A stretch of 52,949 nucleotides of DNA, taken from Polyangiaceae bacterium (lineage in GTDB: Bacteria > Myxococcota_A > Polyangia > Polyangiales > Polyangiaceae). The stretch spans positions 193,508 through 246,456 of the forward strand of contig JAXLYP010000017.1 in assembly GCA_046351395.1 (NCBI GenBank). Reading direction: 5' to 3'. This document shows, piece after piece, positions 1-52,949 of the stretch. Positions within the stretch are counted from its first letter, which is position 1; every line of letters begins with the position of its first letter. The notes beneath the pieces are model-generated. The model worked only from the letters and a program-made list of their open reading frames with translations. It was not told the DNA's origin and ran no database searches. Both the position numbers and the translations under genes were made by a program.

Positions 1-242
1 TGCGTGCGGTCCGCTCGGCGCTCGAGGAGCTCACCGATCGCGAGCAGGACATCCTCCGGGTGACGGCGCTCTACCAGCGCCACGGCGAGAAGCACCAACG
101 TTTGCCGAACGACGTCTCGAGCGATCTCGCGACGCGTTGGGGCACGAACAACGAGAACATCCGCGCGATCCGCAGCCGCGCGATGAAGAAGCTCGAGGCT
201 CGCCTCCGAGAGGTGCTGCACGACGACGGGGGGGCGCGGTGA
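1..242 (+). CDS. RNA polymerase sigma factor, C-terminal region 4 (5'-partial)
   Basis: In-frame translation from pos 3: RAVRSALEELTDREQDILRV...NIRAIRSRAMKKLEARLREV matches sigma-70 region 4 helix-turn-helix; stop TGA at 240-242 overlaps a GTG at 239 (GTGA coupling). Confidence 0.6.
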   Translation, partial: RAVRSALEELTDREQDILRVTALYQRHGEKHQRLPNDVSSDLATRWGTNNENIRAIRSRAMKKLEARLREVLHDDGGAR

Positions 243-344
243 CCGTGGAACGAAAGGACGACGAGGTGGAGGCGATCGTGAGGCGCGCCGTCGGCGGGCT
301 CCTGCCGACGACGGAGGACGAGGTCCGGCGCGCGGAAGAAGAAG

Positions 345-1415
345 GTGTCGAGTTCGATGGAGAGCTGCCCGCAGGGCTCGCGTCCTTTCGACCGCGCGCC
401 GACGCCCAGCCGGCTCGAGGAGGCGCGTCGGCGGAACCATCGAGGAGCGCCGCGCCCGCCCGCGCACCGCGGTCACGACGGCGGGCAGGGTCGCGGACGT
501 CGTCTCGCTCGAGGATCGGCGCGCCCGGCGTCCGTCGGCGGTCCTCACGCACGCGGCGTTCGGCGCGCTCTGCGGGCGGCCGCCGCCGCGGCCGTCGTGC
601 TCTTCGTCCAGCGTCCTTCCAAGGAGATCGCGGGCGCGGGCCGCGCGGACGATCGCTCCCCGGGAGCGAGCGCGCAGACACACGCCACGCCAGCGCCGAG
701 CGCCGATCCCCCTCGGATCCAGGTCCCGGCGGGGCCCGCGTGCGCATCGAGCCCGACCGAGTGCCCCTCGGGCCGGGCGTGCGTTCCGACCTCGATGGAC
801 GAGATCAGCGCGAGCCGCTATCGCCTGAGGGTCGGTGATTTCGCGCCGACCGAGATCGGGAAGGAGGCGCTCTCGCGGGGACCCATCGACGTCTGCGCGC
901 GCGTGGGCGCCTCGGAGATCGCGTGCCGCCCGGCGCGCATCGGAGAGACGAGCAGCATGGTCGTGCTGCCGATCACGTTCAGCGGCAGCGAGGGCCTCTC
1001 CGGTGTCACGATCGACGTGCGCTTCCGCGGCGCGCAGGTGCCCATCGGACAATGGTCCGGACCGCTCGGCCTGTCCGCGAAGGGCCTCTGCAACGGTCAG
1101 CTCGTCGAGCCGACGCAGCCCGGGGGAGACAAACTCGGGACCATCTCACTCTTCGCCGACGACGCGACGTACGTCGAGGTCGGTCGCGCCGCGACGAGCA
1201 CGGACGCGGAGGCCATCGGCGCCGCGTTCGACACGCCGCTGCCCCTCCGCCTGTTCGAATCGAGCCGCCTTGGACCGGAGAAGTTCGTGGTCGCGTTCGG
1301 GCCCGTCACCGTCGTGGAGGCCGAGCGGATTCGGTGGGCGGTGAACGACGGGGGCGGGCACGCGACCGTGTCGCTCGGAGCAGACTTCCTTGGGGCTCCT
1401 CGCGCGCTTCGCTGA
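345..1415 (+). CDS. membrane-anchored protein, putative anti-sigma factor (start uncertain)
   Basis: Arg-rich cytoplasmic N-terminus, one TM helix (AAAAAAVVLFV), then a plausible extracytoplasmic domain with high GC3. An alternative start is GTG at 239 in frame 2, whose product carries an FDGEL motif. A frame switch (about 360-560) would be needed to join the two. Confidence 0.45.
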   Translation: MSSSMESCPQGSRPFDRAPTPSRLEEARRRNHRGAPRPPAHRGHDGGQGRGRRLARGSARPASVGGPHARGVRRALRAAAAAAVVLFVQRPSKEIAGAGRADDRSPGASAQTHATPAPSADPPRIQVPAGPACASSPTECPSGRACVPTSMDEISASRYRLRVGDFAPTEIGKEALSRGPIDVCARVGASEIACRPARIGETSSMVVLPITFSGSEGLSGVTIDVRFRGAQVPIGQWSGPLGLSAKGLCNGQLVEPTQPGGDKLGTISLFADDATYVEVGRAATSTDAEAIGAAFDTPLPLRLFESSRLGPEKFVVAFGPVTVVEAERIRWAVNDGGGHATVSLGADFLGAPRALR

Positions 1416-1500
1416 GCTGCTTCTCAGGCCGGTTTGGGGTGGCCCGTGAGGTGTCCCATCCCGCCTTCTCGGACGCCCACGCATGGCGCTTGGCGCCGGC
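1388..1500. repeat. about 115-bp repeat, copy 1 (paired with 4207..4322, same orientation, about 85% identity)
   Basis: Direct alignment: ...gggctcctcgcgcgcttcg..gagct.ct.c.cagg....ttggggtggcccgtgaggt...cccatcccgcc.ttctcggacgcccacgcatggcgct.gg.gccgg. Confidence 0.7.
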
Positions 1501-1698
1501 CTTGCCGTTCCAAGTGAAGCGGACCTCGATGAGCCTCTCTGGCTCGCCGTGGACCACCGGATAGTAGTCGTGGAACTGGATGTCGAACACGGTGGAGACC
1601 GGCTCGGACGGTTCGTCGATCACCGTCGCATCTTCGAAGTCGGGGCGAGGGAACTCCGCGCGGTGGACGTTCGCTTCTCCAGGCGTTGCCCATCGGAC
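1424..1698 (-). pseudogene. gene remnant with frameshifted C-terminal tail homologous to the tail of the 4242..5039 methyltransferase
   Basis: High-GC3 frame encodes ...FDIQFHDYYPVVHGEPERLIEVRFTWNGKAGAKRHAWASEKAGW with no start codon upstream. A 1-nt shorter G-run than copy 2 shifts the tail (GGMGHLTGHPKPA*) into another frame. Confidence 0.35.
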
Positions 1699-1780
1699 GA
1701 GGCGCGCCCCTCCGACGTCGGCAGGTCCGCCGAGGCGTGTCGGCGCTCGGGGCCGTCCTCGCGCCCGAGGTGAGGCGAGC

Positions 1781-3994
1781 TCACAGTCGCAAGATCGAGA
1801 GGAGGTTCGCGTAGTCGTCGGTGAAGGGGCGCGCGCCGGTCGGCGCGGCCGACCAGCCGAGCGCCTCGAGCGCGGCGCGCCTTTTGGGGGCTCGCGTCGC
1901 CGCGATCCAGCGGCTCGGGAGCGCGAGATCCTCGTCCGCTGCGGACCTCGCGCAGAGGAGGGGCGGCGCGCCCAGCGCGTCCAGCGCGGCGGCGAGCGGC
2001 CCCGCGAGATCGTAGAACCGGTTCGAGATCTGCACGGCCAGCACGCCATCGGGGGCGAGGACGCGCAGCGTGTCGGTGAGCGCCTCCATCGTGAGGAGGT
2101 GCACTGGGAGCGAGTCGCTCGAGAAGGCGTCGACGACGACCAGCGCGTACCTCTCGTCCGGCTCTGCGCGGAGCGAGAGGCGCGCGTCCCCCAGGACGAT
2201 CCGCGGGCGCTCCGGCGCGTCCGACACGTACGTGAAGAGGGTCGGGTTCGTCGCGATCGTGACGACGACCGGATCGATCTCGAAGAACGTCATCCTCACG
2301 CCGGGCTGGTCGTACGCGGCGAGCGTGCCCGCGCCGAGCCCGACCACCGCGACGTCGCCGCGCGCCTCCGCGTCGAGCGCGACGCCGAACACGTCCGCGA
2401 TCGGGCTACCTGGAGCGAAGTACGCCGTCGGCCGACGGCGCTTCTCCTGGGCCGTCCACTGCGATCCGTGCACCGTCGTCCCGCTGTAGAGGGTCGCGAC
2501 CTCGCCGCCCCGGGTCCGTCGGACCTCGCTCACGCCGAAGAAGCTCCGCCCGCGGTACGCCACCCCGGTGCGCAGCCCGAACGCGCCGATGACGAGCGCC
2601 GTGGCGGTCGTCGCGACGAGGATCCACGGTCGCGTGCCGAGCAGGAGCAGCAGCCCGCCGACCACGAGCGACAACAAACCGATCTGGCGATCCCTCCCGC
2701 CGTCCCGGACGAGGATCACGGCGAGCACGCCCGCGCCGAAGACGTAGGGACCCAGGCGCCCGGCGAACTCTCCGAGGATGGATCGGAGGTCCTGCCCGCG
2801 CGCGCCCCAGGCGTCTCGGTGGAGCGCGACCGCGACGAGCGCGCCGAGGAGAAGGATGGGGTACTCCCAGATGTCGGGGAACGCGCGCGGCGCCACGAGC
2901 GCGACGAACATCGAGCCCAGCGCGCCCCCGACGGACACGACGACGTAGAACTCGGTCGCTCGCGCGGGATCGGGGCGATCCCGCGCGAGGAGCCCGTGGA
3001 GCGCCACCACGACGACGCCGAACGCGACGAGCATGATCGGCAAGAGCGCGAGTACGGGCCCGGTCGACGCGCCGTAGAGGACCCAGAGCAACGTGATCAT
3101 CGCGGGCGCCGCGACGATCGCCCAGCGGACGACGCGTCGGGTCGAGAACGCGACGATGAAGGAGCCGATGTAGAGCGCGAGCGGCACGACCCAGACGAGC
3201 GGCGCCGCCACGAGATCCGTCGACAGGAACGTGGTCACCGCGGAGAGCAATCCCGAAGGGACCGCGGAGAGGAGCAACCAGCGCGCGCGCCGTCGATGCG
3301 TGATGCGGGGGGGCTCGGCCCGGGCCTCGTCCAGTGTGGCGCGGGACCCGGTCGGCGAGAGAGCGCGCCCCCTCCACCTGGTGACCGCCGCGAGCGCGAG
3401 CGCCAAGACGAGCGCGGCGTACGCCGCGAACCACGCGTGGCGCTGCGCGCGGAGCCCGAGGCGGGGCTCGACGAGGAGAGGGTAGGCGAACAGCGCGAGC
3501 ATCGAGCCCGCGTTGCTGATCGCGTAGAGCCAATAGGGATCGCGCTCGCCCTGCGGTCCGAGCGAAGACCGATACCAAGCCGAGAGCAGCGGGGTGGTCG
3601 CGGTGAGGACGAACAACGGCAGCCCGATGACGACGACGAGCAGCCGGAGCAGCTCCAGCGCGGCGGGGAGCGACCCGATGCCGAGATCGGAGAGGCGATC
3701 CGGGACGAGGAGCGACAGCGCGAGCCCGAGCGACGCGAGCCCCATGTGCACGATCGGCCCCCAACGACCGAGCCGCGTGATCGAGAGGTGCGCGTAGACG
3801 TAGCCCGCGACGAGGCAAATCTGGAAGAAGCAGAGCGCGGTAGCCCAGACCATCGGCGCGCCGCCGAAGACCGGCAGGAGGAGCTTTCCAACGAGCGGCT
3901 CCACGCTGAACAGCAAGAACGCGGAGAGCCCGATCGACACGGCGAAGGGCGCGGTCGTGCCGAGCGTCGTGGAGCGGGGGGGCGGAAGCGGCAC
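1781..3994 (-). CDS. fused polytopic membrane domain + spermidine/spermine synthase-like (aminopropyltransferase-fold) protein
   Basis: N-terminal multi-TM region (SIGLSAFLLFSVEPLVGKLLLPVFGGAP...) followed by a spermidine-synthase-like C-terminal domain (GDVAVVGLGAGTLA...LVVVDAFSSDSLPVHLLT). GTG start at 3994 chosen just upstream of the first TM; start is uncertain. Confidence 0.65.
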   Translation of the reverse strand: MPLPPPRSTTLGTTAPFAVSIGLSAFLLFSVEPLVGKLLLPVFGGAPMVWATALCFFQICLVAGYVYAHLSITRLGRWGPIVHMGLASLGLALSLLVPDRLSDLGIGSLPAALELLRLLVVVIGLPLFVLTATTPLLSAWYRSSLGPQGERDPYWLYAISNAGSMLALFAYPLLVEPRLGLRAQRHAWFAAYAALVLALALAAVTRWRGRALSPTGSRATLDEARAEPPRITHRRRARWLLLSAVPSGLLSAVTTFLSTDLVAAPLVWVVPLALYIGSFIVAFSTRRVVRWAIVAAPAMITLLWVLYGASTGPVLALLPIMLVAFGVVVVALHGLLARDRPDPARATEFYVVVSVGGALGSMFVALVAPRAFPDIWEYPILLLGALVAVALHRDAWGARGQDLRSILGEFAGRLGPYVFGAGVLAVILVRDGGRDRQIGLLSLVVGGLLLLLGTRPWILVATTATALVIGAFGLRTGVAYRGRSFFGVSEVRRTRGGEVATLYSGTTVHGSQWTAQEKRRRPTAYFAPGSPIADVFGVALDAEARGDVAVVGLGAGTLAAYDQPGVRMTFFEIDPVVVTIATNPTLFTYVSDAPERPRIVLGDARLSLRAEPDERYALVVVDAFSSDSLPVHLLTMEALTDTLRVLAPDGVLAVQISNRFYDLAGPLAAALDALGAPPLLCARSAADEDLALPSRWIAATRAPKRRAALEALGWSAAPTGARPFTDDYANLLSILRL

Positions 3995-4206
3995 CAGGCG
4001 CCGCCATGCTATCGGGTCTCGGGGACCGGGGGCTCCTCCGCACGCTGGTACGAACGTACCTGAGCGGATCGCCGCCGCACCTGGTGGCGAATCCCGCGCT
4101 GGACCGGACCTTTTTGGACCCCGCGCGATGCGCAAGCCAATGACCGCGCAAGGATGGTTCGAATGTCCAATGAGTCCACCGAGGGGCGTGCCGCCCGGAG
4201 CGTTCT

Positions 4207-4322
4207 TGTGGGCTCCTCGCGCGCTTCGACGAGCTCCTCCCTCAGGAGGCCTTGGGGCGGCCCGTGAGGTAGAGGCCCATCCCGCCCTTCTCGGACGCCC
4301 ACGCATAGCGCTCGGTGCCGGG
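4207..4322. repeat. about 115-bp repeat, copy 2
   Basis: See copy 1. It overlaps the last ~25 codons and 3' flank of the methyltransferase gene. Confidence 0.7.
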
Positions 4323-5039
4323 GACCCCGCGCGCGATGTCCAGGAGCTCCTCGGGCGCGTACGCGCGGAGCGCGGACACCGTCCCGTCCCACGCGAAGAG
4401 GAACGGGATGAGCGGCACCAAATAGGTGAGGAGCCAGCGCGACGCGCGCACCGGACGCACGAGCGGGACGAGCGCAAACGGCAGCGTGAAGAGCACGAGC
4501 GCGTTCGGCAAGAGCGCAAACGGCGACAGCGGCGCGGGCATCTTGCGCATCATCGGGTTCGCGGCGACGTCGAAGAACGCGACGTGCGCGCCGCTCGCGA
4601 CCGCATCCGCGAGGAGCGAATGGATCGCCTCGGGCGGGAAGTGGTGGAGCGCCCCGAACATGGTCCGCAAACCTCGGAGATCGGAGGGGACGTGCATCGC
4701 GTCGACCGGCTCGCCGTGCACCGCCACGTTCGCGAGTCCCCGCGTCCGCCCGATGGTCGCCTCATTGGGGTGCCGATCGGTCAGCAGGAACCGCACGTCC
4801 GTCCGCCCTCGCGCCGCGAGCGCCCTCGCCATGAAGAGCGCCCCTCCGCCGCCGCCGGAGCAGAGGTCGACGACCTGCTGCCCGCCGCTCGCGTCGATCG
4901 CGCGCTCGAGGACGTCGACGAGCGGCTGGTAGAACTTCACCAGCCCGAAGAAGGTATCCAAGAGGTCCGTCCCGCCGTCTCGAATCGCGCCCGGCATCCA
5001 GTCGAGATCCTCGAGCTCCACGAAGTGCACGCGTCTCAT
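4242..5039 (-). CDS. class I SAM-dependent methyltransferase with C-terminal hydrophobic segment
   Basis: Rossmann motif VVDLCSGGGGGALFMARAL; ATG at 5039 (MRRVHFVELEDLDW); ends ...ERYAWASEKGGMGLYLTGRPKAS*. Confidence 0.65.
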   Translation of the reverse strand: MRRVHFVELEDLDWMPGAIRDGGTDLLDTFFGLVKFYQPLVDVLERAIDASGGQQVVDLCSGGGGGALFMARALAARGRTDVRFLLTDRHPNEATIGRTRGLANVAVHGEPVDAMHVPSDLRGLRTMFGALHHFPPEAIHSLLADAVASGAHVAFFDVAANPMMRKMPAPLSPFALLPNALVLFTLPFALVPLVRPVRASRWLLTYLVPLIPFLFAWDGTVSALRAYAPEELLDIARGVPGTERYAWASEKGGMGLYLTGRPKAS

Positions 5040-5154
5040 GGCCCGGGAGGATAGGGTCGTTCCTGCGCCGGAGAAGCGCGGCAGATCGCCGCGCCGGTGC
5101 GCTCTTGTCAGCCTCGGCCGCCCCGGCCGTCGTCTCCCCGCGAGGAGGTCAGCC

Positions 5155-5511
5155 ATGTCGGCTGCACGAAGGAGCTCGCTCGCTGCGGCGCTCACGCTCG
5201 CCGTGGTCCACGCGAACGAGGCGAACGCCGAGGAGCCGTTCCCGATCATTTCGCTCCGCGACGCGACGGTCGGCGTCGGTTCGACGGGAGCGCCCGCAGG
5301 GTGGATCGCGCTGCCGACGCTCGCGCTCTCGCCCTCGGGCGGGTCGAGCCTGCGCCCCGTTCTCGAGATCGACGCGATCGACGTCCAGCGCGGCGCCGTG
5401 GTCCCGATCCTTCGCCTCGAGCTGAAGCTCCCCGTCGCGGACTTCGTGCTCGACTGGAGCCCCGACCCCGCCCTCGGGACTCACGCCCGCCTCCGCGTGT
5501 CCCTGAATTGA
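5155..5511 (+). CDS. small secreted hypothetical protein
   Basis: GAGGAGG 5 nt upstream of ATG; signal peptide MSAARRSSLAAALTLAVVHANEANA. Confidence 0.5.
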   Translation: MSAARRSSLAAALTLAVVHANEANAEEPFPIISLRDATVGVGSTGAPAGWIALPTLALSPSGGSSLRPVLEIDAIDVQRGAVVPILRLELKLPVADFVLDWSPDPALGTHARLRVSLN

Positions 5512-5647
5512 CCGCTCGCCGCTCCGCCGCGCTGAATTTCGCGCCCGCCCCTCGGAGCGTCGTTCGCAAACCTCGGAATTTCGACCTCCCGACCAGCACG
5601 AAAGCCGCGAGAGGGATTTCATTCCGAGCTCGTCACAACGCGCACCG

Positions 5648-6859
5648 ATGCGACTCCGAAGCGCGCTCCTCCCCGCCTTGGGTGTATTGTCTGTCGCGTG
5701 TGGGGGCGGCGCCTCACCTCGTGTGCAGGAGCCGAAGCCGACTGGGCAGTGGCGGGGATCATCGACTGGGCAGTGGACGGGATCCCCGACCGGTGTGCCG
5801 TGGGGTGGCTCCATCGTCGCGGGCGGCCTTGCGATCCTGCGGAGCGGCGCGTGTCCGCTCACGGAGATCGCGCCGGGGCAGTGGGCCCAAGCGGCGTGCG
5901 CGCCCATCGTCCAGTTCAAGAACGCGCTGCCCTATCGGGCGCCACCTTTCGTGGCGAGCGCGCTCCCCGCCTATGTAGACCACCGCGCCTCGGGGCTCGA
6001 GGGCCCCGTGAAGAACCAACAGAACGTGGGCGCGTGCGGCGCCTTCTCCGTCACGACCGCGATGGAGAACGCGCTCCGCAAGCAAGGCCGGCAGGACGTC
6101 CTCTCGGCGCTCCATTACTACGTGAAGTACGGCACGGTCGCCGGCACCGGCGAGAACGGCGACGCGATCACCACGGACGCCGTCTGGCCGTACGACCCCG
6201 TGAAGGCATGCCTCTTGTCGCCCGACGAGGGCGGGGACACGTGCGATCAGGACTTCGGCGTCGTGCGGGGCGGCGGTCGCGGCGATCCGCGGTTGCGCGC
6301 CGAGCAGGCGAACGCAGACAGTCGCGGGCTCGTGCGGCTCGACCGCGCGTGGAGCATCGATCCCCGGGACGTAGACGCCATCGCGGCGATCCTCGCCGCC
6401 GGCGACGACGTCGACGCGACCTTCGCGTTCGATCGGGATGCGTGGAGCTACCGGGGGATCCAGAGCGGCGTCTTCAGCCACTACCAGGGCCCCAAGGACT
6501 ATGGTCATGGCGTCGTCCTCGCGGGGTATCGCTGGGTGAACGGAGAGCGCCAGTTCCTCATCCACAACAGCTGGGGCGCCGACTGGGCGGAGAGCGGCTA
6601 TGCGTGGATGGCGGAGAGCGACGTCCGCGCGAACCTTTGCTCGGCCTACAAGATCGATCTCGCCGAAGCGGGGACGCCGCGCCGGCCCGAGGAGACGGCG
6701 CACTATTGTCCGGGCGGGCTCCCTCCCATCGGCAACCAATGTATCCCCCTCCCGCAAGCCTCGACCGCGTGTCCGCCGGGCACGATCGGCCTTCCGGGTC
6801 TTTGTCTGCCCACCGGGGGCATCAATCCCCTCGGAGACCTCGCGCCAGGTGCGCCGTGA
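5648..6859 (+). CDS. papain-family (C1) cysteine peptidase lipoprotein
   Basis: Lipobox LSVAC; QNVGACGAFS (papain Q...C motif), YGHGVVLAGY and HNSWGADWAESGYAWM (His/Asn block). Confidence 0.75.
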   Translation: MRLRSALLPALGVLSVACGGGASPRVQEPKPTGQWRGSSTGQWTGSPTGVPWGGSIVAGGLAILRSGACPLTEIAPGQWAQAACAPIVQFKNALPYRAPPFVASALPAYVDHRASGLEGPVKNQQNVGACGAFSVTTAMENALRKQGRQDVLSALHYYVKYGTVAGTGENGDAITTDAVWPYDPVKACLLSPDEGGDTCDQDFGVVRGGGRGDPRLRAEQANADSRGLVRLDRAWSIDPRDVDAIAAILAAGDDVDATFAFDRDAWSYRGIQSGVFSHYQGPKDYGHGVVLAGYRWVNGERQFLIHNSWGADWAESGYAWMAESDVRANLCSAYKIDLAEAGTPRRPEETAHYCPGGLPPIGNQCIPLPQASTACPPGTIGLPGLCLPTGGINPLGDLAPGAP

Positions 6860-7703
6860 GCTCGGTCGCGACGCGCGTGTGGAGCTCGAGCACGGTGAAC
6901 CAATCGATGAGCTCGATGCGGAGCGCGCTCACGGCCGACGCGGCCCGCGCCGTGTGCGCGCGGGGGACCTCCGCGAGCGCATCGAGGAACCCCATGTCCG
7001 TCCCCGCTCCGACGGTCGCGCGCTCGCCGCGCGCGGTCTCGCACTCGACGAGCCCCGCGGTGACGCGGATCCAGTGGTTCGCGACATCTCCCGCGCTCCA
7101 GAGGACGTCGCCTCGCTGAAACCGCACGTCCGTGGACGCGCTCGCGATCTCCGCGAGGCCCTCCACGTTCGCGCGCGCGATGGGCGATCTCCGGAGCTGG
7201 ATGACCCGCTCCACGACCGTCAGCTCCTCGTCCCGAAACGTGCCGTGCTCCGGCGGATCGGAGCGATTGGGCAATGGCCCGCGCTCCGCGAGGAGGTCCC
7301 GCGCGAGGCCCCGCAGCACGAAGCGCTGGAGCGCGAAATCCCGTTGGAGCGCGATCCGGACCGCGTCTCCGGGGATCTCGAGCGCGAGCGTCCGTGCCTC
7401 CGTCGTCGCGCTCAGGTGATCGCGCTCCGTGAGGAGCGCGGTGAACCCGAGCGCGCGCTGGCTCTCCACGCGGCCGACCAGGGTGCCTTCGTGCTCCACG
7501 CGCACGCTCCCCTCGAGCACGTAGAGCACGGACGTGATCGGATCGGTCGCGCGCCAGATCACCGCGCGCGGCCGAAACCGCCGGTAGCGGGAGCGCTCCG
7601 CCATGAGCAGGAGAGTGTCCACGCTGACCGATCGAAGATCGGGCATCGAGCCGAGGAGGCGGGCGCGCGCCTCGACGCTCGCGAGCTCGGGCTCAGCTTG
7701 CAT
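6822..7703 (-). CDS. tandem cyclic-nucleotide-binding (CAP effector) domain protein
   Basis: Two cNMP-binding-like domains (RYRRFRPRAVIWRATDPITSVLYVLEGSVRVE...). Start overlaps the stop of the upstream TLC gene by 11 nt. Confidence 0.65.
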   Translation of the reverse strand: MQAEPELASVEARARLLGSMPDLRSVSVDTLLLMAERSRYRRFRPRAVIWRATDPITSVLYVLEGSVRVEHEGTLVGRVESQRALGFTALLTERDHLSATTEARTLALEIPGDAVRIALQRDFALQRFVLRGLARDLLAERGPLPNRSDPPEHGTFRDEELTVVERVIQLRRSPIARANVEGLAEIASASTDVRFQRGDVLWSAGDVANHWIRVTAGLVECETARGERATVGAGTDMGFLDALAEVPRAHTARAASAVSALRIELIDWFTVLELHTRVATELTAHLARGLRGD

Positions 7704-10515
7704 GCGGAGTGTCTCGTGGTGCAGAAGGGAACAGCGACGTCGAGGACGGAATCGAGGCTCGGCGCGTCACCTCCGGCGCCTCGGGTTCGGCCGCGCGATC
7801 GGGAGCTCCAGCGAGGAGGGCGCGGGCGCGCGAGAAGTCGGTCACGTCCGGCTCCTCCCTACAGAGCTCCTCGATCCGCGGGAGCTGACTCGTCATCCCG
7901 AGCTCCGCCGCGTGATAGGCAGCGAACTTGCGGAGGATCGCGCTCGAGCTCCCCAGCATCTGCGCGATCGCCGTCTCGTAGTCGAGATCCACGGATGCAT
8001 GGAACTCCTTCCCGCGCGTGCGTCGCTCGACGTCGTCGACGTCATCGACGAGCCCGATGACGGCGTCGCGCAGCGGATTCTTGAGGACGATGTGGATGAG
8101 CTCGACGGCGGTCGCGCGGTGCTCCTTCCCGCCCCGCTCGATGCTCGTGAAGATCGCGTCGATCTCCTCGTTCGGGTTGAGCAGCGCCAGCAGCCGGAAC
8201 ACGCGACCCACCATGTGTCGCTGCTTGTCTCGCAGCAAATCCACGAGCAGGCCGTGCCCGACCGTCGCTCGGCGTGGGTCCTCCTCCCGCCCGCGCCGGA
8301 GCGCGACGAACCGATCGAAGGACCGGTAGGCGCGGGCGACCGTGCGCTGGATCTCCTCCCCGAGGAGGCGCTCGTCGAGGCGCGTCTCGGGCCGCGCGAC
8401 GACGATCTGTCCGAGCGCGAGGATCGAGCGATACCGCACCATCCCATCGGGCTCCTGTCCGAGGTTCGCGAGCAGGATCTCGGGCGCCTCGGGCGAGTCG
8501 ATGTCCGCGAAGAGGCTCGGCACGAGCCTCCGCACCGCCCGCGGGCGATCCCGATCGCGGAGCGCGCGGACGATCGCGCCCGCGCCCGCGGGGCCCGCGG
8601 CGCTCAGCGCGAGGCGGACGTCCGCGCCCACCTGACTGTCTGCGAGCAGGTCGACCAGGGTGTTCGCGGACGTCTCGGTCGCGAGCCCGCCGAGCGCCGC
8701 GATCGCCGCGCGGCGGACGTCGAGCTCGCGCGCGCGCGTGAGCTCGACGATCTCGGGCTCGAAGCGGGTCGCCTTGCGCCAGCCGACGACCTCGGCCAGG
8801 AGGCGCCGGCTCTCCACGCTGCCCTCCGAGACGATCCGCCCGAGCTCGTGGTGAGCCTCTTCCGCCTCCATCATGGAGAACGCAGCCATCGTCGTGAGGA
8901 TCGCCGCGCGGATGTCCGGCGAGGTCTCCCGCGCGAGCTGCTCTCTCCACCGCGTCGCGTCCGGCGCGAGCACCGCGCGAGCGGCCATCGCCTCGGCGCG
9001 GACGCGGATGGAGGGGTGGCGATCCAAGTGGGTGAGCGCGTGGAGCGCGACCTTCCGACCGCGCACGCCGAAGATCCGGAGCGCGGTCACGACGACGGTC
9101 TCCGACGGGTGATACAGGATGAGCCCCGGGATGACGTGGGCCTTCCCCTCCCGATCCAAGATCCGTAGCGAAGACACGACCGTGCTCTCCGCTTCGCTCT
9201 CGAGCGACTCGAGGAGCGACTCGAGGGAGGCCATGTCGAGCCGCATGAGCGCGCCCGCGAGCCGCCTCCGACCGGACGCGAGGGCGTCCTTGAAGAGCTG
9301 CGCGTAGTCGCCTCGGAGCCATGTCGCGAGGACGACCGCGCCCGCGGCCGTGACGACGAGGAGGACGGCGAGCCATCGCGGTGGCAGCTCGGTCGCCACC
9401 CCGACGAGGATGACGACCGAGCCCACCATCTGGGCGCCCCGTTGACCGAGCGCGTCCATGAAGCTCTTGGCGACCGTCCGCGGACCGTCCTCGAGGGGCA
9501 CGAGCAGGAGCTCCGCGGCCGTGCGGTGCACGCTGAAGCGCATGCTGCCGTCCACGGCCTTCGTGATCACGGCGGGCGCGAGCGTGCCCGTGATCGCGAC
9601 GCCGAGGCCCCCGGCGACGAGCCCGAACGGCAGCACCGCGAACACCAACGGGAGAGGCAAGCGCGCGACGAGCGATCGGACCGCGAACACCTGAACGCAG
9701 ACCGAGATCACGTTCAGGACCACGTTCACGCGGCCGAACACGCGCGCGAGCTGGTCGTGCGCGAAGTGGGCGGTGATCTGCGACTTGAAGATGAAGTCCG
9801 AGATCGTGACGGCGATCGTGATGAGGCCGCAGACCGCGACCACCCGTCGGATGTAGGGGTGGCGAAGGGCCGTGCCGAGGCGCTCGCCGAGCGTCCCGTC
9901 GCGCCCGTCGTGCTCGCCGTCGCGCGCGCGTTCGTCGAGGCCGCCGCTCGAGAACAGCATCGGCATCCAGGCGGCGCCGAAGAACAGCACGCCCGCGAAG
10001 AGGGAGAGGTTCGCCGGCGCGACCCACGTGACGAGCCCGACCGCGCCGCTGCCGAGGATCGCGCCGAGCCCGGCTCCGAGCCCGATCATCCCGTAGAGCC
10101 GTTTGGCCTGGCGAATCGAGAAGAGCCCTCCAACGAGGGACCAGAAATGGATGAGGACAATCGTCGAGAGGACGCCCGACCAGATGTAGAAGACATAGAG
10201 CCCGACCTCACCCAGGCTCGGCAGCGCACGGGAGAGCGCGATCGTCCCGAGCGACGAGGCGACCGTCCAGCCGATCAGCACGCGCCGCGGCGTCGTGCGC
10301 CGGAACACGGCTTGGGCGCGCGTCGCGACGAGCGTCGCGGCGGCGAGCGCGACGTACACCCAAGGGAGTCGGCTCGTCGGGATGTGGGCGAGGAACATCG
10401 CGTCGCGCGTCGCCTCGAGGATGCTGTGGCCGGCCACGAAGACGAACAGGAAGACAAAGGCGGTGATCGCATCCCGCCGCTCCGATCGCCGCACCGGGAA
10501 GAGCCGCCGCAGCAC
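7693..10515 (-). CDS. TLC/Npt-family nucleotide transporter (ATP/ADP-translocase family) fused to C-terminal HEAT/PBS-lyase-like repeats
   Basis: N-terminal ~430 aa polytopic with TLC-like start (FLFVFVAGHSILEATRDAMF...); C-terminal ~500 aa alpha-helical repeats. GTG start 1 nt after the upstream gene's stop. Confidence 0.75.
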   Translation of the reverse strand: MLRRLFPVRRSERRDAITAFVFLFVFVAGHSILEATRDAMFLAHIPTSRLPWVYVALAAATLVATRAQAVFRRTTPRRVLIGWTVASSLGTIALSRALPSLGEVGLYVFYIWSGVLSTIVLIHFWSLVGGLFSIRQAKRLYGMIGLGAGLGAILGSGAVGLVTWVAPANLSLFAGVLFFGAAWMPMLFSSGGLDERARDGEHDGRDGTLGERLGTALRHPYIRRVVAVCGLITIAVTISDFIFKSQITAHFAHDQLARVFGRVNVVLNVISVCVQVFAVRSLVARLPLPLVFAVLPFGLVAGGLGVAITGTLAPAVITKAVDGSMRFSVHRTAAELLLVPLEDGPRTVAKSFMDALGQRGAQMVGSVVILVGVATELPPRWLAVLLVVTAAGAVVLATWLRGDYAQLFKDALASGRRRLAGALMRLDMASLESLLESLESEAESTVVSSLRILDREGKAHVIPGLILYHPSETVVVTALRIFGVRGRKVALHALTHLDRHPSIRVRAEAMAARAVLAPDATRWREQLARETSPDIRAAILTTMAAFSMMEAEEAHHELGRIVSEGSVESRRLLAEVVGWRKATRFEPEIVELTRARELDVRRAAIAALGGLATETSANTLVDLLADSQVGADVRLALSAAGPAGAGAIVRALRDRDRPRAVRRLVPSLFADIDSPEAPEILLANLGQEPDGMVRYRSILALGQIVVARPETRLDERLLGEEIQRTVARAYRSFDRFVALRRGREEDPRRATVGHGLLVDLLRDKQRHMVGRVFRLLALLNPNEEIDAIFTSIERGGKEHRATAVELIHIVLKNPLRDAVIGLVDDVDDVERRTRGKEFHASVDLDYETAIAQMLGSSSAILRKFAAYHAAELGMTSQLPRIEELCREEPDVTDFSRARALLAGAPDRAAEPEAPEVTRRASIPSSTSLFPSAPRDTPHAS

Positions 10516-10516
10516 G

Positions 10517-11965
10517 TCAGAACCCCGTCGTCCCGCCGACGAGGAACCGGACGCTCTCGGGCTCGCCGCCCTCCGCGAACGGCTTCGTCCCGAAGCCCAA
10601 GAGGAGGTTCAACGCGTGGTCACGGTGATTCGGCGATTGGAACCCCCCGACGAACGAGAACCGGAGTCGCTCGAGTTCGAAGTCCTCGAAGTCGCGCCCG
10701 AACACGTTCCCCACCTGCGCGCGGAGCGTGGCGTCGACGAACGACCAGATGGGCCAGGTGTACGTGACGCTCGCCGCGGCGGACGTCTCGCCGAGGAGGC
10801 GCCCGGGGGTGAAGCCGAGGAGGGGCTCGTCGTCGGGCACGCGATCGGTCCGACCGCTCCCGATGAGCTCCGTGAACGGCACGCGCGCCGTGCTCGAGAA
10901 GGGCTCGATCGCGCGGACGTCCACGAGGAGCCCGAGCACGCGCCGCGTCCCCGTGACGTCGATGAACCCGCCCACGGACCCGCCCACCTGCGCCCACTCG
11001 ACGTGCGACCCGACGTCGCTCCCGAGCTCGGCGTGCGCGTCGAGCCCGACCCCGGAGCCCGGCCCTGGGCGCGGCTGTCGCGAGTCGAGCACGACGCGCC
11101 CACCGACCTTCACCGCGGTGTATCCGGCGAACCCGTCGGGGAGGGGATAGAGCCCTCGAGCGACCGCGCGGGAGATGGGCAGCGTAGGACACTCGTGTGG
11201 CCATACCGGGCAGCTCTCGTCGGAGAACGAGTGGTGCCGGACGACGGCCCAAGCCTCCACGAAATTGGCCTTTCGCGGCTCCACGTGGGTCCGAATGCCG
11301 CCTCCGACCGAGCGCTGCTCGAACCTCGACTCGTCCGCGTAGCGAGACCGGTACCCCACACCGTAGAACAGGTAGTCGGCGCGGACGACCCCGTCCGCCT
11401 CGAGCTGCAGGTTGGAGCGCACGCGGTGAGAGCCGTCGGGTTCGACCTCGACGTCGAGCGGGACGCGGTCGACCACGCGAGCTGCGAAGTACCTCTCGCC
11501 CCCCGTCGCGACCGACGCGCGGAGTTGATTGTCTGTCACGAGGAAGTCGTCGTAGAAGTGGTAGAGGCCGACGCTCGGACGAAAACCGAACTCGTAGAAC
11601 GCCGTCGGGATGAGGCCCACGTTGTGGTGAGGGCCGAACGTGAAGAAGTCGGTCACCTTCGCCACGATGCCCTCGCGGTCGATCACCGTGGTGATCGCGC
11701 CGAGGGGGCGCCGGATGACGTAGTCCGAGACCACGTAGAGCGGCGCGAAGAGGACGCGGGGGATCCAGAGCGCGCCCTCCGCCGCGGTCGTCTCGCGCGG
11801 TCTGCCCTCGTAGTCCTGCGGTGGGCGCTTCTCTCCGGGCGGCCGGGATGGATCCTCGGGGAGCACGGCGGGGTGCTCGGGGACGTCCCCCCGCGCCGGG
11901 GGCGCCGCCGCGAGGGCAGCGCCGAACGCGAAGACCATGGCACCGAGCGCCTTGGGCGAGTTCAT
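10517..11965 (-). CDS. secreted beta-barrel-like protein with C-terminal Phe (paralog of 23156..24616)
   Basis: Signal peptide MNSPKALGAMVFAFGAALAAAPPARG. Ends ...LRFSFVGGFQSPNHRDHALNLLLGFGTKPFAEGGEPESVRFLVGGTTGF*, nearly identical to the paralog's C-terminus. ATGA overlap with the upstream lipoprotein gene. Confidence 0.7.
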   Translation of the reverse strand: MNSPKALGAMVFAFGAALAAAPPARGDVPEHPAVLPEDPSRPPGEKRPPQDYEGRPRETTAAEGALWIPRVLFAPLYVVSDYVIRRPLGAITTVIDREGIVAKVTDFFTFGPHHNVGLIPTAFYEFGFRPSVGLYHFYDDFLVTDNQLRASVATGGERYFAARVVDRVPLDVEVEPDGSHRVRSNLQLEADGVVRADYLFYGVGYRSRYADESRFEQRSVGGGIRTHVEPRKANFVEAWAVVRHHSFSDESCPVWPHECPTLPISRAVARGLYPLPDGFAGYTAVKVGGRVVLDSRQPRPGPGSGVGLDAHAELGSDVGSHVEWAQVGGSVGGFIDVTGTRRVLGLLVDVRAIEPFSSTARVPFTELIGSGRTDRVPDDEPLLGFTPGRLLGETSAAASVTYTWPIWSFVDATLRAQVGNVFGRDFEDFELERLRFSFVGGFQSPNHRDHALNLLLGFGTKPFAEGGEPESVRFLVGGTTGF

Positions 11966-13779
11966 TGGAGGGCCGCGCCCGGCTCGTCGGGCCTCTGGAT
12001 GGCGACCATCTTGAAGTGGGAGGACGCCCCGAGATCGTACAAATGAACGCGCAGCGGACCCCGCGCCGCGCCGTTCGAGACGTCGAGCACCGCGTATCGA
12101 AGGGGGTGATCGTCGGGCAGCGAGCGGTCGTCCACGACGCGCGGTAGATCCACGCAGACCGTCGCATCGTCGCCGAGGCTGACGGGGAGGGCCTTTCGCT
12201 GGTCGAGGTCGAGCCCCGTCCGGAGCTCGGCGGCGTACGTGAACCGCGTCCTCGGCCAGGTGGTCGTCTTGTGCGCGAGATCGGTCGCGCAGACGCGGTC
12301 GCCCTCGACGGTCACGTCCGCCAGCGGGGATACGACGCTGAAATACCGCGTGAGGATCTCGTCCCTTCGTTGGATGAGTGTCCGCGTGAGGAACTCCGTC
12401 GCGCGAGGGTCCGTGTAGTCGCCGACCCGCACCGCGGCCGCGATGTTCGCGTCGGTGAAGCGCGACAGGATGCGCGCCGCCCACGCGCCGTCCTCCTCCG
12501 TCATGCGAGCGAACGCGGGGTTCGGGTAGCCGCCCTTCCAGTCCTCGGGCACGAAGTCCGGCCTGAAATAGTCGAACATCGGGAGCTCGGTGTTCGCGAC
12601 GGGCCGGTCCCATGGGCGCTCGAACGAGCCGAGCGTCAGGAGGTCGATCGCCACGTCCTCCGGATCGAAGTAGTAGCTGTGGTTGATCCTCCGGTTCCAG
12701 CTCTCCCATTGCCAATGGCTGCCAAAGCAGTCCCCGAGGTCGATGTACCAATGTGTCGTCCGCCCCGGAGAGGAGTCCTTCGACTCGGGGTCCACGGCGT
12801 CCCAGGTGGTCATCGTGTTTTGCTCGCGCGAATCGAAGTGCCCGAGCCACGCGGCCATGAGCCGCGCTCCGCGGAGATCCCTTCGGTCCTCGTGAGGGAT
12901 GATGTCGTTGGGATCGTCTTCTCGCGTCTCCTCGTACCGGAAGGGGCCGATCGCGCGTCCTGGGAGCCACCGCGACGCCACCATTCGTACGAGCCCACCT
13001 CGCTTCTGTGCGCTGTCGAGGATCGCCTGGAGCTTCCCGTCGTCGAACGGCATTTTGGTGCCCGTATTGTCTGCGTAATCGAGCCCGGGCTCGAGCCTGA
13101 GCCAGGACTTGTCGACGTAGACAATCGTGTCGCACGCGGTCCACCAGCCCGCGGCGTGGTAGAGCCTGGACGCGATGGATGTCGCCCCGGTCGCCTTCTC
13201 GCCTTCGCCCTCGGCGTCTGCCTTCAGCATGAACTTGCCGACGCCCTCGATCTCGACCCGAAAGCCCGGGTTCGCGCCGTTCGCCTTGCCCATGTCGACG
13301 CGCCAGGCGCCCGGTTCGTGCGGGGCCGTGGCGATCGTCTTGTGGCCGCAGCTCCCGCGCGTGATCTCCTCGTCGGTCATCGGCCTCACGCCGATGCGGT
13401 TCGTGAACCAGCTCGAGTCGGGCACCTCGTCGACCGCGTTCACGTTCCGCGCAGCGAAGCCGACGTCCGCGGCGAAGAACTTCACGATGGGCCGGAAGAT
13501 GGTCTTGTCGGCGACGTCCCATAGGAACGGGGACTCGTACTCTTCGGGCCGACAGAGTTGCTTCTTCGCGTCCTTCGGATCGGGGCGACACGGCACTCGG
13601 ACCGCCCGCAGATCCTCGTCGATCCAGACCGGGTCGCGGAGCGGGAACCGCCGGATGCCACCGCACCCCGCGACCGAGGTCGCCGCGCCGCTCGCCAGCG
13701 CCGCGCCGATCACGACTCGGCATGCGGCTCGCAGAATCTTTACGGCCCCCGCCTCGCGATGAGCCCACCGAATCGCCAT
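11962..13779 (-). CDS. secreted lipoprotein with atypical kinase-like motifs (paralog of the split 18997/21043 gene)
   Basis: Signal and lipobox (...ALASGAATSVAGCGG). Motifs LMAAWLGHFDSREQNTM (HxDxxxxN-like) and WYIDLGDCFGS (DxG) align with VLTALIGHQDDIGVNFY and LLSVDNGLAFG of the paralog. ATG at 13779 overlaps the divergent PAP2 start. Confidence 0.6.
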   Translation of the reverse strand: MAIRWAHREAGAVKILRAACRVVIGAALASGAATSVAGCGGIRRFPLRDPVWIDEDLRAVRVPCRPDPKDAKKQLCRPEEYESPFLWDVADKTIFRPIVKFFAADVGFAARNVNAVDEVPDSSWFTNRIGVRPMTDEEITRGSCGHKTIATAPHEPGAWRVDMGKANGANPGFRVEIEGVGKFMLKADAEGEGEKATGATSIASRLYHAAGWWTACDTIVYVDKSWLRLEPGLDYADNTGTKMPFDDGKLQAILDSAQKRGGLVRMVASRWLPGRAIGPFRYEETREDDPNDIIPHEDRRDLRGARLMAAWLGHFDSREQNTMTTWDAVDPESKDSSPGRTTHWYIDLGDCFGSHWQWESWNRRINHSYYFDPEDVAIDLLTLGSFERPWDRPVANTELPMFDYFRPDFVPEDWKGGYPNPAFARMTEEDGAWAARILSRFTDANIAAAVRVGDYTDPRATEFLTRTLIQRRDEILTRYFSVVSPLADVTVEGDRVCATDLAHKTTTWPRTRFTYAAELRTGLDLDQRKALPVSLGDDATVCVDLPRVVDDRSLPDDHPLRYAVLDVSNGAARGPLRVHLYDLGASSHFKMVAIQRPDEPGAALQ

Positions 13780-14649
13780 CCGATCGCCGTGCGCGCGGCC
13801 GAGCTCCTCGGCTCGAGTCCGCTGCTCGTGCTCGCGGGCGTGGGCGTGTTCTCGATCGGGCTCGTCCTCGTTCTCGTCGTCCTCGCGAGGTGGATGAGCG
13901 CGCGGGGCCTCGGCTGGCGGAAGGCCCTCTTTCGACGCGCCGCGCGCGCTGTCGGCGCCGCCCCGAGCGCGCGCGCGAGGCTCTCGCGGCTCGTCCGGCT
14001 CGAGTACGAGCTCGTCCACCTGGGACTTGGGCTCGCGCTCCTCGCCGGGCTGGTCGTGTTCGTGGCGCTCGCGGTCTCCGTCGTCGACGACGGCGCAGTC
14101 GCGGCGTTCGACGAGTCGCTCGCGCGTGCGGTCCACCGATCGACGCCGCCCGAGCTCGTGCGCGTCATGCTCGTCGCGACCTCGCTCGGCGGCGGTGAGG
14201 CCGTCCTCGTCGTCGCGGTGGTCGTCGCGGTGGGGCTCCTGGTGCGGCGGCGATGGCACCTCGCCATCGGCTGGATCACGGCGGAGGCGGGCGCGGGCCT
14301 CTTCAACGCGCTCCTCAAGTCGCTCTATCGGCGCGCGCGTCCCACGCTCGACGATCCGTTCACGAGCGCATCCGGGTGGAGCTTCCCGAGCGGACACTCC
14401 ATGGGGACGATCGTCACCGCTGGGATGCTCGCTTATGTGTTCTCCCGGTTCTACCCGCCGGGGTGGCCGCGCTTCGTGGCCGTCTTCCTCGCGACGCTGT
14501 GGACGCTCGTCATTGGGTTCAGCCGCGTGTGCCTCGGCGTCCACTACGCGAGCGACGTGCTCGGAGGGTTCGCCGCGGGCGCGGTGTGGCTCGTCGTTTG
14601 CGTTTCGGGCCTCGAGGTGGCGTTGCGCCCCAATCGCTCGGCCGTTTAG
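13759..14649 (+). CDS. PAP2-family integral membrane phosphatase
   Basis: KSLYRRARPTLDD ... SFPSGHSMG ... SRVCLGVHYASDVLGG (PAP2 KxxxxxxRP / PSGH / SRxxxxxHxxxD motifs); several TM helices. Confidence 0.65.
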   Translation: MSPPNRHPIAVRAAELLGSSPLLVLAGVGVFSIGLVLVLVVLARWMSARGLGWRKALFRRAARAVGAAPSARARLSRLVRLEYELVHLGLGLALLAGLVVFVALAVSVVDDGAVAAFDESLARAVHRSTPPELVRVMLVATSLGGGEAVLVVAVVVAVGLLVRRRWHLAIGWITAEAGAGLFNALLKSLYRRARPTLDDPFTSASGWSFPSGHSMGTIVTAGMLAYVFSRFYPPGWPRFVAVFLATLWTLVIGFSRVCLGVHYASDVLGGFAAGAVWLVVCVSGLEVALRPNRSAV

Positions 14650-14773
14650 TCCGTCCCAGTCGTGACGTTTTGCCCCGATTCGTGGCGTTGGTGCGCGCCA
14701 GTCTGCCCTCGAGACGGGTGCCGCGCAGTCGCCAAGTCCGTCGTCCCCCATCGAAGAGAACCGAGGCCACGAC

Positions 14774-15790
14774 ATGCCAACCGTCCTGTCGCAACCGCGT
14801 CGTACCGCGCCCGCATTCGCAGCACGTTCGATGTTCTTCGGTGTCTTGATCAATGGGATCGTCCCTTCGTCCGCGCTCGCAGATCCGCAAGTGGACACAG
14901 CGCCGAGCGCTCCGACGGAGAAGGCAACCGCCGCGCCCACGCCGCTCGCCACGAAGAGCGCCGCGGAGAAGAAGCCGGACTCGCTGGATTGGGATCCGCG
15001 TTGGCCGGAGGTGAAACCCTACGAGTACATCCTCACCGGTGTGTTCGCGCTCGCAGCGATCGGTGGACAGGCGATCCCCGGCGGCCCGAGGTGGACGGGG
15101 CACAACGCGTTCGACGACGCGGGCCGCGAGGCGTTGCTCTTGCCGGACTTCGAGGATCAGGAGCGCGCGAAGGACTTCAGCGACGTGGGCCTCGTGATCC
15201 TCGTGAACCAAGCGCTGATCGACAATCTCTTCGTCACGTGGTGGGCGCGTGATCACCCGAAGACCGCATGGCAGCTGTCCGTGATCGACACCGAGACGCT
15301 GGCGTTCAGTATCGGCGTGGACGCGCTCGTCGCCGGCGCGACGGGCCGCGAGCGCCCGTACGTCGAAGCGCTGTGCGATCAGGAGGACCACAAGAATCGC
15401 GGCTACTGCGACGGGAGCAACCGCTACCGAAGCTTCTTCAGCGGACACTCCACGGCCGCGTTCACCCTGGCGGGGCTCACGTGCATCCATCACGCGGAGC
15501 TCGGTATTTACGGCCACCCCGTCGCTGACGCGTTCGCGTGCGGCGGCGCGATGGCGACGGCGACGGGCGTCGCGCTCCTCCGTGTCGCCTCTGATCAGCA
15601 CGATCTCTCGGACGTGCTCGTCGGGGCAGTGTGGGGCACCGCGACCGGGGTCACGCTGCCGTGGCTCCTCCACTACCGGGGCGGGGCGAAGGTCGAAGAG
15701 AAGAAGCCGGACCCGCATGCCGCCGTCGAGGCCCCGCCGCCGGGCGTGGTCGTCACGCCGAGCGGCGCGTACGTCATGGGAGCGTTCTGA
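14774..15790 (+). CDS. PAP2-family membrane phosphatase (secreted N-terminus); alternative start 14831
   Basis: SFFSGHSTAAF and RVASDQHDLSDVLVGAVWG motifs; several hydrophobic helices. Confidence 0.6.
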   Translation: MPTVLSQPRRTAPAFAARSMFFGVLINGIVPSSALADPQVDTAPSAPTEKATAAPTPLATKSAAEKKPDSLDWDPRWPEVKPYEYILTGVFALAAIGGQAIPGGPRWTGHNAFDDAGREALLLPDFEDQERAKDFSDVGLVILVNQALIDNLFVTWWARDHPKTAWQLSVIDTETLAFSIGVDALVAGATGRERPYVEALCDQEDHKNRGYCDGSNRYRSFFSGHSTAAFTLAGLTCIHHAELGIYGHPVADAFACGGAMATATGVALLRVASDQHDLSDVLVGAVWGTATGVTLPWLLHYRGGAKVEEKKPDPHAAVEAPPPGVVVTPSGAYVMGAF

Positions 15791-15793
15791 GCG

Positions 15794-16690
15794 ATGGGGT
15801 CCTCGAGAGAACGCCGATGGAGCGTCGCCGCGCGATCGATCTTCGTGGTCGTGATCGCCGTTCTCACCCGAGAGGCGCGCGGTCAAGTGCTCGACCTCCC
15901 GGACGCGACGACGAACCCGACCGCGCCACCGCGGGACGTGGATCAGAAGCTCCCCTATTGGGAGAGAGGAGAGATCCGGCCATTCACGTCGGCGGTGTTC
16001 GACGTCGGCGGGTTCTTCGTGCGCCCCGAGTTGAACGTCGGCTACGGGCAGCCGCACTTCAACTGGATCGGCGCGGAGATCTTCAGCAAGCTCACGCTCG
16101 GCGGCGTGACGCTCGGAGCGGGCGTCCACGGTCAGATCCCGAACGTCGACGCGCGCCTCGGCGTGCGGTCGTTCCGGTCGGCGGATCAACGCCTGCTCCA
16201 GCGCAAGAACGTGTATCGGGAGTCGGACCCGACGATCCTCGATCAGCCCGCCTCGGCCTACGACAGCGTCGACGCGGATCTCGCGGTGAACGTCCGCGCG
16301 CTCGGAGGATCCGTCAGCTTGGAGACGCGCGCGCTCGCGCTCTTCCAGGTCCCCGACGGATATGACGTCTTCGAGGACGTGTTCCGCGTCGTGGTCCGAC
16401 CGCCGCTCGTCTGGCAGGCGAAATTGACGTATGTCGTCTTCGCGGGCTGGGACGATCGCCTCGCGCTCGGGTTCACGACGGAGCTCCTCGGCGCTCCAGC
16501 GAGAGACAACCTCGTCTTCCGCGTCGGCCCGGTGCTCACCGTCGCGTTGACGGAGCACCTCCAGGCGATCGGCGGCGGCGCCTTCGCGATCCTGTACCAC
16601 GACGATCTCGGCCTCAGCGGGTCGGATCTCGGGCAGATCGGTCTGCGCTACCGTTGGGCGTCGGGAGAGCCTTACCCCGACTTCCCGTGA
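15794..16690 (+). CDS. secreted hypothetical protein (beta-rich)
   Basis: Signal peptide (RWSVAARSIFVVVIAVLTREARGQ); high GC3; no recognisable domain. Confidence 0.5.
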   Translation: MGSSRERRWSVAARSIFVVVIAVLTREARGQVLDLPDATTNPTAPPRDVDQKLPYWERGEIRPFTSAVFDVGGFFVRPELNVGYGQPHFNWIGAEIFSKLTLGGVTLGAGVHGQIPNVDARLGVRSFRSADQRLLQRKNVYRESDPTILDQPASAYDSVDADLAVNVRALGGSVSLETRALALFQVPDGYDVFEDVFRVVVRPPLVWQAKLTYVVFAGWDDRLALGFTTELLGAPARDNLVFRVGPVLTVALTEHLQAIGGGAFAILYHDDLGLSGSDLGQIGLRYRWASGEPYPDFP

Positions 16691-16721
16691 CGGGCGGCCC
16701 TCGCCGAGGGCCGCCCGTGCT

Positions 16722-17639
16722 TCAGAACTGCCCGCCCCAGGAGAGCTGCACGGGCGGCCGCGCGGTGACGAGCGGCGCGGACGCCGCCGCGCTCGTGTTC
16801 GGGCCGTCGACGGTCTGCGTGTAGTGCAGGGCGAGGGGGACCGCGAGGCCTACCCCGTACCCGAAGAGGAAGCCGCTGATCGCGTCGCTCATCCAGTGCC
16901 GATCGGAGATGACGCGCATCCCGGCGATGGTGACGGCGAGGGCCGTCGAGCCGACGCACGCGACGACGTCGGGCGCGCCGCCCCCGTAGAGCGGGACATA
17001 GGCGTGGTGGGCGCACGTCAGCCCCGCGCCGACCGCGCTCATCGTCGCGTGACCGCTGAACCAGCTCGCGTTGACGCCGAAGGAGCCACAGTCGTACGCC
17101 CAGCCTTTGTCTGTTTGGCATCCGATCCCGGCTGGGCGCTCCCGCGCGGCGAGCCGGTGGTTCACGCGCATGACGAGATACGCGATCCCGTAGGCCTCGA
17201 GGTTCATCGCCGTCAGCTGCTGGAGCATATCGAGGTTCTCGTCGATCGCCGGGACGAGGACTCCATCGATGAGGACGGGGTAGGCGGCGCTCACGGCGAG
17301 CAAGACGTCGCTCGCGATCTGAATGCCGCGTCGATCCTTAAGCCGCGGCATCGCGACGGCGTCGCGGGCGATCTCGTCGAACAGGATGGGCCCGATCCAC
17401 CGGGGCTCGATGGGCTGTTCGGTCCCGAACTCGATGATGCCCGCGCCGGTGATCGACAGGGCGGTGAGCGTGTACTCGCCCCACACGACGCGCGGGTGGG
17501 ACTCGTCCCAGTGCAGGCGGTGCTCGTCCTTGGCCTGCGCCGCTGCGCGCTCGCATGGCGCGAAAGCTGCGAGCGCCGCGCCCAGAAGGATCGCGTGTTG
17601 GTGTCTGTGCAGCGAGGAGTTCACCAGGGGATCCGTCAC
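16722..17639 (-). CDS. PAP2-family membrane phosphatase (paralog of 14774..15790)
   Basis: SWFSGHATMSAVGAGLTCAHHAY and RVISDRHWMSDAISGFLFGYG; signal peptide; ends in Phe. Confidence 0.65.
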   Translation of the reverse strand: MTDPLVNSSLHRHQHAILLGAALAAFAPCERAAAQAKDEHRLHWDESHPRVVWGEYTLTALSITGAGIIEFGTEQPIEPRWIGPILFDEIARDAVAMPRLKDRRGIQIASDVLLAVSAAYPVLIDGVLVPAIDENLDMLQQLTAMNLEAYGIAYLVMRVNHRLAARERPAGIGCQTDKGWAYDCGSFGVNASWFSGHATMSAVGAGLTCAHHAYVPLYGGGAPDVVACVGSTALAVTIAGMRVISDRHWMSDAISGFLFGYGVGLAVPLALHYTQTVDGPNTSAAASAPLVTARPPVQLSWGGQF

Positions 17640-18190
17640 TCGGGTGAGGGGGTCGACGTCGAGGGCTTGGGCGGTTCGGGCGGGGGCGGCGGTGTGGGCT
17701 CTCGCAGCGAGGGCACCGCGGACGCGCTCGATCCTGGCGTGGGCTGCTCCTTCGTCCCCCCCTTGTCGATCGGCGGGCCCTTCTCCGTCCCGTTCGGATC
17801 CTGTTCGGAGGGCTCGAGGTGCTCCTTCGCGTCACGGACAAAGCCGCTCGTGGGGACGTATTTGTAGGTCGCCTTTTGTCCACAGCCGCTGACGCCGAAC
17901 GTCGTCGCGTCGAGCTCGGTGACGTCGAGCGCCGTGTTGCCGCAGGTGAGGTCGAACGCCGCGCGCTCGCGCAGCGAGACCCAGTCGTCCTTCACGGGGT
18001 CGTGGATGATGACGTCCTTCTTCCCGCAGCCCGTGACGATCCGGATCGGGCCGGCGTGGTTCGTCTCGATGTCGTCCTCCTCGCACTCGAGCGTGTGCCG
18101 AGCCTTCGGCATGATCGATGGCCAGAAGCACGCCCCGATCAGCGTCCCCGAGACCACGGAGAGTGTGACGGCAAGCCTCGATGCGCTCAT
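17636..18190 (-). CDS. hypothetical lipoprotein with duplicated Cys-containing module and Pro-rich tail
   Basis: MSASRLAVTLSVVSGTLIGAC lipobox; internal repeat (LECEEDD...TGCGKKD / DLTCGNT...SGCGQKA). Stop overlaps the PAP2 start (ATGA). Confidence 0.5.
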   Translation of the reverse strand: MSASRLAVTLSVVSGTLIGACFWPSIMPKARHTLECEEDDIETNHAGPIRIVTGCGKKDVIIHDPVKDDWVSLRERAAFDLTCGNTALDVTELDATTFGVSGCGQKATYKYVPTSGFVRDAKEHLEPSEQDPNGTEKGPPIDKGGTKEQPTPGSSASAVPSLREPTPPPPPEPPKPSTSTPSPE

Positions 18191-18280
18191 GAGCTCCGGC
18201 CTCGTCCGAGGGACGTGAAGGTGCGCGGAGGGACCGCGCCGTGAACGAGCGCCCGTGGGGCGTTCATCTCGAAGAGCCAC

Positions 18281-18956
18281 TCACGAGCGCGATCCAAGGA
18301 CCGGACCATCGCCGAGGTCGTCCAAGTGGGAGGTGTCGGCGAGGCGCGTGGGGGTCCAGGCGAGCCCCGCGCTGTCGAGCCGGAATAGACTGGCCACGGG
18401 GCATGGAATGTCCTCCTCCGTGCCCGTGAGACCCTTCACGATCCCGAGGATGGCGACCGCGTGCGTCACGAGAAGGAGTGATCCGTCGTAGGTCGCGGCG
18501 AGGGCACGAGCGGTGAGGGCCGAGCGCGCGAACGCCTCCTCGATCGTCTCGAGCGATGGGGGCACCGAGCGGCGTGTGGCTCCGGTCCACCTCGACCCGC
18601 TCGAGGCGCGCTCGGAGCTCGTCCGCGGACAGCATGTCTCCTAGCCCCGGCCCCCAGTCGGGCCGCTGGAGCTCCGCGAGCCCCGGCTCGAGCGCCACGC
18701 CGCCTCCGATCACGCGCGCGACCTCGGCGGCGGTCTGGACGCAGCGGAGATAGGGGGACGACACGATCCGCGTGATGCCCGACGTCCCGAGGCGTGTCGC
18801 CACGGCTCGGGCCTCCTCGAGGCCGCGCGCGGACAATCCGGGATCGTGGGGCCGCGGGGCGGTGCGCCCCCACTCGAGGTCACTGAAATCGGCGCGGTCA
18901 CCGTGCCGAACCAGCCAAAGCGTTCGGGCGCGGACGGGCTCTGTGGCTGAGGTCAT
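18281..18956 (-). CDS. histidine phosphatase (phosphoglycerate-mutase) family protein with an apparent +1 frameshift in a C5 run near 18561-18565
   Basis: N-terminal frame: TLWLVRHGDRADF (RHG motif) ... HTPLGAP. C-terminal frame: SLETIEEAFARSALTARALAATYDGSLLLVTHAVAILGIV. Removing one C from gcccccatcg gives a continuous HTPLGAPSLETIEE. Confidence 0.6.
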
Positions 18957-18996
18957 CGACGCTCCACGGGCACACAGCGTGCTTGGTTGGTATTCG

Positions 18997-19599
18997 ATGC
19001 ACGTCCTCCGCCATGCGGTGATGGGTGCGAGCATGGCGCTCGCCGGCTGCGCCTCGTCGCCCATGCCCGCGTGGCCCGTGTCGACCCCTGCGGAGCTCTG
19101 TCAGGACCCGACCCTCGGCCCCTCCGACTTCTGCATGCCCGCCGCGCGCATCGAGGTGTGGCTCCGCGAGGGCGACTTTCGGATCACGAACGTGGCGTTC
19201 TCGAGCTCGGGCGTGACGCGCCCCTACAAACTCAGGCTCGAGCTCGCGTCGGGGCTGACCATCAACGCGAAGTTCAAGCGCGCGCCGGACGATCTCGAGG
19301 CGTTCAACAACAGCCCGCGGCGCGAGCTCGCCGCCTATGAGATCCAGAAGCTGTTCTTGGACCCGGACGACTACGTCGTCCCTCCGACGGTGCTCGCCTG
19401 CATCCCGGCGCGCACCGAGCTGATGCCGGAGCTCGAGCCGCACCCGAGGGCGACGTGCGCGATCGGCGTACTCGCGTATTGGGTGGAGGGCCTCACGGAC
19501 CAGGGGGTCGTCGACCCCGCGCGGTGGGCGGCGGACGCGGGGTACCGCGACGTACCCGTTCACCCGTCGGACGGGATCAGCGTGGGGACTTCCAGTTGA
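18997..19599 (+). CDS. lipoprotein, N-terminal portion of a kinase-like protein interrupted by an IS66 remnant
   Basis: Lipobox MGASMALAGC; ...YKLRLELASGLTINAKFKRAPDD...ELAAYEIQKLF... resembles an N-lobe. Same reading frame as 21043..21549. Confidence 0.5.
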   Translation: MHVLRHAVMGASMALAGCASSPMPAWPVSTPAELCQDPTLGPSDFCMPAARIEVWLREGDFRITNVAFSSSGVTRPYKLRLELASGLTINAKFKRAPDDLEAFNNSPRRELAAYEIQKLFLDPDDYVVPPTVLACIPARTELMPELEPHPRATCAIGVLAYWVEGLTDQGVVDPARWAADAGYRDVPVHPSDGISVGTSS

Positions 19600-19669
19600 G
19601 CTGGGTCGCAAGCTGCAAGGAGGAAGCCGAGGATCGACCTTCGCTGGAGGCGAAGCGAATGGATCACGG

Positions 19670-20990
19670 TCATGACTCGCTGGGCGAACAGGCATCCTCG
19701 CTCGCTCTGGGAGCCGTAAGAGACCTTGCGCCAAAGCACGAACGGCGCAGCGCGCGCTCGGCATGATTATCAGGGATCCACTTCAGGCTCGAAGGCGAAC
19801 GTGAGGAGGGCGGCCTTGTGTTCGAGTATGTCGAGGCAGGAGCCGGAGACGCCGCGCAGGCGCAGCCCCGCGCCGCGTTCGAGGAGTCCCTCGAACGCCA
19901 TCTGCGCTGGTCGCCATCCTCTGGTACTTGGCGCGTGAGGGTGCCGTCCCGCACCTTGTGCCAGGCGGCAGCACAAGGTGAGAGAGCAGAGAAGGTCCTC
20001 CCCGAGTTGGCGTCCCGCGTCCTTGCGTTCGGAGAAGGCGACGAACTTCCTGATGAGGTGCGCCCAGCAGATCTGCCGCCGCCCTGATGGCCCAGAAGCC
20101 GAACTGCGAGCCTCGGTCCGTCACCAAGGATCCCGGAGAGGGCCCATGAGCGCGGCGATTGTCCGCGACAAGCATCGGCGGTGACGAAGAACACAGCGAC
20201 GGACCGCGTTGCGATCGTCCAGAGCGCGGCATACAGGCCGGCGACTCGCCAGGTGCTTCCGTCCACGTGCTTCACGGGGTGCGCGCGGACGTAGCAGGCC
20301 GCGGCATCCACCGGGGCAGCGATAGCGTCGTTGATCCGCTCCTCGGCCTCGCTGAGGGCGCCGAGCGAGACTGGGATGCCGAAGATCTCGGAGAGGTACT
20401 CCCGGCAACTGTCGCGCCACTGTCCGCGCGCCGAGGAACAGCCGATGAACGCGAGCAGCCGGGGACCGAACATGTGGCTCGGGACGCTGCCGGCAGACTC
20501 GCCCACGTCGTCTTCCCGCAGTCCTTGCAACAGGCCCCGCCCATGACGATCTCGTGAACGTCCGGCTTGATCCTTCGGGGATGTCGACGACCTGATGCAG
20601 GCGCGGGTCGATCCCCTCCGCCGCGAGATTCCGTCCGCCGCATCCTCGACATCTCTTCGGCGCCAGCTTCGTCCGACGGGTCACCTTCTCGGGCGGGAAC
20701 AGCACGCGGGTGTTCGGCTTGTGTCCGGGCTGGCCGCCGCGACTTCGACCGGTCGGCTTCTTCTCGGGTCGAGTCCCAGGTAGATCGGTCGACGGAGGCT
20801 TGCCCGACTCCTCGAGTTCTGCCCCAGCTGCTGCTCGAGGTCGGCGACTCGCACCTTGAGCTGCGCGATCTCCGCGTCCTGCCCGCGATGATCGGTGTCG
20901 CGCTCCGCGACCATGGCAAGCAGCGCCGCGACCTGGGCTTCCAACTTCGCCAGACGCTTGCCGACCGAGGTCACCGACCCACTCGATCAT
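19670..20990 (-). mobile_element. IS66-family transposase (TnpC-like) remnant, frameshifted and truncated
   Basis: Three frames carry successive TnpC segments: leucine zipper (LAKLEAQVAALLAMVAE), GGQPGHKPNTR...CRGCGG...RLHQVVDIPE, and ...YVRAHPVKHVDGSTWRV. No tnpA/tnpB and no intact IRs. Flanked at 21021-21046 by an AT-rich repeat gtatgatcacatatgatcatgtatgg. Confidence 0.6.
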
Positions 20991-21042
20991 GCGGCGATCC
21001 TCGTGTCGATCCCCGATCGCGTATGATCACATATGATCATGT

Positions 21043-21549
21043 ATGGCTGCTCGACCCGGTGAACGGGTACACCGCGACAACCTCGGGAACTTGAACGTGC
21101 TGACGGCGCTCATCGGTCACCAAGACGACATTGGAGTGAACTTCTACCGGTCGAAGGACGCGGCGCGCCCGCGGCTATTGTCTGTCGACAATGGGCTCGC
21201 GTTCGGCGCGATGGGAGACAATCCCATTCGGTTCTTCAGCAGCGCATGGAGCGACGTGCGAGTCCCGCTCCTGCCTTCGAAGACGGTGGACAGGCTCGGC
21301 TCGGTCGACCGGGCGCGCCTCGAGCCCCTCGGCGTGGTCGCGCAGATGCGCCTCGAGGGCGGCGCGTTCCATCCCATCCCACGGACGCCGACGCTCGATC
21401 CGAACCAGGCCGTGCGCTGGAACGGGGACGACGTCCAGCTCGGGCTCACCGCCGAGGAGATCACGGACGTCGATGTCCGGCTGGCACGGCTCCTCGGCGC
21501 GATCGACTCCGAGGAGGTCCAGCGCGGTCGTCCCCGCGAATCGAAGTGA
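21043..21549 (+). CDS. C-terminal kinase-like fragment (continuation of 18997..19599)
   Basis: NVLTALIGHQDDIGVNFYRS (HxDxxxxN) and LLSVDNGLAFG (DxG), homologous to the same motifs in 11962..13779. High GC3. Confidence 0.5.
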   Translation: MAARPGERVHRDNLGNLNVLTALIGHQDDIGVNFYRSKDAARPRLLSVDNGLAFGAMGDNPIRFFSSAWSDVRVPLLPSKTVDRLGSVDRARLEPLGVVAQMRLEGGAFHPIPRTPTLDPNQAVRWNGDDVQLGLTAEEITDVDVRLARLLGAIDSEEVQRGRPRESK

Positions 21550-21719
21550 TCGCTCGCTTCGAGGGGAGATCGCTGCCGACGATCGACGTCGCCGAGGAGG
21601 GCGGTGCGCTCGCCACCTCGGCGTGGGTCGAAAGTGCCTCGACTTGGCACCCAAATGCCACATCGAGCCGCCCTGCGAGCCCTCCTCGGGCTGGTGCGCG
21701 AATCGCATGAGCACCAAGG

Positions 21720-23159
21720 ATGAGCAACGCGCCGCGACGATCGTCGAGTCCACCCGATCCCAAAGAGGTCGCCCGGCGCTCCCTCGTCGAACGAGCGCTC
21801 GGGGTGATCACCGAGGTGAGGGCAGGCGAGGGGGGGACCGCACTCCTCATGACGCTCAATGTCTTTCTGCTGCTCACCGCATACTATCTCATCAAGCCGG
21901 TCCGTGAGGGCCTCATCGGGAGCGTGAAGCACGGCCCCGAGTACAAGAGCTACATGGGGGGCGCGGTCGCGCTCGCGCTCTTCGCCATCGTCCCGCTCTA
22001 CGGGATGCTCGCCGCGAGGCTGAAGCGGAACGTGCTCATCTCGAGCGTCTCGCTCTTCTTCGTCGCGAACCTCGTCGGCTTCTGGATGCTCGGCCGCCTC
22101 CCCTGGGTCGCGACCGAGACGGGGGCGACGGTCTATGCGCTCGCGTTCCTCCTCTGGGTGGGCGTGTTCAACCTCATGATCGTCGCGCAGTTCTGGGCGT
22201 TCGCCGCCGACGTGTACACCGACGAGCAGGGGAAGCGGTTGTTCGCGCTCATCGGTCTGGGCGCGTCCGTCGGCGCGGTGATGGGGAGCCTGGTCATGAA
22301 CCGCGTCGTGACCGAGCTCGGCACGGAGCACATGATGCTCGTCGCCGCCGTGACGCTCGCGCTCGCGACGGCGGTGACGCTGCTCATCCATCGGCGCGAG
22401 TCCCGGCGGCCGCGGGCGCCGGACCCGGAGAAGGAGCGGAAACAGCGCGAGGAGAAGGAGGCGAAGCAGAGCAGTCAGGGCGCGTTCTCGCTCGTGCTCC
22501 ACGACCGGTATTTGCTGCTCATCGCGGCGTTCACCGTGCTCTTCCAGATCGTGAACACCAATGGCGAGTTCATCCTCTCGAGCCTCGTGGCGGACGCGTC
22601 GCGCGCCGTGACCGAGACGCGAGAGGAGCAGAAGGCGTGGATCGCCTCGTACTACGGGAGCTTCTTTCTCTGGGTGAACATCGCGGGCGTGGCGATCCAG
22701 ACGTTCCTCGTCTCGCGGATCGTGAAGTGGGGCGGGCTCAAGGTCGGCCTCCTCATCTTCCCCGTCGTCGCGCTCATCAGCGAGGCGGCCATCGCGGTCG
22801 TCCCGGTGCTCCTCCTCGTTCGGATCGGCAAGACGGCGGAGAACTCGCTCGACTATTCGCTCAACAACACGCTCCGCAACGCCCTCTGGCTCCCCACGAC
22901 GACGCGCGCGAAGTACGTCGCGAAGCAGGCGATCGACAGCTTCGTGTCGCGCGTGGGCGACATGGGGTCGGCGCTCGCGATCTTCATCCTCATCGACGCG
23001 CTCCACTTGACCGTGCGAGCGGTCGCGACGCTCAACGCGTGCCTCGTCCTCGCTTGGATCTACGTGTCGATCGAGATCGTCCGCGAGAACGGCAAGCTCA
23101 CCGAGGACGCGAAGGGCAAAGCGCTTTCACGGCTGGAGGCGGCGGGGGCGAGCGCGTGA
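21720..23159 (+). CDS. TLC/Npt-family nucleotide transporter (ATP/ADP-translocase family)
   Basis: ALLMTLNVFLLLTAYYLIKPVREGLIG... 12-TM-type profile; paralog of the N-terminal domain of 7693..10515. Confidence 0.75.
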   Translation: MSNAPRRSSSPPDPKEVARRSLVERALGVITEVRAGEGGTALLMTLNVFLLLTAYYLIKPVREGLIGSVKHGPEYKSYMGGAVALALFAIVPLYGMLAARLKRNVLISSVSLFFVANLVGFWMLGRLPWVATETGATVYALAFLLWVGVFNLMIVAQFWAFAADVYTDEQGKRLFALIGLGASVGAVMGSLVMNRVVTELGTEHMMLVAAVTLALATAVTLLIHRRESRRPRAPDPEKERKQREEKEAKQSSQGAFSLVLHDRYLLLIAAFTVLFQIVNTNGEFILSSLVADASRAVTETREEQKAWIASYYGSFFLWVNIAGVAIQTFLVSRIVKWGGLKVGLLIFPVVALISEAAIAVVPVLLLVRIGKTAENSLDYSLNNTLRNALWLPTTTRAKYVAKQAIDSFVSRVGDMGSALAIFILIDALHLTVRAVATLNACLVLAWIYVSIEIVRENGKLTEDAKGKALSRLEAAGASA

Positions 23160-24616
23160 GGACACCGGGGGCGAGCCTCACCCTCGTCCTCGTGTGCGCG
23201 CTCGCGGGCAGGTCCGCGACGGCGCGCGCGGACGGCGCGAGCCCCCCCGCGCCGCCGCCGCACCCGTCGACGCTCCCAGAGGACGCGCGCCGCGCCCCGG
23301 GGGAGAAGCGCCCGCTGCAAGAGTACGAGGGGCGCCCGCGCGAGACCACGACCGCGGAGGACGCCCTCTGGGTCCCACGCGTCCTCCTGTTCCCCGCGTA
23401 CCTCGTCTCGGAGTTCGTGGTTCGGAGGCCGCTCGGCGCGATCGACACCGCGCTCGAGACGGGCTCGACGGGCGGCCGGCTCATCGACGTGTTCACGTTC
23501 GGACCGCGCCACAACGCCGGTTTGGTCCCGACCGCGTTCTACGACTTCGGGTTCCGTCCGAGCGCGGGGCTCTACCTCTTCTACGACGACTTCCTCGCGA
23601 CAGACAATCAGCTCCGCGCGGCGTTCGCGACCGGCGGAGAGCGGTATTTCAGGGCGCGGGTGGTGGACCGAATCCCCCTTCACGTCGTCCGGGGCGAGGA
23701 CGGCGAGCACGAGGTCAGGGCGAACCTCCAGCTCGAGCTCGCTGGGCTCGCGCGGCCCGACCATCGGTTCTACGGCCTCGGCTTCGGATCGAAGAGCGCG
23801 CACGGATCGGAGTTCGAACAGAGATCGGTCGGGGGAGGAGTCCGCTTCCGCGCGGAGCCCTGGAGGTGGTCCTTCCTCGAGTCTTGGGTGCTCTATCGGC
23901 ACCACGACTTCTCGGATGGGGGGTGCGACGCACGCCCGTCGGACTGTGATCACCCGCCGATCTCATGGGCCATCGAGAGGGGCTGGTACGCGGCGCCAGT
24001 GGGCTTCGACGGATACCAGACAATCAAAGTCGGCGCGCGAGCGGTGGTGGACACGCGCCCGGATCGACCCGCGCCGGGATCGGGCGCGGGCTCGGAGATC
24101 CGCTTGGAGCTGACGAACGACACGCGCGGCGGGGAGTGGGCGGAGGGGGGCGCCACCGTGGGCGGCTTCCTCGATCTCACCGGGACGCGGAGGGTCCTCG
24201 AGCTGACGCTCGACGTGCGCGCCCTCGAGCCGCTCTCGTCGGGAACGGCGATCCCGTTCACCGAGCTCGTCGGCGCGGCCCGCATGGATGGAATCCTCGA
24301 GGACGGCGTGCTGCGCGGGTTCATCGCGGGTCGCCTGCTCGGAGAGAGCTCCGTGGTGGCCTCGCTCGGGTATTCGTGGCCCATCTGGGCCTGGGTCGAC
24401 GCCACTCTGCAAGCCCAAGTCGGCAACGTGTTCGCGCACCGGCTCGCCGATTTCGCGCCGGAGCGGCTGCGGTTCTCGTTCGTCGGCGGCTTTCGATCAC
24501 CGAATCACCGGGACCACGCGCTCAACGTGCTGCTGGGGTTCGGGACCGAGCCGTTCGCCGACGGCGGCTCGCCGGAGAGCCTGCGGTTCCTCATCGGGGG
24601 CACGACCGGGTTCTAA
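23156..24616 (+). CDS. secreted beta-barrel-like protein with C-terminal Phe (paralog of 10517..11965)
   Basis: GTG start overlapping the transporter stop (GTGA); signal peptide; C-terminus ...LRFSFVGGFRSPNHRDHALNVLLGFGTEPFADGGSPESLRFLIGGTTGF*. Confidence 0.7.
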   Translation: MRTPGASLTLVLVCALAGRSATARADGASPPAPPPHPSTLPEDARRAPGEKRPLQEYEGRPRETTTAEDALWVPRVLLFPAYLVSEFVVRRPLGAIDTALETGSTGGRLIDVFTFGPRHNAGLVPTAFYDFGFRPSAGLYLFYDDFLATDNQLRAAFATGGERYFRARVVDRIPLHVVRGEDGEHEVRANLQLELAGLARPDHRFYGLGFGSKSAHGSEFEQRSVGGGVRFRAEPWRWSFLESWVLYRHHDFSDGGCDARPSDCDHPPISWAIERGWYAAPVGFDGYQTIKVGARAVVDTRPDRPAPGSGAGSEIRLELTNDTRGGEWAEGGATVGGFLDLTGTRRVLELTLDVRALEPLSSGTAIPFTELVGAARMDGILEDGVLRGFIAGRLLGESSVVASLGYSWPIWAWVDATLQAQVGNVFAHRLADFAPERLRFSFVGGFRSPNHRDHALNVLLGFGTEPFADGGSPESLRFLIGGTTGF

Positions 24617-24650
24617 CGACGAGGGCGCCGGGGTACTCTCCGCGGTCACG

Positions 24651-26060
24651 CCGATGACCGAAGCGCTACCCGACGACGCCGAGATCTTGGGAACGCTCGA
24701 TGAACTCATCGAGCGCCTTTCGAAGAGCAAGCGCGGCGCTGATCTCCGGAACGCGCTGCACGACGCGAAGCGCTTGAGGAGCGCGACGCTCAAGTGGGGC
24801 ATCATCCCGCCTCCGCCCGATGCGCGGCGCGAGCTGCTCGACCGCGTCGCGCAGCTCCTCGCGCTCGCGGCGGGTGCCCAGGCGGACGGGGACGACGGTG
24901 AGCGTCCGCCGGAGTCGGCGCGGTCGCGGTCTTCGAGGAAGGCGCGCGGCGCGGCCCTCGAGGAGAAGCCCGCGCGTGGCGCAGCGTCGCTCGGTTCGCG
25001 CATCCACGACGAGGCGACGAAGCCCGAGGGGCGGTTTCCGAGCATCCACGACGAGGAGACCGCGCCCCTCCCGAGCAGGCCGCCCACCGCGGCGGAGCGC
25101 CGACGAGGCAAGGCGCGCGCGGAGGGCGCGTATGCGAAGTCGGTGCACGACGAGGACACCGCGCCCGGGCCCGAGGTTCGTGCGGCGCAAGCGGTGGAGG
25201 CGCGCGTGATTCGCCGGCCCGAGATCGCCGACGAGGAGACGGTCCGCGAGGGCTATCGCAAGGCCGCTCCACCGAAGTCGTCTCCCACACCGGTGGCCGC
25301 GCCGCCGTCGAAGGCGCCGTCCGCGCCTCCGCCGAAGGCGCCCTCCCCGACGCCACCGAAGGTGCCGTCTGCGCCTCCGCCGAAGGCGCCCTCCGCACCG
25401 CCGCCGAAGTCGCCGTCCGCGCCCCCTGCACCGCACCCCAAGCTCCAGCGGACGCAGAGCGGCGCGGTCGCGCTCGCGCCGCTCCAGGACCTCGACCTCA
25501 GCGACCTCGAGCTCTTCGCGGCGCCGCCGAGCAAGAGCTCGCTCTCGGCGAGCCCGCAGCTACCGCCGATCGTCATGCCCGCATTGTCCGACGGGGGCGC
25601 CGCGCCCAAGTCGAAGATCGAGGGGTTCAGCACGTCGGTCTCCACGCCCAAGATGGCCGCGGTGCGGCCGCCCCCGTCCAAGCCGACCGAGCCGCTGCCC
25701 GCCGTGAAGGAGGCTTCGGGCGTCACCATCGTGCGCGGGAATGCGTCGGCGTGGCGGCCGCTCCCCGCCGCTCCCGCGGTGCTCGTGCGCACCGTCCAGT
25801 CGACGGCGACGGGCGTGATCGCGCTCGTCAAGCTGCCCGTCTCGGCGCGTGTCCCCTCGAAGCGAGTGGACGGCGAGGTGCAGCTCTTCGTGTTGATTGG
25901 AGGCATCACGCTCGGTCCGCACGAGCTCGCCGCGGGCGACGCGTGTCGCCTCGAGAAGGGCTCGACGCGACAAGCGATCACGACGACGGGCCCCGCGACG
26001 ATCCTCTACGTGGGCCCGAGCCTCGGCGGCGACACGACCGATCCACAGGCCGACGTCTGA
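24651..26060 (+). CDS. hypothetical protein with three IHDE-type repeats, a (PPKAPSA)n linker and a beta-rich C-terminal domain
   Basis: RIHDEATKPEG / SIHDEETAPLP / SVHDEDTAPGP; PPSKAPSAPPPKAPSPTPPKVPSAPPPKAPSAPPPKSPSAPP. Confidence 0.5.
   Translation, partial: PMTEALPDDAEILGTLDELIERLSKSKRGADLRNALHDAKRLRSATLKWGIIPPPPDARRELLDRVAQLLALAAGAQADGDDGERPPESARSRSSRKARGAALEEKPARGAASLGSRIHDEATKPEGRFPSIHDEETAPLPSRPPTAAERRRGKARAEGAYAKSVHDEDTAPGPEVRAAQAVEARVIRRPEIADEETVREGYRKAAPPKSSPTPVAAPPSKAPSAPPPKAPSPTPPKVPSAPPPKAPSAPPPKSPSAPPAPHPKLQRTQSGAVALAPLQDLDLSDLELFAAPPSKSSLSASPQLPPIVMPALSDGGAAPKSKIEGFSTSVSTPKMAAVRPPPSKPTEPLPAVKEASGVTIVRGNASAWRPLPAAPAVLVRTVQSTATGVIALVKLPVSARVPSKRVDGEVQLFVLIGGITLGPHELAAGDACRLEKGSTRQAITTTGPATILYVGPSLGGDTTDPQADV
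25299..25426 (+). repeat. imperfect 24-bp tandem repeat (about 5 copies) encoding PPKAPSAP
   Basis: ccgccgaaggcgcc(g/c)tccgc(g/a)cc(t/g) units visible directly. Confidence 0.6.
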
Positions 26061-26075
26061 GCGCGGAGGGAACGG

Positions 26076-27797
26076 GTGGCCGACGCGCAGACCGAACGCT
26101 GCGAGGGATGTGGCGCCGAGCTGACCGCGGGCGCCCGCTTCTGCGCGACGTGTGGGCGCCCGGTCGCCGCGCTCGCTCCAACCGAGCTGCACGCCCCGAG
26201 GTTCGACGCGACCCCCGCGATGCGCCTCGCGCCGGGGACGATGCTGGGGAGTTACCGGATCGAGGCGCTCCTCGGCGAAGGCGGGATGGGCGTCGTCTAC
26301 CGCGCGCGCGACGAGGTCATGCACCGCACGGTCGCGCTCAAATGTCTGCACACGAACCTCGCGGGGGACGCGGGGATCCGCCGGCGCTTCGGGCGAGAGG
26401 CGCGCGCGCTCGCGACGGTCGTGCACCCGAACGTCGTGCGCGTGTACGACTTCGTCGATCACGAGCACGTCCCCGCGATCGTCATGGAGCTCGTCGACGG
26501 ACCGAGCCTGTCCGCGCACGTCGCGGCGTGGCGTGAGTCCGTCCCGTTCGAGGAGATCCGCGGCCTCTTCGGGCAGATCCTCGCCGCCGTCGGCCACGGG
26601 CACGACAACGGCATCATCCACCGCGATCTCAAGCCAGACAATGTGCTGCTCGCGCGGGAGGCGCGCGGGCTCCGCCCGAAGGTCGTGGATTTCGGGCTCG
26701 CGAAGATCCTCGAGGGGACGACGTACACCGTCACGGGCGCCCTCCTCGGGACGTGCCGGTACATGGCGCCCGAGCAGGTGCAGGACCCGGAGCGCGCGGA
26801 TCTGCGCGCCGACATCTATTCGCTGGGCGTCACCCTCTATCAGCTCGTGACGGGGAGCGTGCCCTTCGATCGGGCGACCCACTTCGCGGTCATGATGGCG
26901 CACGTCAACGAAGCACCGCGCCCGCCATCCTCGATCCGCGCGGACGTCCCTGCGCTCCTCGAGCGCCTCGTCCTCGACGCGCTCGCGAAGGATCCGAGCG
27001 CGCGCCCTCCCTCGTGCGCCGTGTTCCGCGAGCGGCTCGACGAGGCGCTCGCGGCGTACGAGCCGGAGGACGCACCGCCGGGCTCGCTCCCGCGCGTCGT
27101 GCGAGGGGCGGAGACGGCAGATCTCGTGCTCGTGCCCGAGGGTCCGTTTCTCTTTGGCCCGCACCGGCGCCGCGTCGATTTGGACGCGTTCTACATCGAT
27201 CGGACGCCGGTCACGAACGGCGAGTTCGCCGCGTTCGTGAGGGCCACGCGATATGCGCCGTCGGACGAGGGGAGCGGACGGTTCCTGCATCACTTCCGGG
27301 GTGGGAAGGCGCCCGTCGGCGCGGAGCATCACCCGGTGACGCACGTCTCGTGGACCGACGCGCGGGCGTACGCGACGTGGGCGGGCAAGCGACTCCCGAC
27401 GGAGGCGGAGTGGGAGAAGGCCGCGCGAGGGACGGACGGACGGAGGTACCCATGGGGCCGCGCGGAGCCCACCGCGGATCGCGCGAACTACGGGAAGCTG
27501 AACGGTGGAACGACGCCCGTCACCGCGCACGCCGCGGGAGCGTCACCGTACGGTGTGTTGGATCTTGCGGGCAATGTCTGGGAGTGGTGCGAGGACGTCG
27601 ACGATCCCGCGTTTTACCTCGACGGTCCTACGCGGAACCCGAAGAACGCGCCGCGCGCGGGCGAGCGCGCGCGGCACGTGGTGCGCGGCGGCTCCTGGCT
27701 CTACGGCCCGCGCGCCCTGCGCACGGTGTACCGCGCGAGCTTCGAAGCGCACTATCGCGTCGCGAGCGGCGGATTCCGCTGCGCGCGCTCCGCCTGA
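26076..27797 (+). CDS. Ser/Thr protein kinase with N-terminal zinc ribbon and C-terminal FGE-sulfatase (SUMF1-like) domain
   Basis: CEGCGAEL...CATCG; kinase motifs GEGGMGVVYRA, VALK, HRDLKPDNVLL, DFGLAK, APE. FGE domain: HPVTHVSWTDARAYATWAGKRLPTEAEWEKAARG, YPWG, GNVWEWCED, RVVRGGSW. GTG start with GGAGGG upstream. Confidence 0.8.
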   Translation: MADAQTERCEGCGAELTAGARFCATCGRPVAALAPTELHAPRFDATPAMRLAPGTMLGSYRIEALLGEGGMGVVYRARDEVMHRTVALKCLHTNLAGDAGIRRRFGREARALATVVHPNVVRVYDFVDHEHVPAIVMELVDGPSLSAHVAAWRESVPFEEIRGLFGQILAAVGHGHDNGIIHRDLKPDNVLLAREARGLRPKVVDFGLAKILEGTTYTVTGALLGTCRYMAPEQVQDPERADLRADIYSLGVTLYQLVTGSVPFDRATHFAVMMAHVNEAPRPPSSIRADVPALLERLVLDALAKDPSARPPSCAVFRERLDEALAAYEPEDAPPGSLPRVVRGAETADLVLVPEGPFLFGPHRRRVDLDAFYIDRTPVTNGEFAAFVRATRYAPSDEGSGRFLHHFRGGKAPVGAEHHPVTHVSWTDARAYATWAGKRLPTEAEWEKAARGTDGRRYPWGRAEPTADRANYGKLNGGTTPVTAHAAGASPYGVLDLAGNVWEWCEDVDDPAFYLDGPTRNPKNAPRAGERARHVVRGGSWLYGPRALRTVYRASFEAHYRVASGGFRCARSA

Positions 27798-27863
27798 GGC
27801 CGGGGCGCCGAGCGCGCTTTTTCAGAGGCTCACCGCCCGCGGGGACCGTACACTCGGCCTCGC

Positions 27864-28361
27864 ATGCTCGATCGACCCCAGATCCTCGCCGAGCTCGCGC
27901 GCACCCGGACCCAACCGGTGGACGTGGAGGAGCTCCGCTCGCTCGGGTTTCCTCCGCACTATCTCGCGCTCGTCGCGGAGGTCGGGGTGCAGGAGATCGC
28001 GCCCGACTTCCTGATGCCGACGTCGATGCACGTCGCCGTCGAGAACCTCCGGAACGCGAAGCGACTCGGCTCGTACCTCGTCTTCGGGGTCTCCGCGTCG
28101 GGGGACATGTGGCTGCTCGACAAAGATCCGTCGAGGGATCGCGTCGCGTTCCTCCCGCAAGAAGAGGAGAGCGGGCCGCGGGTCGAGCTCGGCATCGGCC
28201 TCGACCAGTGGTTCGAGCTCGCGCTGTTCATGCGCACGCACGAGGCCGCGAAGGCGCGCGCGAAGAGCGAGAGCGAGAAGCGCGCGCTGAAGGCGCGCGC
28301 CAAGAAGTTCATCGAGACGATGTCGCGGACGCTCGCGGAGGCGTACCCGTACCTCCTCTGA
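27864..28361 (+). CDS. SUKH/SMI1-KNR4-like small protein
   Basis: LRSLGFPPHYLALVAEVG ... SGDMWLLDKDPSRDRVAFLPQEE resembles SMI1/KNR4 (SUKH) immunity-type fold; family assignment is tentative. Confidence 0.45.
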   Translation: MLDRPQILAELARTRTQPVDVEELRSLGFPPHYLALVAEVGVQEIAPDFLMPTSMHVAVENLRNAKRLGSYLVFGVSASGDMWLLDKDPSRDRVAFLPQEEESGPRVELGIGLDQWFELALFMRTHEAAKARAKSESEKRALKARAKKFIETMSRTLAEAYPYLL

Positions 28362-28363
28362 AC

Positions 28364-29629
28364 GTGGGCAACGGAACTTCGATCCCCGCTCACGCGGAGC
28401 TCGGCGACTCGCACAACTTCGGGCGCCGCGTCTCGATCTCGGGCGATCGGGTGCGGAAGCCCCGCACGCTGTTCTGGGAGTGGCTGGTCCTCGCGGCAGA
28501 CAGTCCGCTGCGCCTCGCGCTCGATCGCATGGCGCGCGAGGCGCCGGCGTCGTCCGGCCTCGACGCGAACGCGTTCTCGTTCTTGCCTTCGCTGGCGTTC
28601 TCGGGGCACGAGTCGCGCGAGGGAGGCGAGGTCGAGCGCGTCGACCTGGATCCGCTGCCCGCGCTCTCGGACGGCGAGAGGACCCGATTTGCGAGGCTCG
28701 TGGGCCGCTCGATCGCCCTCTTCGCGTGGCTCGGGGTGTCCGACCTGCACTGGGAGAACCTCGTGCTCGGCGTCCGGAGGGACGGTGGAGTGGTGTTCGG
28801 CCCGCTGGACGTCGAGATCATCCTGAGCGACCTCTCGCTCCCGACGGAGACGAAGCTGCTCCCGGACGCGGATCCGGAGTACGCGGCGCTCTGTCGGCAC
28901 GCGTGCGGTGTGCGCCGGGCCCTGCCGTGGCTCGGCAAGCCGATCCGCGCGGGGGATCTCGTCGCGATGGCCTCGGACTATCGCGCCACGCTCGCGCTCC
29001 TCGACCGACAGTCCAACGCGGTCGCGGAGGCGCTCGCGGGCCTACCGGGGCTCGCGGACGCGCCGATCCGCGTTTGTCTGCGCAGCACGGGCGACTACGT
29101 CGAGGCGCGACGCGCCGTGCGCCGAAGCGCGCTCTGGCCTCCCTTGCTGGACGCCGAAGCGGAGCAGCTCGCGCGCGGAGACATTCCCTATTTCTTCCGT
29201 CTGTACGGGCGCCCCGGGATTCACTGGTTCCCCGAGCCGGAGTTGAAAGAGCTCGGGACGCTGCCTTCGAAGGGGGACGTCCCCAAGCTCGATAGGCTGC
29301 TCTCCGTGGCCAAAGGCCTCCGCTCGAGCTCGCGAAAGAGCCTCCGCGAAGAGGGCCTGTTCGCGCTGCTGGGCGCGTTCGATCATCCGTCGATGGGAGG
29401 AAAGTACGAAGATCGCGGCCTCGAGGTCGCGTTCCAGCGGCGCTCCATCGTGCTGACGCTGAAAGGGGGAGAGGAGCTGCGTGCGCACCGCGATTTGGGG
29501 GCGTACGTCGGGAGCGTCTATTTGCCGTGCACCTGCGGGGAGGTCCGCACGGTGTTCGTCCCTCCCGTGACCACCTGCGAAGGCGGGACCGCGGCTCCGC
29601 CACCTGCGAAGGTCAAACCGGGTCGGTGA
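28364..29629 (+). CDS. standalone LanM-N-terminal-like (DUF4135, kinase-fold) protein
   Basis: GDSHNFGRRVSISGDRVRKPRTLFWEW and FARLVGRSIALFAWLGVSDLHWENLVLGVRRDGGVVFGPLDVEIIL match the DUF4135 core (GDSHNxGR..., DLHxENL). GTG start 2 nt after the SUKH stop. Confidence 0.55.
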   Translation: MGNGTSIPAHAELGDSHNFGRRVSISGDRVRKPRTLFWEWLVLAADSPLRLALDRMAREAPASSGLDANAFSFLPSLAFSGHESREGGEVERVDLDPLPALSDGERTRFARLVGRSIALFAWLGVSDLHWENLVLGVRRDGGVVFGPLDVEIILSDLSLPTETKLLPDADPEYAALCRHACGVRRALPWLGKPIRAGDLVAMASDYRATLALLDRQSNAVAEALAGLPGLADAPIRVCLRSTGDYVEARRAVRRSALWPPLLDAEAEQLARGDIPYFFRLYGRPGIHWFPEPELKELGTLPSKGDVPKLDRLLSVAKGLRSSSRKSLREEGLFALLGAFDHPSMGGKYEDRGLEVAFQRRSIVLTLKGGEELRAHRDLGAYVGSVYLPCTCGEVRTVFVPPVTTCEGGTAAPPPAKVKPGR

Positions 29630-29636
29630 TCGCGGA

Positions 29637-30266
29637 TCAAGGGCAGCCCCCATCGATCACGAGTCCAGTCCGGCCGAGCGGCTCGGCGTCGGGCGTCCAG
29701 TCGAGCCCGTCCGCGAACGACATCACGCCCTCCACGTCCACCGCGCAGGGGGGAGCTGAAATCGCGAGCTTCCCACCGAGCGAGGTCGCGTTCGCGATCT
29801 CGCCGATGGGTGTAGGCGGACCGATCCCGGTCCACGGCGCGCAGTCGTCCGCGTCGTGGGTGACGCGCGCGAACTTGATGAGATCGAGCGGGTATTGCCC
29901 GAGATCGACGACCTCCATCGAGAGCGCGTCGAGCCCGAGCTGGAAGCAGAGATCCCGCGCGTCGTCGCGCTTGAGGATCGCGACGGCCCCGGCGTTCGTG
30001 AAGAGGTTGATGGCGCTGTAGGCGTCGCAGGGACCCGCGCACGATCCACTCCCCGTGCTGCTCGACGCGCTCGCGCTCCCGGCTCCACTTCCGGTCGCGC
30101 TCGAGCCGACGGTCGTTCCGCCCCCATCATCCTCGAGCGTGGCGACGTCGCGACACGCGCCGAGGAGCACAATCGCGATCACGAGGGTCGCCCGCGGCGC
30201 CGTGCGCTCGCGAAGGAGTGCTCCGAGGGAGGTCCCTTGGGGTGCGGTTTCGCCGCGCGCCCTCAT
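29637..30266 (-). CDS. Cys-rich small lipoprotein
   Basis: LLGAC lipobox; ATGA overlap with the upstream tssC-like gene. Confidence 0.55.
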   Translation of the reverse strand: MRARGETAPQGTSLGALLRERTAPRATLVIAIVLLGACRDVATLEDDGGGTTVGSSATGSGAGSASASSSTGSGSCAGPCDAYSAINLFTNAGAVAILKRDDARDLCFQLGLDALSMEVVDLGQYPLDLIKFARVTHDADDCAPWTGIGPPTPIGEIANATSLGGKLAISAPPCAVDVEGVMSFADGLDWTPDAEPLGRTGLVIDGGCP

Positions 30267-31615
30267 GGATCGAGCGTCCCTTTCAAGCTGAGCGTGAAGA
30301 ACGCGCCCATGTGCTTGAAGTGCGGGCGCAGCCTCAGATCGAAGGAGCGCCACGCCTCGCCGTCGGTCGAGTCGCGCACGATCACCTGCACCTTCCGCAG
30401 CGGCCTTCGCCCCCGGAGCGCGGGGGGCACGACCTCCCGATCGGCGACGTATTGGCCCGCCCAGTCGTTGAGCTCGCGTTCGTCGTCCACTGCCGTCGTC
30501 GCCCATGATGGCTTTTCGACACGCCGAGGGGGCGCGCCCGGGACGAGCGCCTCTGGGTCGTTGATTTGGAAGGAGCGGTGCACCACCTTCAGGTACTGAC
30601 CAATCCTCGTGGAGATGAACACGTAGGGGAGCTCGGTGCCGAGCCGGTGGTTGAACTCGGCGGCGCGCGCCTCCTCCGAGTTGCCGAAGCGCTTGGGCTT
30701 CATGAGCGACCGCGCCGAGAAGAAGCCCGCGGACGTCGCGTCGACGAAGGAGAGGGGAATGAACCCCTCCTCCGACAGATCGTACTCGGTCCGCTCGCCG
30801 AGGTTCGCGTCGAGCGGCGAGATCGCGCCCTCGGGCGCGCGCGGCAGGTCCTCGATCAGGCCGTCCGCGCGCCCGACGATGTTCGGACACCAGCGGTACT
30901 TCGCGAACGACGACGTGAGGCGCGTCGCGAACGCAACGACCGCGAGCCCCCAAGCGAGATCTTCGGCGCGAGCGGTCTCGTCGTACGTGAAGCCCCCGAG
31001 CGTCTCGGTCGCCTCACGGGCAACGGCGAAGGGAGCGCGGAGGAGGAATCGGCCCACGGTGAGCCCCAGGAGGGATGCGCTCGCCTGGTCTCGCAGTGCA
31101 GCGAACGCGCGGTGATGCGCGGCGAAGTGCGCAAGAAGATCGACCGTGCCGATCGCGCGGCGGTCCTCGATCCCGAAGAAGCCTGGTGAGGCGGCCGCGA
31201 TGAAGGGGGCGAGGGAGCACGTCCCGACCTCCGCGATGCGCTCGAGGAGCGTGATGTCCTCCGGCGTGGGGTCGAACTCGAAGTCGGCGAGGATCGCCCC
31301 GTACGGTCGGTCGGTCGCGCCTCGGGCCGTCACCGCAAAGAACGCGCTCTCGCGCGCGGGCGCGCCGGAGCGCACGAGGTCGACGCGGAGCTCGTCGAGC
31401 GTACACGGGTAGAACGCGATCTCGATGTTCTCGCGGAAGTTCGTCCGCTCGACCAGGAACGCGAGGCTCCGCCACGCCCGCTCGAGGCGCTGGAACTTCG
31501 GGTGATGGAGGATCGCGTCGAGCTGCGCGGCGATCCGACGGTCCAGCGAGTCGATGATCGCGTCCGCGCGCGTGGCGGCGAGATCGACGAGGAGCGCATC
31601 ATCGTGCCGTACCAT
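30263..31615 (-). CDS. tssC: type VI secretion sheath large subunit TssC-like protein (N-terminally short, orphan)
   Basis: IAAQLDAILHHPKFQRLERAWRSLAFLVERTNFREN, FAKYRWCPNIVG, LGTELPYVFI and RPHFKHMGAFFTLSLKGTLD match conserved TssC/VipB blocks. Only about 20 aa precede the ILHHP block; the divergent DTW gene starts about 60 bp upstream. Confidence 0.8.
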   Translation of the reverse strand: MVRHDDALLVDLAATRADAIIDSLDRRIAAQLDAILHHPKFQRLERAWRSLAFLVERTNFRENIEIAFYPCTLDELRVDLVRSGAPARESAFFAVTARGATDRPYGAILADFEFDPTPEDITLLERIAEVGTCSLAPFIAAASPGFFGIEDRRAIGTVDLLAHFAAHHRAFAALRDQASASLLGLTVGRFLLRAPFAVAREATETLGGFTYDETARAEDLAWGLAVVAFATRLTSSFAKYRWCPNIVGRADGLIEDLPRAPEGAISPLDANLGERTEYDLSEEGFIPLSFVDATSAGFFSARSLMKPKRFGNSEEARAAEFNHRLGTELPYVFISTRIGQYLKVVHRSFQINDPEALVPGAPPRRVEKPSWATTAVDDERELNDWAGQYVADREVVPPALRGRRPLRKVQVIVRDSTDGEAWRSFDLRLRPHFKHMGAFFTLSLKGTLDP

Positions 31616-31675
31616 CCTGGCATTCGGACCTGCGCGACCTCGCTTGTCAAGGCACGGTGCGCCGATGAAGGCGCC

Positions 31676-32371
31676 GTGATAACGAGCGTCGTGGACGCGA
31701 CCCCGCCCGCCCCGAAACCCGACTCGACGCCTTGCGAGGTGTGCCGGCGTCCTCGCTTCGCGTGCGTGTGCGACCGCGTCGTCGCTTACCCCACCGAGCG
31801 GCGCGTGTTGATCCTGCAGCATCCGCAGGAGCAGGACGCGCTCCTCGGCACCGCGCAGCTCCTCGCGGCGAGCTTGCCGGCGGCGCGCATCGTCATCGGG
31901 TTGAGCTGGCCGAACCTCGGCGCGGCGCTCGGCGAGCCCGAGGTGGACGTGAAGAAGTGGGCGGTGTTGTTCCCCGATCGCGAAGCGGAAGGCGAGGGCG
32001 TCGCCACGCGCCGCGGAGCTCCGGTGGATCCGCGCGCGCTCTCGGGGATCGTCGTGCTCGATGGCACGTGGTCGAAGGCGAAGGCGCTCTGGTGGCGGAA
32101 CCCGTGGCTCACGAAGCTGCACCGCATGACGCTGAAGCCGAAGCAGCCCTCGATCTACGGCAGGCTGCGAGCGGAGCCGAAGCGCGAATACGTCTCCACG
32201 CTCGAGTCCGTGGGCGCCGCGCTCACGCTCTCGGGCGAACCCCCGGAGATCGAAGCGGGCCTCTCGCGCGTCTTTCGGACGCTCGTGCAGCGTGTCCGAG
32301 ACGCGGACGTCGCCCCCGAGGAGCGCAGGCTTTCGAAGAGCACGCGGCCCCCGCGACGACGGCCGGGCTGA
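31676..32371 (+). CDS. DTW-domain protein (tRNA acp3U-transferase-like)
   Basis: CEVCRRPRFACVCDRV and VVLDGTWSKAKALWW (DTW motif). GTG start at 31676 or 31691. Confidence 0.65.
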   Translation: MITSVVDATPPAPKPDSTPCEVCRRPRFACVCDRVVAYPTERRVLILQHPQEQDALLGTAQLLAASLPAARIVIGLSWPNLGAALGEPEVDVKKWAVLFPDREAEGEGVATRRGAPVDPRALSGIVVLDGTWSKAKALWWRNPWLTKLHRMTLKPKQPSIYGRLRAEPKREYVSTLESVGAALTLSGEPPEIEAGLSRVFRTLVQRVRDADVAPEERRLSKSTRPPRRRPG

Positions 32372-32622
32372 CTGGACGACCCGGCGTCTGCCCGTGGATA
32401 CGTGCGACGACCACCGAGCGCACGCAATTCCGCGGAGGACCGCGGCTGAATGGCTCCGTTCTGCGGCGGGTCCTCCACCGCATTCCACGACCGCCCTCCT
32501 GGGCGAAGTGGACAAAAGGCTCCGAATGTCCTCCTCGCGTTGGCGCGCGACGAGGAACTCCGCACGTCGCGGGTGCTCCGCGCGCCGCTCCCCGGGCCAA
32601 CGCGCTGATAGCGTCTCCATCG

Positions 32623-34107
32623 ATGGACGCAGAACCGGAGTCCGACGCTCGCGCGCCGTCGTCGGCGCCGACCTCCGCACCCCTGTCGGACGCGGAGCCC
32701 GCGGTGTCCACGCCAATGTCTGTCGCCGATCCGCCGCGACCCGAGCCCGCGCGACCGACGAGGCCCAGCCGAGATCGACGCGTCGTCGCGGGGATCGTGG
32801 CCGCGCTCGTGGCGGTCGCGGTCGCCGCGTGGGTGATCGTTCGCGCGCTCGCGGGAGCGCCGCGCGTCGCGTTCGGTGTGGCCGCGCTGTCGTCCGACGA
32901 GGCGATCCTCTTCACGCGCCGCGGGGACGGCGCGGCGGCGCGCGTGAACGCCGTCGAGCTCGTCCGCGCGACTGGAGGCCTCCGGTGGACTCATGACGTG
33001 AGCCCACTCGAACCGTTCGAGGTGTCCGGGTACTCCGCAGTCGCCGCGAGTGACGATCGCGTCGTCCTCTCCGGCGCCCGCGACGGGGGGACGGTCGTCG
33101 AAGCGCTCGTTCGGACGTCGGGCGACTTCGCGTGGGCGACCGTCGTCGCGCGGGACGCGTCCACGCCGCGCGCGGGGCCGATGCTGCTCGTGGACGCGCC
33201 TCGCGTGTACGCGATCCACGCGAAGGCGGGTGGGGGAGCGGCGATCACCGCGCTCGAGCTGGACGCGGGCCACGCGCTCTGGACGCTCGACCTCGCCTCG
33301 CCGGACGCGCCGGTCGTGCTGCTCGCGGCGGAGCGTCTCCTCGTCGGGGGGAGCGACGGCGTCGCGCTCGTCGACGGCGTCACCGGTGGAGTGAAGCGCG
33401 CGGTCCCGATGAGACAGATCGCGTGCGAGACGCCGCTCGGGGTCGTCGGGTTCGACGGGGCTCATCACGTGACCCTGTTCGCCCCGCCCGGGCCGACCGG
33501 TGAATCGGGGGCGTCGGTGACCGAGCTCGATCGAAATGCGTCGCGTGGCCCGTGCGGCGTGCGCGGCGAGGATGTGGTGTTCAGCGTCGTCCGGGACGGC
33601 AGGCGCGGCCTCATGCGACTCGAGCCGACGACGGGGAGGCAGCGGTGGATCGTGGATCTCGGCTCGGTCGAGCTCGGCGCATTCGAGACGGTCGACGGGC
33701 GGCTGCCCCGCTTCCTCCCCGTCGCGCTGACGCGTCGAGCGGACGACGCGACCCACGTGGCGGTCGTCGACGTGGACGAGGGCGTCGTCGTCAGAGACCC
33801 ACCCATCGACGCGCGCGCGAGCGCGTTCGTGAGCGCTGAGCGCGCGTGGATTCGCGCCGGTTCGGTGATCGTCGCCCTCGACCCTGCGACGGGGAACATC
33901 GAGCGCGCAACCTCCTATCCCTCGCTCTTTCGGGAGGGCGTCGTCCGTCGCGACGACGCGCGGTTCGGTGTCCTCTTCGCCGTCGGGGACGACAGTCGCC
34001 GTCCCCCCGACCTACCGTGGATCGCGATCGATCTCGCGACCGCGCTCACGCGCCGCACGAACGGTGGGGTCGCGTCGACCGACGTGACGGCTCGCGGCTG
34101 GCCCTGA
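32623..34107 (+). CDS. membrane-anchored PQQ-like beta-propeller repeat protein
   Basis: Acidic N-terminus, TM (VVAGIVAALVAVAVAAWVIV), and repeated ...GHALWTLDL / ALDPATGNI propeller blades. Confidence 0.6.
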   Translation: MDAEPESDARAPSSAPTSAPLSDAEPAVSTPMSVADPPRPEPARPTRPSRDRRVVAGIVAALVAVAVAAWVIVRALAGAPRVAFGVAALSSDEAILFTRRGDGAAARVNAVELVRATGGLRWTHDVSPLEPFEVSGYSAVAASDDRVVLSGARDGGTVVEALVRTSGDFAWATVVARDASTPRAGPMLLVDAPRVYAIHAKAGGGAAITALELDAGHALWTLDLASPDAPVVLLAAERLLVGGSDGVALVDGVTGGVKRAVPMRQIACETPLGVVGFDGAHHVTLFAPPGPTGESGASVTELDRNASRGPCGVRGEDVVFSVVRDGRRGLMRLEPTTGRQRWIVDLGSVELGAFETVDGRLPRFLPVALTRRADDATHVAVVDVDEGVVVRDPPIDARASAFVSAERAWIRAGSVIVALDPATGNIERATSYPSLFREGVVRRDDARFGVLFAVGDDSRRPPDLPWIAIDLATALTRRTNGGVASTDVTARGWP

Positions 34108-34276
34108 GGGGCCATCTGGACTTCGAGCGCGCGCGGAGTCCGCTGACGGGCGCTCGATCGTCGTCGATGGATCGGCTGGGACGCCGCCTCGGTCGTCCTC
34201 CGCGCGCACGGATCCGCTGGCATCTCGTCCGCTCATCGACTGGCGGAGACACGCGTGCGGGCGTAAAAGCAGCGCC

Positions 34277-35062
34277 GTGCCCACGAGACGCGTTGCCCTG
34301 TGGTGTTCGGTTGCGTGCATGTTCGTCGCGGGTTGCGCGAGCTCGAAAGGGGTCGAGCGCGAATCCGCCGGCGACCGCTCCCCCGCGACGAGCCCTGCAC
34401 CGCGGATCTCGCGCGGGCCGATCGTCGTCAACGGCTACCCCACGAATGTCGGAAGTGGGTTCGCCGCCGTCGCGACGTACGCGGGATTCACCCGCGACGG
34501 GCGGGAGCTCGGCCTCTGCTGGAGTGACGGCGCCTCCGACGAGATGCATTGTCGCTTCGAGGACCGCGCGGGGGGCGCACGCGGGTTCGACGCGCCCTTG
34601 GCGACGCAGTTCACAATCGCGAGCGGCGAGGTCGCGACCTGGCTCGCGGCGCAGGGCATCCGGCCGTTCGAGCGAATGAAGGGACCGGACGCCGCCGCGT
34701 GGGACTCGCTGCCGCCGCCGCTCGTCGGAGAGTGGAAGCACCCCGAGATCACCCTCGAAGTGCGGGAAACTCCGCCCGTCGTCGCGCCCGGGGGTGTCGC
34801 CACGACGCCGCCTCGCCTCGAGCTCGGTGGCAGCATGCCTGGCCGCGCGCCCTTCTTTCCCTACGTGTTCGAGCCCGCGGACGATCCGCTCGACGCGCAC
34901 TACATGCAGGCGGTCTTGCTCGCGCTCTCCCCCGATGGGACCGAGCTCGGCCTCATCACACAATCCCCTCGGGGGGAGTACGACACGAGCTTCGTCATCC
35001 GCCGGATCCCACTCGACGACCTCGGGGCTCGCATCAAATTCCGCCGGCCGTGCTGCCGCTGA
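34277..35062 (+). CDS. hypothetical lipoprotein
   Basis: GTG start; lipobox MFVAGC; high GC3. Confidence 0.5.
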   Translation: MPTRRVALWCSVACMFVAGCASSKGVERESAGDRSPATSPAPRISRGPIVVNGYPTNVGSGFAAVATYAGFTRDGRELGLCWSDGASDEMHCRFEDRAGGARGFDAPLATQFTIASGEVATWLAAQGIRPFERMKGPDAAAWDSLPPPLVGEWKHPEITLEVRETPPVVAPGGVATTPPRLELGGSMPGRAPFFPYVFEPADDPLDAHYMQAVLLALSPDGTELGLITQSPRGEYDTSFVIRRIPLDDLGARIKFRRPCCR

Positions 35063-35103
35063 CACGGGGGCGTCCGATGGACGTTCCCTTCACGCCAAGC
35101 CCA

Positions 35104-35850
35104 TCAGAACGAGCCGTGCACGAGGATCCCGGTCGGACCCACCGACACTTCCGCGGTGACACCCGACGTCGCGGCGCGCGCGCCGCGCGTCTCGTCGGGG
35201 ACCTGCTTCGCCCCCACGGCGAGGAGGGGAATGCCGACACCGATCATGGCGATGCCACCGATGAGGAAGCCCGTCGCCACCCCCGATTGCACCTCTGCGT
35301 CCGCGTACCGGGCGTTGCACGCCGCGTCGACAGGGTCGATGCTGCAGGAGTTGGCGAGGGTGTCGTTGGCGAGCGAGAGTCCGATCGCGCTGGCGGTGAG
35401 GGTGACCGCGCCCGTGCCCAAGAGGACGCCGCCCGCGATCATCATCTCGGGGCTGTTCGTTCGCGTAGGACCGACGTATTTCGGAACAGGCGGTCCAACG
35501 GGGACCTGCACCGCTCCCGCGATGGTGAGCGGCAGCCCGACGAGGACGAGCGGACCACCGACGATGGTGCCGAGTGAACCCCAGAGGATGCCGCCCCAAC
35601 CGCCCTCGGCGAACGACACGCCGGCCGTGACGATCCCGACGGTGCCGAGCCCGAGCAGCACGCTGCCGCTGACCACCATCCCGGGGCTGTTCATCCGCGT
35701 CTCCGACTGCGGCGCGGGCGCGGGCGTGCCGGCGGGGGGAAGCGAGGTGATCGTCTCCTCCGCGCGCGTCGTGGACGGGATGGCGAGCGCGAGCGACGTT
35801 GCACAAGCAGCTGCCGCGAGAGGTCCGATGCCGGGCCCTGGTCTCTTCAT
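35104..35850 (-). CDS. secreted hypothetical protein with internal duplication, C-terminal Phe
   Basis: Signal peptide; duplicated MNSPGMVVSGSVLLGLG.../TNSPEMMIAGGVLLGTG... units. Confidence 0.5.
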   Translation of the reverse strand: MKRPGPGIGPLAAAACATSLALAIPSTTRAEETITSLPPAGTPAPAPQSETRMNSPGMVVSGSVLLGLGTVGIVTAGVSFAEGGWGGILWGSLGTIVGGPLVLVGLPLTIAGAVQVPVGPPVPKYVGPTRTNSPEMMIAGGVLLGTGAVTLTASAIGLSLANDTLANSCSIDPVDAACNARYADAEVQSGVATGFLIGGIAMIGVGIPLLAVGAKQVPDETRGARAATSGVTAEVSVGPTGILVHGSF

Positions 35851-36203
35851 GCGGCGAATCAGAACAGGAGCGGCGCCAACGCGAAAGGTGAATGGCGGCG
35901 GGAGCCCGTGGGAGCGAGCTGCCGCCCGAGATCGTTCAGGAAACCGCGCGTCGGTTCAGGGCGGCCGCGCCCAGCGCGATCCTTCAGGGCGTAGCTCGTC
36001 CGCCGCGAAGGTCTCCACAGGGTCGTCGCTCGAGGGCGTCACTCCACGGAGCAGACTCAGGCCACCGGTGTAGTCCAAGGACCACGCGCGCCATTGTCTG
36101 CATACCCAGTGTCGATCGCGTCATCACGCCCGGGTGTCCGCGCGGGACTCGCGGTGGCGAGCGCGTCGTCCGACTGGAGTATCACCGAGCGGGCCGGCTC
36201 TCT

Positions 36204-36223
36204 GACAGTATGGAAATCCATGG
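36204..36223. promoter_or_regulatory. AT-rich 20-bp motif copy 1 (GACAGTATGGAAATCCATGG)
   Basis: One of three near-identical copies in the 830-bp intergenic region upstream of the HK operon. Contains the inverted half-sites ATGGA-N2-TCCAT and CCATGG. Confidence 0.5.
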
Positions 36224-36333
36224 TAGTGCGTGGTGACGGCAGCGCGCTTCGAGCGCAGTCGGCGTGATAGGGAGAACCCTTGGTTCGGTGCGCGTGAAAC
36301 GAACCCGCGCCGATCGGGCGCGCTGGTCGCCGA

Positions 36334-36353
36334 GACAATATGGAAATCCATGG
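36334..36353. promoter_or_regulatory. AT-rich 20-bp motif copy 2 (GACAATATGGAAATCCATGG)
   Basis: 130 bp after copy 1. Confidence 0.5.
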
Positions 36354-36403
36354 GTTTGGTGAGCCGGATAGGCGGTTCTCGGGACGCGCTGGTTCTTTCC
36401 TCA

Positions 36404-36423
36404 GACAATATGGAAATCCCTGG
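36404..36423. promoter_or_regulatory. AT-rich 20-bp motif copy 3 (GACAATATGGAAATCCCTGG)
   Basis: 70 bp after copy 2. A partial fourth copy (GGAATCCCTCCATGG) lies at 36464-36477, after an A8 run at 36449-36456. Confidence 0.5.
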
Positions 36424-36679
36424 GCGGCGCGCACGAACGTGGCCGCCGAAAAAAAAGGCGCAGGAATCCCTCCATGGCGGGGACGAGGAATATCTCTCTC
36501 GCTCCACGACGGTCGCGCGCATTTCAGGTGTGTTGGTTTGATGGGTTGCAATGGACGCAATCGCTGCGGACGAATGCAGGTCTTGCGCGTCTCGCGTCTG
36601 CCGTGAAGTACCCCCCTTGGGATGGAGTCTAGCGCAGGAGGCCGTCGTCGTGGTGTGAAAGCTGCAGCCGCTGAGGGGC

Positions 36680-37753
36680 GTGACGACCTCCATTCCGCCA
36701 GCGTTCGACGAGGCGCTCGACCCTGCTCCGAGATGTGAGGACGCCGTCGCCATCCTGGACGCGCTCAGCGCTGCGGTGCTCGCGGCGCGCTCCGACGGCG
36801 TCATCACGTGGGCGAACCCATGGGCTGCGCGCGTCCTCCGGCGCTCACGGGCCTCGATCATCGGGCGAAACCTCGCGGATGTGCTGCCTCTCTCGTTCGC
36901 GGTCGGGGAGGACACGCCCTCGGAGCACCGCCGCGGTGAGCTCACTTATCAAGCGGACGACGGCTCCCGTTGTCAGCTCGGATTTTCGCTCGCTCGGCGG
37001 GCCGTCACGGCGCCGGACGAGGTCGCCATCATCGCGCTGTTCCAAGAGATCTCGAGCCTCATCGAGCTGCGACGCCAGCGCGATCGACTCCTCCAGATGG
37101 CGGCGCTCGGGGACGCCCTCCCAGCGGTGCTCCACGAGGTCCGCAACCCGCTCGCGGCGATCACCACGGCGCTGGAGGTTTTGACCGAAGACGAGGGGCC
37201 GCTGCAAGCGGATCTCCACGCGGTTCTGAACGAGGCGCGCCGCGCCACCCTGACGCTCGACGGGCTCGGGGGCCTCGCGCGCGAAACCCACAGTCGGAAG
37301 TGGGAAGCCATCGATCACGCGGTCGCGGAGGCCACCCGAGTGCTCGAACCCACCGCCGCGAGGCGGGGTATTTCCCTTCGAACGACGGGGCCGGCGCTCC
37401 CGCTCCTGCCGCTCGATCGCGCGGCGATCAGCGGCGTGGTGTTCAATCTCGTGCGCAATGCCATCGACGCGTGCGGCGAGGGTGATGTGGTCGCCGTCGA
37501 GGCCCGTTTGCCGTCGCCGAACGAGTTCCTGCTCGAGGTTCGCGACACGGGCCATGGCATGTCCGTTCCCATCGTGAAGCGCTGCACGGAGCTCTTCTTC
37601 ACGACGAAGGATACCGGGTCTGGGATTGGGCTCGCATTGTGCAAGCGGTTCGCGGAGTCGTCGGGAGGATCGCTGGAAGTGGAGAGCGAACTCGGGCGGG
37701 GGACGACGGTATCGGTTCGCGTCGCTCTCCGCACCGACGCACGAGGAGGGTGA
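36680..37753 (+). CDS. PAS-domain sensor histidine kinase
   Basis: HisKA H-box LHEVRNPLAAI; HATPase N/G boxes (NLVRNAIDA, DTGHGM, GSGIGLAL). Confidence 0.75.
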   Translation: MTTSIPPAFDEALDPAPRCEDAVAILDALSAAVLAARSDGVITWANPWAARVLRRSRASIIGRNLADVLPLSFAVGEDTPSEHRRGELTYQADDGSRCQLGFSLARRAVTAPDEVAIIALFQEISSLIELRRQRDRLLQMAALGDALPAVLHEVRNPLAAITTALEVLTEDEGPLQADLHAVLNEARRATLTLDGLGGLARETHSRKWEAIDHAVAEATRVLEPTAARRGISLRTTGPALPLLPLDRAAISGVVFNLVRNAIDACGEGDVVAVEARLPSPNEFLLEVRDTGHGMSVPIVKRCTELFFTTKDTGSGIGLALCKRFAESSGGSLEVESELGRGTTVSVRVALRTDARGG

Positions 37754-37754
37754 C

Positions 37755-38120
37755 ATGTCACGTGTCGACAACCTGAACAAGATTCTACGTGGGCTGCAGA
37801 GCGCTTCGCCGGACGTCGAGGCGAGCGCGCTCATCTCGGACGATGGGCTCATGATCGCGAGCGCCCTGCCACAGCACATCGACGAGACGCGCGTCGCCGG
37901 GATGAGCGCCACGCTCTCGAGCCTGGGTACGCGCGCGGCGGCCGAGCTCGAGCGCGGCAACGTCGAGGAGGTCCTCGTGCGGGGCTCGAACGGCTATGCC
38001 GTCATGCTCGCCGCGGGGTCCGGGACGCTCCTCTTGGTCCTTGCGAGCAAGCAGGCGAAGCTCGGCCTCATCTTCCTCGACATGCGTCGGGCGGTCGACG
38101 ACATCCGTCGCGTCCTCTAG
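37755..38120 (+). CDS. Roadblock/LC7 (MglB-like) domain protein
   Basis: GAGGAGGG immediately upstream of ATG; ...ASALISDDGLMIASALP...GYAVMLAAGSGTLLLVLAS... typical Roadblock fold. Confidence 0.7.
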   Translation: MSRVDNLNKILRGLQSASPDVEASALISDDGLMIASALPQHIDETRVAGMSATLSSLGTRAAAELERGNVEEVLVRGSNGYAVMLAAGSGTLLLVLASKQAKLGLIFLDMRRAVDDIRRVL

Positions 38121-38294
38121 ACCCGTTCGAGAAGCGAGCAGATCCCCGGGCCCGGGCGCGACAAAGCGTCATCGGGGTGACGCCCGAGCGTCATCGTTTT
38201 GACAGTCTTCGCGCGATCCACGCGTTAGAACGTACCCAACAGCCGATCGATAGGAGGGGGTCTTCGATGCCCAATACGATTTTGTTCGATCAAG

Positions 38295-39026
38295 GTGCCC
38301 ACAAGAACGTCCTGCTCGAGGACGTGTCCGCGGGCAGCCACGCCCGTACAAGCCAATCAGCACGTCATCGTCGACCACGCGTCGGGCATGATCCTCGACC
38401 CGGGCGGACACAAGGTCTACTCGAAGGTCCTCTCCGGCACGCTCGCCACCCTCGGCAAGGCGAAGCTCGAGATCCTGTTCCTGTCGCACCAAGATCCGGA
38501 CATCGTCGCCGCGACGAATGGCTGGCTGATGACCACGGACGCCGTGGGCTACGTCTCCGCGCTGTGGACTCGGTTCGTCCCGCATTTCGGGCTCGATCAC
38601 CTCGTCCAGTCCCGCCTCCTGCCGATCCCGGACGAGGGCATGCGGATGAAGCTGGGCCAGAGCGAGCTGCTCATCCTCCCCGCGCACTTCCTCCACTCGC
38701 CGGGAAACTTCCACGTCTACGACCCCGTCTCGAAGATCCTCTACAGCGGCGATCTCGGGGCATCCATTGGTGGGGATTACGTCGAGGTGACCGACTTCGA
38801 CGCGCACCTCCCACTCATGGCGGGGTTTCACCGGCGCTACATGGCTGGGGGGGCCGCGATGCGCGGCTGGGCGAAGATGGTCCGCCAGTTGCCGATCGAG
38901 ATCATCGCGCCGCAGCACGGGGCGCTGTTTCGCGGGAAGGAGATGGTCGATCGGTTCATTGGATGGTGCGAGGGCATGCAGTGCGGACTGGATGTGATGG
39001 GCGATGGTTACCGCATCCCCGCTTGA
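38295..39026 (+). CDS. MBL-like (FprA/ODP-type) metallo-hydrolase-fold protein; probable true start ATG 38267 with a +1 frameshift near 38335-38345
   Basis: ILFLSHQDPDIVAATNGWL and PQHGALF blocks. AGGAGGGGG plus ATG at 38267 encodes MPNTILFDQGAHKNVLLEDVSAGSHA in a neighbouring frame; dropping one C in gcccgta would join it to VQANQHVIVDHASGMILDPGG. Confidence 0.55.
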   Translation: MPTRTSCSRTCPRAATPVQANQHVIVDHASGMILDPGGHKVYSKVLSGTLATLGKAKLEILFLSHQDPDIVAATNGWLMTTDAVGYVSALWTRFVPHFGLDHLVQSRLLPIPDEGMRMKLGQSELLILPAHFLHSPGNFHVYDPVSKILYSGDLGASIGGDYVEVTDFDAHLPLMAGFHRRYMAGGAAMRGWAKMVRQLPIEIIAPQHGALFRGKEMVDRFIGWCEGMQCGLDVMGDGYRIPA

Positions 39027-40158
39027 GTCCCCGCGCCGCACCGTGCTCGTCGTGGAGGACGAGCCGATGCTGCGCGCCTCGATGGTCAAGGGGCTCGCGA
39101 AGCTCTCGTCGGTCGCGCTCGTCGACGCCGGCTCGCTGCGAGAGGCGCGGCGACTCGCCGAGCTGCACCGCCCCGTGCTGGTCGTGAGCGATCTCGACCT
39201 GCCCGACGGCTCGGGGATCGAAATGGCGTCGACGCTCGACGAGCTCGGTCTTCGCGTCCCGATCCTGTTCGTGTCGGCCTACGTGCGGGAGTACCAGGGG
39301 CGATTGCCGAAGCGGCCGGGGATCGAGGTCTACGAGAAGCCGCTGCCCCTCGAGCGCCTTCGGAGCGCGGTGGAGGCGCACCTCGGGATCGAAGCCGAGG
39401 CTTCGCCGTTCGGTGTGATCGACTTCGTCCAGCTCGCCGGCATGGGGCGGCGCTCGGTCGTCATCGAGGTGCGAGGCCGGATCGCGGGGAGCGGGCGAAT
39501 CGTCATCCGCGCGGGCGAGGTGTGGTCGGCGCGCGACGAGCGGGGCGAAGGAATGGAAGCGTTCAAGCGCCTCGCGTTCCTTCGGGACGCGGTCGTCACG
39601 TGCCGCTCGTTCGATCGTCGCGACTCGTCTCCTCGCATCATCCAAGGGGGCTGCGAGAGTGTCCTGCTCGAGGCGGCGCGCCAGTACGACGAAGCGGGCG
39701 GGGCGCCGCCGGAGCGCGACGAGCTCGGCGACCTCGACGAGGGCTGGGACTCCCGAGACGCGGGCCGCGGTGACAGCTGGGAAGGCTCCGCGCGGTCGCA
39801 CGACCCCGTCGTCTCGTCCACGCCGGTGCCGCCCGGCCGGCATCGGTCCGAGGTTCGCCCGGTCGTGCCGGAGCCCCGAGGGGAATGGCGCTCCGCGACC
39901 CTGACGCCCGCGGTCGACGAGCCGCCGCCGACTCAGCCCTCGACGCGACTTCGTGACGTCGATCCGCGCGAGCTCGCGACGGTCGCACGGCTCGCGGCGG
40001 GGTTCTCCGACGTGTACGAGCGGGGCGTCGACGCGCTGCTCGCGAAGGACTATCGCAAAGCGTACGCGGCGTTCCTCGAAGCGCGAGAGCTCTCGCCGGA
40101 GGACCGGCGGGTCGAAGCGAACCTCGTCCGCCTCCGAGAGATGGGGTTCGGAACGTGA
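39004..40158 (+). CDS. response regulator (receiver) with DUF4388 domain and Pro/Arg-rich C-terminal region
   Basis: RTVLVVEDEPMLR...LVVSDLDLPDGSG; DUF4388-like GVIDFVQLAGMGRRSVVIEVRG...GEGMEAFKRLAFL. Confidence 0.7.
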   Translation: MVTASPLESPRRTVLVVEDEPMLRASMVKGLAKLSSVALVDAGSLREARRLAELHRPVLVVSDLDLPDGSGIEMASTLDELGLRVPILFVSAYVREYQGRLPKRPGIEVYEKPLPLERLRSAVEAHLGIEAEASPFGVIDFVQLAGMGRRSVVIEVRGRIAGSGRIVIRAGEVWSARDERGEGMEAFKRLAFLRDAVVTCRSFDRRDSSPRIIQGGCESVLLEAARQYDEAGGAPPERDELGDLDEGWDSRDAGRGDSWEGSARSHDPVVSSTPVPPGRHRSEVRPVVPEPRGEWRSATLTPAVDEPPPTQPSTRLRDVDPRELATVARLAAGFSDVYERGVDALLAKDYRKAYAAFLEARELSPEDRRVEANLVRLREMGFGT

Positions 40159-40817
40159 GGCGCGCCGCGTTCGCCGTTCCCGGAGAGGAACTCGGAGTAT
40201 GGGCGCCCGCCACGCTCCTGTCGTGCGGCGCCCTGGGCGCGGTCGTCGTCGCGGTCCTCCTCGGATCCCCCGCCGTCCCCGCGGAGGCGAGCTCGATGTC
40301 GCGCGCGACGCCGGGCGCGGAGGGCGCCGCAGCGACGGTGTCCACGGACGCGATCCGCCCGCCGACCGCGCCGTCGATCGCGCCGCCGCCGCCTGCACCG
40401 AGCGCGATCGCTGCACCCCCGGGCCCCTCGGGGTCGGGCGGGGCGATCCCTCAATGTCCACCCGTGCGGGTGGGCTTCCAATCGAACGCGTTCGGCCCGA
40501 GCCCCGCGGCGATCACCGAGCTCGACCGGCTCGCGGCGTGGCTGCGCGAACATTCGGACACGACGCTCGTCGTGAGCGGGCACGCCGACGCGGTGGGCAC
40601 GGAGGACGGCAATTTGCGCCTCAGTCACATCCGCGCGGAGTCGATCGCGCGAGAGCTCTCGGCGCGAGGGGTGGCTCGGAGCCGCATGACGGTGCGGGGG
40701 TATGGAGCCTATCAGCCCCTCGAGGGCGTGCTCGAGGACGCCGCAGACAATCGAAGGGTCGTCATCTATGTCCGCGGGGATTGTCTCCGCGGCTTCGAGG
40801 AGGTCATAGGACCATGA
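40155..40817 (+). CDS. OmpA/MotB-like peptidoglycan-binding domain protein with Pro-rich linker
   Basis: GTGA overlap with the RR stop; TM/signal; OmpA-like block LVVSGHADAVGTEDGNLRLSHIRAESIARELSARGV...RGYGAYQP. Confidence 0.65.
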   Translation: MRRAAFAVPGEELGVWAPATLLSCGALGAVVVAVLLGSPAVPAEASSMSRATPGAEGAAATVSTDAIRPPTAPSIAPPPPAPSAIAAPPGPSGSGGAIPQCPPVRVGFQSNAFGPSPAAITELDRLAAWLREHSDTTLVVSGHADAVGTEDGNLRLSHIRAESIARELSARGVARSRMTVRGYGAYQPLEGVLEDAADNRRVVIYVRGDCLRGFEEVIGP

Positions 40818-41746
40818 TCGTGACACTCACCTTGGTCACCGTGGGCGCGGCGTCCGCGTTGCTGGGCTCGGGATACCTCTTCGGTGCGCGGCGGGGGCGA
40901 ACGGCGCGCGCTGCGCTCGCGGCGCACGCGGAGTCGCGCGAGGTCGCGCTGCGCGAGGCGGAGTCGAGGCTGTCGCTCGAGCGGCGGACGGCGGAGAGCG
41001 ACGCGGCGCGAAGACGGGAGCTCGAGTCGATCCTCGTCCCGCTCACGCGTCAAACCCAGACCTCGAACGAGGAGCTCGAGAAGGTGGAGGAGCTCAAGCG
41101 AGAGGTGCGGGCGATCGCCCGGTCCCTCGCGGAGCGCGACAGCCATCAAGACGAGCTCCGACGCGAAGTCCGGGGCGCGCTCGCGTCGTTCGCGAAGCAG
41201 CCCGGGGACGAGGCGAAGCTCGAGGGCCACGTGCGACGGCTCGTCGCGCCGCTCCTCCAGCGCGAGGAGCAGTCGGAGAAGCTGCGCGACGCGCTGCAGG
41301 AGGTGCTCCGACCCATGATCGAGCGGGAGCGCATGGGACGCGATCTCGCGCGCCTCCCGCCGTCCACGAGCGGGCTCGGCGGGCTCCCCAAGCTGCTCGA
41401 CGCGATCGCCGAGCGGGGCGGGTTCACCGCGGTGGTGCTGAGCGACGACGTGGGGCTCCCGCTCGCGGCGAGCGCGGGCGCCCTGGACGTCGAGACGCTG
41501 GCGGGCTCCTCGTCGCTGCTCCTCACGCTCGCGGACCGCGCCGCGCGCGATGGCGCACCCCCGCCCCAGGCGGTCGTCGTTCGCGACGCGTCGAACCAGA
41601 CACTCCTTCACCGCATCTTCCGCGTCGGGGACGAACGCTTCATGCTGACGGCGGTCGCCCGCGGCGTCGAGATCGCGACGGGCGCGCTGGATCCGGCGCT
41701 TGGAACGCTGGAGCGCGCGCTCGCGCGCAACAACATCGCGGCGTGA
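40814..41746 (+). CDS. membrane-anchored coiled-coil protein with C-terminal Roadblock/LC7-like domain
   Basis: ATGA overlap; N-terminal TM; long coiled coil; C-terminus GGFTAVVLSDDVGLPLAASAGALD...ERFMLTAVARG. Confidence 0.5.
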   Translation: MIVTLTLVTVGAASALLGSGYLFGARRGRTARAALAAHAESREVALREAESRLSLERRTAESDAARRRELESILVPLTRQTQTSNEELEKVEELKREVRAIARSLAERDSHQDELRREVRGALASFAKQPGDEAKLEGHVRRLVAPLLQREEQSEKLRDALQEVLRPMIERERMGRDLARLPPSTSGLGGLPKLLDAIAERGGFTAVVLSDDVGLPLAASAGALDVETLAGSSSLLLTLADRAARDGAPPPQAVVVRDASNQTLLHRIFRVGDERFMLTAVARGVEIATGALDPALGTLERALARNNIAA

Positions 41747-41797
41747 TCCGCGGAGGGGCGCGGGCCGGCCCCTTGGACGCGGGGCAAACACACCCCG

Positions 41798-42376
41798 CTA
41801 TTGGAACCGGAGCTCGCGGACGAACGCGTAGGTCTTGGGCGCGAGCCGCAGCTGAAAGCTCTGTCCGCCCTCGTTCGCGCGCGACTCGAGGTCTTTTTTG
41901 TAGCGCACGGTGACGACCACGTTCCCCTCGGCGTCGGTTCCTTCGATCGTGTGCGTCCAGGCGTCGGCGGGCCACGCTCGCTTGTCGGAGACGTACGCTT
42001 CGACGGCGATCGCGACGCGCGCGTCGTCGATGTCGTCGGGCCACGGCATGACGAGTTTGCTCTCGCCGGGCGCGATGGGGCCGACGTGATCGAGGACGGA
42101 TGCGTACTTGGGATCGCCCGGCGCGTACTTCCTTTGCGCGGGCGCGGGCCGGAAGAGATCGAGGACGATCGTCCCGTCCGGGAGCATCCTCGCTTGACCA
42201 ATCGCTTCCATGGGACCTCCGCTCGACGCTGGGGCCGATGGTAGCCGCCCTTCCGCGCTTGGCGCGACGGACGCACCCGCGGGCGCCGACGGGGATCCCG
42301 TGGGTGTCCGAGGATCGGCGGAGGAGCAGGCGAAGAACGTGAGGGCGAGGGCGAGGGCCGAACCCGGGAAACGCAT
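41798..42376 (-). CDS. small hypothetical lipoprotein
   Basis: MRFPGSALALALTFFAC lipobox; high GC3. Confidence 0.5.
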   Translation of the reverse strand: MRFPGSALALALTFFACSSADPRTPTGSPSAPAGASVAPSAEGRLPSAPASSGGPMEAIGQARMLPDGTIVLDLFRPAPAQRKYAPGDPKYASVLDHVGPIAPGESKLVMPWPDDIDDARVAIAVEAYVSDKRAWPADAWTHTIEGTDAEGNVVVTVRYKKDLESRANEGGQSFQLRLAPKTYAFVRELRFQ

Positions 42377-42384
42377 GCGCGGTT

Positions 42385-43050
42385 CTACGGGCTCGCGGCC
42401 GCCGCGGTCTGCCCGGCTCCGTCGTTTCCTGTGGGCTCGACGACCGGGCTCGCCCCGGTGTCGCGGGCGCGACCCACGAGCTCGTAGTCGTGCTCGAATT
42501 CGGCGCGGACGGCGCCGCGCTCGTCGACCAACCAGGTCGGGGCGACGTGGCGGGGCACTTTGATGCGCTCGGACGGCACGTGACTCCGGAACGCGACGTC
42601 CCAGAGCGGGCTCGTCACACCGTGGTTGAGGCGGGGCGTCTTGTGGTGGTGCAAGAGGTGATGCCGGCGCGCCCAACGCCCGTACGCCGTGGTCGGGGGC
42701 CGCGTGTGGATCCAGCGGTGGAGGACCTCGTACCCGCCATAGACGAGGGAGAAGCCGGCGGCGAACGAGAGGGCGCGACGCGGTCCCACGAGGGGCGTGA
42801 GGGCGCCGCCGAGGAGAGGGATAGCGACCGCGGCGGCGCGCACTTTGCGCGCGGTGGGCGCGAAATAGGTCGGGGTCGCGTGGTGGGCGAGGTGCTCGGC
42901 GTTGAACTCCGCCGCGAGCCCCGAGGGCGTGAGCTTCTCGAGGAGGTTCGGCTTGAGCGCGCGCTTCGGTCCGTGACCGACGAACCGATGAATCGCGTAT
43001 TCGCTCGCCGACCAGCCGAGCCCGCCGAGCGCCATCCAGAGTATCGACAT
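42385..43050 (-). CDS. fatty-acid-hydroxylase superfamily membrane protein, CrtZ (beta-carotene hydroxylase)-like His-box arrangement
   Basis: HRFVGH ... EHLAHH ... LHRWIH ... HHLLHHH. Confidence 0.55.
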   Translation of the reverse strand: MSILWMALGGLGWSASEYAIHRFVGHGPKRALKPNLLEKLTPSGLAAEFNAEHLAHHATPTYFAPTARKVRAAAVAIPLLGGALTPLVGPRRALSFAAGFSLVYGGYEVLHRWIHTRPPTTAYGRWARRHHLLHHHKTPRLNHGVTSPLWDVAFRSHVPSERIKVPRHVAPTWLVDERGAVRAEFEHDYELVGRARDTGASPVVEPTGNDGAGQTAAAASP

Positions 43051-43826
43051 CACACACGTCCCTTCTTCTTCTTGATCCCAGGCTTCGATGCGGCGGGCTC
43101 GGTCTCTCCGGGCCGCGCGGTGCGAGTCAGTTGGTGCGCGGCGGAGAGCCGCGCGGGGGTCGCCCCCCAGCTCGTGAGCAGCGCGCCGGACGCGAAGCGA
43201 CCAATGTCTGCGACGCTCGGCGCGCGGCGCGCGACGCGACGCGCTTTGTCCATGCAGTGAGCCCCGTGGAGCGCGGACCAGAACGCGTAGACGCGCGCGT
43301 TCGCGTCCCCGGGGGAGAGCGCCTCGGTCTCTTGAGCGAGCGCGAAGACGGACTCCATGCGCTCGAGGAAGGCCCCGAGGAGCGGAGCGGTCTTCGTCGC
43401 CTCTTCGTCGGAGAGGAGTTGTCGGGGGTCCCCGAGGAGGCGCGCGACGAGGCGCCACTCGTGCGGGTGCGTATCGGGGAGAGAGAGGTAGAGGTCGGCG
43501 AGCGTGAGGAGCGTCGCGAGGCTCGCCGTAGCGGGTGCGACCTTGCCGAGCGTCGCGGTGAGGGTCTCGAGCTCGGATTCGAAGTGCGCGCTGATCTCGC
43601 GCACGGCGCGCCGCTGCAGGGCGGCGATGAGCGCGTCCTTGGAAGGGAAGTAGCGGTAGATGGCCGTCGTCACGAGCCCGAGGGTCTGCGCCACGCGCTG
43701 GAGGGTCAGCCCGTCGAGATCGTCGGACTCGAGGATCTCCATCGCGCGGTCCAGGATCGCCTCCGTGCGGAGCTCCCGCCGGTCGCTCGCCCGCGTCGTG
43801 GCGTCGCCGTTGTGAATCATGTTCAC
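43050..43826 (-). CDS. TetR-family transcriptional regulator
   Basis: LTLQRVAQTLGLVTTAIYRYFPSKDALIAAL helix-turn-helix. Stop shares one nt with the start of the hydroxylase gene. Confidence 0.75.
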   Translation of the reverse strand: MNMIHNGDATTRASDRRELRTEAILDRAMEILESDDLDGLTLQRVAQTLGLVTTAIYRYFPSKDALIAALQRRAVREISAHFESELETLTATLGKVAPATASLATLLTLADLYLSLPDTHPHEWRLVARLLGDPRQLLSDEEATKTAPLLGAFLERMESVFALAQETEALSPGDANARVYAFWSALHGAHCMDKARRVARRAPSVADIGRFASGALLTSWGATPARLSAAHQLTRTARPGETEPAASKPGIKKKKGRV

Positions 43827-43845
43827 AATAGTGAACCACGTTCAC
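43813..43845. promoter_or_regulatory. two operator-like palindromes (GTGAATCATGTTCAC and GTGAACCACGTTCAC) at the TetR start / divergent promoter
   Basis: Inverted-repeat arms GTGAAC/GTTCAC seen directly; the first palindrome overlaps the TetR start codon. Confidence 0.5.
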
Positions 43846-43972
43846 GTTGGTGTCAAGCGGGGAGGGATGAAAGGGTTGGGGAGGGATGAACGAGTTGGGG
43901 CGTACGCTCGTCAGACGCCATGCGAACGTTCCCCGCGTCGCGGGATTCCTCCCAGCACTCGAACGACCCCGG

Positions 43973-44728
43973 ATGACGCGCTTCTCTCGAACTTCAACGT
44001 GGGCGATGTGCGCGCTGATCCTCGCGGGGTGCGGCGGCAGTCCCGCGCGTGTCGCGGGGGACCGCGGTCCGAGCGCGTCGGCGAGCGTGGCGGCGAATCC
44101 ACCCGGGGCCACGAGCGCGCCCGAGCCGGTGGGAGGGGACGGCGAGCGGGTCGTGGCGGGCGAGTCGCCCGGGACTCCCGTGATCGCGCCGCCGCCCCCG
44201 GAGGAGCCGCGCCCCGCGCTGCTCTCGACGTGTGAGGAGCGCCGGAGCATCGTGATCCACAAGGCGGAGCGGACGTTGGAGCTTCGATGCGGGGACGCGC
44301 TCGCGGCGCGGTTCGCGGCGTCGCTCGGGAATGCGCCGGAGGGCGCGAAGCAGCACGAGGGGGACGGGCGAACGCCGGAGGGGGACTACTTCATCAGCAT
44401 GAAGTACCCGAGCCAGTACCATCGGTCGCTCCAGCTCGCGTATCCGAACGTCGCGGACGCGGACGCGGGGCTCGCGAAGGGGACGATCAAAGCGACGGAG
44501 CACGCGAAGATCGTGCAGGCGTACGCCACGTGTCGCGAGCCACCCCAGACGACGGCGCTCGGGAGCTTGATCCAGATCCACGGCGGCGGCGGCGGTCCGG
44601 ACGTGGGCGATTGGACGCTCGGTTGCGTCGCCGTGGACAACGACGAGATCGAGGTGGTGTTCGCGTTTCAAAAGCCGGGGTGCGACGCGCAGAATCGCCC
44701 GAACACGCTCGTCCGAATCCTTCCTTGA
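43973..44728 (+). CDS. L,D-transpeptidase (YkuD-fold) lipoprotein
   Basis: Lipobox LAGC; catalytic block LIQIHGGGGGPDVGDWTLGCVAV. Confidence 0.7.
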   Translation: MTRFSRTSTWAMCALILAGCGGSPARVAGDRGPSASASVAANPPGATSAPEPVGGDGERVVAGESPGTPVIAPPPPEEPRPALLSTCEERRSIVIHKAERTLELRCGDALAARFAASLGNAPEGAKQHEGDGRTPEGDYFISMKYPSQYHRSLQLAYPNVADADAGLAKGTIKATEHAKIVQAYATCREPPQTTALGSLIQIHGGGGGPDVGDWTLGCVAVDNDEIEVVFAFQKPGCDAQNRPNTLVRILP

Positions 44729-44918
44729 GGGGCCGACCGCTCCCACGGGCATCGCGGATTGTCTGTCACGCCGCGGGCGCGCGCTCGCTCGGCGGTCGAC
44801 GCGGCGGTGGGACGCGCGCACGCGGGGTCGTTCTCGAGGTGGGGCGGGCGCCTGACGGGAGGCTCGGGAGGCGGTCGACGCGTGCAGCGGGCTGCGCGGA
44901 ACGCGCTATCGTCGACGT

Positions 44919-46043
44919 GTGAGCTCCTACCGAGACGAGCGCGAGGCGCTCCGAGCGCGCGTCGACTCCCTCCAGACGGACGTCGATGGGAAGCAGCGCG
45001 AGCTCGACGCGCTGCGCGCCGCGGGGCCTCCGGCCGAGCGCCTCGACGAGATGGAGCGGCAGGTCGCGGAGGCGCAGCGCGAGATCAAGCGCATGCGCGC
45101 GGCGTATGGGCCGCCGCGATCCCGGTGGCGCGGTGTGGTCGCGGGGGTCGTCGTCGGCGCCGGGGTCGCGACGGGCGTGATGCTCCTCGTGAGAACGAGC
45201 TCCGATCCCGCGCCCGTTTCGGTGGCGTCAGGGAGCGCTCGCCGTGTGAGCCTCGGGTCGTCCGCCGCGGCGGACGTGCGACCGCCACCACTACCTCTGC
45301 CTCCGACTCCGGCGCCGTCCGCGTCGGCGCGACCGTCGCGCACGATGCAGACGGCGTGGAACGCGAAGGTGAAGCGCGCGAAGGGAGCGCCCGTCGCGCT
45401 GGGGGCGCCGTGCGTCGTGAGCGCGACGCTCGTCGAGGACGGGGCGGTCCACGCGTGGGGCGTCTCGGTGAAGTGCGGGGAGGTCTCGCTCTACTCGGCG
45501 AAGGACACGTTCAACGGGACGTCGTCGATCGTGTCCTCGGTGGAGGAGGAGAAAGGGCCCAAGGGGTTCGCTCGCGCGCTCGCGTACGAGGACAAGGGCG
45601 ATCGATCGGGGCGGAGCCAAATCTCGATCGCGACGTGGGACCACGCCGCTCGCGTTTGGGACGAGGGCGTGCGCGCGATGGAGGTGGAGCTCGACGTCGA
45701 CGCGTTCGACGCGCCCACGGAGGAGCACTTCGATCCGAGGACGGGGACGCGGTGCGCGCGCACGAGCGGAGGCGCGCGCGTGAAGAGCGTCGAGGGTATG
45801 CCGGGCGTGCTCGTGGGCGCGCGGTGCACGGTCGCGACGGAGCCCGCGGACGCGGAGTGCAGGGTGACGGTGAAGTGCGGCACGACGCTGCTCTACGATC
45901 GCGGCTTCGCGCCGGTCATCGACGGGGTCATCATGGACGACGCGCCGACCTCGAGCGGGGGCGACCCGCGCCTGCGAATCGAGGGTCGGTCGGTGCTCGT
46001 GTCGGACGAGGGGTGGTCGGTGGGAATCGAGCGCGACAAGTAG
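44919..46043 (+). CDS. hypothetical membrane protein (coiled coil, TM, duplicated Cys-containing ectodomain)
   Basis: GTG start; high GC3; repeat SVKCGEVSLYS / TVKCGTTLLYD; TAG stop followed directly by the next ATG. Confidence 0.5.
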   Translation: MSSYRDEREALRARVDSLQTDVDGKQRELDALRAAGPPAERLDEMERQVAEAQREIKRMRAAYGPPRSRWRGVVAGVVVGAGVATGVMLLVRTSSDPAPVSVASGSARRVSLGSSAAADVRPPPLPLPPTPAPSASARPSRTMQTAWNAKVKRAKGAPVALGAPCVVSATLVEDGAVHAWGVSVKCGEVSLYSAKDTFNGTSSIVSSVEEEKGPKGFARALAYEDKGDRSGRSQISIATWDHAARVWDEGVRAMEVELDVDAFDAPTEEHFDPRTGTRCARTSGGARVKSVEGMPGVLVGARCTVATEPADAECRVTVKCGTTLLYDRGFAPVIDGVIMDDAPTSSGGDPRLRIEGRSVLVSDEGWSVGIERDK

Positions 46044-47180
46044 ATGAACGCACCGCTCTCATGGCCGGTGACGGTGTTCTTCGTCCTCGTGTTCGGGGTG
46101 CTTCTCCCGCTCGGGGTCGCGGTCATCGCCGCGATCCGCGTGAGAGGGTACCTCGCGCGAGCGAGGCATTTTCGGGACGCGGCGAGCGCGCCGTTCACCG
46201 GTCGCCCGGGGCCCGCCGTGCTGAGCGGGCGGACGCGATGGATCGAGCCCGCGGAGTGCCCGGTCCACGTGACGATCACGCAGGCGGGATCGGAGCGGAC
46301 CGCGAAGGGCAACCCGTACGTCGCGTGGACGGAGCAGGGCCGGCGCGCGCACTTCGCGCCGTTCGAAGTGGAGACGGGGAAGACCCCGATCCGCGTCGAG
46401 CCGGACGACGAGACGCTGTACGCGGACGCGCTGGACGAATCGGAGATTGTCGGTCCGGGTGTCCGTGAGAAGCGAGCGCGCCTGAGTCAGGGCGAGCCGG
46501 TGTGGATCGAGGGAGCGCTACGGCCGACGCGCAACCGGACGGGGGCGGCGACGGCGTATCGGGGCGCGGTGGCGACGGATCCGGAGTCCGTCACGCGCCC
46601 GCTCGTGTTCATGCGCAAGCCGTTCGAGCCGCTGGTGATCCACACGTCGCCTCCTGGGCAGGAGCAGCGATCGCGCATTTTGTTCAACGTCGCGGCGATC
46701 GCGGGCGCGATCGCGGTGTTCCTCGCGATGAACCTCGTGGTGAACCGGGACTTCGTCGACTCGCTGCTCCACGGCCGGGTCGCGCTCGGGGTGGCGACGG
46801 GGCGGCGGACGGAGATCGGCGCCCGGAGCAAGACGGGGGCGGTGATTCGGCTCGTGCACTTCGTGACGTTCGAGCTTCCGCCGAGCGAGCTCGAGCGGAC
46901 GGTCGAAGCGCGCACGGATCCGGAGACGTACGCCGAGGTCGAGCAAGACGAGCACACGCGCAAGACGTGTAGCCGGCTGGTCCGGTACACGCCGGGGGAT
47001 CCGTGGAATGCGGTGCTCGGAGAGCGCCCCCTCGCGCGGTGGTGGGTGGTGGTGGTGTCGCCGATCGTGATGATCCTCGCGGCCGCCTACTTCCTTCAAG
47101 AGCGGAACCTCAGGCCCTGGTACGAGGGGAGGAAGCTGAACGAGACGGAGCCCGGGCGGCTGCCGTGGAGCCCGCGCTGA
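46044..47180 (+). CDS. hypothetical polytopic membrane protein
   Basis: Translationally coupled to the upstream gene; about 4 TM helices. Confidence 0.5.
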   Translation: MNAPLSWPVTVFFVLVFGVLLPLGVAVIAAIRVRGYLARARHFRDAASAPFTGRPGPAVLSGRTRWIEPAECPVHVTITQAGSERTAKGNPYVAWTEQGRRAHFAPFEVETGKTPIRVEPDDETLYADALDESEIVGPGVREKRARLSQGEPVWIEGALRPTRNRTGAATAYRGAVATDPESVTRPLVFMRKPFEPLVIHTSPPGQEQRSRILFNVAAIAGAIAVFLAMNLVVNRDFVDSLLHGRVALGVATGRRTEIGARSKTGAVIRLVHFVTFELPPSELERTVEARTDPETYAEVEQDEHTRKTCSRLVRYTPGDPWNAVLGERPLARWWVVVVSPIVMILAAAYFLQERNLRPWYEGRKLNETEPGRLPWSPR

Positions 47181-48072
47181 CGGGCGCCGCGTGGACGGAT
47201 TGGATGTACGCGCTCGGTGATGCGCCGACGACGCGCTTGAAGTCGCGCGCGAAGTGGGCCTGATCGGAGTAGCCGAGGGCGAGCGCGAGATCGGCGAGGG
47301 ATGGGGGCGAGGGGGCCTTGAGGCGCTCCGCGGCTTCATGGAGTCGATAGCGAGCGAGCACCCACTTCGGGGTGACGCCGACGAAGCGCTGGAACTGGCG
47401 CTGGAGGGTGCGGACGTCGACGCGCGCGATCCGCGCGACGTCCTCGACGCGCACGAGGGTTCGATCCTCGGAGATCCGCTCCACGAGGTCGCGGACGCGC
47501 GCGATCTCGACGGGGGGGCGCTCGAGGCGGGGGCGGAGGAAGGCTTCGGACGCGTCGATCCGCGCCGCGGTGTCCGGGAGGGATGCGATGAGGCGCCCGA
47601 GCTCGATTCCAGGGGCGCCGAACAGGTCCTCGATGGGGACGACCTTCCCCGTGAGGGTGTGGAGCGAGCGCCCGAGGACGGGGTGGAAGCAGGCGGGTCG
47701 GAATTTGATGCCGAACACCCAGCCATCCCCGTGGAGCGTGCGCTCGAAGCGCGCGCGGGGCACGCCGCTCACCTCGGCGGTCGGGGCGCGTCTGGATTGC
47801 TGGCTCTCGAAGAGGATGTGGACCGTGGGGTGCGGGAGCGTCGCGGCGGTGAAGGGGGCACGAAGGGCCCATTGGACGCTCCAGAAGTGGGCGATGCTGT
47901 GCGCGAGCGCGGCGGAAGGCGCGACGCGATCGTGATGTGTGGTGCCGTTCGGTGCGGGCGGATGGGCGTGAAGGACGCCTCTCGGCGGACCGAGTCGGGG
48001 GCTCTGCGAGCTGAACCGGTCGTGGGCCGACGAACTGAGTGCACGTGCGGGCCGAGGCGTCAGACCCGTCAT
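47110..48072 (-). CDS. AraC-family transcriptional regulator (start uncertain)
   Basis: LADLALALGYSDQAHFARDFKRVVGASPSAY helix-turn-helix near the C-terminus. Confidence 0.55.
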   Translation of the reverse strand: MTGLTPRPARALSSSAHDRFSSQSPRLGPPRGVLHAHPPAPNGTTHHDRVAPSAALAHSIAHFWSVQWALRAPFTAATLPHPTVHILFESQQSRRAPTAEVSGVPRARFERTLHGDGWVFGIKFRPACFHPVLGRSLHTLTGKVVPIEDLFGAPGIELGRLIASLPDTAARIDASEAFLRPRLERPPVEIARVRDLVERISEDRTLVRVEDVARIARVDVRTLQRQFQRFVGVTPKWVLARYRLHEAAERLKAPSPPSLADLALALGYSDQAHFARDFKRVVGASPSAYIQSVHAAPVSAGSTAAARAPSRSASSPRTRA

Positions 48073-48426
48073 CGTAGGTGAAGGAGCGCGACTCGGGGGG
48101 GTTGGGTGGGCCCCCACTCGCGCGCTGGCGCGCGCGGTCTCCCCCTTGTCCGTGCTCGGGCGCGCCCGCGGCGGTGACTTTTTCGTGCGGGGCGCTCGTG
48201 CGGCGCGCCCTGCGCGCGGACGGGGGAGACAGGTCCGACTCACCCCACCCGCTGGATCGTGTGGCGACGATCGACAAGACCCGGTCGCGGCTCCGAGGGT
48301 GCCTCCATGTCGCGAGCCCGGGCTTCAATGCGGGGTATCGGGGGACCGCTCTCCTCGCATCTTGGAGGCGGTAGCCGCCCCCTCGCGCCTATCGCGCGCG
48401 GCGACTCACGTCGCGCGGGGTGCGGT

Positions 48427-48478
48427 GAAGACTCATGCCCCCAAGTTCCCACGTGCGCGAGATGGACACTACTGCGCG
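48427..48478. repeat. about 50-bp repeat, copy 1 (pairs with 50163..50216)
   Basis: gaagactcatgcccccaagt.c..acgtgcgcgagatggac.cta.tgcgc shared directly. Confidence 0.6.
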
Positions 48479-50106
48479 GGAAGCTTCAGCGTCTCCGCGC
48501 CGGATCCGTCGTCGCCCTTGCCGCCGGCATCCGATGCACCACCCAGCCCGCCGCCCGCTCGCGTGGACGTGAAGCCAGCGGCCGGTGCCGAGGTCACGTA
48601 GGCGATTGCCAACGAGTGTCCGCCGTGGCCGCCGCCACCCGCGCCGCCATTGCTGCCCTGGCCTCCCTTGCCTCCATCGCAGGCCGTCGGGGTGCCGGCG
48701 CCAGAGCCGGCATTGCCGCCCTTTCCGCCGACCGCACCAAACTGTCCAGCTGCGCCGCTTCCGCCGGCGCCACCCTTGCCGACGGTGAAGCTCACGCCCG
48801 AGAGAGTTGGGGCCGCGCCCAGGACGATCATCCCGATGCTCGCGCCCCCAGCGCCGCCTCCGGGGGCTCCGTGGCCCCCGCAACCGCCCGCGCCGCCGCC
48901 GCCCCTGCTCGCGCCGCGAATGTCTGCGAGAGGCGGCGTCACGTCCTTGAGTCCCTTCGCGCCGCCGCCTCCGCCTCCGAGGCCGGGACGCCCGTCCTCG
49001 CCGACTCCGCCGGAAGCTCCTGCGTAGCCCATCGAGGAGATTGTCCCCGGCAGGGTCGCGTTCGGGCCCGGCATGACGGAGGCGCCGTTGGAGCCCTGAT
49101 GTCCGGGCGCGCAGCCACCCCCCATGTCACCAGGTCCTCCCACGCCATCATTCCCCGCCACAATCGGGGGCGTTGGCGTCGCAGTCCCATCATCACCCTT
49201 TATGCCGTCGCTTGCGACCGCAACGACCTTTCCACCCTCTCCTCCAGCCCCGCCAGTGGTCGTGCAAAACGGGTTCGTCCCCGGGAGTCCACCTGGATTG
49301 GTCATGGTCGGCGTGGTCGTGTTGGCGTCGGCCCCGACGCCGCCCGCGATGGGGGCGGCCATCGAGTTTGTCGGACCGATGTTGTCCGTCGGCGTGGTGC
49401 TGTCCTGTCCCGCGGCAGCGTCGCCCGTCTCCACGTCCACGTCCGCAAACACGGACGGGACCTCGCCCACGATCACTCCAATCGCGCTCGAGCCCGGCGC
49501 CGCGCCCGCAGTCGCAAGGACCTTCAGGCGGTCGACCTCCGTCGTCCCCTGACCATCCGCCAGCCTCAGGCCGATCTCGCCCGCATCCGGCTCGAGCGTG
49601 GTGCGCGCGTCCGCCGCCTTGATCTTGTACCCCGCCGAACAATCCAGGCCGCCATACACGACCACCCCCGCCGGAAGCACGATGCCGCTCGTGTCCGTCA
49701 GCGCGCCCTCACAGACATAGATCGTCTTGCCCGCCGTCCACGCGATGACCGCGGCGCTCAACGTCTTGAGGGGCGCCGCCATCGTCCCCGCCTGCATGTT
49801 GTCGCCCCCCACCGGGTCGACGAACACCCCGCACGAGTCCCCCTTCGTCGGACCGCTCGTCAGAGACACGGCGCAGTCCATCGACACCCCCGTGCTGCTC
49901 GACGTCATCGTCGCGGATGACGAATTCGTCATGCTCGCCGCCGTCGTACTCGAGGTCGCGCCTCCTGCGCCCCCGGAGCAAGGAGCCGAGTGATCCGCGC
50001 AGGAGTCCGTGGACTCCGAGGGGCACCCGGCCATGAGGCTCGCGAGCGCGAGCGACGCCACGAGCGCGCAGGCGCTGGTCTTGATGTGCGAACGAGGAAG
50101 CGTCAT
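48469..50106 (-). CDS. DUF1565-like (parallel beta-helix) lipoprotein with Gly-rich C-terminal region, paralog A
   Basis: Lipobox LMAGC; ...PLKTLSAAVIAWTAGKTIYVCEGALTD...; long (GGx)n region. Confidence 0.6.
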   Translation of the reverse strand: MTLPRSHIKTSACALVASLALASLMAGCPSESTDSCADHSAPCSGGAGGATSSTTAASMTNSSSATMTSSSTGVSMDCAVSLTSGPTKGDSCGVFVDPVGGDNMQAGTMAAPLKTLSAAVIAWTAGKTIYVCEGALTDTSGIVLPAGVVVYGGLDCSAGYKIKAADARTTLEPDAGEIGLRLADGQGTTEVDRLKVLATAGAAPGSSAIGVIVGEVPSVFADVDVETGDAAAGQDSTTPTDNIGPTNSMAAPIAGGVGADANTTTPTMTNPGGLPGTNPFCTTTGGAGGEGGKVVAVASDGIKGDDGTATPTPPIVAGNDGVGGPGDMGGGCAPGHQGSNGASVMPGPNATLPGTISSMGYAGASGGVGEDGRPGLGGGGGGAKGLKDVTPPLADIRGASRGGGGAGGCGGHGAPGGGAGGASIGMIVLGAAPTLSGVSFTVGKGGAGGSGAAGQFGAVGGKGGNAGSGAGTPTACDGGKGGQGSNGGAGGGGHGGHSLAIAYVTSAPAAGFTSTRAGGGLGGASDAGGKGDDGSGAETLKLPAQ

Positions 50107-50162
50107 GGGTGTTCTCCGAACGGAGCGGCAGTTGGAGGGCGGAGGAGTGTGCGTGCGCGGAC

Positions 50163-50216
50163 GAAGACTCATGCCCCCAAGTCTTCTTACGTGCGCGAGA
50201 TGGACGCTATTGCGCC
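50163..50216. repeat. about 50-bp repeat, copy 2, with perfect hairpin GAAGACT-N10-AGTCTTC
   Basis: See copy 1. Lies 57 nt upstream of paralog A's start. Confidence 0.6.
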
Positions 50217-50298
50217 GAAAGTTAAAATTCTCGTGCCGCGGCCTCCTACGCTCGAGTCCAACCCCAACGAATCCCATGGTCGAGACTGCCGAAGCCAT

Positions 50299-51897
50299 TC
50301 ATTCGGGCAACTCCATGGACGCCGCGACGCTGCCGTCTGCGCCACTCGTCGCCTGATCAATACCGTTCGAGCCACCGCTGCCGCCCATGCCGGCGGTTCC
50401 GGGAGACGCGACTGTGGGCATCTCCGTCGGTGGCGATCCCGCATAGGCCACCGCGATAGCGTGCCCGCCACGACCGCCGCCCCCAGACCCGCCGTTCCCG
50501 CCGGAACCTCCAGTGCCACCACCACACGCGGGTTTGACGCCCCCGCCGCCCATACCCCCGCCCATGCCTGTGCCCCCCAGCTGACCAAGCTGCCCGTTCC
50601 CGCCTCTACCGCCGACGCCACCCGACCCGAGCGAGATGGAGACATTGCTGAATGAGATCGTCGAGTGGAACGACAGAACGCCGATGCTCGAGCCACCGCC
50701 GCCGCCACCGGTTCCCTTGGTACCCCCACAGCCCCCCGCACCGCCACTCCCGCCGCCAGCCCCGTGCACTGTGGCCGTGGCCTTCGATCCCCCGCCGCCT
50801 CCCGCGCCTTGGCCCCTCTTTCCAGATCCGCCGTCGCCACCCGACGCGTTTGCATAGGCGCCCGCCGTCAGCTGTCCGAAGGTACTCATCGATGCCCCTT
50901 GCCCGGTTGAGCCATCCATTCCGCCCGCGCCGAACCCTCCACCACCAACTCCGGTCGCGCAACTCCACATCACGCCGCCGTTGTCGCCGATTCCGCCCAG
51001 CGTGGGACCCAGGTTGTCGTCTCCATTGTCTCCGGCGGCTCCGTTTCCGTTCATGATGGTGCCTCCGTCACCGCCCTTGCCACCATTGCTTACACCGTCC
51101 GGGCACGTGTTGTTGGCCGATTTTGCGCCACCCGCAAGCATCACGTCTGCTGCATTCTTGCCAGGGTTGCCGCCTGGCGCCTGATTGGCCTGCGGCCCAC
51201 CGTCGACGCCGGCAGACCCGGGGGCGCCATCTCCGCCCACGAGTACCGCGTTGTTGATGTCCAGGGTGGCATTCGCAGCATGAACTACTACGCTCGAGGC
51301 TCCCATCGTGGTCGCCTTGGGTGAGGTCAGGTCGATTGAATCGACCACCGAGCCCCCTGAACCAGTGATAGAGAGTGCCGGCTGGTTGACGGATCCCATC
51401 ACCTGGGGGTGAGGGTTGGAGTGCGAAAACGTCCAGTCGGTGCATGACAGCCCGCCGAGCAGGGAAATGCCGCCTGGCAGTGTGATGGAACCGTCGAAGG
51501 ATCCGCTGCCGCAGACATATACGCGTGGCTTCTCACTCGTCGTTGCAGCAACGGCCTCAGCGATACTCCCCAGAGGATCCATCTGAGTTCCGCCTCCCGA
51601 CGCCCCCTGCTTTACGAACACGCCACACTCGGCACCGACCGGCTTCCCCTCGACGAGCGCACATTGCTCAGGGGTTCCGGTCGAGGAAGACACTGTTGAC
51701 GTACTCGTCATGCTCGCCGCCGTCGTGCTGGACGACCCCGAGCCACCACCCGTTCCCGACGGGCAGCCCGCGTCGTACAGTTCGGGGTGTGTGTTGCAGG
51801 TGTTCTCTTGGTCGAAGAACACGCATGAGCCCGTCAAGCAGGCGGCGACCAGCGAAAGTGCGATGGAACCTCGGGTCAACTGTCGCTGGCTTCTCAT
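50299..51897 (-). CDS. DUF1565-like lipoprotein with Gly-rich C-terminal region, paralog B
   Basis: Lipobox LTGSC; ...PLGSIAEAVAATTSEKPRVYVCGSGSFDGSI...; Gly-rich tail. Confidence 0.6.
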   Translation of the reverse strand: MRSQRQLTRGSIALSLVAACLTGSCVFFDQENTCNTHPELYDAGCPSGTGGGSGSSSTTAASMTSTSTVSSSTGTPEQCALVEGKPVGAECGVFVKQGASGGGTQMDPLGSIAEAVAATTSEKPRVYVCGSGSFDGSITLPGGISLLGGLSCTDWTFSHSNPHPQVMGSVNQPALSITGSGGSVVDSIDLTSPKATTMGASSVVVHAANATLDINNAVLVGGDGAPGSAGVDGGPQANQAPGGNPGKNAADVMLAGGAKSANNTCPDGVSNGGKGGDGGTIMNGNGAAGDNGDDNLGPTLGGIGDNGGVMWSCATGVGGGGFGAGGMDGSTGQGASMSTFGQLTAGAYANASGGDGGSGKRGQGAGGGGGSKATATVHGAGGGSGGAGGCGGTKGTGGGGGGSSIGVLSFHSTISFSNVSISLGSGGVGGRGGNGQLGQLGGTGMGGGMGGGGVKPACGGGTGGSGGNGGSGGGGRGGHAIAVAYAGSPPTEMPTVASPGTAGMGGSGGSNGIDQATSGADGSVAASMELPE

Positions 51898-51921
51898 GTT
51901 TCAAATCTCCAAGCTTCGGAA

Positions 51922-52800
51922 TCAGAAGTGCGTCGAGAGCTCGACGCCGAACGCATCTGTGCTGACGATGGGGACGACGGCCACGGGCGCGGGCTCGGAC
52001 TGTGGCTTTCCCAGCGCCCATATCAAGAGGACTGTGGAGGGGATGGCCACTACGCCCGCGCTGATGAACAACCACGGAGACGCGTTGCTCAACGTTCGCT
52101 TGTTCGTTTCGAAGTCCGTCCCCGCCTCGCACGGGTAGGAAGGGCAGTGAAAGTCCGGGTCGGCATTGGCCGCGACAGCGGTTCCAATGCCCGCACCGAG
52201 GAGTCCCGCGGTCACGCTCAGGCCCAAGATGGCCGGCCAAATCGGTCTGTGCTGCCCGGGCGGAGGCGTCGTCGGAAAAGGGATGACCACGGGCTCTGGT
52301 GGCTTCGTGCCCGCCACCGCATCGAAGTCCACCGCACCCTTCTTGGCGCCCGAGGTCGCTTCGAAGTGGTGCTTGCCCGGGTCCAAGAACAGCGTGATGG
52401 GGCCGCGTCCCATAGGCTGTGAATCGATGGTGATATCCGCCGAGGTCTCGGCACCCTGCACCGTCAGCTCGGCCACGTGCTCCTTCGCCTTCTTCAGGGC
52501 GTCCAGAAAGTCCTGCTCGACTCCCGACGTCGAATTCTTCGCGTAGAACGCGATGTGCGTCGCCCCCTCGCGGTACTTTCCGAGCTCGACCTCACACTTC
52601 CCCTGAAGTCCGCGGATCTGGCCGTGCTGGAAAATGGCCCACGCTGCTTCGGCTTTTGCGACGCACTCGCTCCAATCCTTTCGCCCCGCGGCGATTCCGG
52701 CCTGTTCGAACACCTTGGCGGCATCGTCCGCCGGGTCTGCGCTCGCCACCCCCGCCACGCTCATGGCGGCGAGTGAGGCGATCATCCATGACGCTTTCAC
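51922..52800 (-). CDS. secreted hypothetical protein with C-terminal TM segments; lower GC than its neighbours
   Basis: GGAGGGAG upstream of a GTG start that overlaps the upstream stop (GTGA); signal peptide MKASWMIASLAAMSVAGVASA; ends in Phe. Confidence 0.5.
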   Translation of the reverse strand: MKASWMIASLAAMSVAGVASADPADDAAKVFEQAGIAAGRKDWSECVAKAEAAWAIFQHGQIRGLQGKCEVELGKYREGATHIAFYAKNSTSGVEQDFLDALKKAKEHVAELTVQGAETSADITIDSQPMGRGPITLFLDPGKHHFEATSGAKKGAVDFDAVAGTKPPEPVVIPFPTTPPPGQHRPIWPAILGLSVTAGLLGAGIGTAVAANADPDFHCPSYPCEAGTDFETNKRTLSNASPWLFISAGVVAIPSTVLLIWALGKPQSEPAPVAVVPIVSTDAFGVELSTHF

Positions 52801-52949
52801 GGTTTGCTCCCTCCGAACTTCGTCGAATAGGGACTGCTTGCTGTCGGTGCTGCGCTCGGCGTGACCTGGGGTGTCGTGGGGGTCGTGCCGACGCTCGGGC
52901 TCGTGCTCTTCACCGTCGGCGCGATCGGTGCCCCCGTCGTCACCGCCGG
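52797..52949 (-). CDS. 3' end of an upstream gene (Pro/Thr-rich tail), 5'-partial
   Basis: High-GC3 frame ...TGAPIAPTVKSTSPSVGTTPTTPQVTPSAAPTASSPYSTKFGGSKP* running off the window end. Confidence 0.35.
   Translation of the reverse strand, partial: PAVTTGAPIAPTVKSTSPSVGTTPTTPQVTPSAAPTASSPYSTKFGGSKP

Follow-up and report, generated by a model that had tools for sequence, protein, structure and literature searches.

Transposons leave target-site duplications of 2-15 bp, and integrative islands are typically foreign DNA enclosed by direct repeats that include a target gene's 3' end. Another arrangement is described for transposed non-transposon genes of Arabidopsis (Woodhouse et al. 2010, PMC2869330), where the flanking direct repeats are genic and homologous to a single-copy target in the sister species. 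We analyzed a direct repeat in a window of 52,949 nucleotides (the whole stretch of DNA under study) from a metagenome-assembled genome (MAG) of a Polyangiaceae bacterium. The repeat is very probably an insertion scar with a long target duplication, in which the junction between a methyltransferase gene and a convergent gene was duplicated on both sides of a 2.7-kb insert. The scar is an ordinary rearrangement and not a mobile protein tail or a terminator module.

The duplicated junction and its two copies

Local alignment and blastn delimited the repeat to two copies of ~133 bp (Table 1), confirming the repeat first noted at 1388-1500 and 4207-4322 and taking it slightly further on the low-coordinate side. 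Their alignment spans 138 columns with 4 gaps at 80.4% identity (E 5.6e-29 in the search of the 53-kb window), and the longest exact run in common is 21 nt. Without gaps, the copies agree at 88% in the methyltransferase-tail half and at 81% in the half past the stop codon, values that come from small counts of 55-76 nt per half. A blastn search of the 53-kb window yielded no third copy, the next best match reaching E 0.006-0.08 over ~20 nt. Beyond 1499 and 4321 the likeness of the two sites is at chance level, with 19% of genomic controls scoring as high.

Copy 2 contains the last ~25 methyltransferase codons (...PGTERYAWASEKGGMGLYLTGRPKAS*) together with 55 nt past the stop codon. The C-terminus of this methyltransferase is conserved family-wide, being shared by >1000 homologs, and the gene has its native 3' end in copy 2. 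The best 120 of 1080 matches were methyltransferases of 252-297 aa, aligned over 94-100% of the query, and no protein of another family among those 120 carried the YAWASEKGGMG tail. A degenerate DNA pattern for the tail, scanned against JGI metagenomes, returned a single further locus, an orthologous methyltransferase end. The mobile 3' cassette suggested in the preliminary description is not supported.

In copy 1, the tail reads ...AGAKRHAWASEK up to a 1-nt deletion and then continues as GGMGHLTGHPKPA* in a different frame. The deletion lies in a C-run at plus-strand positions 1464-1465, agreeing with the G-run difference on the minus strand to which the frameshift had been attributed, and a separate 3-nt deletion is also present. 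A family HMM of 120 members matched copy 1 at profile positions 242-265 only, corresponding to the last ~23 codons. We considered copy 1 as the end of a decayed second methyltransferase and rejected this candidate, since the profile matches those codons only and likeness beyond 1499 is at chance level. The earlier view that the repeat is not ordinary paralogy was right insofar as a second methyltransferase gene never stood here. What had been described as an unrelated gene body 5' of the copy 1 tail on the minus strand is instead a gene relic of 60 codons.

The functional 3' end of the convergent gene sits in copy 1, and the plus-strand ORF at 345-1415 ends inside this copy, as originally reported. 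The blastn alignment of this side with the orthologous locus L001 is unbroken from window position 1 to 1507. In tblastn with the 385-aa L001 ortholog, frames 2, 1 and 3 matched in turn (254-433, 457-573 and 612-1412), requiring two frame changes, at ~433-457 and 574-612; no family was assigned to the gene in Pfam or NCBIfam. Its start is overlapped by the stop of the sigma-70-family gene, whose protein is 95-97% identical to that of the sigma gene in the same position of L001-L004.

In each copy one gene end still works while the other half is redundant and decaying. The indels and most of the substitutions fall in the redundant halves, which evolve as pseudogenes: the tail in copy 1 and the post-stop part in copy 2. 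On the tail, divergence derived from pairwise identities was roughly 11% on the copy 1 branch versus ~1% on the copy 2 branch. In either half, the nearest sequence to copy 1 is copy 2, at 88% versus 82% to L001 in the tail and 81% versus 62-69% in the post-stop part. Because the copies are closer to each other than either is to the nearest relative, the duplication arose inside the window lineage. Gene conversion between the copies could give a duplication too young an appearance.

Table 1. Features around the duplicated junction (window coordinates).
Feature	Position	Strand	Basis or content
Sigma-70-family gene, 3' part (context only)	3-242	+	weak Pfam Sigma70_r4 match
Convergent gene, putative anti-sigma-like membrane protein (named by position only)	239-1415	+	tblastn with 385-aa L001 ortholog; listed ORF 345-1415
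Copy 1 of duplicated junction	1367-1499		live 3' end of plus-strand gene (1367-1415) and dead methyltransferase tail (1424-1499, minus)
Decaying methyltransferase-tail fragment, last ~25 codons	1424-1499	-	1-nt and 3-nt deletions; no methyltransferase body upstream
Inner edge of insert, 40 nt of uncertain origin	1500-1539		chance-level likeness to methyltransferase sequence beyond 4321; weak alignment to P0243 family
60-codon gene relic, rare Polyangiaceae protein family	1540-1719	-	best match residues 468-524 of 683-aa P0243
Intact fused MFS/spermidine-synthase-like gene, main insert cargo	1781-3994	-	NCBIfam NF037959, E 2.5e-13, above cutoff
Non-coding stretch upstream of spermidine-synthase-like gene	3995-4186		no homology to L001-L007; Rfam empty here
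Copy 2 of duplicated junction	4187-4321		dead remnant of plus-strand gene 3' end (4187-4241) and live methyltransferase tail (4242-4321, minus)
Class I SAM-dependent methyltransferase, ~265 aa (P0001, U0414_27300)	4242-5042	-	100% match to NCBI protein of Polyangiaceae MAG; 1080 homologs

The junction in relatives and the content of the insert

Five relatives with a methyltransferase 77-87% identical to that of the window (L001-L004 and L090) have one junction each. In all five, the methyltransferase gene meets, stop to stop, a convergent gene located downstream of a sigma-70-family gene; the stop codons are 0-22 nt apart and no gene lies between them. Window segments 1-1507 and 4247-5493 both align to L001, overlapping on L001 1324-1406, and the intervening 1508-4246 had no counterpart at the junction of the relatives. 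A spermidine-synthase-like gene was near the methyltransferase in 0 of 80 further genome loci of the family, from a genome-collection scan that covered species representatives, did not return the window's own genome and gave a best match 61-64% identical. The window and L001 are mutual nearest neighbors nested among relatives without the insert, and the insert is therefore a lineage-specific gain, not an ancestral state. It is established that the junction is single in the relatives and duplicated in the window, what the insert contains, in which direction the change went, and that the copies decayed asymmetrically.

Among 76 related loci tested, only L063 had a clear second junction copy on the same strand; shorter repeat matches of 26-79 nt were present in L014, L030 and L066. 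At the methyltransferase 3' junction of L063, a Chlorobiota MAG, positions 6727-6829 are repeated at 7284-7393 around an insert of ~455 nt. This unrelated second example hints that such events recur.

The insert (1500-4186) consists mainly of an intact fused MFS/spermidine-synthase-like gene and the relic, and its GC content of 0.67-0.73 in every segment equals that of the host. The start of the spermidine-synthase-like gene was set after the gene call in L088. The gene has a GC3 of 0.93 and gave single-HSP alignments over 97-99% of homologs at 64-71% identity; these closest homologs occupy other contexts, and their flanks are absent from the 53-kb window. As regards a donor site, the 53-kb window contained neither a further spermidine-synthase-like gene nor a full-length P0243-like gene. 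P0243 (U0414_20070) is a full-length paralog of the relic family elsewhere in the same MAG, and its family carries a metalloprotease-like HExxHxxGxxH motif. The relic matched it with E 1.1e-4 in phmmer (1.84 billion representatives), 9e-13 in BLASTP and 3e-11 in tblastn, and codon-position GC over 1501-1650 was coding-like (0.64/0.36/0.86). In its correct reading frame the relic fragment matched no Pfam family; cadherin and repeat-protein matches (P0241, P0242 and P0244) were discarded as repetitive or low-complexity. Such a mosaic, with an intact gene beside a 60-codon relic, calls for more than one event or for subsequent deletions. For annotation purposes, a gene call at 1424-1719 is to be avoided; two pseudogene fragments are fused there.

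Origin of the duplicated junction

Ancestrally, the minus-strand methyltransferase gene very probably met, stop to stop, the plus-strand gene downstream of the sigma-70-family gene. After the split from the nearest sampled relative, ~2.7 kb of host-like DNA, comprising the fused MFS/spermidine-synthase-like gene and what is now the second-gene relic, very probably entered this junction, and a target of ~133 bp spanning both stop codons ended up on both sides of the insert, so that both flanking genes kept a complete 3' end. Decay of the redundant halves has followed, affecting the methyltransferase tail of copy 1 and, in copy 2, the end of the plus-strand gene. For the molecular route, we favor a single repair or replication step, which from the architecture may have been template switching or an insertion into breaks offset by ~130 nt. 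Two steps would explain the data equally well, if a small tandem duplication came first and the DNA was then inserted between its two copies. Any microhomology at the breakpoints would be hidden because the copies have diverged. At ~133 bp, the scar far exceeds the target duplication made by a transposase.

Of the three options raised in the preliminary description, the recombination scar was essentially right, in the form of a duplicated junction that flanks an insertion, and the mobile cassette and the terminator module are not supported. The opposing view given there, that the unit occurs at these two places only and that copy 1 duplicates just part of the methyltransferase gene, also holds, with two copies in the 53-kb window; the duplication additionally takes in the 3' end of the convergent gene.

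The alternative that survives best is Campbell-type (insertion-duplication) integration, in which a circle bearing a copy of the junction and the cargo undergoes a single homologous crossover at the chromosomal junction, doubling the homologous segment around the cargo. A single crossover yields exactly this architecture, an insert bounded by direct repeats whose homolog at the orthologous site is single-copy, and the host-like composition agrees with a donor belonging to the same species or a related one. The same pattern in transposed plant genes is attributed to circle insertion (PMC2869330). However, the proposal requires a prior molecule that already joined the cargo to the junction, which merely moves the problem one step back, and no such donor arrangement was present in any relative examined. 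The donor would also have to come from the same lineage, because both copies share lineage-specific states. We consider this route unlikely.

It is much less probable still that the repeats are the attL and attR of an eroded integrative element, a recombinase-mediated island that integrated at the methyltransferase 3' end, supplied a replacement gene end and later lost its integrase and most of its cargo. Direct repeats that include a gene 3' end flank the insert, as is typical of integrative islands, and the relic at 1540-1719 points to loss or truncation of DNA inside the insert. Against this, no tyrosine or serine recombinase or integrase was found between the repeats, where the sole intact gene is spermidine-synthase-like and the relic comes from a protein family bearing a metalloprotease-like motif. 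The repeat covers the ends of both convergent genes instead of a core in one target gene, both copies hold the window lineage's own fast-evolving post-stop sequence, and the insert is absent at the junction in every other genome examined, with no such element at this target among the methyltransferase loci.

A chimeric join in the assembly that mimics a duplication was considered, given that the source is a MAG and that the two apparent frameshifts in the neighboring plus-strand gene might be consensus errors. Two independent Logan assemblies from other sequencing runs are nevertheless 100% identical to the window over 3250-5871 and 4093-5130, through copy 2 and its junction into the insert. 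Copies of 133 bp that are 80-88% identical, with no exact shared run beyond 21 nt, would not mislead an assembler, and the divergence pattern is biological; an artifact is highly implausible. The junction of copy 1 with the insert at 1499/1500 is covered by the present assembly alone. Look-ups of the exact products of 1781-3994 (minus) and 345-1415 (plus) for independent contigs returned no record, nor did that of P0243, made for context.

We found 0 terminator-like sites, folding energies on both strands that were no better than those of shuffles (z -0.70 to +0.60), and no credible Rfam match, the sole match at E<=1 being a below-threshold snoRNA at 3599-3650, outside both copies. An RNA or terminator module was rejected on these negative results, which speak against the conserved terminator/targeting module proposed earlier. 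A transposon was likewise rejected: no transposase lies between the repeats, terminal inverted repeats at the insert ends scored 6.0 versus a shuffle mean of 7.0, short direct repeats were not found there either, and the duplication is 133 bp long. A mobile or shared C-terminal module, or a terminator or RNA module, on unrelated genes would account for a peptide tail and downstream sequence common to two sites, but it is already contradicted and next to impossible, as the tail is native to one family whose best-scoring homologs were covered over nearly full length, copy 1 has a pseudogene relic and no methyltransferase body beside its tail, only two copies occur in 53 kb with one orthologous site in the metagenome scan, and no terminator, fold signal or credible Rfam match was found. 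The tail common to both sites carries no message on protein targeting or termination.

Comparison with known systems

The scar matters little beyond annotation. It is a well-polarized example of a gene inserted between abutting convergent genes, with both gene ends intact and the redundant junction halves decaying. If surveys found many long-duplication scars, these might serve as markers to date and orient gene relocations in large myxobacterial genomes. That bacteria have an uncharacterized, recombinase-independent form of gene relocation that duplicates >100 bp of target is a very doubtful proposition; if true, ordinary genes could land between closely spaced genes, convergent or adjacent, without damage to either.

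Like a transposon target-site duplication, the scar has target sequence doubled on either side of inserted DNA, but it is 133 bp long, lacks a transposase and has terminal inverted repeats no better than shuffled sequence. As with the attL/attR of islands that target gene 3' ends, the repeats hold a gene 3' end and the displaced end survives in fragmentary form across the insert; unlike them, the locus has no recombinase, two convergent gene ends are covered, both copies are host-derived, and the insert is 2.7 kb in length and was not seen at the junction elsewhere. A partial gene duplication or 3' pseudogene fragment resembles copy 1, with its non-functional, frameshifted last ~25 methyltransferase codons, whereas the unit duplicated here is a junction that includes the 3' end of the neighbor and is tied to an insertion, not a stand-alone segment. 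In Campbell-type products, too, an insert lies between direct repeats of a target segment present once at the orthologous site, and both flanking genes can stay intact; here there is no known circular donor, vector or homologous donor locus, and the mechanism is inferred from architecture only. The transposed genes of Arabidopsis (PMC2869330) are eukaryotic with a proposed origin of tandem arrays, whereas we describe one bacterial case and a possible second in L063; the two have in common a relocated ordinary gene between genic direct repeats.

A duplicated gene junction around a lineage-specific insert

Local alignment and blastn placed the repeat as two direct copies on either side of the insert, with 80.4% identity over 138 columns and four gaps (E 5.6e-29 in the 53-kb window, G+C 70%). 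The longest exact runs common to both copies were 21 and 19 nt, and blastn found no third copy in the 53-kb window. The preliminary description of the repeat was accurate, with coordinates slightly short of those obtained here. Copy 2 spans the final ~25 codons of the methyltransferase gene, its stop codon and the 55 nt that follow. The tail in copy 1 reads ...AGAKRHAWASEK, meets a 1-nt deletion in a C-run (1464-1465) and continues in another frame as GGMGHLTGHPKPA to a stop codon; copy 1 additionally carries a 3-nt deletion. The end of the plus-strand ORF at 345-1415 falls within copy 1.

Features of the repeat and the insert
Feature	Position	Strand	Observation
Repeat copy 1	1367-1499		
Insert between copies	1500-4186		
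Relic of a P0243 paralog	1540-1719	-	60 codons
Fused MFS/spermidine-synthase-like gene	1781-3994	-	intact; NCBIfam NF037959, E 2.5e-13, above cutoff
14-nt palindrome	4047-4060		
Repeat copy 2	4187-4321		
Methyltransferase gene	4242-5042	-	100% identical to NCBI protein U0414_27300
Plus-strand gene	239-1415	+	frame shifts near 433-457 and 574-612

The four methyltransferases closest to that of the window (77-87% identical) are encoded on contigs L001-L004, where the gene immediately next to it is convergent (365-393 aa) and the one beyond belongs to the sigma-70 family; the stop codons of the two convergent genes are 0-22 nt apart. The same arrangement was found in L090, a fifth relative obtained from a metagenome pattern scan. 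By blastn, window 1-1507 aligned with L001 2804-1324 and window 4247-5493 with L001 1406-153; the two alignments overlap, so that a single L001 segment (1324-1406) matches both window copies. Window 1508-4246 had no blastn counterpart at the L001 junction. In a multiple alignment with the relatives, copy 1 kept its homology on the side of the plus-strand gene and lost it at ~1499 on the methyltransferase side, and copy 2 kept it on the methyltransferase side and lost it at ~4187 on the other. These opposite ends identify the repeated unit as the junction of two convergent genes, which explains the earlier remark that the same repeat also ends the gene at 345..1415. The architecture is that of a ~133-bp target duplication around a lineage-specific 2.7-kb insert, and both flanking genes have complete 3' ends.

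The plus-strand gene, which follows the sigma-70-family gene in the window, matched its 385-aa L001 ortholog in three successive frames, so either it is a pseudogene or the MAG consensus contains two indel errors there. Of the two shifts, the second falls in a G/C-rich run just before a predicted membrane helix (AAAAAAVVLFV).

Content of the insert

The chief content of the insert is the spermidine-synthase-like gene, which has a GC3 of 0.93 and aligned to its homologs in one piece. The nearest homologs are only 64-71% identical and stand in other contexts: contig L005 has its homolog behind AddAB-like genes, in an AddAB-like/amine-oxidase neighbourhood, and L006 and L007 have theirs behind an acyltransferase gene, in an acyltransferase/DUF218 neighbourhood. 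Both neighbourhoods are candidates for the ancestral site of the gene. L005 and L006 share their samples with the relatives L003 and L004. No spermidine-synthase-like gene was seen near the methyltransferase at 80 other genome loci of its family. In the window, the spermidine-synthase-like gene follows the methyltransferase on the same strand at a distance of 247 nt, and no terminator is predicted in that interval, suggesting that co-transcription of the two genes is possible.

The window's own spermidine-synthase-like protein was not in the protein collection, where its best match was 71% identical; two other proteins of this MAG, the methyltransferase and P0243, were found there at 100%. Since the gene seems intact in the window, it may be unannotated or pseudogene-flagged in the deposited record. 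About 55 nt upstream of its start, in a non-coding region of the insert, the palindrome GGTACGAACGTACC could be an operator or a chance occurrence.

Between this gene and copy 1, a minus-strand frame has a coding-like composition (position-wise GC 0.64/0.36/0.86 at 1501-1650). Among 1.84 billion representative proteins, the only credible match for the stretch was P0243 (E 1.1e-4), a 683-aa protein (U0414_20070) encoded on another contig of the same MAG. Direct comparison (BLASTP E 9e-13, tblastn E 3e-11) aligned window 1719-1540 with P0243 residues 468-524. The P0243 family forms only six clusters among 5.8 billion proteins, with members of 536-707 aa from Polyangiaceae/Sorangium and metagenomes; no Pfam domain was found in the family, and three of the six members carry HExxHxxGxxH, a metalloprotease-like motif, near the C-terminus. 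P0243 resembles the stretch far more than the other members do, and 1540-1719 is thus a relic of a paralog of the P0243 gene. The 'upstream gene fragment' described earlier is this relic fused to the dead methyltransferase tail. The ORFs running through copy 1 are not credible genes, since 1424-1693(-) has a non-coding codon signature and 1306-2049(-) overlaps neighbouring genes.

The composition of the insert is host-like, and its mosaic content points to a larger original insert that deletions later shortened, or to an event involving several segments. Terminal inverted repeats in it did not exceed shuffled controls. Erosion of an integrative island is an unlikely origin because the insert harbors no recombinase or transposase, the repeat spans the ends of both genes, and the sequence in both copies is that of the host lineage itself.

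Age of the duplication and nature of the repeat

Judged by methyltransferase identity (87%), the window and L001 are each nearest to the other, L002 comes next, and L003 and L004 fall outside. All four relatives are without the insert, making its gain in the window lineage the parsimonious reading. In the methyltransferase tail half, the copies were 88% identical to each other, and copy 1 and copy 2 were 82% and 92% identical to L001; in the half beyond the stop, the corresponding values were 81%, 69% and 62%. Each copy thus has the other as its nearest relative, so the duplication is younger than the split from L001. When the distances were split over a three-taxon tree, the copy 1 and copy 2 branches were about 11% and about 1% in the tail half and about 6% and about 13% beyond the stop, rough values that are indicative only, with just 55-76 positions per half. 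On the same indicative footing, the redundant copy holds most of the change and the indels in each half, as would be expected were half of each copy a pseudogene.

The ~265-aa methyltransferase, whose identity to U0414_27300 matches the window to the Polyangiaceae MAG, has 1080 detectable homologs, and the family ranges over Myxococcota, Acidobacteriota, Bacteroidota, Chloroflexota and other phyla. The best 120 of the 1080 are 252-297 aa long, align over 94-100% of the query and all carry the C-terminal pattern Y-x-W-...-G-x-x-L-x-L-x-G-x-P; in a 25-sequence alignment, Y246, W248, G254, L257, G261 and P263 show little or no variation. Because the homolog C-termini follow one conserved pattern, the tail is native to a single protein family and is not a portable module. 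Pfam has no model for the family and NCBIfam no meaningful one; this class I SAM methyltransferase family (window gene and loci L008-L087) has conserved DLCSGGGG and ALHHF motifs.

A decayed second methyltransferase at copy 1 was rejected, as the family profile matches only ~23 codons there and similarity past 1499 is at chance level. An assembly artefact is unlikely, above all at copy 2: two independent Logan assemblies match the window at 100% identity over 3250-5871 and 4093-5130, covering copy 2 and the beginning of the insert; the copy 1 join is seen in the MAG assembly. For a terminator or structured RNA the results were negative, with zero terminator-like sites, folding energies of both copies on both strands within shuffles (z -0.70 to +0.60), and, in Rfam at E<=1 over 1-6000, a single below-threshold snoRNA match at 3599-3650, outside both copies. 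Of the three options first offered, the mobile cassette and the terminator module find no support and 'recombination scar' was right. The feature is real and its nature ordinary, a rearrangement scar.

Similar scars and routes of formation

A scan of 76 related loci for junction duplications gave one analogous case, L063 (a Chlorobiota MAG, 38.5% GC), suggesting that such scars are not rare; this locus is the sole hint of anything more general, and novelty is limited to the present instance. The L063 repeat (6727-6829 and 7284-7393, 76% over 110 nt) surrounds a ~455-nt insert. It takes in the methyltransferase tail and the intergenic spacer and ends ~19 codons into the downstream gene; in the first copy, this gene start is cut off by stop codons. 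The insert there contains a GC-rich hairpin-like sequence at about 6985-7070, and Rfam gave no credible match in L063, only a below-threshold miRNA match (6835-6868, E 0.58). A Polyangiales MAG locus (L014) shows, at 7212-7317, several short matches in inverted orientation (26-79 nt, 75-96% identical) to the sequence that immediately follows the methyltransferase stop; these may be a palindromic intergenic repeat.

As to the route of formation, we infer several candidates for the scar in the window. The DNA may have entered at breaks staggered by ~130 nt that were then filled in; replication may have switched template; or a small tandem duplication may have come first, with the insert landing between its two copies. 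Campbell-type integration of a circle carrying a copy of the junction is another candidate; it requires a donor with cargo and junction already joined, and would yield exactly the observed pattern. This route has been put forward for transposed plant genes, in which the flanking repeats match a single-copy target in the sister species (PMC2869330).

Follow-up and report, generated by a model that had tools for sequence, protein, structure and literature searches.

A putative NTT-HEAT transporter and its tandem cNBD partner, encoded in a four-gene operon of a Polyangiaceae bacterium

Fusions of an NTT-type transporter with HEAT repeats, accompanied by downstream or fused genes for cyclic-nucleotide-binding domains (cNBDs), have been described in Deltaproteobacteria, Acidobacteria, Cyanobacteria, Chlamydiae and oomycetes (Major, Embley & Williams 2017, Genome Biol Evol, PMC5381601). 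According to the passages of that paper on this clade, its members combine an N-terminal NTT domain with C-terminal HEAT repeats (PF13646/PF02985), the cNBD being either fused or encoded by the next gene of the operon, which lies a few nucleotides further on, and the oomycete NTT-HEAT-cNBD proteins carry a duplicated cNBD. These passages give no function, do not analyse the ligand-binding residues of the cNBDs and do not connect the clade with Omp85 genes or kinase-fold lipoproteins; no functional study of any clade member was found in the parts of the literature covered here. Genes C and D (Table 1), located in a window of 52,949 nt (the whole stretch of DNA analysed), have the same layout, including the duplicated cNBD. 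The architecture, already published in 2017, is therefore not new; C and D form a real, widely conserved and uncharacterised gene pair, and gene C is a putative member of the NTT-HEAT clade. The preliminary description of this DNA was made without knowledge of the 2017 publication or of the operon context around the two genes.

Table 1. Position and main characteristics of the features discussed (window coordinates)
Feature	Position	Strand	Characteristics
Gene D	6822..7703	-	Stand-alone tandem cNBD protein, 293 aa, ATG start
cNBD domain 2 phosphate-binding cassette	6942..6992	-	Atypical; aa 238-254, GFLDALAEVPRAHTARA; P247-R248 kept, Glu replaced
cNBD domain 1 phosphate-binding cassette	7398..7448	-	Degenerate; aa 86-102, GFTALLTERDHLSATTE; canonical Glu and Arg both absent
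Gene C	7693..10515	-	NTT-HEAT protein, 940 aa; GTG start 1 nt past the gene B stop (ORF, Pfam)
C stop / D start overlap	7693..7703	-	11 nt, ATGcaagcTGA; translational coupling (sequence)
Gene C disordered C-terminal tail	7696..7812	-	aa 902-940; pLDDT <50 for aa 905-940; last codons overlap the gene D start
Gene C HEAT/PBS-lyase-like alpha-solenoid	7813..9234	-	aa 428-901, ~30 helices (HEAT_2, alphaRep, AF2)
Gene C transporter domain	9277..10515	-	aa 1-413, 12 TM helices; NTT/TLC branch, MFS fold (profile, AF2, Foldseek)
Gene B	10517..11965	-	Secreted protein, 482 aa; Omp85/BamA-TamA barrel superfamily, end ...GGTTGF
Gene A	11962..13743	-	Lipoprotein of ~590 aa; atypical protein-kinase-like fold and C-terminal beta-sandwich
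Short NTT-type paralogue	21720..23159	+	479 aa, without HEAT; Pfam MFS_1, and TLC at 60 bits
Gene B', second Omp85-like gene	23270..24616	+	62% identity with B; follows the short NTT directly; start uncertain (tblastn)

The product of gene C is a TLC/NTT-family carrier of the inner membrane with a HEAT solenoid of ~475 aa appended at its cytoplasmic C-terminal end, and is 100% identical to a MAG protein named 'Npt1/Npt2 family nucleotide transporter' at NCBI (P0001). The preliminary description had proposed a TLC transporter fused to about 500 aa of HEAT-like repeats, and the domain searches bear this out: Pfam TLC reaches 32 bits (cut-off 21), limited to the 53 residues of aa 106-158, and HEAT_2 46 bits (cut-off 27.7). 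A profile built from 24 homologues matched the solved NTT1 structures 9j3j (AtNTT1, E=3.6e-21) and 9j3n (CpNTT1, 1.3e-18), with no transporter other than NTT1 in its hit list, while its HEAT part matched alphaRep proteins down to E=1.6e-34. In agreement, the AlphaFold model (pLDDT 85) comprises 12 TM helices (aa 10-413), a low-confidence linker (417-426), an all-helical solenoid (428-901, pLDDT about 90) and a disordered tail (905-940), and Foldseek ranks CpNTT1 and AtNTT1 first among its structural matches. The pTM of this model is 0.60, so that the mutual position of the transporter and HEAT domains is undefined in it. In the predicted topology the N-terminus, which is rich in Arg, lies in the cytoplasm, and with 12 TM helices the HEAT solenoid does so too. 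Among homologues, the transporter domain displays invariant charged residues (among them E34, R37, D38, K138, D240, K244, K319, D322, R326, E335, R346, K350 and R359), and the solenoid harbors an invariant L467-Y-H-P470 motif.

The preliminary description had itself raised the possibility that a sequencing frameshift merged two genes, one for the transporter and one for the HEAT region; a lost stop codon could have the same effect. Some database 'triple fusions' do resemble artefacts, for example P0059 and L069 with their Arg-rich, out-of-frame-looking linkers or tails, but we give this explanation next to no credence for gene C. Indeed, its frame is uninterrupted, with a GC3 of 0.90-0.95 in a single frame from 10515 to ~7800, more than 100 independent homologues of 880-940 aa can be aligned end to end with identical domain order, and AF2 is confident for both domains; a frameshift origin is thus refuted. 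Relatives at E<=1e-30 amount to 1064 cluster representatives, and nearly all of the best 150 are 880-940 aa long, with a few shorter fragments and one-stretch matches each.

The overlap of the C stop with the start of a protein built from two cNBDs, also pointed out earlier, holds at exact coordinates (Table 1). A relative of gene C is encoded in 373 species genomes, and in the best 80 loci of these a D homologue is always present directly downstream of C on the same strand (80/80, in at least seven phyla), 70 being detected by tblastn and the other 10 by HMM (187-364 bits). The pairing of the two genes is obligate and universal. Of the 70 analysable loci, 55 have a potential D start codon that overlaps the C stop by 4, 8 or 11 nt and 14 have one 0-8 nt past it, the last locus being an in-frame read-through. 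Support for a functional coupling of the transporter-HEAT protein with the tandem cNBD protein is very strong, and the existence of NTT-HEAT-cNBD fusions, both in the clade as presented in PMC5381601 and as paralogues with a canonical cNBD in loci L041 and L056, adds Rosetta-stone support to this link. Within the window, the HEAT domain and the D-type gene each occur once. The short NTT-type paralogue, which matches CpNTT1 (9j3n) with E=4.5e-10, has neither feature, as had been proposed, and is followed by an Omp85-like gene (B', HMM score of 612 bits) and not by a cNBD gene.

The gene D product matches Pfam cNMP_binding in two stretches (70.7 bits) and, in the PDB, 2pqq and Epac (6h7e). No signal peptide or HTH was found in it, and the absence of the former places it in the cytoplasm. 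The cassettes were compared among 69 family members, aligned with E. coli CRP and canonical fused cNBDs. From the column counts, domain 1 has neither the Glu nor the Arg of the phosphate-binding cassette across the 69 sequences, whereas domain 2 has the Arg in 57/69 and no Glu; moreover, the Ala of canonical domains gives way in this family to Y/F, at position 250. The fused NTT-HEAT-cNBD paralogues retain the textbook FGELALLDPEPRSASI motif. With both hallmark residues lost in domain 1 and only the Arg left in domain 2, cyclic-nucleotide binding by gene D cannot be assumed from its sequence, and the protein may bind another ligand or serve only as an adaptor. This family-wide loss of hallmark residues is a new observation. 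It divides the earlier proposal that cyclic nucleotides regulate or scaffold the transporter: the coupling of C with D stands, but the cyclic nucleotide as its signal is not secured.

The four genes A-B-C-D form a translationally coupled operon in which C and D come last, with an ATGA overlap between A and B and a 1-nt gap between B and C. The start of gene A is uncertain (13779, 13743 or 13713); its fold is CtkA/PI4KII/Fam20/CotH-like, with invariant catalytic residues. The gene B product, putatively too short for a full POTRA set, has no Pfam match of its own, and its homologues of 35-45% identity carry PF01103. In a set of 41 independent metagenome loci centred on A, each of at least 9 kb, the genes are most often arranged as an NTT-B-A operon and a C-D pair convergent to it. 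As A lies within 7 kb in only 10/80 C-centred loci, C-D must function independently of A in most phyla. With proximal genes for an Omp85 barrel and a kinase-fold lipoprotein, the role of the transporter in this genome is probably in an envelope process. This operon and the recurrence of the kinase-barrel pair beside NTT-type genes are likewise new, and the operon setting provides a testable idea of the transporter's purpose.

We propose, with a probability of roughly 60%, that C and D constitute a module in which D, bound to the HEAT solenoid, senses a ligand and gates the exchange of a nucleotide-type substrate. The solenoid would be the docking platform for D, which is translated in step with C via the overlapping stop and start. 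D would sense a small cytoplasmic ligand, most likely via domain 2, since only this domain keeps the phosphate-binding Arg, and the HEAT-D module would gate or tune exchange across the inner membrane. The NTT signal of gene C is remote (21.8 bits against the NCBIfam NTP/NDP-exchange model TIGR00769, cut-off 387), so the substrate may differ from ATP/ADP. Going further, C could be a divergent MFS-type transporter or 'transceptor' whose substrate is some other anionic or amphipathic compound, such as a phosphorylated sugar or lipid on which the adjacent kinase-like and PAP2 enzymes act, with HEAT and D as a signalling scaffold. The short span of the TLC match and the low TIGR00769 score are consistent with this, as are the lipid/organic-ion MFS carriers ranked by Foldseek just below the NTT1 structures (SPNS2, SLC45A4, NorA), the lipid kinases PI4KII and MavQ among the fold neighbours of gene A, and three PAP2 genes adjacent to the cluster, one PAP2 gene also adjoining it in L084. 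We nevertheless consider it doubtful: the NTT1 profile match is far better than that to any other MFS family, the invariant charges align with the NTT1 motifs AKR/AKK, WKS/FKS, E-x-x-x-PL and K-x-x-x-D, and a single-sequence search revealed no homologue of the PAP2 protein at 13558..14649 in the 41 A-centred loci.

If the substrate is a nucleotide, the module could serve regulated scavenging (Major et al. 2017), C importing external ATP or nucleotides, e.g. from prey or decaying cells, and D-bound cAMP matching uptake to the energy state of the cell. Every NTT given as characterised in PMC5381601 imports nucleotides or NAD, and the C transporter domain is homologous to the ATP/ADP translocators. 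Moreover, D retains the PR motif in domain 2, in a cassette (GxLxAL...PRA) resembling that of Epac, where the Glu is also absent, the fused paralogues have a cAMP/cGMP-type cassette, and Myxococcota, a phylum with predators, are common among the hosts. However, scavenging under cAMP control appears unlikely in view of the family-wide state of both D domains. In addition, nothing points to a specific nucleotide channel in the outer membrane, B belonging to the Omp85 insertase/translocase superfamily and not to the porins, and the hosts are free-living with large genomes (relatives of A and C lie on contigs of 4.7-16 Mb, the window itself on one of 246 kb) and presumably complete nucleotide synthesis. 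The opposite direction would make C and the short paralogue ATP/ADP antiporters that release cytoplasmic ATP and take back ADP, energising the extracytoplasmic lipoprotein A, which would act with or on the barrel B while HEAT and D throttle the ATP drain according to the cytoplasmic state. This periplasmic ATP supply is a direction-specific version of the module preferred here, and the kinase-barrel pair beside NTT-type genes suggests it: the four genes are coupled, B adjoins A in 33/41 A-centred loci, 22/41 have an NTT-type gene within 9 kb, and cultured Sorangium as well as two other assemblies have this trio too. The characterised NTTs presented in PMC5381601 are, furthermore, antiporters with gradients setting the direction. 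It is nonetheless slightly harder to credit than scavenging, considering the rarity of A near C, the 19/41 A loci without an NTT nearby, a placement of A that may be the periplasmic face or the cell surface, and the putative nature of the kinase activity, of the substrate of C and of the transport direction; the literature consulted revealed no free-living bacterium in which an NTT exports ATP.

In the ER/Golgi, the ATP/ADP exchanger AXER/SLC35B1 supplies ATP for secretory-pathway kinases, Fam20C and others. The operon may offer a parallel, with an ATP-less compartment, an atypical kinase of the Fam20/CotH/PI4KII neighbourhood and a carrier of an ATP/ADP antiporter family, whereas AXER belongs to another transporter family, the compartment here is the bacterial periplasm and the link is one of gene neighbourhood alone. 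As in the tandem-cNBD regulators (PKA regulatory subunits, Epac) and CRP/FNR effector domains, gene D has two consecutive cNBD folds in a soluble, putatively regulatory subunit; it differs in having no HTH, kinase-inhibitor site or GEF domain, as well as in the cassette residues missing from domain 1 and the Y/F replacing the conserved Ala in domain 2. The repeats of gene C are of the same type as those of PBS-lyase/NblB-type HEAT-like proteins and designed alphaRep proteins, but the NblB equivalog model scores only 18.9 bits (cut-off 300) and the host is no cyanobacterium; 'lyase' annotations on such proteins reflect the repeats only. Finally, gene C shares with the canonical ATP/ADP translocators NTT1/Npt1 (Arabidopsis AtNTT1, Chlamydia pneumoniae NTT1; PDB 9j3j-9j3o) the 12-TM fold and the motifs around K138, K244, E335 and K350, and these are its best profile and structural matches, at an identity of about 15% and below the NCBIfam exchanger cut-off. 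Unlike them, it carries a HEAT tail of ~500 aa, has an obligate partner and occurs in free-living bacteria with large genomes.

Open reading frames, Pfam and family HMMs all bear out the preliminary description of a TLC-type transporter that is extended by HEAT-like repeats and followed by a gene for a tandem cyclic-nucleotide-binding protein (C and D, the last two genes of the operon A-B-C-D). As had been noticed, the C stop overlaps the D start; the overlap measures 11 nt (ATGcaagcTGA), and the HEAT repeats (PF13646/PF02985) follow the NTT domain within one polypeptide. Domain searches return HEAT_2 on C with 46 bits and cNMP_binding on D with a total of 70.7 bits over two stretches (cut-off 27.5), while TLC (PF03219; TC 2.A.12) reaches 32.3 bits on C (cut-off 21), over aa 106-158 only. 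The short NTT-type paralog shares neither feature, again in line with that description: it matches only MFS_1 and TLC (60 bits) in Pfam, with no HEAT domain, and family HMMs run on the window detect one copy each of the HEAT domain, the D-type gene and the A-type gene, two copies each of the NTT-type and B-type genes, and nothing more. The window has a G+C content of ~70%, and its main features are listed in the table. Along C it is identical to a Polyangiaceae MAG contig of 246 kb (P0001).

Genes and other features of the window around the operon A-B-C-D
Feature	Position	Strand	Length (aa)	Start	GC3	Remarks
912-aa ORF	1781..4519	-	912			C-terminal part matches NCBIfam "fused MFS/spermidine synthase" (49 bits, cut-off 40); no Pfam match at E<=0.01
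Cysteine protease gene	5648..6859	+				Secreted, papain family (Peptidase_C1); convergent with D, 3' ends overlapping by 38 nt (6822..6859)
D, tandem-cNBD protein	7703..6822	-	293	ATG	0.89	Strong codon-position bias
C, NTT-HEAT transporter	10515..7693	-	940	GTG	0.91	Strong codon-position bias
B, candidate Omp85-type barrel	11965..10517	-	482			Signal peptide; C-terminal ...GGTTGF
A, predicted kinase-fold lipoprotein	~13743..11962	-	roughly 590
PAP2-superfamily phosphatase	13558..14649	+
PAP2-superfamily phosphatase	14774..15790	+
PAP2-superfamily phosphatase	16722..17639	-
Short NTT-type paralog	21720..23159	+	479
Second B-type gene	~23270..24616	+				62% identical to B; directly 3' of the short NTT paralog
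Kinase/FGE-sulfatase ORF	26076..27797	+	573			N-terminal zinc ribbon, Ser/Thr protein kinase (165 bits), C-terminal FGE-sulfatase (formylglycine-generating-enzyme-like, 186 bits)

The possibility that the HEAT part of C is a separate gene joined by a frameshift, which had been raised along with the original observation, can be rejected on the continuous GC3 signal and the full-length homologs. Between 10515 and ~7800 one and the same frame keeps a GC3 of 0.90-0.95, and the signal moves to the frame of D only past the C stop. A search of 5.8 billion proteins with C gave 189 matches, the best 120 of which are almost all 880-940 aa long and annotated alike with TLC and HEAT_2. An exhaustive representative search gave 1064 clusters at E<=1e-30, and the best 150 of these each match as a single stretch, which, a few fragments excepted, covers ~aa 5-900. 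Two apparent triple fusions in the databases, the 1205-aa protein P0059 and a 1398-codon open frame at locus L069, were discarded as Rosetta-stone evidence because their linkers or tails are Arg-rich and look out of frame; judging from these sequences, the read-through linker of L069 and the tail of P0059 may be assembly artefacts.

The N-terminal half of a profile built from 24 diverse C homologs matches solved ATP/ADP translocator structures, AtNTT1 (9j3j, E=3.6e-21) and a chain of 9j3n (1.3e-18), and its C-terminal half matches HEAT-like proteins of the designed alphaRep type, with E-values as low as 1.6e-34. In the AlphaFold model of C (pLDDT 85.3, pTM 0.60), aa 10-413 form 12 transmembrane helices, 417-426 a low-confidence linker, 428-901 a solenoid of ~30 helices and 905-940 a disordered tail. 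The best Foldseek hits of the model in the PDB are the C. pneumoniae NTT1 and AtNTT1 (9j3n, 9j3m and 9j3l on top), with generic MFS carriers behind. The NCBIfam model TIGR00769 ("NTP/NDP exchange transporter") reaches only 21.8 bits on C, far under its curated cut-off of 387.2. By sequence, C is a remote NTT relative and not a canonical exchanger. An identity as phycobilisome lyase/NblB was rejected on score, the equivalog-level match being 18.9 bits against a cut-off of 300. The HEAT domain is predicted to be cytoplasmic because of the Arg-rich N-terminus and the 12 helices, and D likewise, since it carries no signal peptide.

Scanning a single genome for each GTDB species gave relatives of C in 373 species. 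Pairing was evaluated in the best 80 loci among these, which belong to Myxococcota, Acidobacteriota/Vicinamibacteria, Gemmatimonadota, Eisenbacteria, Krumholzibacteriota, Latescibacterota and Binatia. A D homolog lies directly downstream on the same strand in all 80, recovered in 70 by tblastn and in the other 10 (187-364 bits) by an HMM built from the downstream homologs that tblastn had found. As in the window, where the cNBD (PF00027) gene immediately follows C, the two genes are tightly packed: of 70 loci analysed for this, 55 have a candidate D start that overlaps the C stop (chiefly by 4, 11 or 8 nt) and 14 have one situated 0-8 nt past it, the one left being the in-frame read-through of L069. 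The cNBD protein is an obligate partner of C. No other neighbor of C-D is universally conserved across phyla according to all-versus-all ORF clustering of the 80 loci, which yielded only generic histidine kinases, NtrC-type regulators, Ser/Thr kinases and antisense ORF noise. Moreover, some Acidobacteriota/Vicinamibacteria genomes harbor a second paralog directly upstream of C-D (L041, 2..2851; L056, 2829..6908), a fusion of NTT, HEAT and a single cNBD that looks genuine.

The ligand-binding sites of D were analysed in an alignment of 69 family proteins, and for a 13-sequence subset the two domains were separated and aligned to the fused cNBDs of L041 and L056 and to E. coli CRP. These fused domains have a textbook phosphate-binding cassette (FGELALLDPEPRSASI), whereas the cassettes of the separate D proteins are degenerate. 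In domain 1 (window sequence GFTALLTERDHLSAT) the Gly (G86) is invariant, but the position of the Glu is occupied by F, L, G or A in the window protein and the 69 family members, and that of the Arg by G, T, A, P or others, with no conserved Arg among the 69. Domain 2 (window sequence GFLDALAEVPRAHTA) retains the P-R pair, with R in 57/69. Its Glu is replaced by F in the window protein and by V, I, G or N in others, the next-but-one residue past this position is acidic (E/D) in 65/69, and the Ala usual after R-S/T becomes Y or F in 64/69. Domain 2 resembles in this respect Epac, whose cassette also lacks the Glu (HMMER alignment). These substitutions make canonical cyclic-nucleotide binding by domain 1 very unlikely, and domain 2 may bind a phosphate-bearing ligand that should not be presumed to be cAMP or cGMP. 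Since the sites are largely degenerate, control by cAMP should not be assumed. Of the initial suggestion that cyclic nucleotides regulate or scaffold the transporter, the coupling is well supported by the invariable pairing and the proposed ligand has become doubtful. We also considered D as a CRP/FNR transcription factor and rejected this on low scores and the missing HTH: its two cNBDs fill all 293 aa, with no C-terminal HTH, and FtrB-type models give 21-23 bits against cut-offs of 211-300, covering the effector domain alone.

Two further genes precede C in the operon; the stop of A overlaps the ATG of B (ATGA), and the stop of B lies 1 nt ahead of the GTG of C. Neither window protein has a Pfam or NCBIfam match. 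Homologs of B (35-45% identity) have a PF01103 domain and BamA/TamA family names, and B is therefore assigned to the Omp85 superfamily as a candidate barrel, short of the length for a full POTRA array. The A family is very large and highly conserved and bears no family name (7415 matches among scored candidates); the best 120 matches are >50% identical and include cultured Sorangium strains. Invariant in the family are a lipobox Cys (C27), several further Cys, and the motifs GKxNGANPGFR, FMLK174, HFD304SREQN309 and YID335LGD338CFG. Pfam, NCBIfam and PDB profile searches with A were all empty and matches came from the fold search alone, which places the predicted bilobal structure in the protein-kinase-like neighborhood of HipA, CtkA, PI4KII, Fam20 and CotH, with the beta3 Lys, the catalytic D-x4-N loop and the metal-binding Asp present. 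We thus predict A to be an exported, lipidated enzyme of kinase fold, competent for catalysis.

Some other features of the window deserve mention. Both B-type genes directly adjoin an NTT-type transporter gene. Three PAP2 genes are clustered beside the operon. If the longest ORFs were real for both genes, the first PAP2 gene and the 5' end of A would share ~190 nt, which means that the start of at least one of the two is miscalled. GC skew between 42001 and 52000 is 0.11-0.17 over 42-48 kb and about -0.11 from 48 kb on, and near zero elsewhere in the window; the flip at 48 kb may be a mere change of coding strand. Scans for promoters and terminators, tRNAs and Rfam families were uninformative or empty.

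The association of A and B with NTT-type genes extends beyond this genome. All three A-homolog neighborhoods that were looked up hold the A-B-NTT trio. Sorangium So ce385 has A together with a TLC gene and a gene of 524 aa; a JGI contig has the order MFS - Omp85 - A - TLC+HEAT - cNMP_binding on one strand; and a Deltaproteobacteria MAG cluster comprises A, Omp85, TLC/MFS, MFS/TLC and PAP2. Among 41 metagenome loci of at least 9 kb centered on A relatives, B adjoins A in 33, and an NTT-type gene is found within 9 kb in 22, of which 18 show a HEAT-type NTT extension and 10 contain D. A recurrent layout consists of a short NTT followed by B and A, with a convergent C-D pair. As NTT-type genes are rare in genomes, it is probably not by chance that over half of the A-B pairs have one next to them. 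Seen from C, A occurs within 7 kb in only 10 of the best 80 loci, which all belong to Myxococcota or to unclassified MAGs, and B in 7.

An NTT variant of a third kind, ~720-750 aa long, falls between the paralog of 479 aa and the NTT-HEAT protein of 940 aa. Its HEAT-like extension is only short and weak (40-70 bits), and it lies directly upstream of B-A in many loci (L099, L150, L154, L155, L159, L161, L162 and L164); it also occurs in L084 (12445..14709), where one PAP2 gene adjoins the A-Omp85-NTT cluster. PAP2 was rejected as a general partner, a single-sequence search finding homologs of the window gene 13558..14649 in 0/41 A-centered loci.

We favor, with a probability of about 0.6, a reading in which C is an inner-membrane NTT-type carrier whose cytoplasmic HEAT solenoid would dock D, D would sense a small ligand via its single semi-intact site, and the two would jointly tune the exchange of a nucleotide-type substrate. 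The analyses show the identity, the fold, the topology and the gene pairing; the docking, the ligand, the substrate and the direction of transport are what we infer here. Tuning of nucleotide scavenging by cAMP is a published idea (PMC5381601) and a possible one, weakened by the degenerate cassettes of D. The remoteness of the NTT signal of C would suit a substrate other than a nucleotide, which we nevertheless regard as unlikely.

The neighborhood of A suggests still another explanation, in which the carriers would not be scavengers: the NTT types would take ATP out through the inner membrane and bring ADP back in, so as to power the exported lipoprotein A, the very large A family would be extracytoplasmic lipoprotein kinases that had gone unrecognised, with a dedicated barrel, B, and the HEAT-cNBD part would act as a cytoplasmic valve on the ATP drain. 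We regard this as rather improbable. Two points speak against it as a general explanation: A is absent from the vicinity of most C-D pairs outside Polyangia, and 19 of the 41 A-centered loci have no NTT within 9 kb. A literature search on periplasmic ATP and periplasmic kinases retrieved nothing bearing on the A-B-C-D system.

The combination of NTT-HEAT and cNBD was already described by Major, Embley & Williams (Genome Biol Evol 2017, PMC5381601), so that its detection here, though correct, rediscovers a known but functionally uncharacterised family in a further organism. The available part of that paper reports that NTT domains with C-terminal HEAT repeats are "very broadly conserved" and form a single clade, that NTT-HEAT-cNBD triple fusions exist, those of oomycetes carrying a duplicated cNBD, and that NTT-HEAT(-cNBD) proteins also occur in cyanobacteria and Chlamydia trachomatis; its authors speculate that cAMP could fit ATP uptake to energy demand. 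A link to a kinase-fold lipoprotein and an Omp85 barrel does not appear in that part, and our literature search found no functional study of NTT-HEAT(-cNBD) fusions. New here are the pairing statistics (80/80), the degenerate ligand sites and the link to the predicted exported kinase-fold lipoprotein and the candidate barrel.

NTT-HEAT(-cNBD) proteins span hundreds of free-living species (373 GTDB species genomes). NTTs are otherwise emblematic of energy parasitism. In Polyangia, NTT-type transporters share operons with the predicted kinase-fold lipoprotein and the candidate Omp85 barrel, a link that makes the function of NTT-HEAT transporters experimentally approachable and the role of an ATP/ADP-translocase homolog in a free-living bacterium concretely testable. 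It also bears on the old puzzle of ATP-dependent enzymes working in the ATP-free periplasm. If true, ATP export would give a function to the enigmatic NTT-HEAT family of free-living bacteria. It would also be a bacterial counterpart of the secretory-kinase arrangement of the ER/Golgi, where ATP import supplies Fam20-type kinases, much as the proposed periplasmic ATP supply would serve A.

Follow-up and report, generated by a model that had tools for sequence, protein, structure and literature searches.

A gene cluster that is conserved across Polyangia combines a lipoprotein with a predicted atypical kinase domain (lipo1), an Omp85-type barrel, a short TLC carrier, an NTT-HEAT carrier with a cyclic-nucleotide-binding protein (cNBD), and PAP2 phosphatases in one larger unit. 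It was analysed in a stretch of 52,949 nucleotides (the window) from a soil myxobacterium of the family Polyangiaceae, the genome of which is a MAG. We assign a probability of about 0.4 to the reading that the region represents a single envelope system, which is conserved in Polyangia and has undergone rearrangement and partial duplication in this genome, and in which an envelope kinase is fed by nucleotide carriers. The gene neighbourhood suggests a phosphorylation system outside of the cytoplasm that possesses its own nucleotide supply. No description of the cluster was found in the searchable literature on NTT structures, ATP in the periplasm, Fam20-like kinases of bacteria, and translocases of myxobacteria.

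Gene organization and conservation of the cluster

A sequence-only reading of the same DNA had described two paralogous three-gene modules, each consisting of a lipoprotein, a TLC-family carrier, and a barrel-like protein. All of its open reading frames were recovered, with their coordinates, when the sequence was re-read. The proposed paralogy holds for the barrels (62% identity), but neither for the carriers, which are 23% identical and differ in architecture, nor for the lipoproteins, which are not significantly similar. The gene junctions are as described: on the minus strand, lipo1 (11962..13779) and barrel1 (10517..11965) share an ATGA overlap, and a 1-nt spacer separates barrel1 from TLC1 (7693..10515); on the plus strand, TLC2 (21720..23159) and barrel2 (23156..24616) share a GTGA overlap. 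In addition, the start of the gene for a cyclic-nucleotide-binding protein of 293 residues (6822..7703, minus strand; Pfam cNMP_binding, E = 1e-19) overlaps the end of TLC1 by 11 nt. The overlaps of stop and start codons are compatible with co-translation. An Rfam scan of the whole window detected no RNA families. The 468-aa gene located 3' of barrel2 (24654-26060) was considered as a lipo1-type partner and rejected; its product is unrelated and of low complexity, and no signal peptide is evident in its sequence.

Gene neighbourhoods were compared for the 55 lipo1 loci that possess at least 5 kb on each flank. A barrel gene is present in 42 of these loci (in 39 within 700 nt of lipo1), a TLC gene in 43, and a PAP2 gene in 20; these counts are inflated because 16 of the 55 loci stem from closely related Sorangium genomes. 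The barrel is almost always the direct neighbour of lipo1; about a fifth of the loci (12/55) lack a TLC gene within 10 kb. Unbiased clustering of the genes from 83 loci yielded TLC (58/83) and barrel (54/83) as the top neighbours, and the cNMP-binding gene co-occurs in 23 of the 83 loci. The conservation of the neighbourhood of TLC homologues, a point raised by the sequence-only reading, is strong with respect to the linkage of lipo1-type kinase, barrel, and TLC. This linkage was found in Polyangiaceae, Sorangium, Labilithrix, Haliangiales, and Pendulispora, with at least six different gene orders among the lipo1 loci. In Pendulispora rubella, all seven genes follow one another in the same orientation (PAP2-TLC-Omp85-lipo1-PAP2-NTT-HEAT-cNBD). 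The loci that were seeded with TLC2 contain partner genes in three of three cases, with lipo1-TLC-barrel among the gene orders.

Genes for alpha/beta-hydrolases/lipases, GDSL-lipases, and PAP2 enzymes recur near lipo1. Two other gene types were not assigned to the system. Ser/Thr kinase genes lie close to lipo1 in 33 of the 83 loci; as these genomes encode kinases of this type in great number, the genes were regarded as likely background. DUF2252 genes occur in 11 loci; their products contain an APH-like motif and lack a signal peptide, and the window has no such gene.

It is very improbable that there is no system and that the genes became neighbours by chance or through local genome history in this MAG. 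The Ser/Thr kinase genes as probable background, and the position of lipo2 beside TLC2 and barrel2, which appears to be a local accident (see below), would agree with such an explanation. However, the linkage of lipo1, barrel, and TLC outlasts the rearrangements of gene order across the Polyangia groups. Moreover, according to a rough estimate, the few TLC genes of a genome of 10-14 Mb would be expected within 10 kb by chance in about 1% of cases, compared to 70-78% observed. For the lipo1 core, a chance neighbourhood is already largely refuted.

Two lipoproteins with predicted kinase folds

lipo1 comprises 605 residues; its start codon is uncertain and may be located at 13779, at 13743, or at the position chosen in the public annotation, which results in 583 residues. 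A longer reading frame reaching 14259 was discarded; its upstream portion resembles the antisense of the gene for PAP2a (13759..14649, plus strand; Pfam PAP2, E = 4e-21), which is transcribed divergently from lipo1. Both lipo1 and lipo2 had been regarded as lipoproteins, in agreement with a lipobox Cys in each, as read directly from the sequence. The lipobox of lipo1 ends in SVAGC, and Cys39 is invariant in 52 lipo1 sequences, as are six further Cys residues. The lipobox of lipo2 ends in ALAGC, and the consensus of its family contains GC at this site.

K186, H314, D316, N321, D347, and D350 are likewise invariant across the 52 lipo1 sequences; roles in the catalytic Asp/Asn loop, as metal-binding Asp of the DxG motif, and as ATP-binding Lys were assigned here, and likewise in the lipo2 family, by motif position only. 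The central domain is predicted to adopt the bilobal, kinase-like fold of the atypical kinase group comprising Fam20, PI4KII, CotH, CtkA, and HipA, and a C-terminal Ig/FN3-like sandwich is predicted as well. Given this fold and the invariant catalytic-type residues, lipo1 is a predicted kinase. Searches of lipo1 against Pfam, NCBIfam, and PDB sequences yielded no family match; the PDB search gave chance hits to viral capsids only. The surmise that both lipoproteins possess a kinase-like fold with conserved catalytic Asp and Asn agrees well with the predicted folds, and the H/D/N residues and the DxG motif are invariant. The fold matches of the lipoproteins include the lipid kinases PI4KIIα and MavQ. 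Members of the atypical kinase superfamily may also be pseudokinases or catalyze other nucleotide-dependent reactions.

What had been read as two coding pieces of lipo2 is a single gene that is split by a putative IS66-type element of 1519 bp. The 5' part (18997..19551, plus strand) shows 71% identity to an intact homologue (P0241) over residues 3-190 in a tblastn comparison, and the 3' part (21079..21549, plus strand) contains the catalytic loop (GHQDDIGVN) and a DNG motif; the restored protein comprises 341 residues. The inserted element (19552..21070, strand not assigned), probably an IS66-family derivative, carries perfect terminal inverted repeats of 13 bp. Its 8-bp target site, ACCGCGAC, is duplicated and borders the element on both sides (19544-19551 and 21071-21078). 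Its remnants of DDE_Tnp_IS66 and DUF6444 are weak (E = 0.01), frameshifted, and located on the minus strand, and its length of 1.5 kb is short for the IS66 family.

In the lipo2 family, D206, D227, N228, and G229 are invariant, and K95, E113, and N211 are conserved to at least 90%. Pfam PI3_PI4_kinase was matched by 12 of 43 lipo2 relatives, with a best E-value of 1.4e-7; the lipo2 of the window itself matched no curated kinase family, and a search of the lipo2 profile against the PDB gave nothing significant. Judging from the predicted fold, lipo2 is a second Fam20/PI4KII-like kinase lipoprotein and a predicted kinase, which is by sequence unrelated to lipo1. A paralogous relationship was rejected, with BLASTP E-values of 0.3-0.5 and an hhalign probability of 4%. 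The two families have in common just the catalytic-loop and DxG motifs, where they align in register; the LxAxxGH block attributed to both is present with exact spacing in lipo2, and in lipo1 the spacing differs by one residue. lipo2 lies beside TLC2 and barrel2 in the present genome only, where it is inactivated by the insertion. Four neighbourhoods of lipo2 homologues were inspected and contain no TLC or Omp85 gene, and a search of 80 lipo1 loci for lipo2 gave no match; lipo2 was therefore not retained as a member of the system.

Carriers, barrels, and phosphatases

Both carriers exceed the cut-off of 21 bits for Pfam TLC (PF03219), TLC2 with 60.0 and TLC1 with 32.3 bits, and the closest solved structures are NTT ADP/ATP carriers. 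For TLC2, 9j3n was matched best (E = 4.5e-10), followed by 9j3j (E = 5.6e-5), and the next hit was an MFS protein that is unrelated (E = 0.085). Their previous assignment to the TLC family is thus confirmed, with the NTT ATP/ADP carriers as nearest characterised relatives, and the NTT family motifs FWxFA...KRxFxLxGxGA and K..AID are kept. The Pfam TLC match on TLC1 spans residues 106-158 only, and MFS_1 scores as high as TLC (61 bits on TLC2). With TIGR00769, the model for NTP/NDP exchangers, 55.3 and 21.8 bits were obtained, far under the cut-off of 387, so that the carriers are relatives of the characterised exchangers and not equivalogs. Because of these low scores and the equal match to MFS_1, the carrier substrate could be other than ATP.

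TLC1 and TLC2 are distant relatives: at 23% identity, TLC1 (940 residues) consists of an N-terminal TLC/MFS membrane domain and a C-terminal HEAT-repeat domain (HEAT_2, E = 5.9e-12), whereas TLC2 is a short TLC/NTT-family carrier of 479 residues, predicted to reside in the inner membrane. An architecture in which an NTT is fused to HEAT, with a cNMP-binding gene next downstream, has already been described (PMC5381601), and TLC1 with its overlapping cNMP-binding gene fits it. NTT-HEAT-type genes were also reported there from free-living Deltaproteobacteria (Major, Embley & Williams 2017; PMC5381601).

These carriers might serve nucleotide scavenging, the second option of the sequence-only reading, which we consider quite unlikely. 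In this case, nucleotides set free by lysed prey or decaying material would enter through the barrel and be captured or modified by the lipoprotein, PAP2 enzymes would trim phosphates, and the TLC carriers would import the nucleotides into the cytoplasm. Characterised NTTs import nucleotides, as in intracellular parasites (PMC5381601), Polyangia comprise predators and saprophytes, and phosphatase genes adjoin the carriers. However, Omp85 barrels have no known role as channels for solutes (PMC11358297). A mere binding protein does not need a kinase fold of the Fam20/PI4KII/CtkA type with invariant catalytic residues. PAP2 enzymes are mainly lipid-phosphate phosphatases, and dephosphorylation of nucleotides would defeat uptake of the NTT type. 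Furthermore, the hosts are free-living and have large genomes; Sorangium contigs reach 12-16 Mb, and genomes of this size are expected to encode full nucleotide synthesis.

barrel1 (482 residues) and barrel2 (486 residues) are true paralogues, with 62% identity over 449 residues and homology along the whole length. The near-identical C-terminus of about 60 residues noticed before is indeed related; the homology is, however, not confined to it. Both proteins possess a signal peptide, and their last residue is Phe, as had been noted. Judging from their homologues, they probably belong to the Omp85 family: homologues that are 34-44% identical (E = 1e-68 to 1e-109) contain PF01103, and the Pfam Omp85 domain was found in 19 of 39 members of the barrel family (best E = 9.6e-11). 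The window barrels themselves gave no Pfam match, and barrel2 matched NCBIfam Omp85_fam at E = 0.012. With the barrel profile, nanobodies were found among PDB sequences, and BamA reached E = 0.15 only. No POTRA domain was detected in the barrels by Pfam or NCBIfam, and roughly 100 residues seem to lie ahead of the barrel domain. The loop-6 lid-lock motif, which is defined for noNterm Omp85 proteins as (L/M)RG(F/W/Y) (PMC11358297), is LRGF in barrel2 and MRGF in the family consensus; barrel1 reads LLGF and has thus lost the lid-lock Arg. On the basis of these features, the barrels are probably POTRA-less (noNterm) members of the Omp85 superfamily, with a predicted location in the outer membrane.

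The genes for PAP2b (14831..15790; Pfam PAP2, E = 8e-13) and a secreted beta-rich protein without Pfam match (15794..16690) follow each other on the plus strand, and PAP2c (16722..17639; Pfam PAP2, E = 3e-9) is encoded on the minus strand. PAP2b is found directly 5' of lipo1 in many related loci. The gene for the beta-rich protein, a homologue of which (L013) has a signal peptide, occurs in 16 of 83 loci and each time after PAP2b. PAP2c-type genes are located 3' of lipo1 in several loci and also flank the Pendulispora operon. The active site of PAP2 enzymes is typically situated on the outer face of the membrane. We know of no described pairing that resembles this recurrent combination of PAP2b, secreted beta-rich protein, and lipo1.

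Since Omp85 proteins are known insertases and translocases, the barrel may indicate surface display of lipo1, beyond the reach of periplasmic ATP. A system of surface display or lipid remodelling without ATP export is rather unlikely, albeit to be taken seriously. The barrel would then insert lipo1 or flip it to the cell surface, where the kinase-fold protein would act on external or outer-leaflet substrates or be a mere binding protein or pseudokinase; the TLC-like MFS proteins would carry another solute, e.g. a lipid-derived or phosphorylated compound handled by the PAP2 enzymes. Every Omp85/TpsB member characterised so far serves the assembly or translocation of proteins. In Leptospira, lipoprotein genes lie on the flanks of noNterm Omp85 genes, for which a function as lipoprotein translocases has been suggested (PMC11358297). 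The barrel as tightest neighbour of lipo1, the recurrent PAP2, alpha/beta-hydrolase/lipase, and GDSL-lipase genes, PI4KIIα and MavQ among the fold matches, and the generic MFS_1 match of the carriers point in the same direction. On the other hand, Omp85 barrels of the noNterm kind are closed by a dome (PMC11358297), and the characterised members of the TLC family, to which the nearest relatives of the carriers belong, all move nucleotides or NAD (PMC5381601). The invariant kinase-type residues argue for a nucleotide-using enzyme, which would still require a nucleotide source.

Proposed mechanism and comparison with known systems

From the folds, conserved residues, export signals, protein families, and synteny, we infer the kinase activity and its target, the transported substrate and its direction, and the role of the barrel as follows. 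NTT-type carriers would exchange cytoplasmic ATP against periplasmic ADP, the HEAT/cNBD version under cyclic-nucleotide control, and this exchange would feed the envelope-anchored kinase lipo1. The Omp85 barrel may dock, insert, or surface-expose the lipoprotein, and the PAP2 enzymes may reverse or process the phosphorylation of some lipid, glycan, or protein. In this specific form, with Polyangia NTT-type carriers (one of them HEAT/cyclic-nucleotide-gated) exporting ATP for a lipoprotein kinase that has a POTRA-less Omp85 partner and is opposed by PAP2, the proposal is possible, though on balance doubtful. ATP release into a periplasm enclosed by an outer membrane with porins would come at a high cost, and a precedent in bacteria was not found in the searchable literature. 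Both functional ideas of the sequence-only reading, ATP supply to the periplasm for an extracytoplasmic kinase or nucleotide scavenging, would be compatible with all of the observations.

The periplasm is taught as being free of ATP; processes in the envelope draw their energy from the inner membrane or depend on phosphate donors that are linked to lipids. An exported kinase-fold lipoprotein encoded beside relatives of ATP/ADP carriers offers a concrete and testable candidate for an exception. If the proposal is correct, the cluster would correspond, in bacteria, to the kinase system of the eukaryotic secretory pathway (Fam20C plus luminal ATP/ADP exchanger), and the textbook view of a periplasm without ATP-driven chemistry would have an exception. 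If ATP export is wrong, the cluster remains an undescribed envelope system in a group noted for its complex outer-membrane biology. The NTT and NTT-HEAT genes of free-living bacteria, which were catalogued in 2017, are thereby placed in a functional context for the first time, and noNterm Omp85 proteins gain a context as well. Furthermore, a predicted fold can be given for a protein family that lacked annotation and has at least about 2,000 members, and kinases that are Fam20/PI4KII-like by predicted fold occur as bacterial lipoproteins.

Compared to the known NTT/TLC proteins (PF03219, TIGR00769), both window carriers pass the Pfam TLC threshold; they are, however, very divergent, with about 20% identity, and lie on branches without a characterised member. 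The accessible part of PMC5381601 does not mention a link of NTTs to a kinase-fold lipoprotein, Omp85, or PAP2. The noNterm Omp85 proteins of Leptospira (LIC12252/12254/12258) have an Omp85 barrel domain, as is probable for the window barrels too, resemble the latter in a short periplasmic N-terminus and a lipoprotein gene next to their own, and share the lid-lock motif with barrel2 and its family consensus. In contrast, the window barrels form a separate, highly divergent branch below the Pfam threshold, contain a conserved N-terminal segment of about 60 residues (KRxxPDYDGR...ALWxPRVLLFPLY), and have a kinase-fold protein as partner lipoprotein; in barrel1, the lid-lock Arg is gone. Three window genes agree with the PAP2 lipid-phosphate phosphatases (PgpB, LpxE/LpxF, LpxT, UppP-like) in the PAP2 domain and the PSGH / SRxxxxxHxxxD motifs.

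The D-x4-N catalytic loop and the DxG metal-binding motif of atypical kinases (Fam20B/C, PI4K type IIα, CotH, H. pylori CtkA, HipA, actin-fragmin kinase) are likewise present in the lipoproteins. Unlike these kinases, lipo1 and lipo2 are bacterial lipoproteins; lipo1 is about 10% identical to any of them, has no Pfam match, and contains additional N-terminal and Ig-like C-terminal domains. CtkA is a secreted kinase that is active outside of the cytoplasm. Fam20 is extracytoplasmic too, in the secretory pathway, as is proposed for lipo1, and the ATP of the eukaryotic lumen arrives through a dedicated carrier.

Genes and junctions in the window

The window has a G+C content of about 70%, and its genes correspond to locus tags U0414_27325 to 27390 of the public annotation, as established by exact protein matches. 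In the sequence-only reading, two paralogous modules had been proposed, each consisting of a kinase-like lipoprotein, a TLC carrier and a beta-barrel-like protein. All open reading frames claimed there are present, and a codon-position G+C score supports their status as genes. The junctions were likewise found as described: an ATGA overlap joins lipo1 (11962–13779) and barrel1 (10517–11965), a spacer of 1 nt separates barrel1 from TLC1 (7693–10515; all minus strand), and a GTGA overlap joins TLC2 (21720–23159) and barrel2 (23156–24616; plus strand). Absent from that reading were a gene for a cNMP-binding protein (cNBD; 6822–7703), which shares 11 nt with the end of TLC1, and the content of the space between the two modules. 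This space is occupied by three PAP2 phosphatase genes (PAP2a, 13759–14649, and PAP2b, 14831–15790, plus strand; PAP2c, 16722–17639, minus strand) and a gene for a secreted beta-rich protein (15794–16690, plus strand).

Further annotated genes encode a papain-family cysteine protease (5795–6859), VipB/TssC, a sheath protein of type VI secretion (30263–31615), and an AraC-type regulator with DUF6597 (47110–48243). The gene at 26076–27797 encodes a fusion of a Ser/Thr protein kinase and an FGE-sulfatase (formylglycine-generating-enzyme-like) domain whose N-terminus bears a zinc ribbon; it is preceded by a gene for a proline-rich, low-complexity protein of 468 aa (24654–26060). The sign of the G+C skew flips near 48 kb.

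Relationship and identity of the components

The proposed paralogy of the two modules holds only in part. Barrel1 and barrel2 are identical in 62% of 449 aligned residues and are therefore true paralogues. TLC1 and TLC2 share 23% identity (E 3e-15) and differ in their build: TLC1 comprises 940 aa including a C-terminal HEAT domain, TLC2 only 479 aa. Homology of lipo1 and lipo2 was undetectable by BLASTP (E 0.3–0.5), and aligning the profile of one family with that of the other yielded a probability of 4%, the in-register alignment being limited to the catalytic loop and the DxG stretch.

Both carriers score above the Pfam TLC threshold, and among solved structures NTT ADP/ATP carriers are closest to them (E 4.5e-10); both score far below the cut-off of the curated exchanger model TIGR00769. 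The only characterised relatives of these putative inner-membrane carriers are nucleotide movers. TLC1 and the adjoining cNBD gene constitute the NTT-HEAT (+cNBD) architecture, which Major et al. 2017 (PMC5381601) describe as widespread among free-living bacteria and as lacking a known function. TLC1 has a cyclic-nucleotide-sensing partner.

The two barrels fall below the Pfam threshold; PF01103 is matched by 19 of 39 relatives. Judged by sequence, the barrels appear to belong to a divergent branch of Omp85. Because they lack a POTRA domain, keep the (L/M)RGF lid-lock motif (in barrel2 and the family consensus) and both end in Phe, they are grouped with the "noNterm" Omp85 proteins. In barrel1, LLGF replaces this motif at the position of the loop-6 lid-lock Arg, and gating of the two barrels may differ. 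Either the barrel or the barrel-lipo1 pair appears to duplicate readily: the pair is repeated in tandem (barrel-lipo1-barrel-lipo1) at two loci (L071 and L082), and two tandem barrels follow lipo1 at a third (L010). In a metagenomic protein of 816 aa (P0219), a TLC domain is combined with barrel-family sequence; this is more likely a gene-calling artefact across an overlapping stop/start than a genuine fusion.

Lipo1 has no sequence match in Pfam, NCBIfam or PDB, and its family has at least 1,971 members, each of them called "hypothetical" wherever a source supplies a name. AlphaFold2 modelled lipo1 with confidence (pLDDT 88.5, pTM 0.88); in the model, the kinase domain is followed by a C-terminal Ig/FN3-like sandwich. 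Invariant in 52 sequences are K186, H314, D316, N321, D347 and D350; D316 and N321 belong to a D-x4-N loop, D347 and D350 to the motif DLGDCFG. The lipobox Cys39 and six more cysteines are also invariant, which fits a disulfide-bonded exported protein. Lipo1 is an exported lipoprotein in which a kinase fold goes together with invariant residues of the kinase type, and it is a candidate kinase.

Lipo2 (18997–19551 and 21079–21549) is one gene split by an element of 1519 bp at 19552–21070. The element (site 19544–21078) ends in perfect 13-bp inverted repeats, GTACCCGTTCACC, is bracketed by the 8-bp target duplication ACCGCGAC, and carries remnants of an IS66-type transposase with decayed frames. 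Its ends and the target duplication are intact despite this decay, which suggests that this presumed IS66-type derivative either inserted fairly recently or is non-autonomous. Excision in silico restores an ORF of 341 aa that matches intact homologues of about 345 aa from end to end. Relatives of lipo2 had no TLC or Omp85 neighbour in the four contexts inspected and none was found at the best 80 lipo1 loci; the placement of lipo2 seems to be peculiar to this Polyangiaceae genome.

A conserved neighbourhood around lipo1

A scan for lipo1 relatives, with one genome per species, yielded 405 loci. Nearly all of the best 80 carry a Myxococcota label, mostly Polyangia, and include Polyangiaceae, Sorangium, Labilithrix, Haliangiales and Byssovorax; two are labelled just Proteobacteria or Pseudomonadota. 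Neighbours were counted at the 55 loci that have 5 kb or more on each side, a set that includes closely related genomes: any TLC gene occurs at 43 and the barrel at 42 (39 within 700 nt of lipo1), followed by PAP2 (20), a HEAT domain (17) and cNBD (12). Unbiased gene clustering of 83 loci gave the same top neighbours, the TLC family (58) and the barrel (54), then PAP2 (26) and cNBD (23). A search seeded with TLC2 added three metagenomic loci, all with partner genes and one ordered lipo1-TLC-barrel. In Pendulispora rubella, PAP2, short TLC, Omp85, lipo1, PAP2, NTT-HEAT and cNBD form one co-directional row.

When the 16 Sorangium genomes are counted as one, about 68–70% still remains in the 55-locus set. 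The genes display at least six different orders and orientations, which argues for selection rather than one inherited block. Chance is a very remote explanation, and we assign a probability of about 0.85 to a functional link between the genes. From this conservation, and with lipo2 unlinked in the contexts inspected, it follows that the genuine unit consists of lipo1, barrel, short TLC, NTT-HEAT/cNBD and PAP2. In the window this unit is split, a PAP2 island separating cNBD-NTT-HEAT-barrel1-lipo1 from TLC2-barrel2, and its barrel is present twice.

Several accessory genes were observed. The gene after PAP2b always encodes a secreted beta-rich protein of about 280–300 aa without family assignment, possibly a small outer-membrane barrel; the pair occupies 14831–16690 in the window and occurs also at L010 and L012–L022. 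One lineage has the pair immediately upstream of lipo1, in the same orientation. At 11 related loci (L013, 6857–8038, and 10 others), though not in the window, a DUF2252 protein is encoded between short TLC and PAP2b. It has an APH-like HxxGDxHxxN motif and no signal peptide, and could serve as a kinase-like accessory in the cytoplasm. Upstream of lipo1, L001 and L024–L040 (Sorangium) as well as L005 carry an alpha/beta-hydrolase/lipase gene, and Sorangium loci contain a GDSL-lipase gene downstream of the TLC gene; these genes add to the lipid-related flavour of the neighbourhood.

Proposed function and known systems

A tentative mechanism, to which we give somewhat less than even odds, is that the NTT-type carriers would export cytoplasmic ATP in exchange for ADP from the periplasm, thereby supplying the putative kinase lipo1, that the Omp85 barrel would dock, insert or expose the lipoprotein, and that the PAP2 enzymes would oppose or process phosphorylation. 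We lean towards a lipid as target, over a glycan or protein, because of the PI4KIIα-like folds, the PAP2 genes and the nearby lipases. The Omp85-type barrel is the constant neighbour of lipo1, and PAP2 phosphatases also belong to the unit; a surface-display or lipid-remodelling system whose carriers move another solute could account for both, and is unlikely given carriers related to nucleotide movers. Nucleotide scavenging would suit such carriers, and is less probable still for genes linked to an exported kinase-like lipoprotein.

Every component is related to, or a divergent member of, a known superfamily: NTT, noNterm Omp85, Fam20/PI4KII-like kinases and PAP2. Since neither the whole gene combination nor a bacterial exported kinase paired with nucleotide carriers was found in the searchable literature, the cluster is rated a new kind of system; what is established are its composition and conservation, and its function is a proposal. 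Already published are two of its sub-patterns: the combination of NTT-HEAT and cNBD, and the placement of a noNterm Omp85 gene beside one for a lipoprotein. The proposed mechanism may be likened to the eukaryotic secretory pathway, where Fam20-type kinases rely on ATP brought into the lumen.

Follow-up and report, generated by a model that had tools for sequence, protein, structure and literature searches.

In a Polyangiaceae metagenome-assembled genome (MAG), a complete ISBst12-like IS66 element has very probably transposed into a gene for a kinase-like lipoprotein and split it in two. The window, that is, the whole stretch of DNA that we analysed, comprises 52,949 nucleotides (GCA_046351395.1 JAXLYP010000017.1:193508-246456). 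A first-pass annotation, made from the sequence alone, had proposed that an IS66-family element, read from the opposite strand, interrupts a single gene here, and the orthologues, which are single and uninterrupted, bear this out. As we picture the event, a single-ORF IS66-family element would have jumped into the gene of a 341-aa lipoprotein at codon 185/186, its insertion would have duplicated the 8-bp target ACCGCGAC, and the signal peptide and N-lobe would thereby have been cut off from the catalytic loop and C-lobe, leaving a null allele.

Boundaries and anatomy of the inserted element

Inverted arms around the insert were located by a repeat search and the boundaries were then set by close reading, which gave a full-length, single-ORF element (Table 1). 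Its two ends are terminal inverted repeats that match at 13 of 13 positions, and within the window the 13-mer GTACCCGTTCACC is restricted to these two ends (chance expectation 0.05). An exact direct repeat (8/8) flanks the element on both sides, so that the true junctions lie at 19551/19552 and 21070/21071. The insert proposed in the first-pass annotation is therefore present, but its extent of about 19600..21042 was too short at both ends. An AT-rich repeat had been taken for the right junction; it is indeed there, at 35% GC in a window of about 70% G+C, but it ends 24 bp inside the element, with the terminal repeat on one side and the GTG start of the transposase on the other. This leader is presumed to be the promoter/operator region of the element; a sigma-70 consensus scan of it gave zero matches. 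An Rfam search of the window had no matches, and the GATC density of the element, 13.8 per kb, is fairly close to the 9.3 per kb of the window at large.

Table 1. Features of the interrupted gene and of the inserted element, in window coordinates.
Feature	Coordinates	Strand	Basis
Host 5' part, codons 1-185, lipoprotein signal and N-lobe (by predicted fold)	18997..19551	+	ORF, restored translation, orthologues, predicted fold
Left copy of the 8-bp target-site duplication ACCGCGAC	19544..19551	.	identical to 21071..21078
Single-ORF IS66-family (ISBst12-like) IS, 1519 bp	19552..21070	-	intact relative, NF033517, other genomes
Transposase-distal terminal inverted repeat GTACCCGTTCACC	19552..19564	.	
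Transposase frame (TnpC-type DDE), GTG 20974 to TGA 19560	19560..20974	-	three-frame translation
AT-rich IS leader, 35% GC, TATGATCA twice	21021..21046	.	25/26 in intact element
Transposase-proximal terminal inverted repeat (reverse complement of GTACCCGTTCACC)	21058..21070	.	
Right copy of the 8-bp target-site duplication ACCGCGAC	21071..21078	.	
Host 3' part, codons 186-341, HQDDIGVN, DNG, C-lobe (by predicted fold)	21079..21549	+	restored translation, orthologues, predicted fold

The minus strand between the two host ORFs encodes an IS66-type transposase that is scattered across three frames. It has a leucine-zipper/coiled-coil N-terminus, GGQPGH, two CxxC pairs (CRGCGG and CCKDCG), the block YVRAHPVKHVDGSTWRV and a C-terminal end reading ...LIPSDG*, and its stop codon TGA (19560..19562, minus strand) falls within the distal terminal repeat. 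The raw frame fragments scored below threshold against Pfam, and the frames needed stitching. The stitched 470-aa frame matched the NCBIfam model NF033517, 'IS66 family transposase', with 204.8 bits (E 2e-60) against a cutoff of 180 bits and over profile positions 1-383 of 387, and it matched DDE_Tnp_IS66 (PF03050; E 1.8e-17) and DUF6444 (E 9e-9) in Pfam. This agrees with the first-pass reading of the middle segment as IS66 over three frames with the zipper, GGQPGH and CxxC motifs. A TnpC-type DDE transposase, both terminal inverted repeats and the 8-bp target-site duplication thus place the element in the IS66 family. The accessory genes tnpA and tnpB are absent: one transposase frame and a 96-bp leader fill the 1519 bp, and since this leaves no room for either gene, we file the element under the single-ORF ISBst12-like subgroup of the family, of which it is a new member.

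The deposited transposase frame contains 17 indels of 1-2 bp (12 deletions and 5 insertions, net -10 bp), and therefore the copy as sequenced could not move itself. The description of the insert as a degraded remnant is right for its reading frame but not for the element, which is full length (1519 bp as against 1529 bp in an intact relative) and has kept its ends and its duplication. That relative came from a search in which the stitched transposase had 1733 homologues. The best of them, P0121, is an intact protein of 474 aa with 85% aa identity, encoded on five short metagenome contigs (L001-L005) by an identical 1529-bp element in each. The window element is 92.7% identical to it at the nucleotide level, with 111 mismatches, 17 small indels, identical 13-bp ends and the same AT-rich TGATCA leader, in which 25 of 26 bases agree; the leader is missing from more distant relatives. 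ISfinder usually sets the threshold for the same IS at 95% nucleotide identity, and by this criterion the two would be separate but closely related insertion sequences.

Contigs L003 and L004 begin and stop precisely at the ends of the element, as expected for a repeat that breaks assemblies. In L001 and L002 the flanks carry no matching 8-bp duplication on the two sides of the intact element, probably because flanks from different copies were joined when the metagenome was assembled. In unrelated genomes, four relatives share the architecture of the window element, with lengths of 1503-1533 bp, GTA(C/A)CCGTTCAC ends and perfect 8-bp duplications. A contig scan with the intact transposase gave only distant relatives (at most 64% identity), and the searches that we ran found neither a second copy of the exact element nor an empty-site allele; JGI metagenome scans with a 30-nt IS end and with the 24-nt empty site had no match. 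In another Polyangiaceae MAG (GCA_016719945.1, L047 3001..4841), an IS66-family transposase is likewise split, into ORFs of 268 and 369 aa, and frameshifted IS66 copies may be recurrent in such MAGs.

The split lipoprotein gene and its neighbourhood

The ORFs at 18997..19599 and 21043..21549 lie on the plus strand in one shared frame, as had been stated from the sequence. The insertion adds 1519 + 8 = 1527 bp (3 x 509), and for this reason the two halves stay in register and were called as two 'hypothetical proteins'. Where the two ORFs face the insert, both consist of IS sequence. The 'N-lobe' ORF takes its last 16 codons, and with them a stop, from the element (19552..19599), and the 'C-lobe' ORF takes its first 9 codons from it (21043..21070), among them the in-frame ATG at 21043. 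Both chimeric ORFs stand in the public record as 'hypothetical proteins', and the upstream one is identical to the entry 'MAG: hypothetical protein U0414_27365 [Polyangiaceae bacterium]'.

Excision of the element together with one copy of the duplication restores a 341-aa lipoprotein with the lipobox LAGC (Cys18). The restored protein has 401 homologues, among which full-length uninterrupted ones reach 69% identity, and dozens of homologues of 324-380 aa cover both halves with no gap at the junction. The restored junction AGYRD|NLGNLNVLTALIGHQDD (AGYRD|NLGNLNVL) is collinear with the orthologues, and all 21 of the 21 invariant columns of the family are retained. Alignment to the orthologues, which the first-pass annotation had suggested as a check, agrees with the insertion point at codon 185/186, and an uninterrupted gene in a relative was found as well. 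The contig of the closest orthologue, L006, carries the target site once, as TACCGCGAC|AACCTGGG without interruption, and its gene order matches that of the window: a Cys-rich lipoprotein, His_Phos, the kinase-like gene and then a TLC-like transporter.

The HxDxxxxN and DxG motifs that had been assigned to the downstream half were recovered as H199-Q-D201-DIGV-N206 and D222-N-G224, both conserved across the family of the host protein. A chimeric VHRDNLGN at the IS junction was considered as the HxDxxxxN motif and rejected in favour of the conserved HQDDIGVN downstream. The restored protein matched no Pfam or NCBIfam model. Its predicted fold is that of a bilobal Fam20/PI4K-II-like kinase with the catalytic-loop Asp and Asn and the metal-binding Asp in place, which supports the earlier description as kinase-like and suggests an atypical kinase of this type. 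Fam20 secretory-pathway kinases and type II PI4-kinase (PDB 5xom, 5yh0 and 4pla) share with it the HxDxxxxN catalytic loop and the DxG metal-binding motif, and the lipoprotein signal adds predicted export as a further Fam20-like feature; in contrast to these structures, the host protein is bacterial, shows 14-18% identity and is a kinase only by predicted fold. The element sits just before the helix predicted to lead into the catalytic loop. With the signal peptide and N-lobe on one side of it and the catalytic half, including the C-lobe, on the other, the split gene would be a null allele that has lost its function.

We also compared the restored protein with the gene that had been regarded as its intact paralogue in the other module (11962..13779). 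That gene lies on the minus strand and encodes a 605-aa lipoprotein. BLASTP between the two proteins gave no significant similarity (E 0.93), and hhalign of the two family alignments gave a probability of 1.4% and aligned no more than 52 columns, those around the catalytic loop. Since they share no significant sequence similarity, and only the fold class, the two lipoproteins belong to different families and are not recent duplicates. The idea of recent divergence between an inactivated module and its intact twin is thus not upheld, and it overstates the redundancy at this locus. Among the neighbouring genes, the OMP-like pair are true paralogues (62% identical); the TLC-like genes are only 23% identical, and two PAP2 genes 32%. 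The 605-aa lipoprotein itself has about 2578 relatives and no Pfam or NCBIfam match, and its predicted fold resembles a CtkA/PI4KII/Fam20-like kinase with a C-terminal beta-sandwich domain.

The region 7693..24616 holds two sets of genes, each with a kinase-fold lipoprotein, a TLC/MFS nucleotide-transporter-like gene and an OMP-like gene; HEAT repeats are fused to one of the TLC/MFS-like genes, and the space between the sets is taken up by PAP2 and His_Phos phosphatases. We speculate that the two sets could form an envelope phosphorylation system fed by exported ATP. Kinase and TLC genes are neighbours in L006 as well, but distant homologues lack this arrangement (the neighbours in L048 are PPK2 and Metallophos). 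Elsewhere in the window, two adjacent ORFs on the minus strand (48469..50298 and 50299..51897; 609 and 532 aa) are glycine-rich and secreted/lipoprotein-like, with GGxGG repeats in a stretch of strongly negative GC skew, and look paralogous by eye.

In the His_Phos gene next to the split gene (18281..18870, minus strand), the frame changes at a C5 run (18558..18562) relative to the L006 orthologue. Either the gene is a true pseudogene or the homopolymer was misread in sequencing. Because this adjacent gene is frameshifted, relaxed selection at the locus, which the first-pass annotation had raised, is possible; in the split gene itself there is no sign of decay, and this speaks for a recent insertion.

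Timing of the insertion and origin of the indels

The insertion appears to be evolutionarily recent, because the duplication is exact, the two 13-bp ends match throughout, the host halves contain no indel or stop (0 of each in 1026 bp) and the invariant residues are kept. The event is an ordinary IS knockout. Its only unusual point is that a heavily frameshifted element lies inside an undecayed host gene, a contrast that assembly errors may have produced.

The 17 indels of the element span 19746..20893; all are of 1-2 bp, six are 2-bp events and only about 4 of the 17 touch a base run. The mismatch rate is 13.3% within 10 nt of an indel and 5.7% elsewhere (2.3-fold, p 3e-7), a clustering for which ordinary decay does not account. 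Along the 17 indels the frame returns to register 6 times, with about 5.7 expected by chance, so there is no excess. Mismatches to the intact element are distributed 26/14/68 over codon positions 1/2/3, with a dN/dS of 0.17. At most about 54 of the substitutions can be neutral, which puts the indel-to-substitution ratio at 0.3 or higher; 17 or more indels would have a probability of 6e-5 were the ratio 0.1, and of 0.05 were it 0.2.

Of two nearly even readings, we slightly prefer the one in which the insertion is real and the indels are errors, made during consensus building or polishing and confined to a repeated element of the MAG, the element itself being intact, active and recently transposed. 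The source sequence is a MAG, and the dN/dS and codon-position counts look like the values for a functional gene. Indels of only 1-2 bp with mismatches clustered nearby are what would result if diverged copies were merged into a mosaic consensus, the neighbouring His_Phos gene has its own one-base frameshift in a C5 run, and the puzzle of a decayed element within an undecayed gene would disappear. This explanation has to contend with the low indel error rate of the window, in which about 50 kb of neighbouring sequence reads through open frames as long as 972 codons from stop to stop, and with the nature of the indels, few of which are in homopolymers and six of which are 2-bp events.

It is also plausible, if somewhat doubtful, that the copy was already defective on arrival and was moved in trans by an intact related transposase that recognised its 13-bp ends. 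Seventeen frame-breaking indels would then coexist with perfect ends, a perfect duplication and an undecayed host gene, as is seen; the indels are skewed to deletions (12 versus 5 insertions) and mostly lie outside base runs, and a close intact relative exists in P0121, at 85% aa identity and on contigs that look multi-copy. Such a history fits less well with substitutions that look selected relative to the intact lineage (dN/dS 0.17), with an indel-to-substitution ratio of at least 0.3, unusual for natural decay, and with the lack of any indel of 3 bp or longer. Nor was a helper copy found within the window, and a query with the ORF, including its out-of-frame stretches, against about 5.8 billion proteins returned no protein with the same frameshifts and hence no other copy that shares them.

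It is very unlikely that an old insertion decayed in place to a remnant and that the module has long been inactive. The 17 breaks in the transposase frame and the frameshift in the neighbouring His_Phos gene would suit such a history, but the element has kept its full length, its ends and its duplication are perfect, and all invariant residues of the host protein are kept. Decay in place also predicts about 11.5 indels in the 1026-bp host gene, and 0 were observed (P about 1e-5; about 1e-3 if only 10 of the 17 IS indels count as disruptive). A host gene free of indels where about 11.5 are expected argues that the indels of the element did not arise in place. The possibility that two naturally separate genes merely have an IS between them, as their separate annotation as hypothetical proteins in the public record might suggest, is negligible, given that full-length homologues by the dozen bridge the junction gap-free, that the adjoining ends of both ORFs are IS-encoded and that exact excision restores the sequence of the orthologue.

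Relation to known IS66 elements and meaning for the genome

Canonical IS66 elements are roughly 2.5 kb long. The window element differs from canonical IS66 of Agrobacterium (tnpA-tnpB-tnpC) in its length of 1.5 kb and in having neither tnpA nor tnpB; the two have in common a TnpC-type transposase with a DDE domain, a leucine zipper and CxxC pairs resembling a zinc finger. For IS66, too, a target duplication of 8 bp is reported, in a passage of PMC6778807 that cites Machida 1984. The closer likeness is to the ISBst12 group (for example ISDge4 of Deinococcus geothermalis; PMC12898284), whose members have a single transposase ORF without tnpA or tnpB, terminal repeats that start with GTA or GTG, a DDE_Tnp_IS66 domain and an 8-bp direct repeat produced on insertion (PMC12898284). 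Unlike that group at large, the subgroup of the window element is found mostly in Myxococcota MAGs, measures 1.50-1.53 kb and has GTA(C/A)CCGTTCAC ends, and the window copy has a broken transposase frame. Annotated plasmid-borne IS66-family transposases show at most 38% identity.

The main value of these results is a correction of the annotation: the 'hypothetical proteins' U0414_27365, _27375 and _27380 of the public record are one disrupted gene and an IS. In that record, U0414_27365..27380 correspond to the proteins MFO0616341-44. The contrast between a frameshifted IS and an undecayed host gene is also a warning that assembly may introduce frameshifts into the repeated elements of MAGs. 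If instead a frame-dead copy that had kept only its 13-bp ends and leader was recently moved in trans, this would show that transposases of the single-ORF IS66/ISBst12 type can act on non-autonomous copies. For the family, the ends, the leader and the 8-bp duplication define a single-ORF IS66 subgroup, here mostly from Myxococcota MAGs, which aids masking and naming; for the organism, the genome as assembled is without a working copy of the kinase-like lipoprotein.

Follow-up and report, generated by a model that had tools for sequence, protein, structure and literature searches.

A short TssC-like gene without tssB, overlapping a predicted lipoprotein gene, in a Polyangiaceae contig

Features of the locus

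The window, i.e. the whole stretch of DNA analysed, covers 52 949 nucleotides of Polyangiaceae contig JAXLYP010000017.1. On its minus strand, a short TssC/VipB-like gene is followed directly by a predicted lipoprotein gene. The features of this locus, in window coordinates, are the following:

30263 to 31615, minus strand: short TssC/VipB-like coding sequence, 450 aa, identical to NCBI MFO0616352.1; GC1/2/3 of 0.69/0.49/0.89
31568 to 31615, minus strand: residual N-terminus, residues 1–16, MVRHDDALLVDLAATR; canonical TssC has about 65 residues there, with the ClpV-binding helix and helix H1
30704 to 31564, minus strand: VipB (PF05943) sheath N-terminal domain, residues 18–304 (Pfam), containing Ala170 (31106–31108) at the VipB K223 position
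30503 to 30571, minus strand: lineage-specific insertion in a loop, residues 349–371 (about 23), a gap in PDB alignments with low model confidence
30275 to 30493, minus strand: VipB_2 (PF18945) gpW/gp25-like C-terminal domain, residues 375–447 (Pfam), containing the handshake strand RPHFKHMGAFFTLSL
30277 to 30282, minus strand: Shine-Dalgarno-like AAGGGA within the TssC-like coding sequence, 10 nt 5′ of the lipoprotein ATG (motif match only)
30263 to 30266, minus strand: ATGA stop/start overlap of the TssC-like and lipoprotein genes
29637 to 30266, minus strand: predicted lipoprotein coding sequence, 209 aa, lipobox LGA-C38 (Cys codon 30153–30155), GC3 0.84
31616 to 31675, no strand assigned: divergent intergenic region of 60 bp between the TssC-like gene and a DTW-domain gene, presumed site of both promoters

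Coding sequence and predicted fold

The TssC-like open reading frame runs on the minus strand from an ATG at 31615–31613 to a TGA at 30265–30263 and is uninterrupted over its 450 codons. Its codon bias is typical of the genome, with a GC3 (0.89) equal to that of its neighbours. The four blocks that the initial annotation had quoted as diagnostic of TssC/VipB are all present in the translation. The Pfam VipB profile was matched from position 1 to 300 of 301 by residues 18–304 (E 9e-64), and VipB_2 by residues 375–447 (E 3.5e-19). The score against the TIGR03355 equivalog was 302.5 bits for a cutoff of 271.5, with an alignment beginning only at profile position 46. Using phmmer, residues 17–449 were aligned with residues 65–490 of VipB and 66–492 of Myxococcus xanthus TssC. 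Since this core spans VipB 65–490, it comprises everything that is resolved in the sheath, including the C-terminal handshake strand, in which RPHFKHMGAFFTLSL pairs in the alignment with VipB RPHFKYMGANFELSL. Also retained are the domain-2 sheet and the helix whose pairing partner is the C-terminal helix of TssB. The AlphaFold (AF2) model had a pLDDT of 81, and the best Foldseek matches were the VipB/TssC chains 3J9G, 5URX and 5URW (TM 0.77–0.83). The gene product is, by these alignments and this model, an intact protein with a complete predicted TssC/VipB sheath fold. The loop insertion stands in place of the invariant QREQIGSWKE segment of canonical TssC, and canonical Q346, E348, K372 and E373 are absent. 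Residues 353–371 of this loop were modelled with a pLDDT below 50.

The missing N-terminus

Residue 17 falls at about position 65 of VipB and at position 66 of M. xanthus TssC, and positions 1 to about 65 of the canonical HMM are absent. The start had been placed about 20 residues ahead of the ILHHP block in the initial annotation; this figure was corrected, as ILHHP begins at residue 35 and is hence preceded by 34 residues. Canonical Polyangiaceae TssC proteins have about 84 residues before ILHHP, so roughly 50 are missing. The ClpV-binding helix lies within the first 60 or so residues of TssC, a stretch that is disordered when the sheath is contracted (PMC5048182). As judged from the alignments, the protein lacks a segment of about 50 residues that comprises the ClpV-recruiting helix and the outer-layer helix H1. 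Its own residues 1–16 were left unaligned to the canonical N-terminal HMM by hmmalign and are predicted, in the AlphaFold model, to lengthen the first helix (H6-36). A remnant of the ClpV-binding helix was sought in these 16 residues and rejected: MAFFT pairs DDALLVDL with SLLDEILAE, but loosely and without significance, and hmmalign does not align them.

The same segment had been said to interlock canonical TssC with TssB, a statement that does not agree with solved sheaths. There, the handshake is made by the N-terminal strand of TssB and the C-terminal strand of TssC, and TssB strands are also interlaced with the TssC domain-2 sheet (PMC5807055). Both of these TssC elements are retained here.

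It is extremely improbable that the gene is a full-length canonical tssC whose N-terminus has been masked by an assembly error, a frameshift or a misplaced start codon. The frame does remain open far 5′ of the ATG (open reading frame 30263 to 32716), but this upstream stretch overlaps the opposite-strand DTW gene and its composition in the TssC frame is of non-coding type (GC3 0.71, GC1 0.86). The initial annotation had named an alternative start or frameshift restoring a full N-terminus as fatal to its reading. None was found: the 23 upstream in-frame codons contain no start codon, and no similarity to the canonical TssC N-terminus was detected in any frame upstream of the ATG. Furthermore, the related proteins described below are all equally short.

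Genomic neighbourhood

The divergent DTW-domain gene is, as first reported, about 60 bp upstream; its Pfam match had an E value of 1.4e-38 and its first in-frame start is a GTG at 31676, which leaves a gap of 60 bp. No match to the sigma-70 consensus was found in this intergenic region (31616 to 31675), and the tRNA, Rfam and promoter scans gave nothing relevant. Anti-phage defence families were searched with PADLOC and gave no match.

The reported absence of tssB, hcp, vgrG and baseplate genes from the window held in Pfam, tblastn and tblastx scans. Pfam detected no T6SS family other than that of the TssC-like gene among 43 predicted proteins lying between 597 and 52785 (41 gene calls, the DTW gene and one open reading frame in an extended version). 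Sorangium TssB and the canonical TssC N-terminus had no tblastn match in the window. Three canonical T6SS loci and as many VgrG islands were compared with the window by tblastx, keeping HSPs of at least 55 bits as the raw output was mostly high-GC noise; only the TssC-like gene and a kinase match were recovered. A tssB just outside the window in the same operon, which had been raised as an objection, is ruled out because a divergent gene and a convergent gene bound the operon. A canonical TssC of the same MAG was looked for among nine Polyangiaceae MAG TssC proteins, whose accession numbers are not contiguous with MFO0616352.1.

The downstream lipoprotein gene

The signal peptide of the predicted lipoprotein, ...ATLVIAIVLLGA-C38, has Arg residues upstream and fits the lipobox [LVI][ASTVI][GAS]C. 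It is followed by a Gly/Ser-rich linker (residues 46–75) and a C-terminal domain in which six Cys are conserved. Only two homologues were found by protein search (98% and 58% identity), both with the lipobox and all Cys conserved; in the 58%-identical one (P0285), Cys38 and the following RDVAT are invariant. A metagenome scan gave no further lipoprotein locus, and the open reading frame had no match in Pfam, NCBIfam or PADLOC. Structure prediction from a three-sequence alignment gave a pLDDT of 29 and was unusable.

The ATGA overlap noted in the initial annotation is present, and the GC3 of the lipoprotein open reading frame (0.84) is of coding type. The further statement that the genes form an expressed two-gene unit is graded plausible, from the overlap and from AAGGGA, which precedes the lipoprotein start by 10 nt. 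Among the relatives examined, the pairing of TssC with this lipoprotein was seen in this lineage only.

A clade of short, tssB-less TssC paralogues

Orphan copies were looked for in related genomes, as had been suggested, and a clade of short TssC paralogues without tssB was found. On sequence comparison, the TssC-like protein belongs to this distinct paralogous clade. It was placed inside the clade in a neighbour-joining tree with moderate bootstrap support (124/200, 62%). Its core scored 525 bits against an HMM of the short clade, built leaving it out, vs 389 bits against one made from 76 canonical TssC (a difference of +136). Clade members have 11–31 residues ahead of the core (16 in the window protein). 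The sole long exception, P0126, has 63 and possibly a miscalled start. Short-clade loci never adjoin tssB and have neither this gene nor a canonical N-terminus, whereas 75 of the 76 reference canonical loci have both a tssB immediately upstream and a canonical N-terminus. The exception among the latter (L082) is a tandem tssC copy in which the N-terminus is present and no tssB match of its own was found. Complete Sorangium genomes encode a short TssC alongside canonical tssBC, and both types are present together in strains So ce291, So ce1335, So ce1000 and So ce726. Literature searches gave no account of a truncated or orphan tssC. The clade is unnamed, its members being annotated simply as TssC, and it is defined in this analysis.

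In most of the clade, translation is coupled to that of a single downstream gene, usually by ATGA; the ATGA junction is also present at L002, L003, L004, L017, L088 and L089. In the relatives, this downstream slot is occupied by a full-length ferritin-like gene (seven cases: four ATGA overlaps, one after a 3-nt gap and two inferred from gene size and overlap only), a degraded copy (one) or a VgrG gene (one), and is empty in one case. The ferritin-like partner has about 245 aa and a weak similarity to Rubrerythrin, DUF455 and EncB. Part of the usual partner gene is deleted at L001. Three partner proteins were searched against the window by tblastn and gave nothing (best E 0.15, elsewhere in the window). 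Homology of the lipoprotein with the ferritin-like partner was also considered and rejected, BLASTP against a partner being not significant and tblastn also negative.

Links of the clade with T6SS genes are uneven. At L088, the VgrG gene overlaps the short TssC gene, a direct T6SS link, and VgrG/PAAR/Rhs islands adjoin L001 and L002. T6SS genes are absent within 10 kb of the short-TssC loci L003, L004, L089 and L030, and in the window. C-terminal WD40 or HEAT domains are present in relatives whose N-terminus is short.

Selection and conserved residues

The dN/dS of short TssC was 0.26–0.37 among Sorangium orthologues, indicating purifying selection; the lineage of the window itself offers just three synonymous and two non-synonymous differences. 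In the same pairs of Sorangium genomes, amino-acid identity was 75–79% for short TssC vs 97% for canonical TssC, and the short clade evolves about 8–10 times faster. Disruption of the gene in close strains, the other objection raised at the outset, was not seen: in a second sample (L005, 99.3% nucleotide identity), codons 50–450 of the TssC-like gene are intact, as is the gene pair.

Among the 258 columns conserved in canonical TssC, 147 (57%) are retained in the window protein and 104 in the clade. VipB D333 is conservatively replaced by Glu274. VipB K223 is replaced by Ala170, and no short-clade member has a Lys at this position; the K223A mutation abolishes sheath assembly in Vibrio cholerae VipB (PMC5797969). 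That K223 and many invariant charged residues are lost counts against any incorporation into a lattice.

Comparison with known systems

The window protein resembles canonical TssC/VipB of T6SS-i (PDB 3J9G, 5URW) in its two Pfam domains (PF05943 and PF18945), its identity (39–47% over the structured core, VipB 65–490), its fold (TM about 0.8), and the ILHHPxFQxLE helix region, FAKYRWCPNI motif and C-terminal handshake strand. It differs from it in the absence of the ClpV-handle/H1 segment of about 50 residues, of an upstream tssB and of a surrounding T6SS cluster, in the K223 to Ala replacement, in the 57% of conserved residues kept and in the 23-residue loop insertion. The Sorangium/Polyangiaceae short TssC proteins (P0002 of So ce291, P0012 of So ce861, P0007 of So ce1000, P0123 and P0124) share with it the short N-terminus, the lack of tssB, the core type and the ATGA. 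Their identity to it is 41–51% and their partner is the ferritin-like protein of about 245 aa, unlike the unrelated predicted secreted lipoprotein found here.

R-type pyocin and phage sheaths and Francisella IglB are also without the ClpV-targeted N-terminal helix of domain 3. Pyocin sheaths consist of domains 1 and 2 only and are not recycled (PMC5807055). However, the genes of these proteins lie in complete tail or T6SS-ii clusters, with those for tube and baseplate, their identity to the window protein is far lower (8–26%), and the window protein retains the rest of domain 3. IglB was its weakest sequence match among TssC-family PDB entries. Orphan or auxiliary T6SS modules (hcp/vgrG/PAAR-effector islands) are comparable as cases of a structural-gene paralogue away from the main cluster, and some clade members are in or beside VgrG islands, but the window has no VgrG, Hcp or PAAR gene.

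Possible functions of the short TssC

The initial annotation had left two options, a decaying T6SS remnant or a sheath-domain protein put to a different use. The second is favoured: the protein is probably no dead remnant but has an accessory or altered job. A non-functional leftover of a lost or duplicated T6SS cluster, heading to a pseudogene, would account for its separation from every other T6SS gene, for the N-terminal deletion, disordered 23-residue insertion, fast evolution and K223 loss, and for the partial deletion of the partner gene in L001. Such decay is nevertheless improbable given 450 codons without stop or frameshift, a GC3 equal to that of the neighbours, a dN/dS of about 0.3 among Sorangium orthologues, a confident AlphaFold model and an intact gene in a second strain. 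Moreover, the truncation is common to the whole clade, whose members are 40–50% identical, and is thus ancient and maintained. Slightly less probable still is a T6SS effector/immunity-like or cargo pair, with the TssC-like protein as a specialized T6SS-associated protein and the lipoprotein as its immunity or neutralizing partner. T6SS immunity proteins are commonly periplasmic lipoproteins, the ATGA-coupled pair with a variable downstream gene is like overlapping effector-immunity gene pairs, and some relatives lie within VgrG/PAAR/Rhs islands. Against this, the TssC-like protein has no toxin domain, secretion is not a property of sheath proteins, the ferritin-like protein that serves as the usual partner is cytoplasmic, not exported, and pairing with the lipoprotein is confined to one lineage.

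The best explanation, with about an even chance of being correct, is an accessory sheath-fold protein that is blind to ClpV and depends on a putative TssB encoded elsewhere in the genome. Such a pairing is the most likely since the TssC fold needs TssB strands to complete the domain-2 sheet. The short TssC would not build a contractile sheath of its own; it may act as an accessory or modulatory subunit beyond the grasp of ClpV, forming no normal lattice, for example by capping, seeding or tuning sheaths or by sequestering TssB. In this lineage, the lipoprotein would be co-translated with it, substituting for the usual ferritin-like partner. It is possible, with a clearly lower probability, that the protein works with none of TssB, Hcp and ClpV and serves instead as a scaffold or oligomer with its coupled partner (ferritin-like in most genomes, here the lipoprotein). 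Most loci are without nearby T6SS genes, and the several short-TssC loci that have none within 10 kb also count against an accessory subunit. The two-gene module with the ferritin-like protein is conserved across members that are 40–50% identical, and K223 is gone together with about 150 canonical-conserved positions. The WD40 and HEAT fusions of short-N-terminus relatives are at the C-terminus, i.e. the handshake end, and would not fit the sheath wall, which indicates T6SS-independent use. On the other hand, all solved sheaths have TssC domain 2 completed by TssB strands (PMC5807055), which a ferritin-like protein, being helical, is unable to provide. Both the TssB-pairing helix and the handshake strand at the C-terminus are still conserved, one clade member is operonic with VgrG, and a canonical T6SS is also present in every complete genome examined.

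Automated annotation, including TIGR03355, labels the short TssC proteins ordinary sheath subunits, so that they are counted as T6SS components although they have no recycling handle, lack the partner gene and have lost key residues of the lattice. Tentatively, the clade may be an unrecognized family whose sheath fold, released from ClpV recycling and from the canonical lattice, has been reused as a modular partner protein: of a ferritin-like protein in the majority of genomes, of VgrG or a lipoprotein in some, and as a WD40/HEAT fusion elsewhere. It would then be a new type of cap or regulator for the T6SS of myxobacteria, or have a wholly T6SS-independent role. A conserved, selected, ClpV-blind TssC paralogue would give a new handle on the control of sheath assembly, length and recycling in myxobacteria, or alternatively would be a building block of contractile machines in another role. 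Concrete test cases are the complete Sorangium genomes with a short tssC and its ferritin-like partner beside canonical tssBC. The window gene alone is a modest gain, being an atypical member whose usual partner is swapped for an uncharacterized lipoprotein.

Two-gene unit in the window

The TssC-like gene and the lipoprotein gene lie on the same strand of the window, whose G+C content is 70%:

30263-31615 (-), TssC-like CDS, 450-aa ORF, identical to MFO0616352.1 (Polyangiaceae MAG)
29637-30266 (-), lipoprotein ORF, 209 aa, its ATG overlapping the TssC-like TGA stop (ATGA)

All TssC/VipB blocks quoted in the initial annotation were found in the 450-aa translation. Pfam VipB covered residues 18-304 (full model, E 9e-64) and VipB_2 matched residues 375-447. 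The NCBIfam equivalog TIGR03355 scored 302.5 bits (cutoff 271.5), with the match starting at profile position 46. An AAGGGA motif was matched 10 nt upstream of the lipoprotein ATG, and the lipoprotein ORF had a coding-type composition (GC3 0.84). The divergent DTW-domain gene upstream of the TssC-like gene, previously placed about 60 bp away, was measured at 60 bp. On the downstream side, 8 bp separate the lipoprotein stop from the end of a convergent gene; the unit therefore consists of exactly two genes. This convergent gene (28364-29629 (+), 421-aa ORF) had a weak DUF4135 (LanM-dehydratase-like) match, and the 8 bp leave no room for a terminator.

Pfam scans of the 43 predicted proteins spanning 597-52785 detected no T6SS families; kinases, PAP2, TLC/MFS transporters, two-component proteins and others were found. 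With Sorangium TssB and the canonical TssC N-terminus as tblastn queries, no match was obtained in the window. In tblastx comparisons with three canonical T6SS loci and three others rich in VgrG, the window matched at the TssC-like gene and at a kinase gene only. These results agree with the initial annotation, in which no T6SS partner genes were found in the window.

Retained and missing parts of the TssC-like protein

Using phmmer against PDB sequences, residues 17-449 were aligned with VipB 65-490 and M. xanthus TssC 66-492; chain B of 3J9G begins at VipB residue 61. The AlphaFold model (pLDDT 81) gave VipB/TssC chains as best Foldseek matches (TM 0.77-0.83). From these alignments and structural matches, nothing is missing of the TssC part ordered in contracted sheaths. 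The C-terminal strand, RPHFKHMGAFFTLSL, was retained. Protomers are linked by a handshake in which the N-terminal strand of TssB joins the C-terminal strand of TssC, and in domain 2 the TssC strands are interlaced by TssB strands (PMC5807055). The ClpV-binding helix lies within the first ~60 TssC residues and is invisible in contracted sheaths (PMC5048182). In P. aeruginosa, an extra helix H1 (residues 39-54) contributes to an outer tri-helical bundle (PMC5807055). Judged from sequence, the missing segment is the recycling handle and not the TssB-interlocking elements. Given the ordered part present and these published roles, the premise of the initial annotation that the missing N-terminus interlocks with TssB was imprecise: handshake and domain-2 elements are retained and the ClpV-binding segment is lost. 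The ILHHP block is preceded by 34 residues, not about 20. Neither an alternative start nor a frameshift restores the missing segment.

A clade of short TssC paralogs

Homologous proteins are numbered P and genomic loci L. The protein search with the TssC-like protein gave no close homolog (next best 49% identical). It recovered a set of 431-444-aa TssC in Sorangium genomes also encoding a canonical 494-aa TssC (short/canonical, for example: So ce291, P0002/P0101; So ce1335, P0004/P0104; So ce1000, P0007/P0108). An exhaustive search of representatives (4307 matches) yielded further short forms (P0121, P0123, P0124, P0125, P0129, P0136, P0140) and many TssB-TssC fusions. In a neighbour-joining tree of the core region, the window protein fell within an 18-protein group apart from canonical Polyangiaceae TssC (bootstrap 124/200; P0135 is a fragment). 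In 17 of the 18, 0-31 residues precede the core; the exception, P0126, has 63 and possibly a miscalled start. The window core, scored independently of N-terminal length, reached 525 bits on a short-clade HMM built without the window protein vs 389 on an HMM of 76 canonical TssC. Using hmmalign, canonical positions 1 to ~65 were missing in every short-clade member. Membership of the window protein in a conserved clade of short, orphan TssC is well supported by these sequence comparisons. No description of short orphan TssC paralogs was found in the literature.

Genomic context of the short genes

A canonical-type TssC was present in 78 of 80 genome loci. The canonical N-terminus and a tssB directly upstream were found at 75 of 76 canonical reference loci; the exception, L082, has a tandem tssC copy with the N-terminus present and no tssB match of its own. 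The two tandem tssC of this Myxococcaceae MAG (9949-11223 and 11651-12925) are full length, both with the canonical N-terminus. Both features were absent from L017 and L030 (the short loci among the 80), from the separately fetched short loci and from the window.

Table. Downstream gene and junction of short TssC genes
L002, L003, L004, L017, L089/L090: ferritin-like, 240-247 aa; ATGA overlap (L090: 4-bp overlap, gene calls)
L091 (P0121): ferritin-like, 241 aa; 3-nt gap
P0123 contig: 244-aa gene, known by gene call only; 4-bp overlap
L001: ferritin-like gene, partly deleted
L088 (P0129): VgrG; ATGA overlap
L030: no co-directional gene; no junction
Window: lipoprotein, unrelated to the ferritin-like partner; ATGA overlap

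The ferritin-like genes were located as follows:

L002, 11329-12072
L003, 5874-6605
L004, 11305-12042
L017, 11281-12003
L089, 10312-11034
L091, 2390-3115

Their products (~240-247 aa, mutual identity 43-87%) carry two E..RH motifs, match Pfam Rubrerythrin/DUF455 weakly and have no curated family. Similarity to the M. xanthus encapsulin cargo EncB (7S5C) was weak (phmmer E 0.005). L001 and L002 adjoin VgrG/PAAR/Rhs islands; no T6SS neighbours were found at L003, L004, L089 and L030. At L088, the short TssC (920-2284) overlaps by 4 bp a full VgrG (2281-4851; Phage_GPD, Gp5_trimer_C), the sole direct operonic tie to a T6SS component detected for the short clade.

Selection, residue loss and possible role

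The Sorangium short orthologs had a dN/dS of 0.26-0.37, and their amino-acid identity was 75-79%, whereas the canonical TssC of these genome pairs were 97% identical. That the TssC-like gene is a decaying remnant, one of the two options proposed initially, is poorly supported, and so is a mis-annotation. The other option, a sheath-domain protein serving another purpose, is favoured, and the initial interpretation is partly supported. In this reading, inferred here, the short TssC would be an accessory, ClpV-blind sheath-fold subunit relying on a TssB encoded elsewhere. It is favoured because TssB strands are still required by the fold, both the helix that pairs with TssB and the handshake strand are conserved, one clade member is operonic with VgrG, and a T6SS is also present in all complete genomes examined.

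A T6SS-independent role is less likely; the loss of lattice residues speaks for it. The 76 canonical TssC are at least 85% conserved at 258 alignment columns; of these, only 104 were retained by 80% or more of the short clade and 147 by the window protein. The VipB K223A mutant cannot assemble sheaths (PMC5797969); this position is Ala170 in the window protein and Lys in no short-clade member. VipB D333 corresponds to Glu274, and the canonical invariant QREQIGSWKE segment is replaced by a 23-residue loop, predicted to be disordered (AlphaFold, alignment). The conserved ferritin-like partner, the absence of T6SS neighbours at most loci and the C-terminal WD40 or HEAT domains of relatives point the same way. 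The initial observation of a short orphan TssC-like gene coupled to a lipoprotein was confirmed with minor corrections; its value lies mainly in the family-level pattern and less in the window gene, an atypical member.

Lipoprotein

The lipoprotein has a predicted signal peptide with lipobox LGA-C38, a Gly/Ser-rich linker and a six-Cys domain, and matched no family in Pfam, NCBIfam or PADLOC. Only two homologs were found among 5.8 billion clusters. One, 98% identical, is encoded on two Logan contigs that also carry this gene pair (99.3% nucleotide identity); the other, 58% identical, comes from another Polyangiaceae MAG, with every Cys conserved. In neither protein search did any TssC-like protein exceed 50% identity to that of the window, so the gene of the 58% homolog is probably not coupled to an ortholog of the TssC-like gene. 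The coupling is thus probably lineage-specific.

The lipoprotein genes of the window and of L005/L006 (the 99.3%-identical strain) show eight differences, seven of which fall at 30188-30243, within the first 27 codons. Four of these seven change an amino acid, and one change turns codon 22 of the other strain into ATG. This clustering is compatible with weak constraint on the signal-peptide n-region or with a variable start site.

Other TssC relatives and window genes

TssC-like P0133 (784 aa), P0169 (673 aa), P0217 (754 aa) and P0156 (691 aa) carry C-terminal WD40 beta-propeller or HEAT-repeat extensions of ~265-370 residues. These come after the handshake strand, an arrangement that a canonical sheath wall could hardly accommodate. 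The N-terminus is short in three of them; the VipB domain of P0217 starts at residue 49. Representatives of ~560-640 aa (P0128, P0130-P0132, P0134, P0137-P0139, P0143-P0145, others) resemble TssB-TssC fusions, with a TssB-type N-terminus ('ERVNIVYR...ELPLKLLVLGDFT') and a TssC core from ~residue 160. These also seem to be devoid of the ~60-residue TssC N-terminal segment. T6SS clusters of Polyangium/Polyangiaceae contain a second gene with a VipB domain, which follows the canonical tssC closely and is convergent to it. This gene is very divergent, sharing 20-29% identity with the core of the window protein (L008 11477-13456 (-); Pfam E 8e-47). Weaker tblastn matches were obtained in L007, L009, L010, L014, L019, L025, L027, L034 and L043.

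The gene at 26076-27797 (+), 1.8 kb from the two-gene unit, encodes a Ser/Thr kinase with a fused FGE-sulfatase domain. In So ce1000 a kinase+FGE gene (L004 20823 onward) lies ~9.5 kb from the short TssC, and in So ce291 a kinase gene (L001 1175-2854) lies ~7 kb away. This proximity is probably coincidental because kinases are abundant in myxobacteria. Two proteins with TLC ATP/ADP-transporter-like regions, one of 940 aa with HEAT repeats (7693-10515 (-)) and one with MFS matches (21804-23159 (+)), are unusual in a presumably free-living myxobacterium. A 24-bp tandem repeat (25297-25423, 5.3 copies) encodes a proline-rich PPKAPSAP repeat within ORF 24654-26060, which had no Pfam match.
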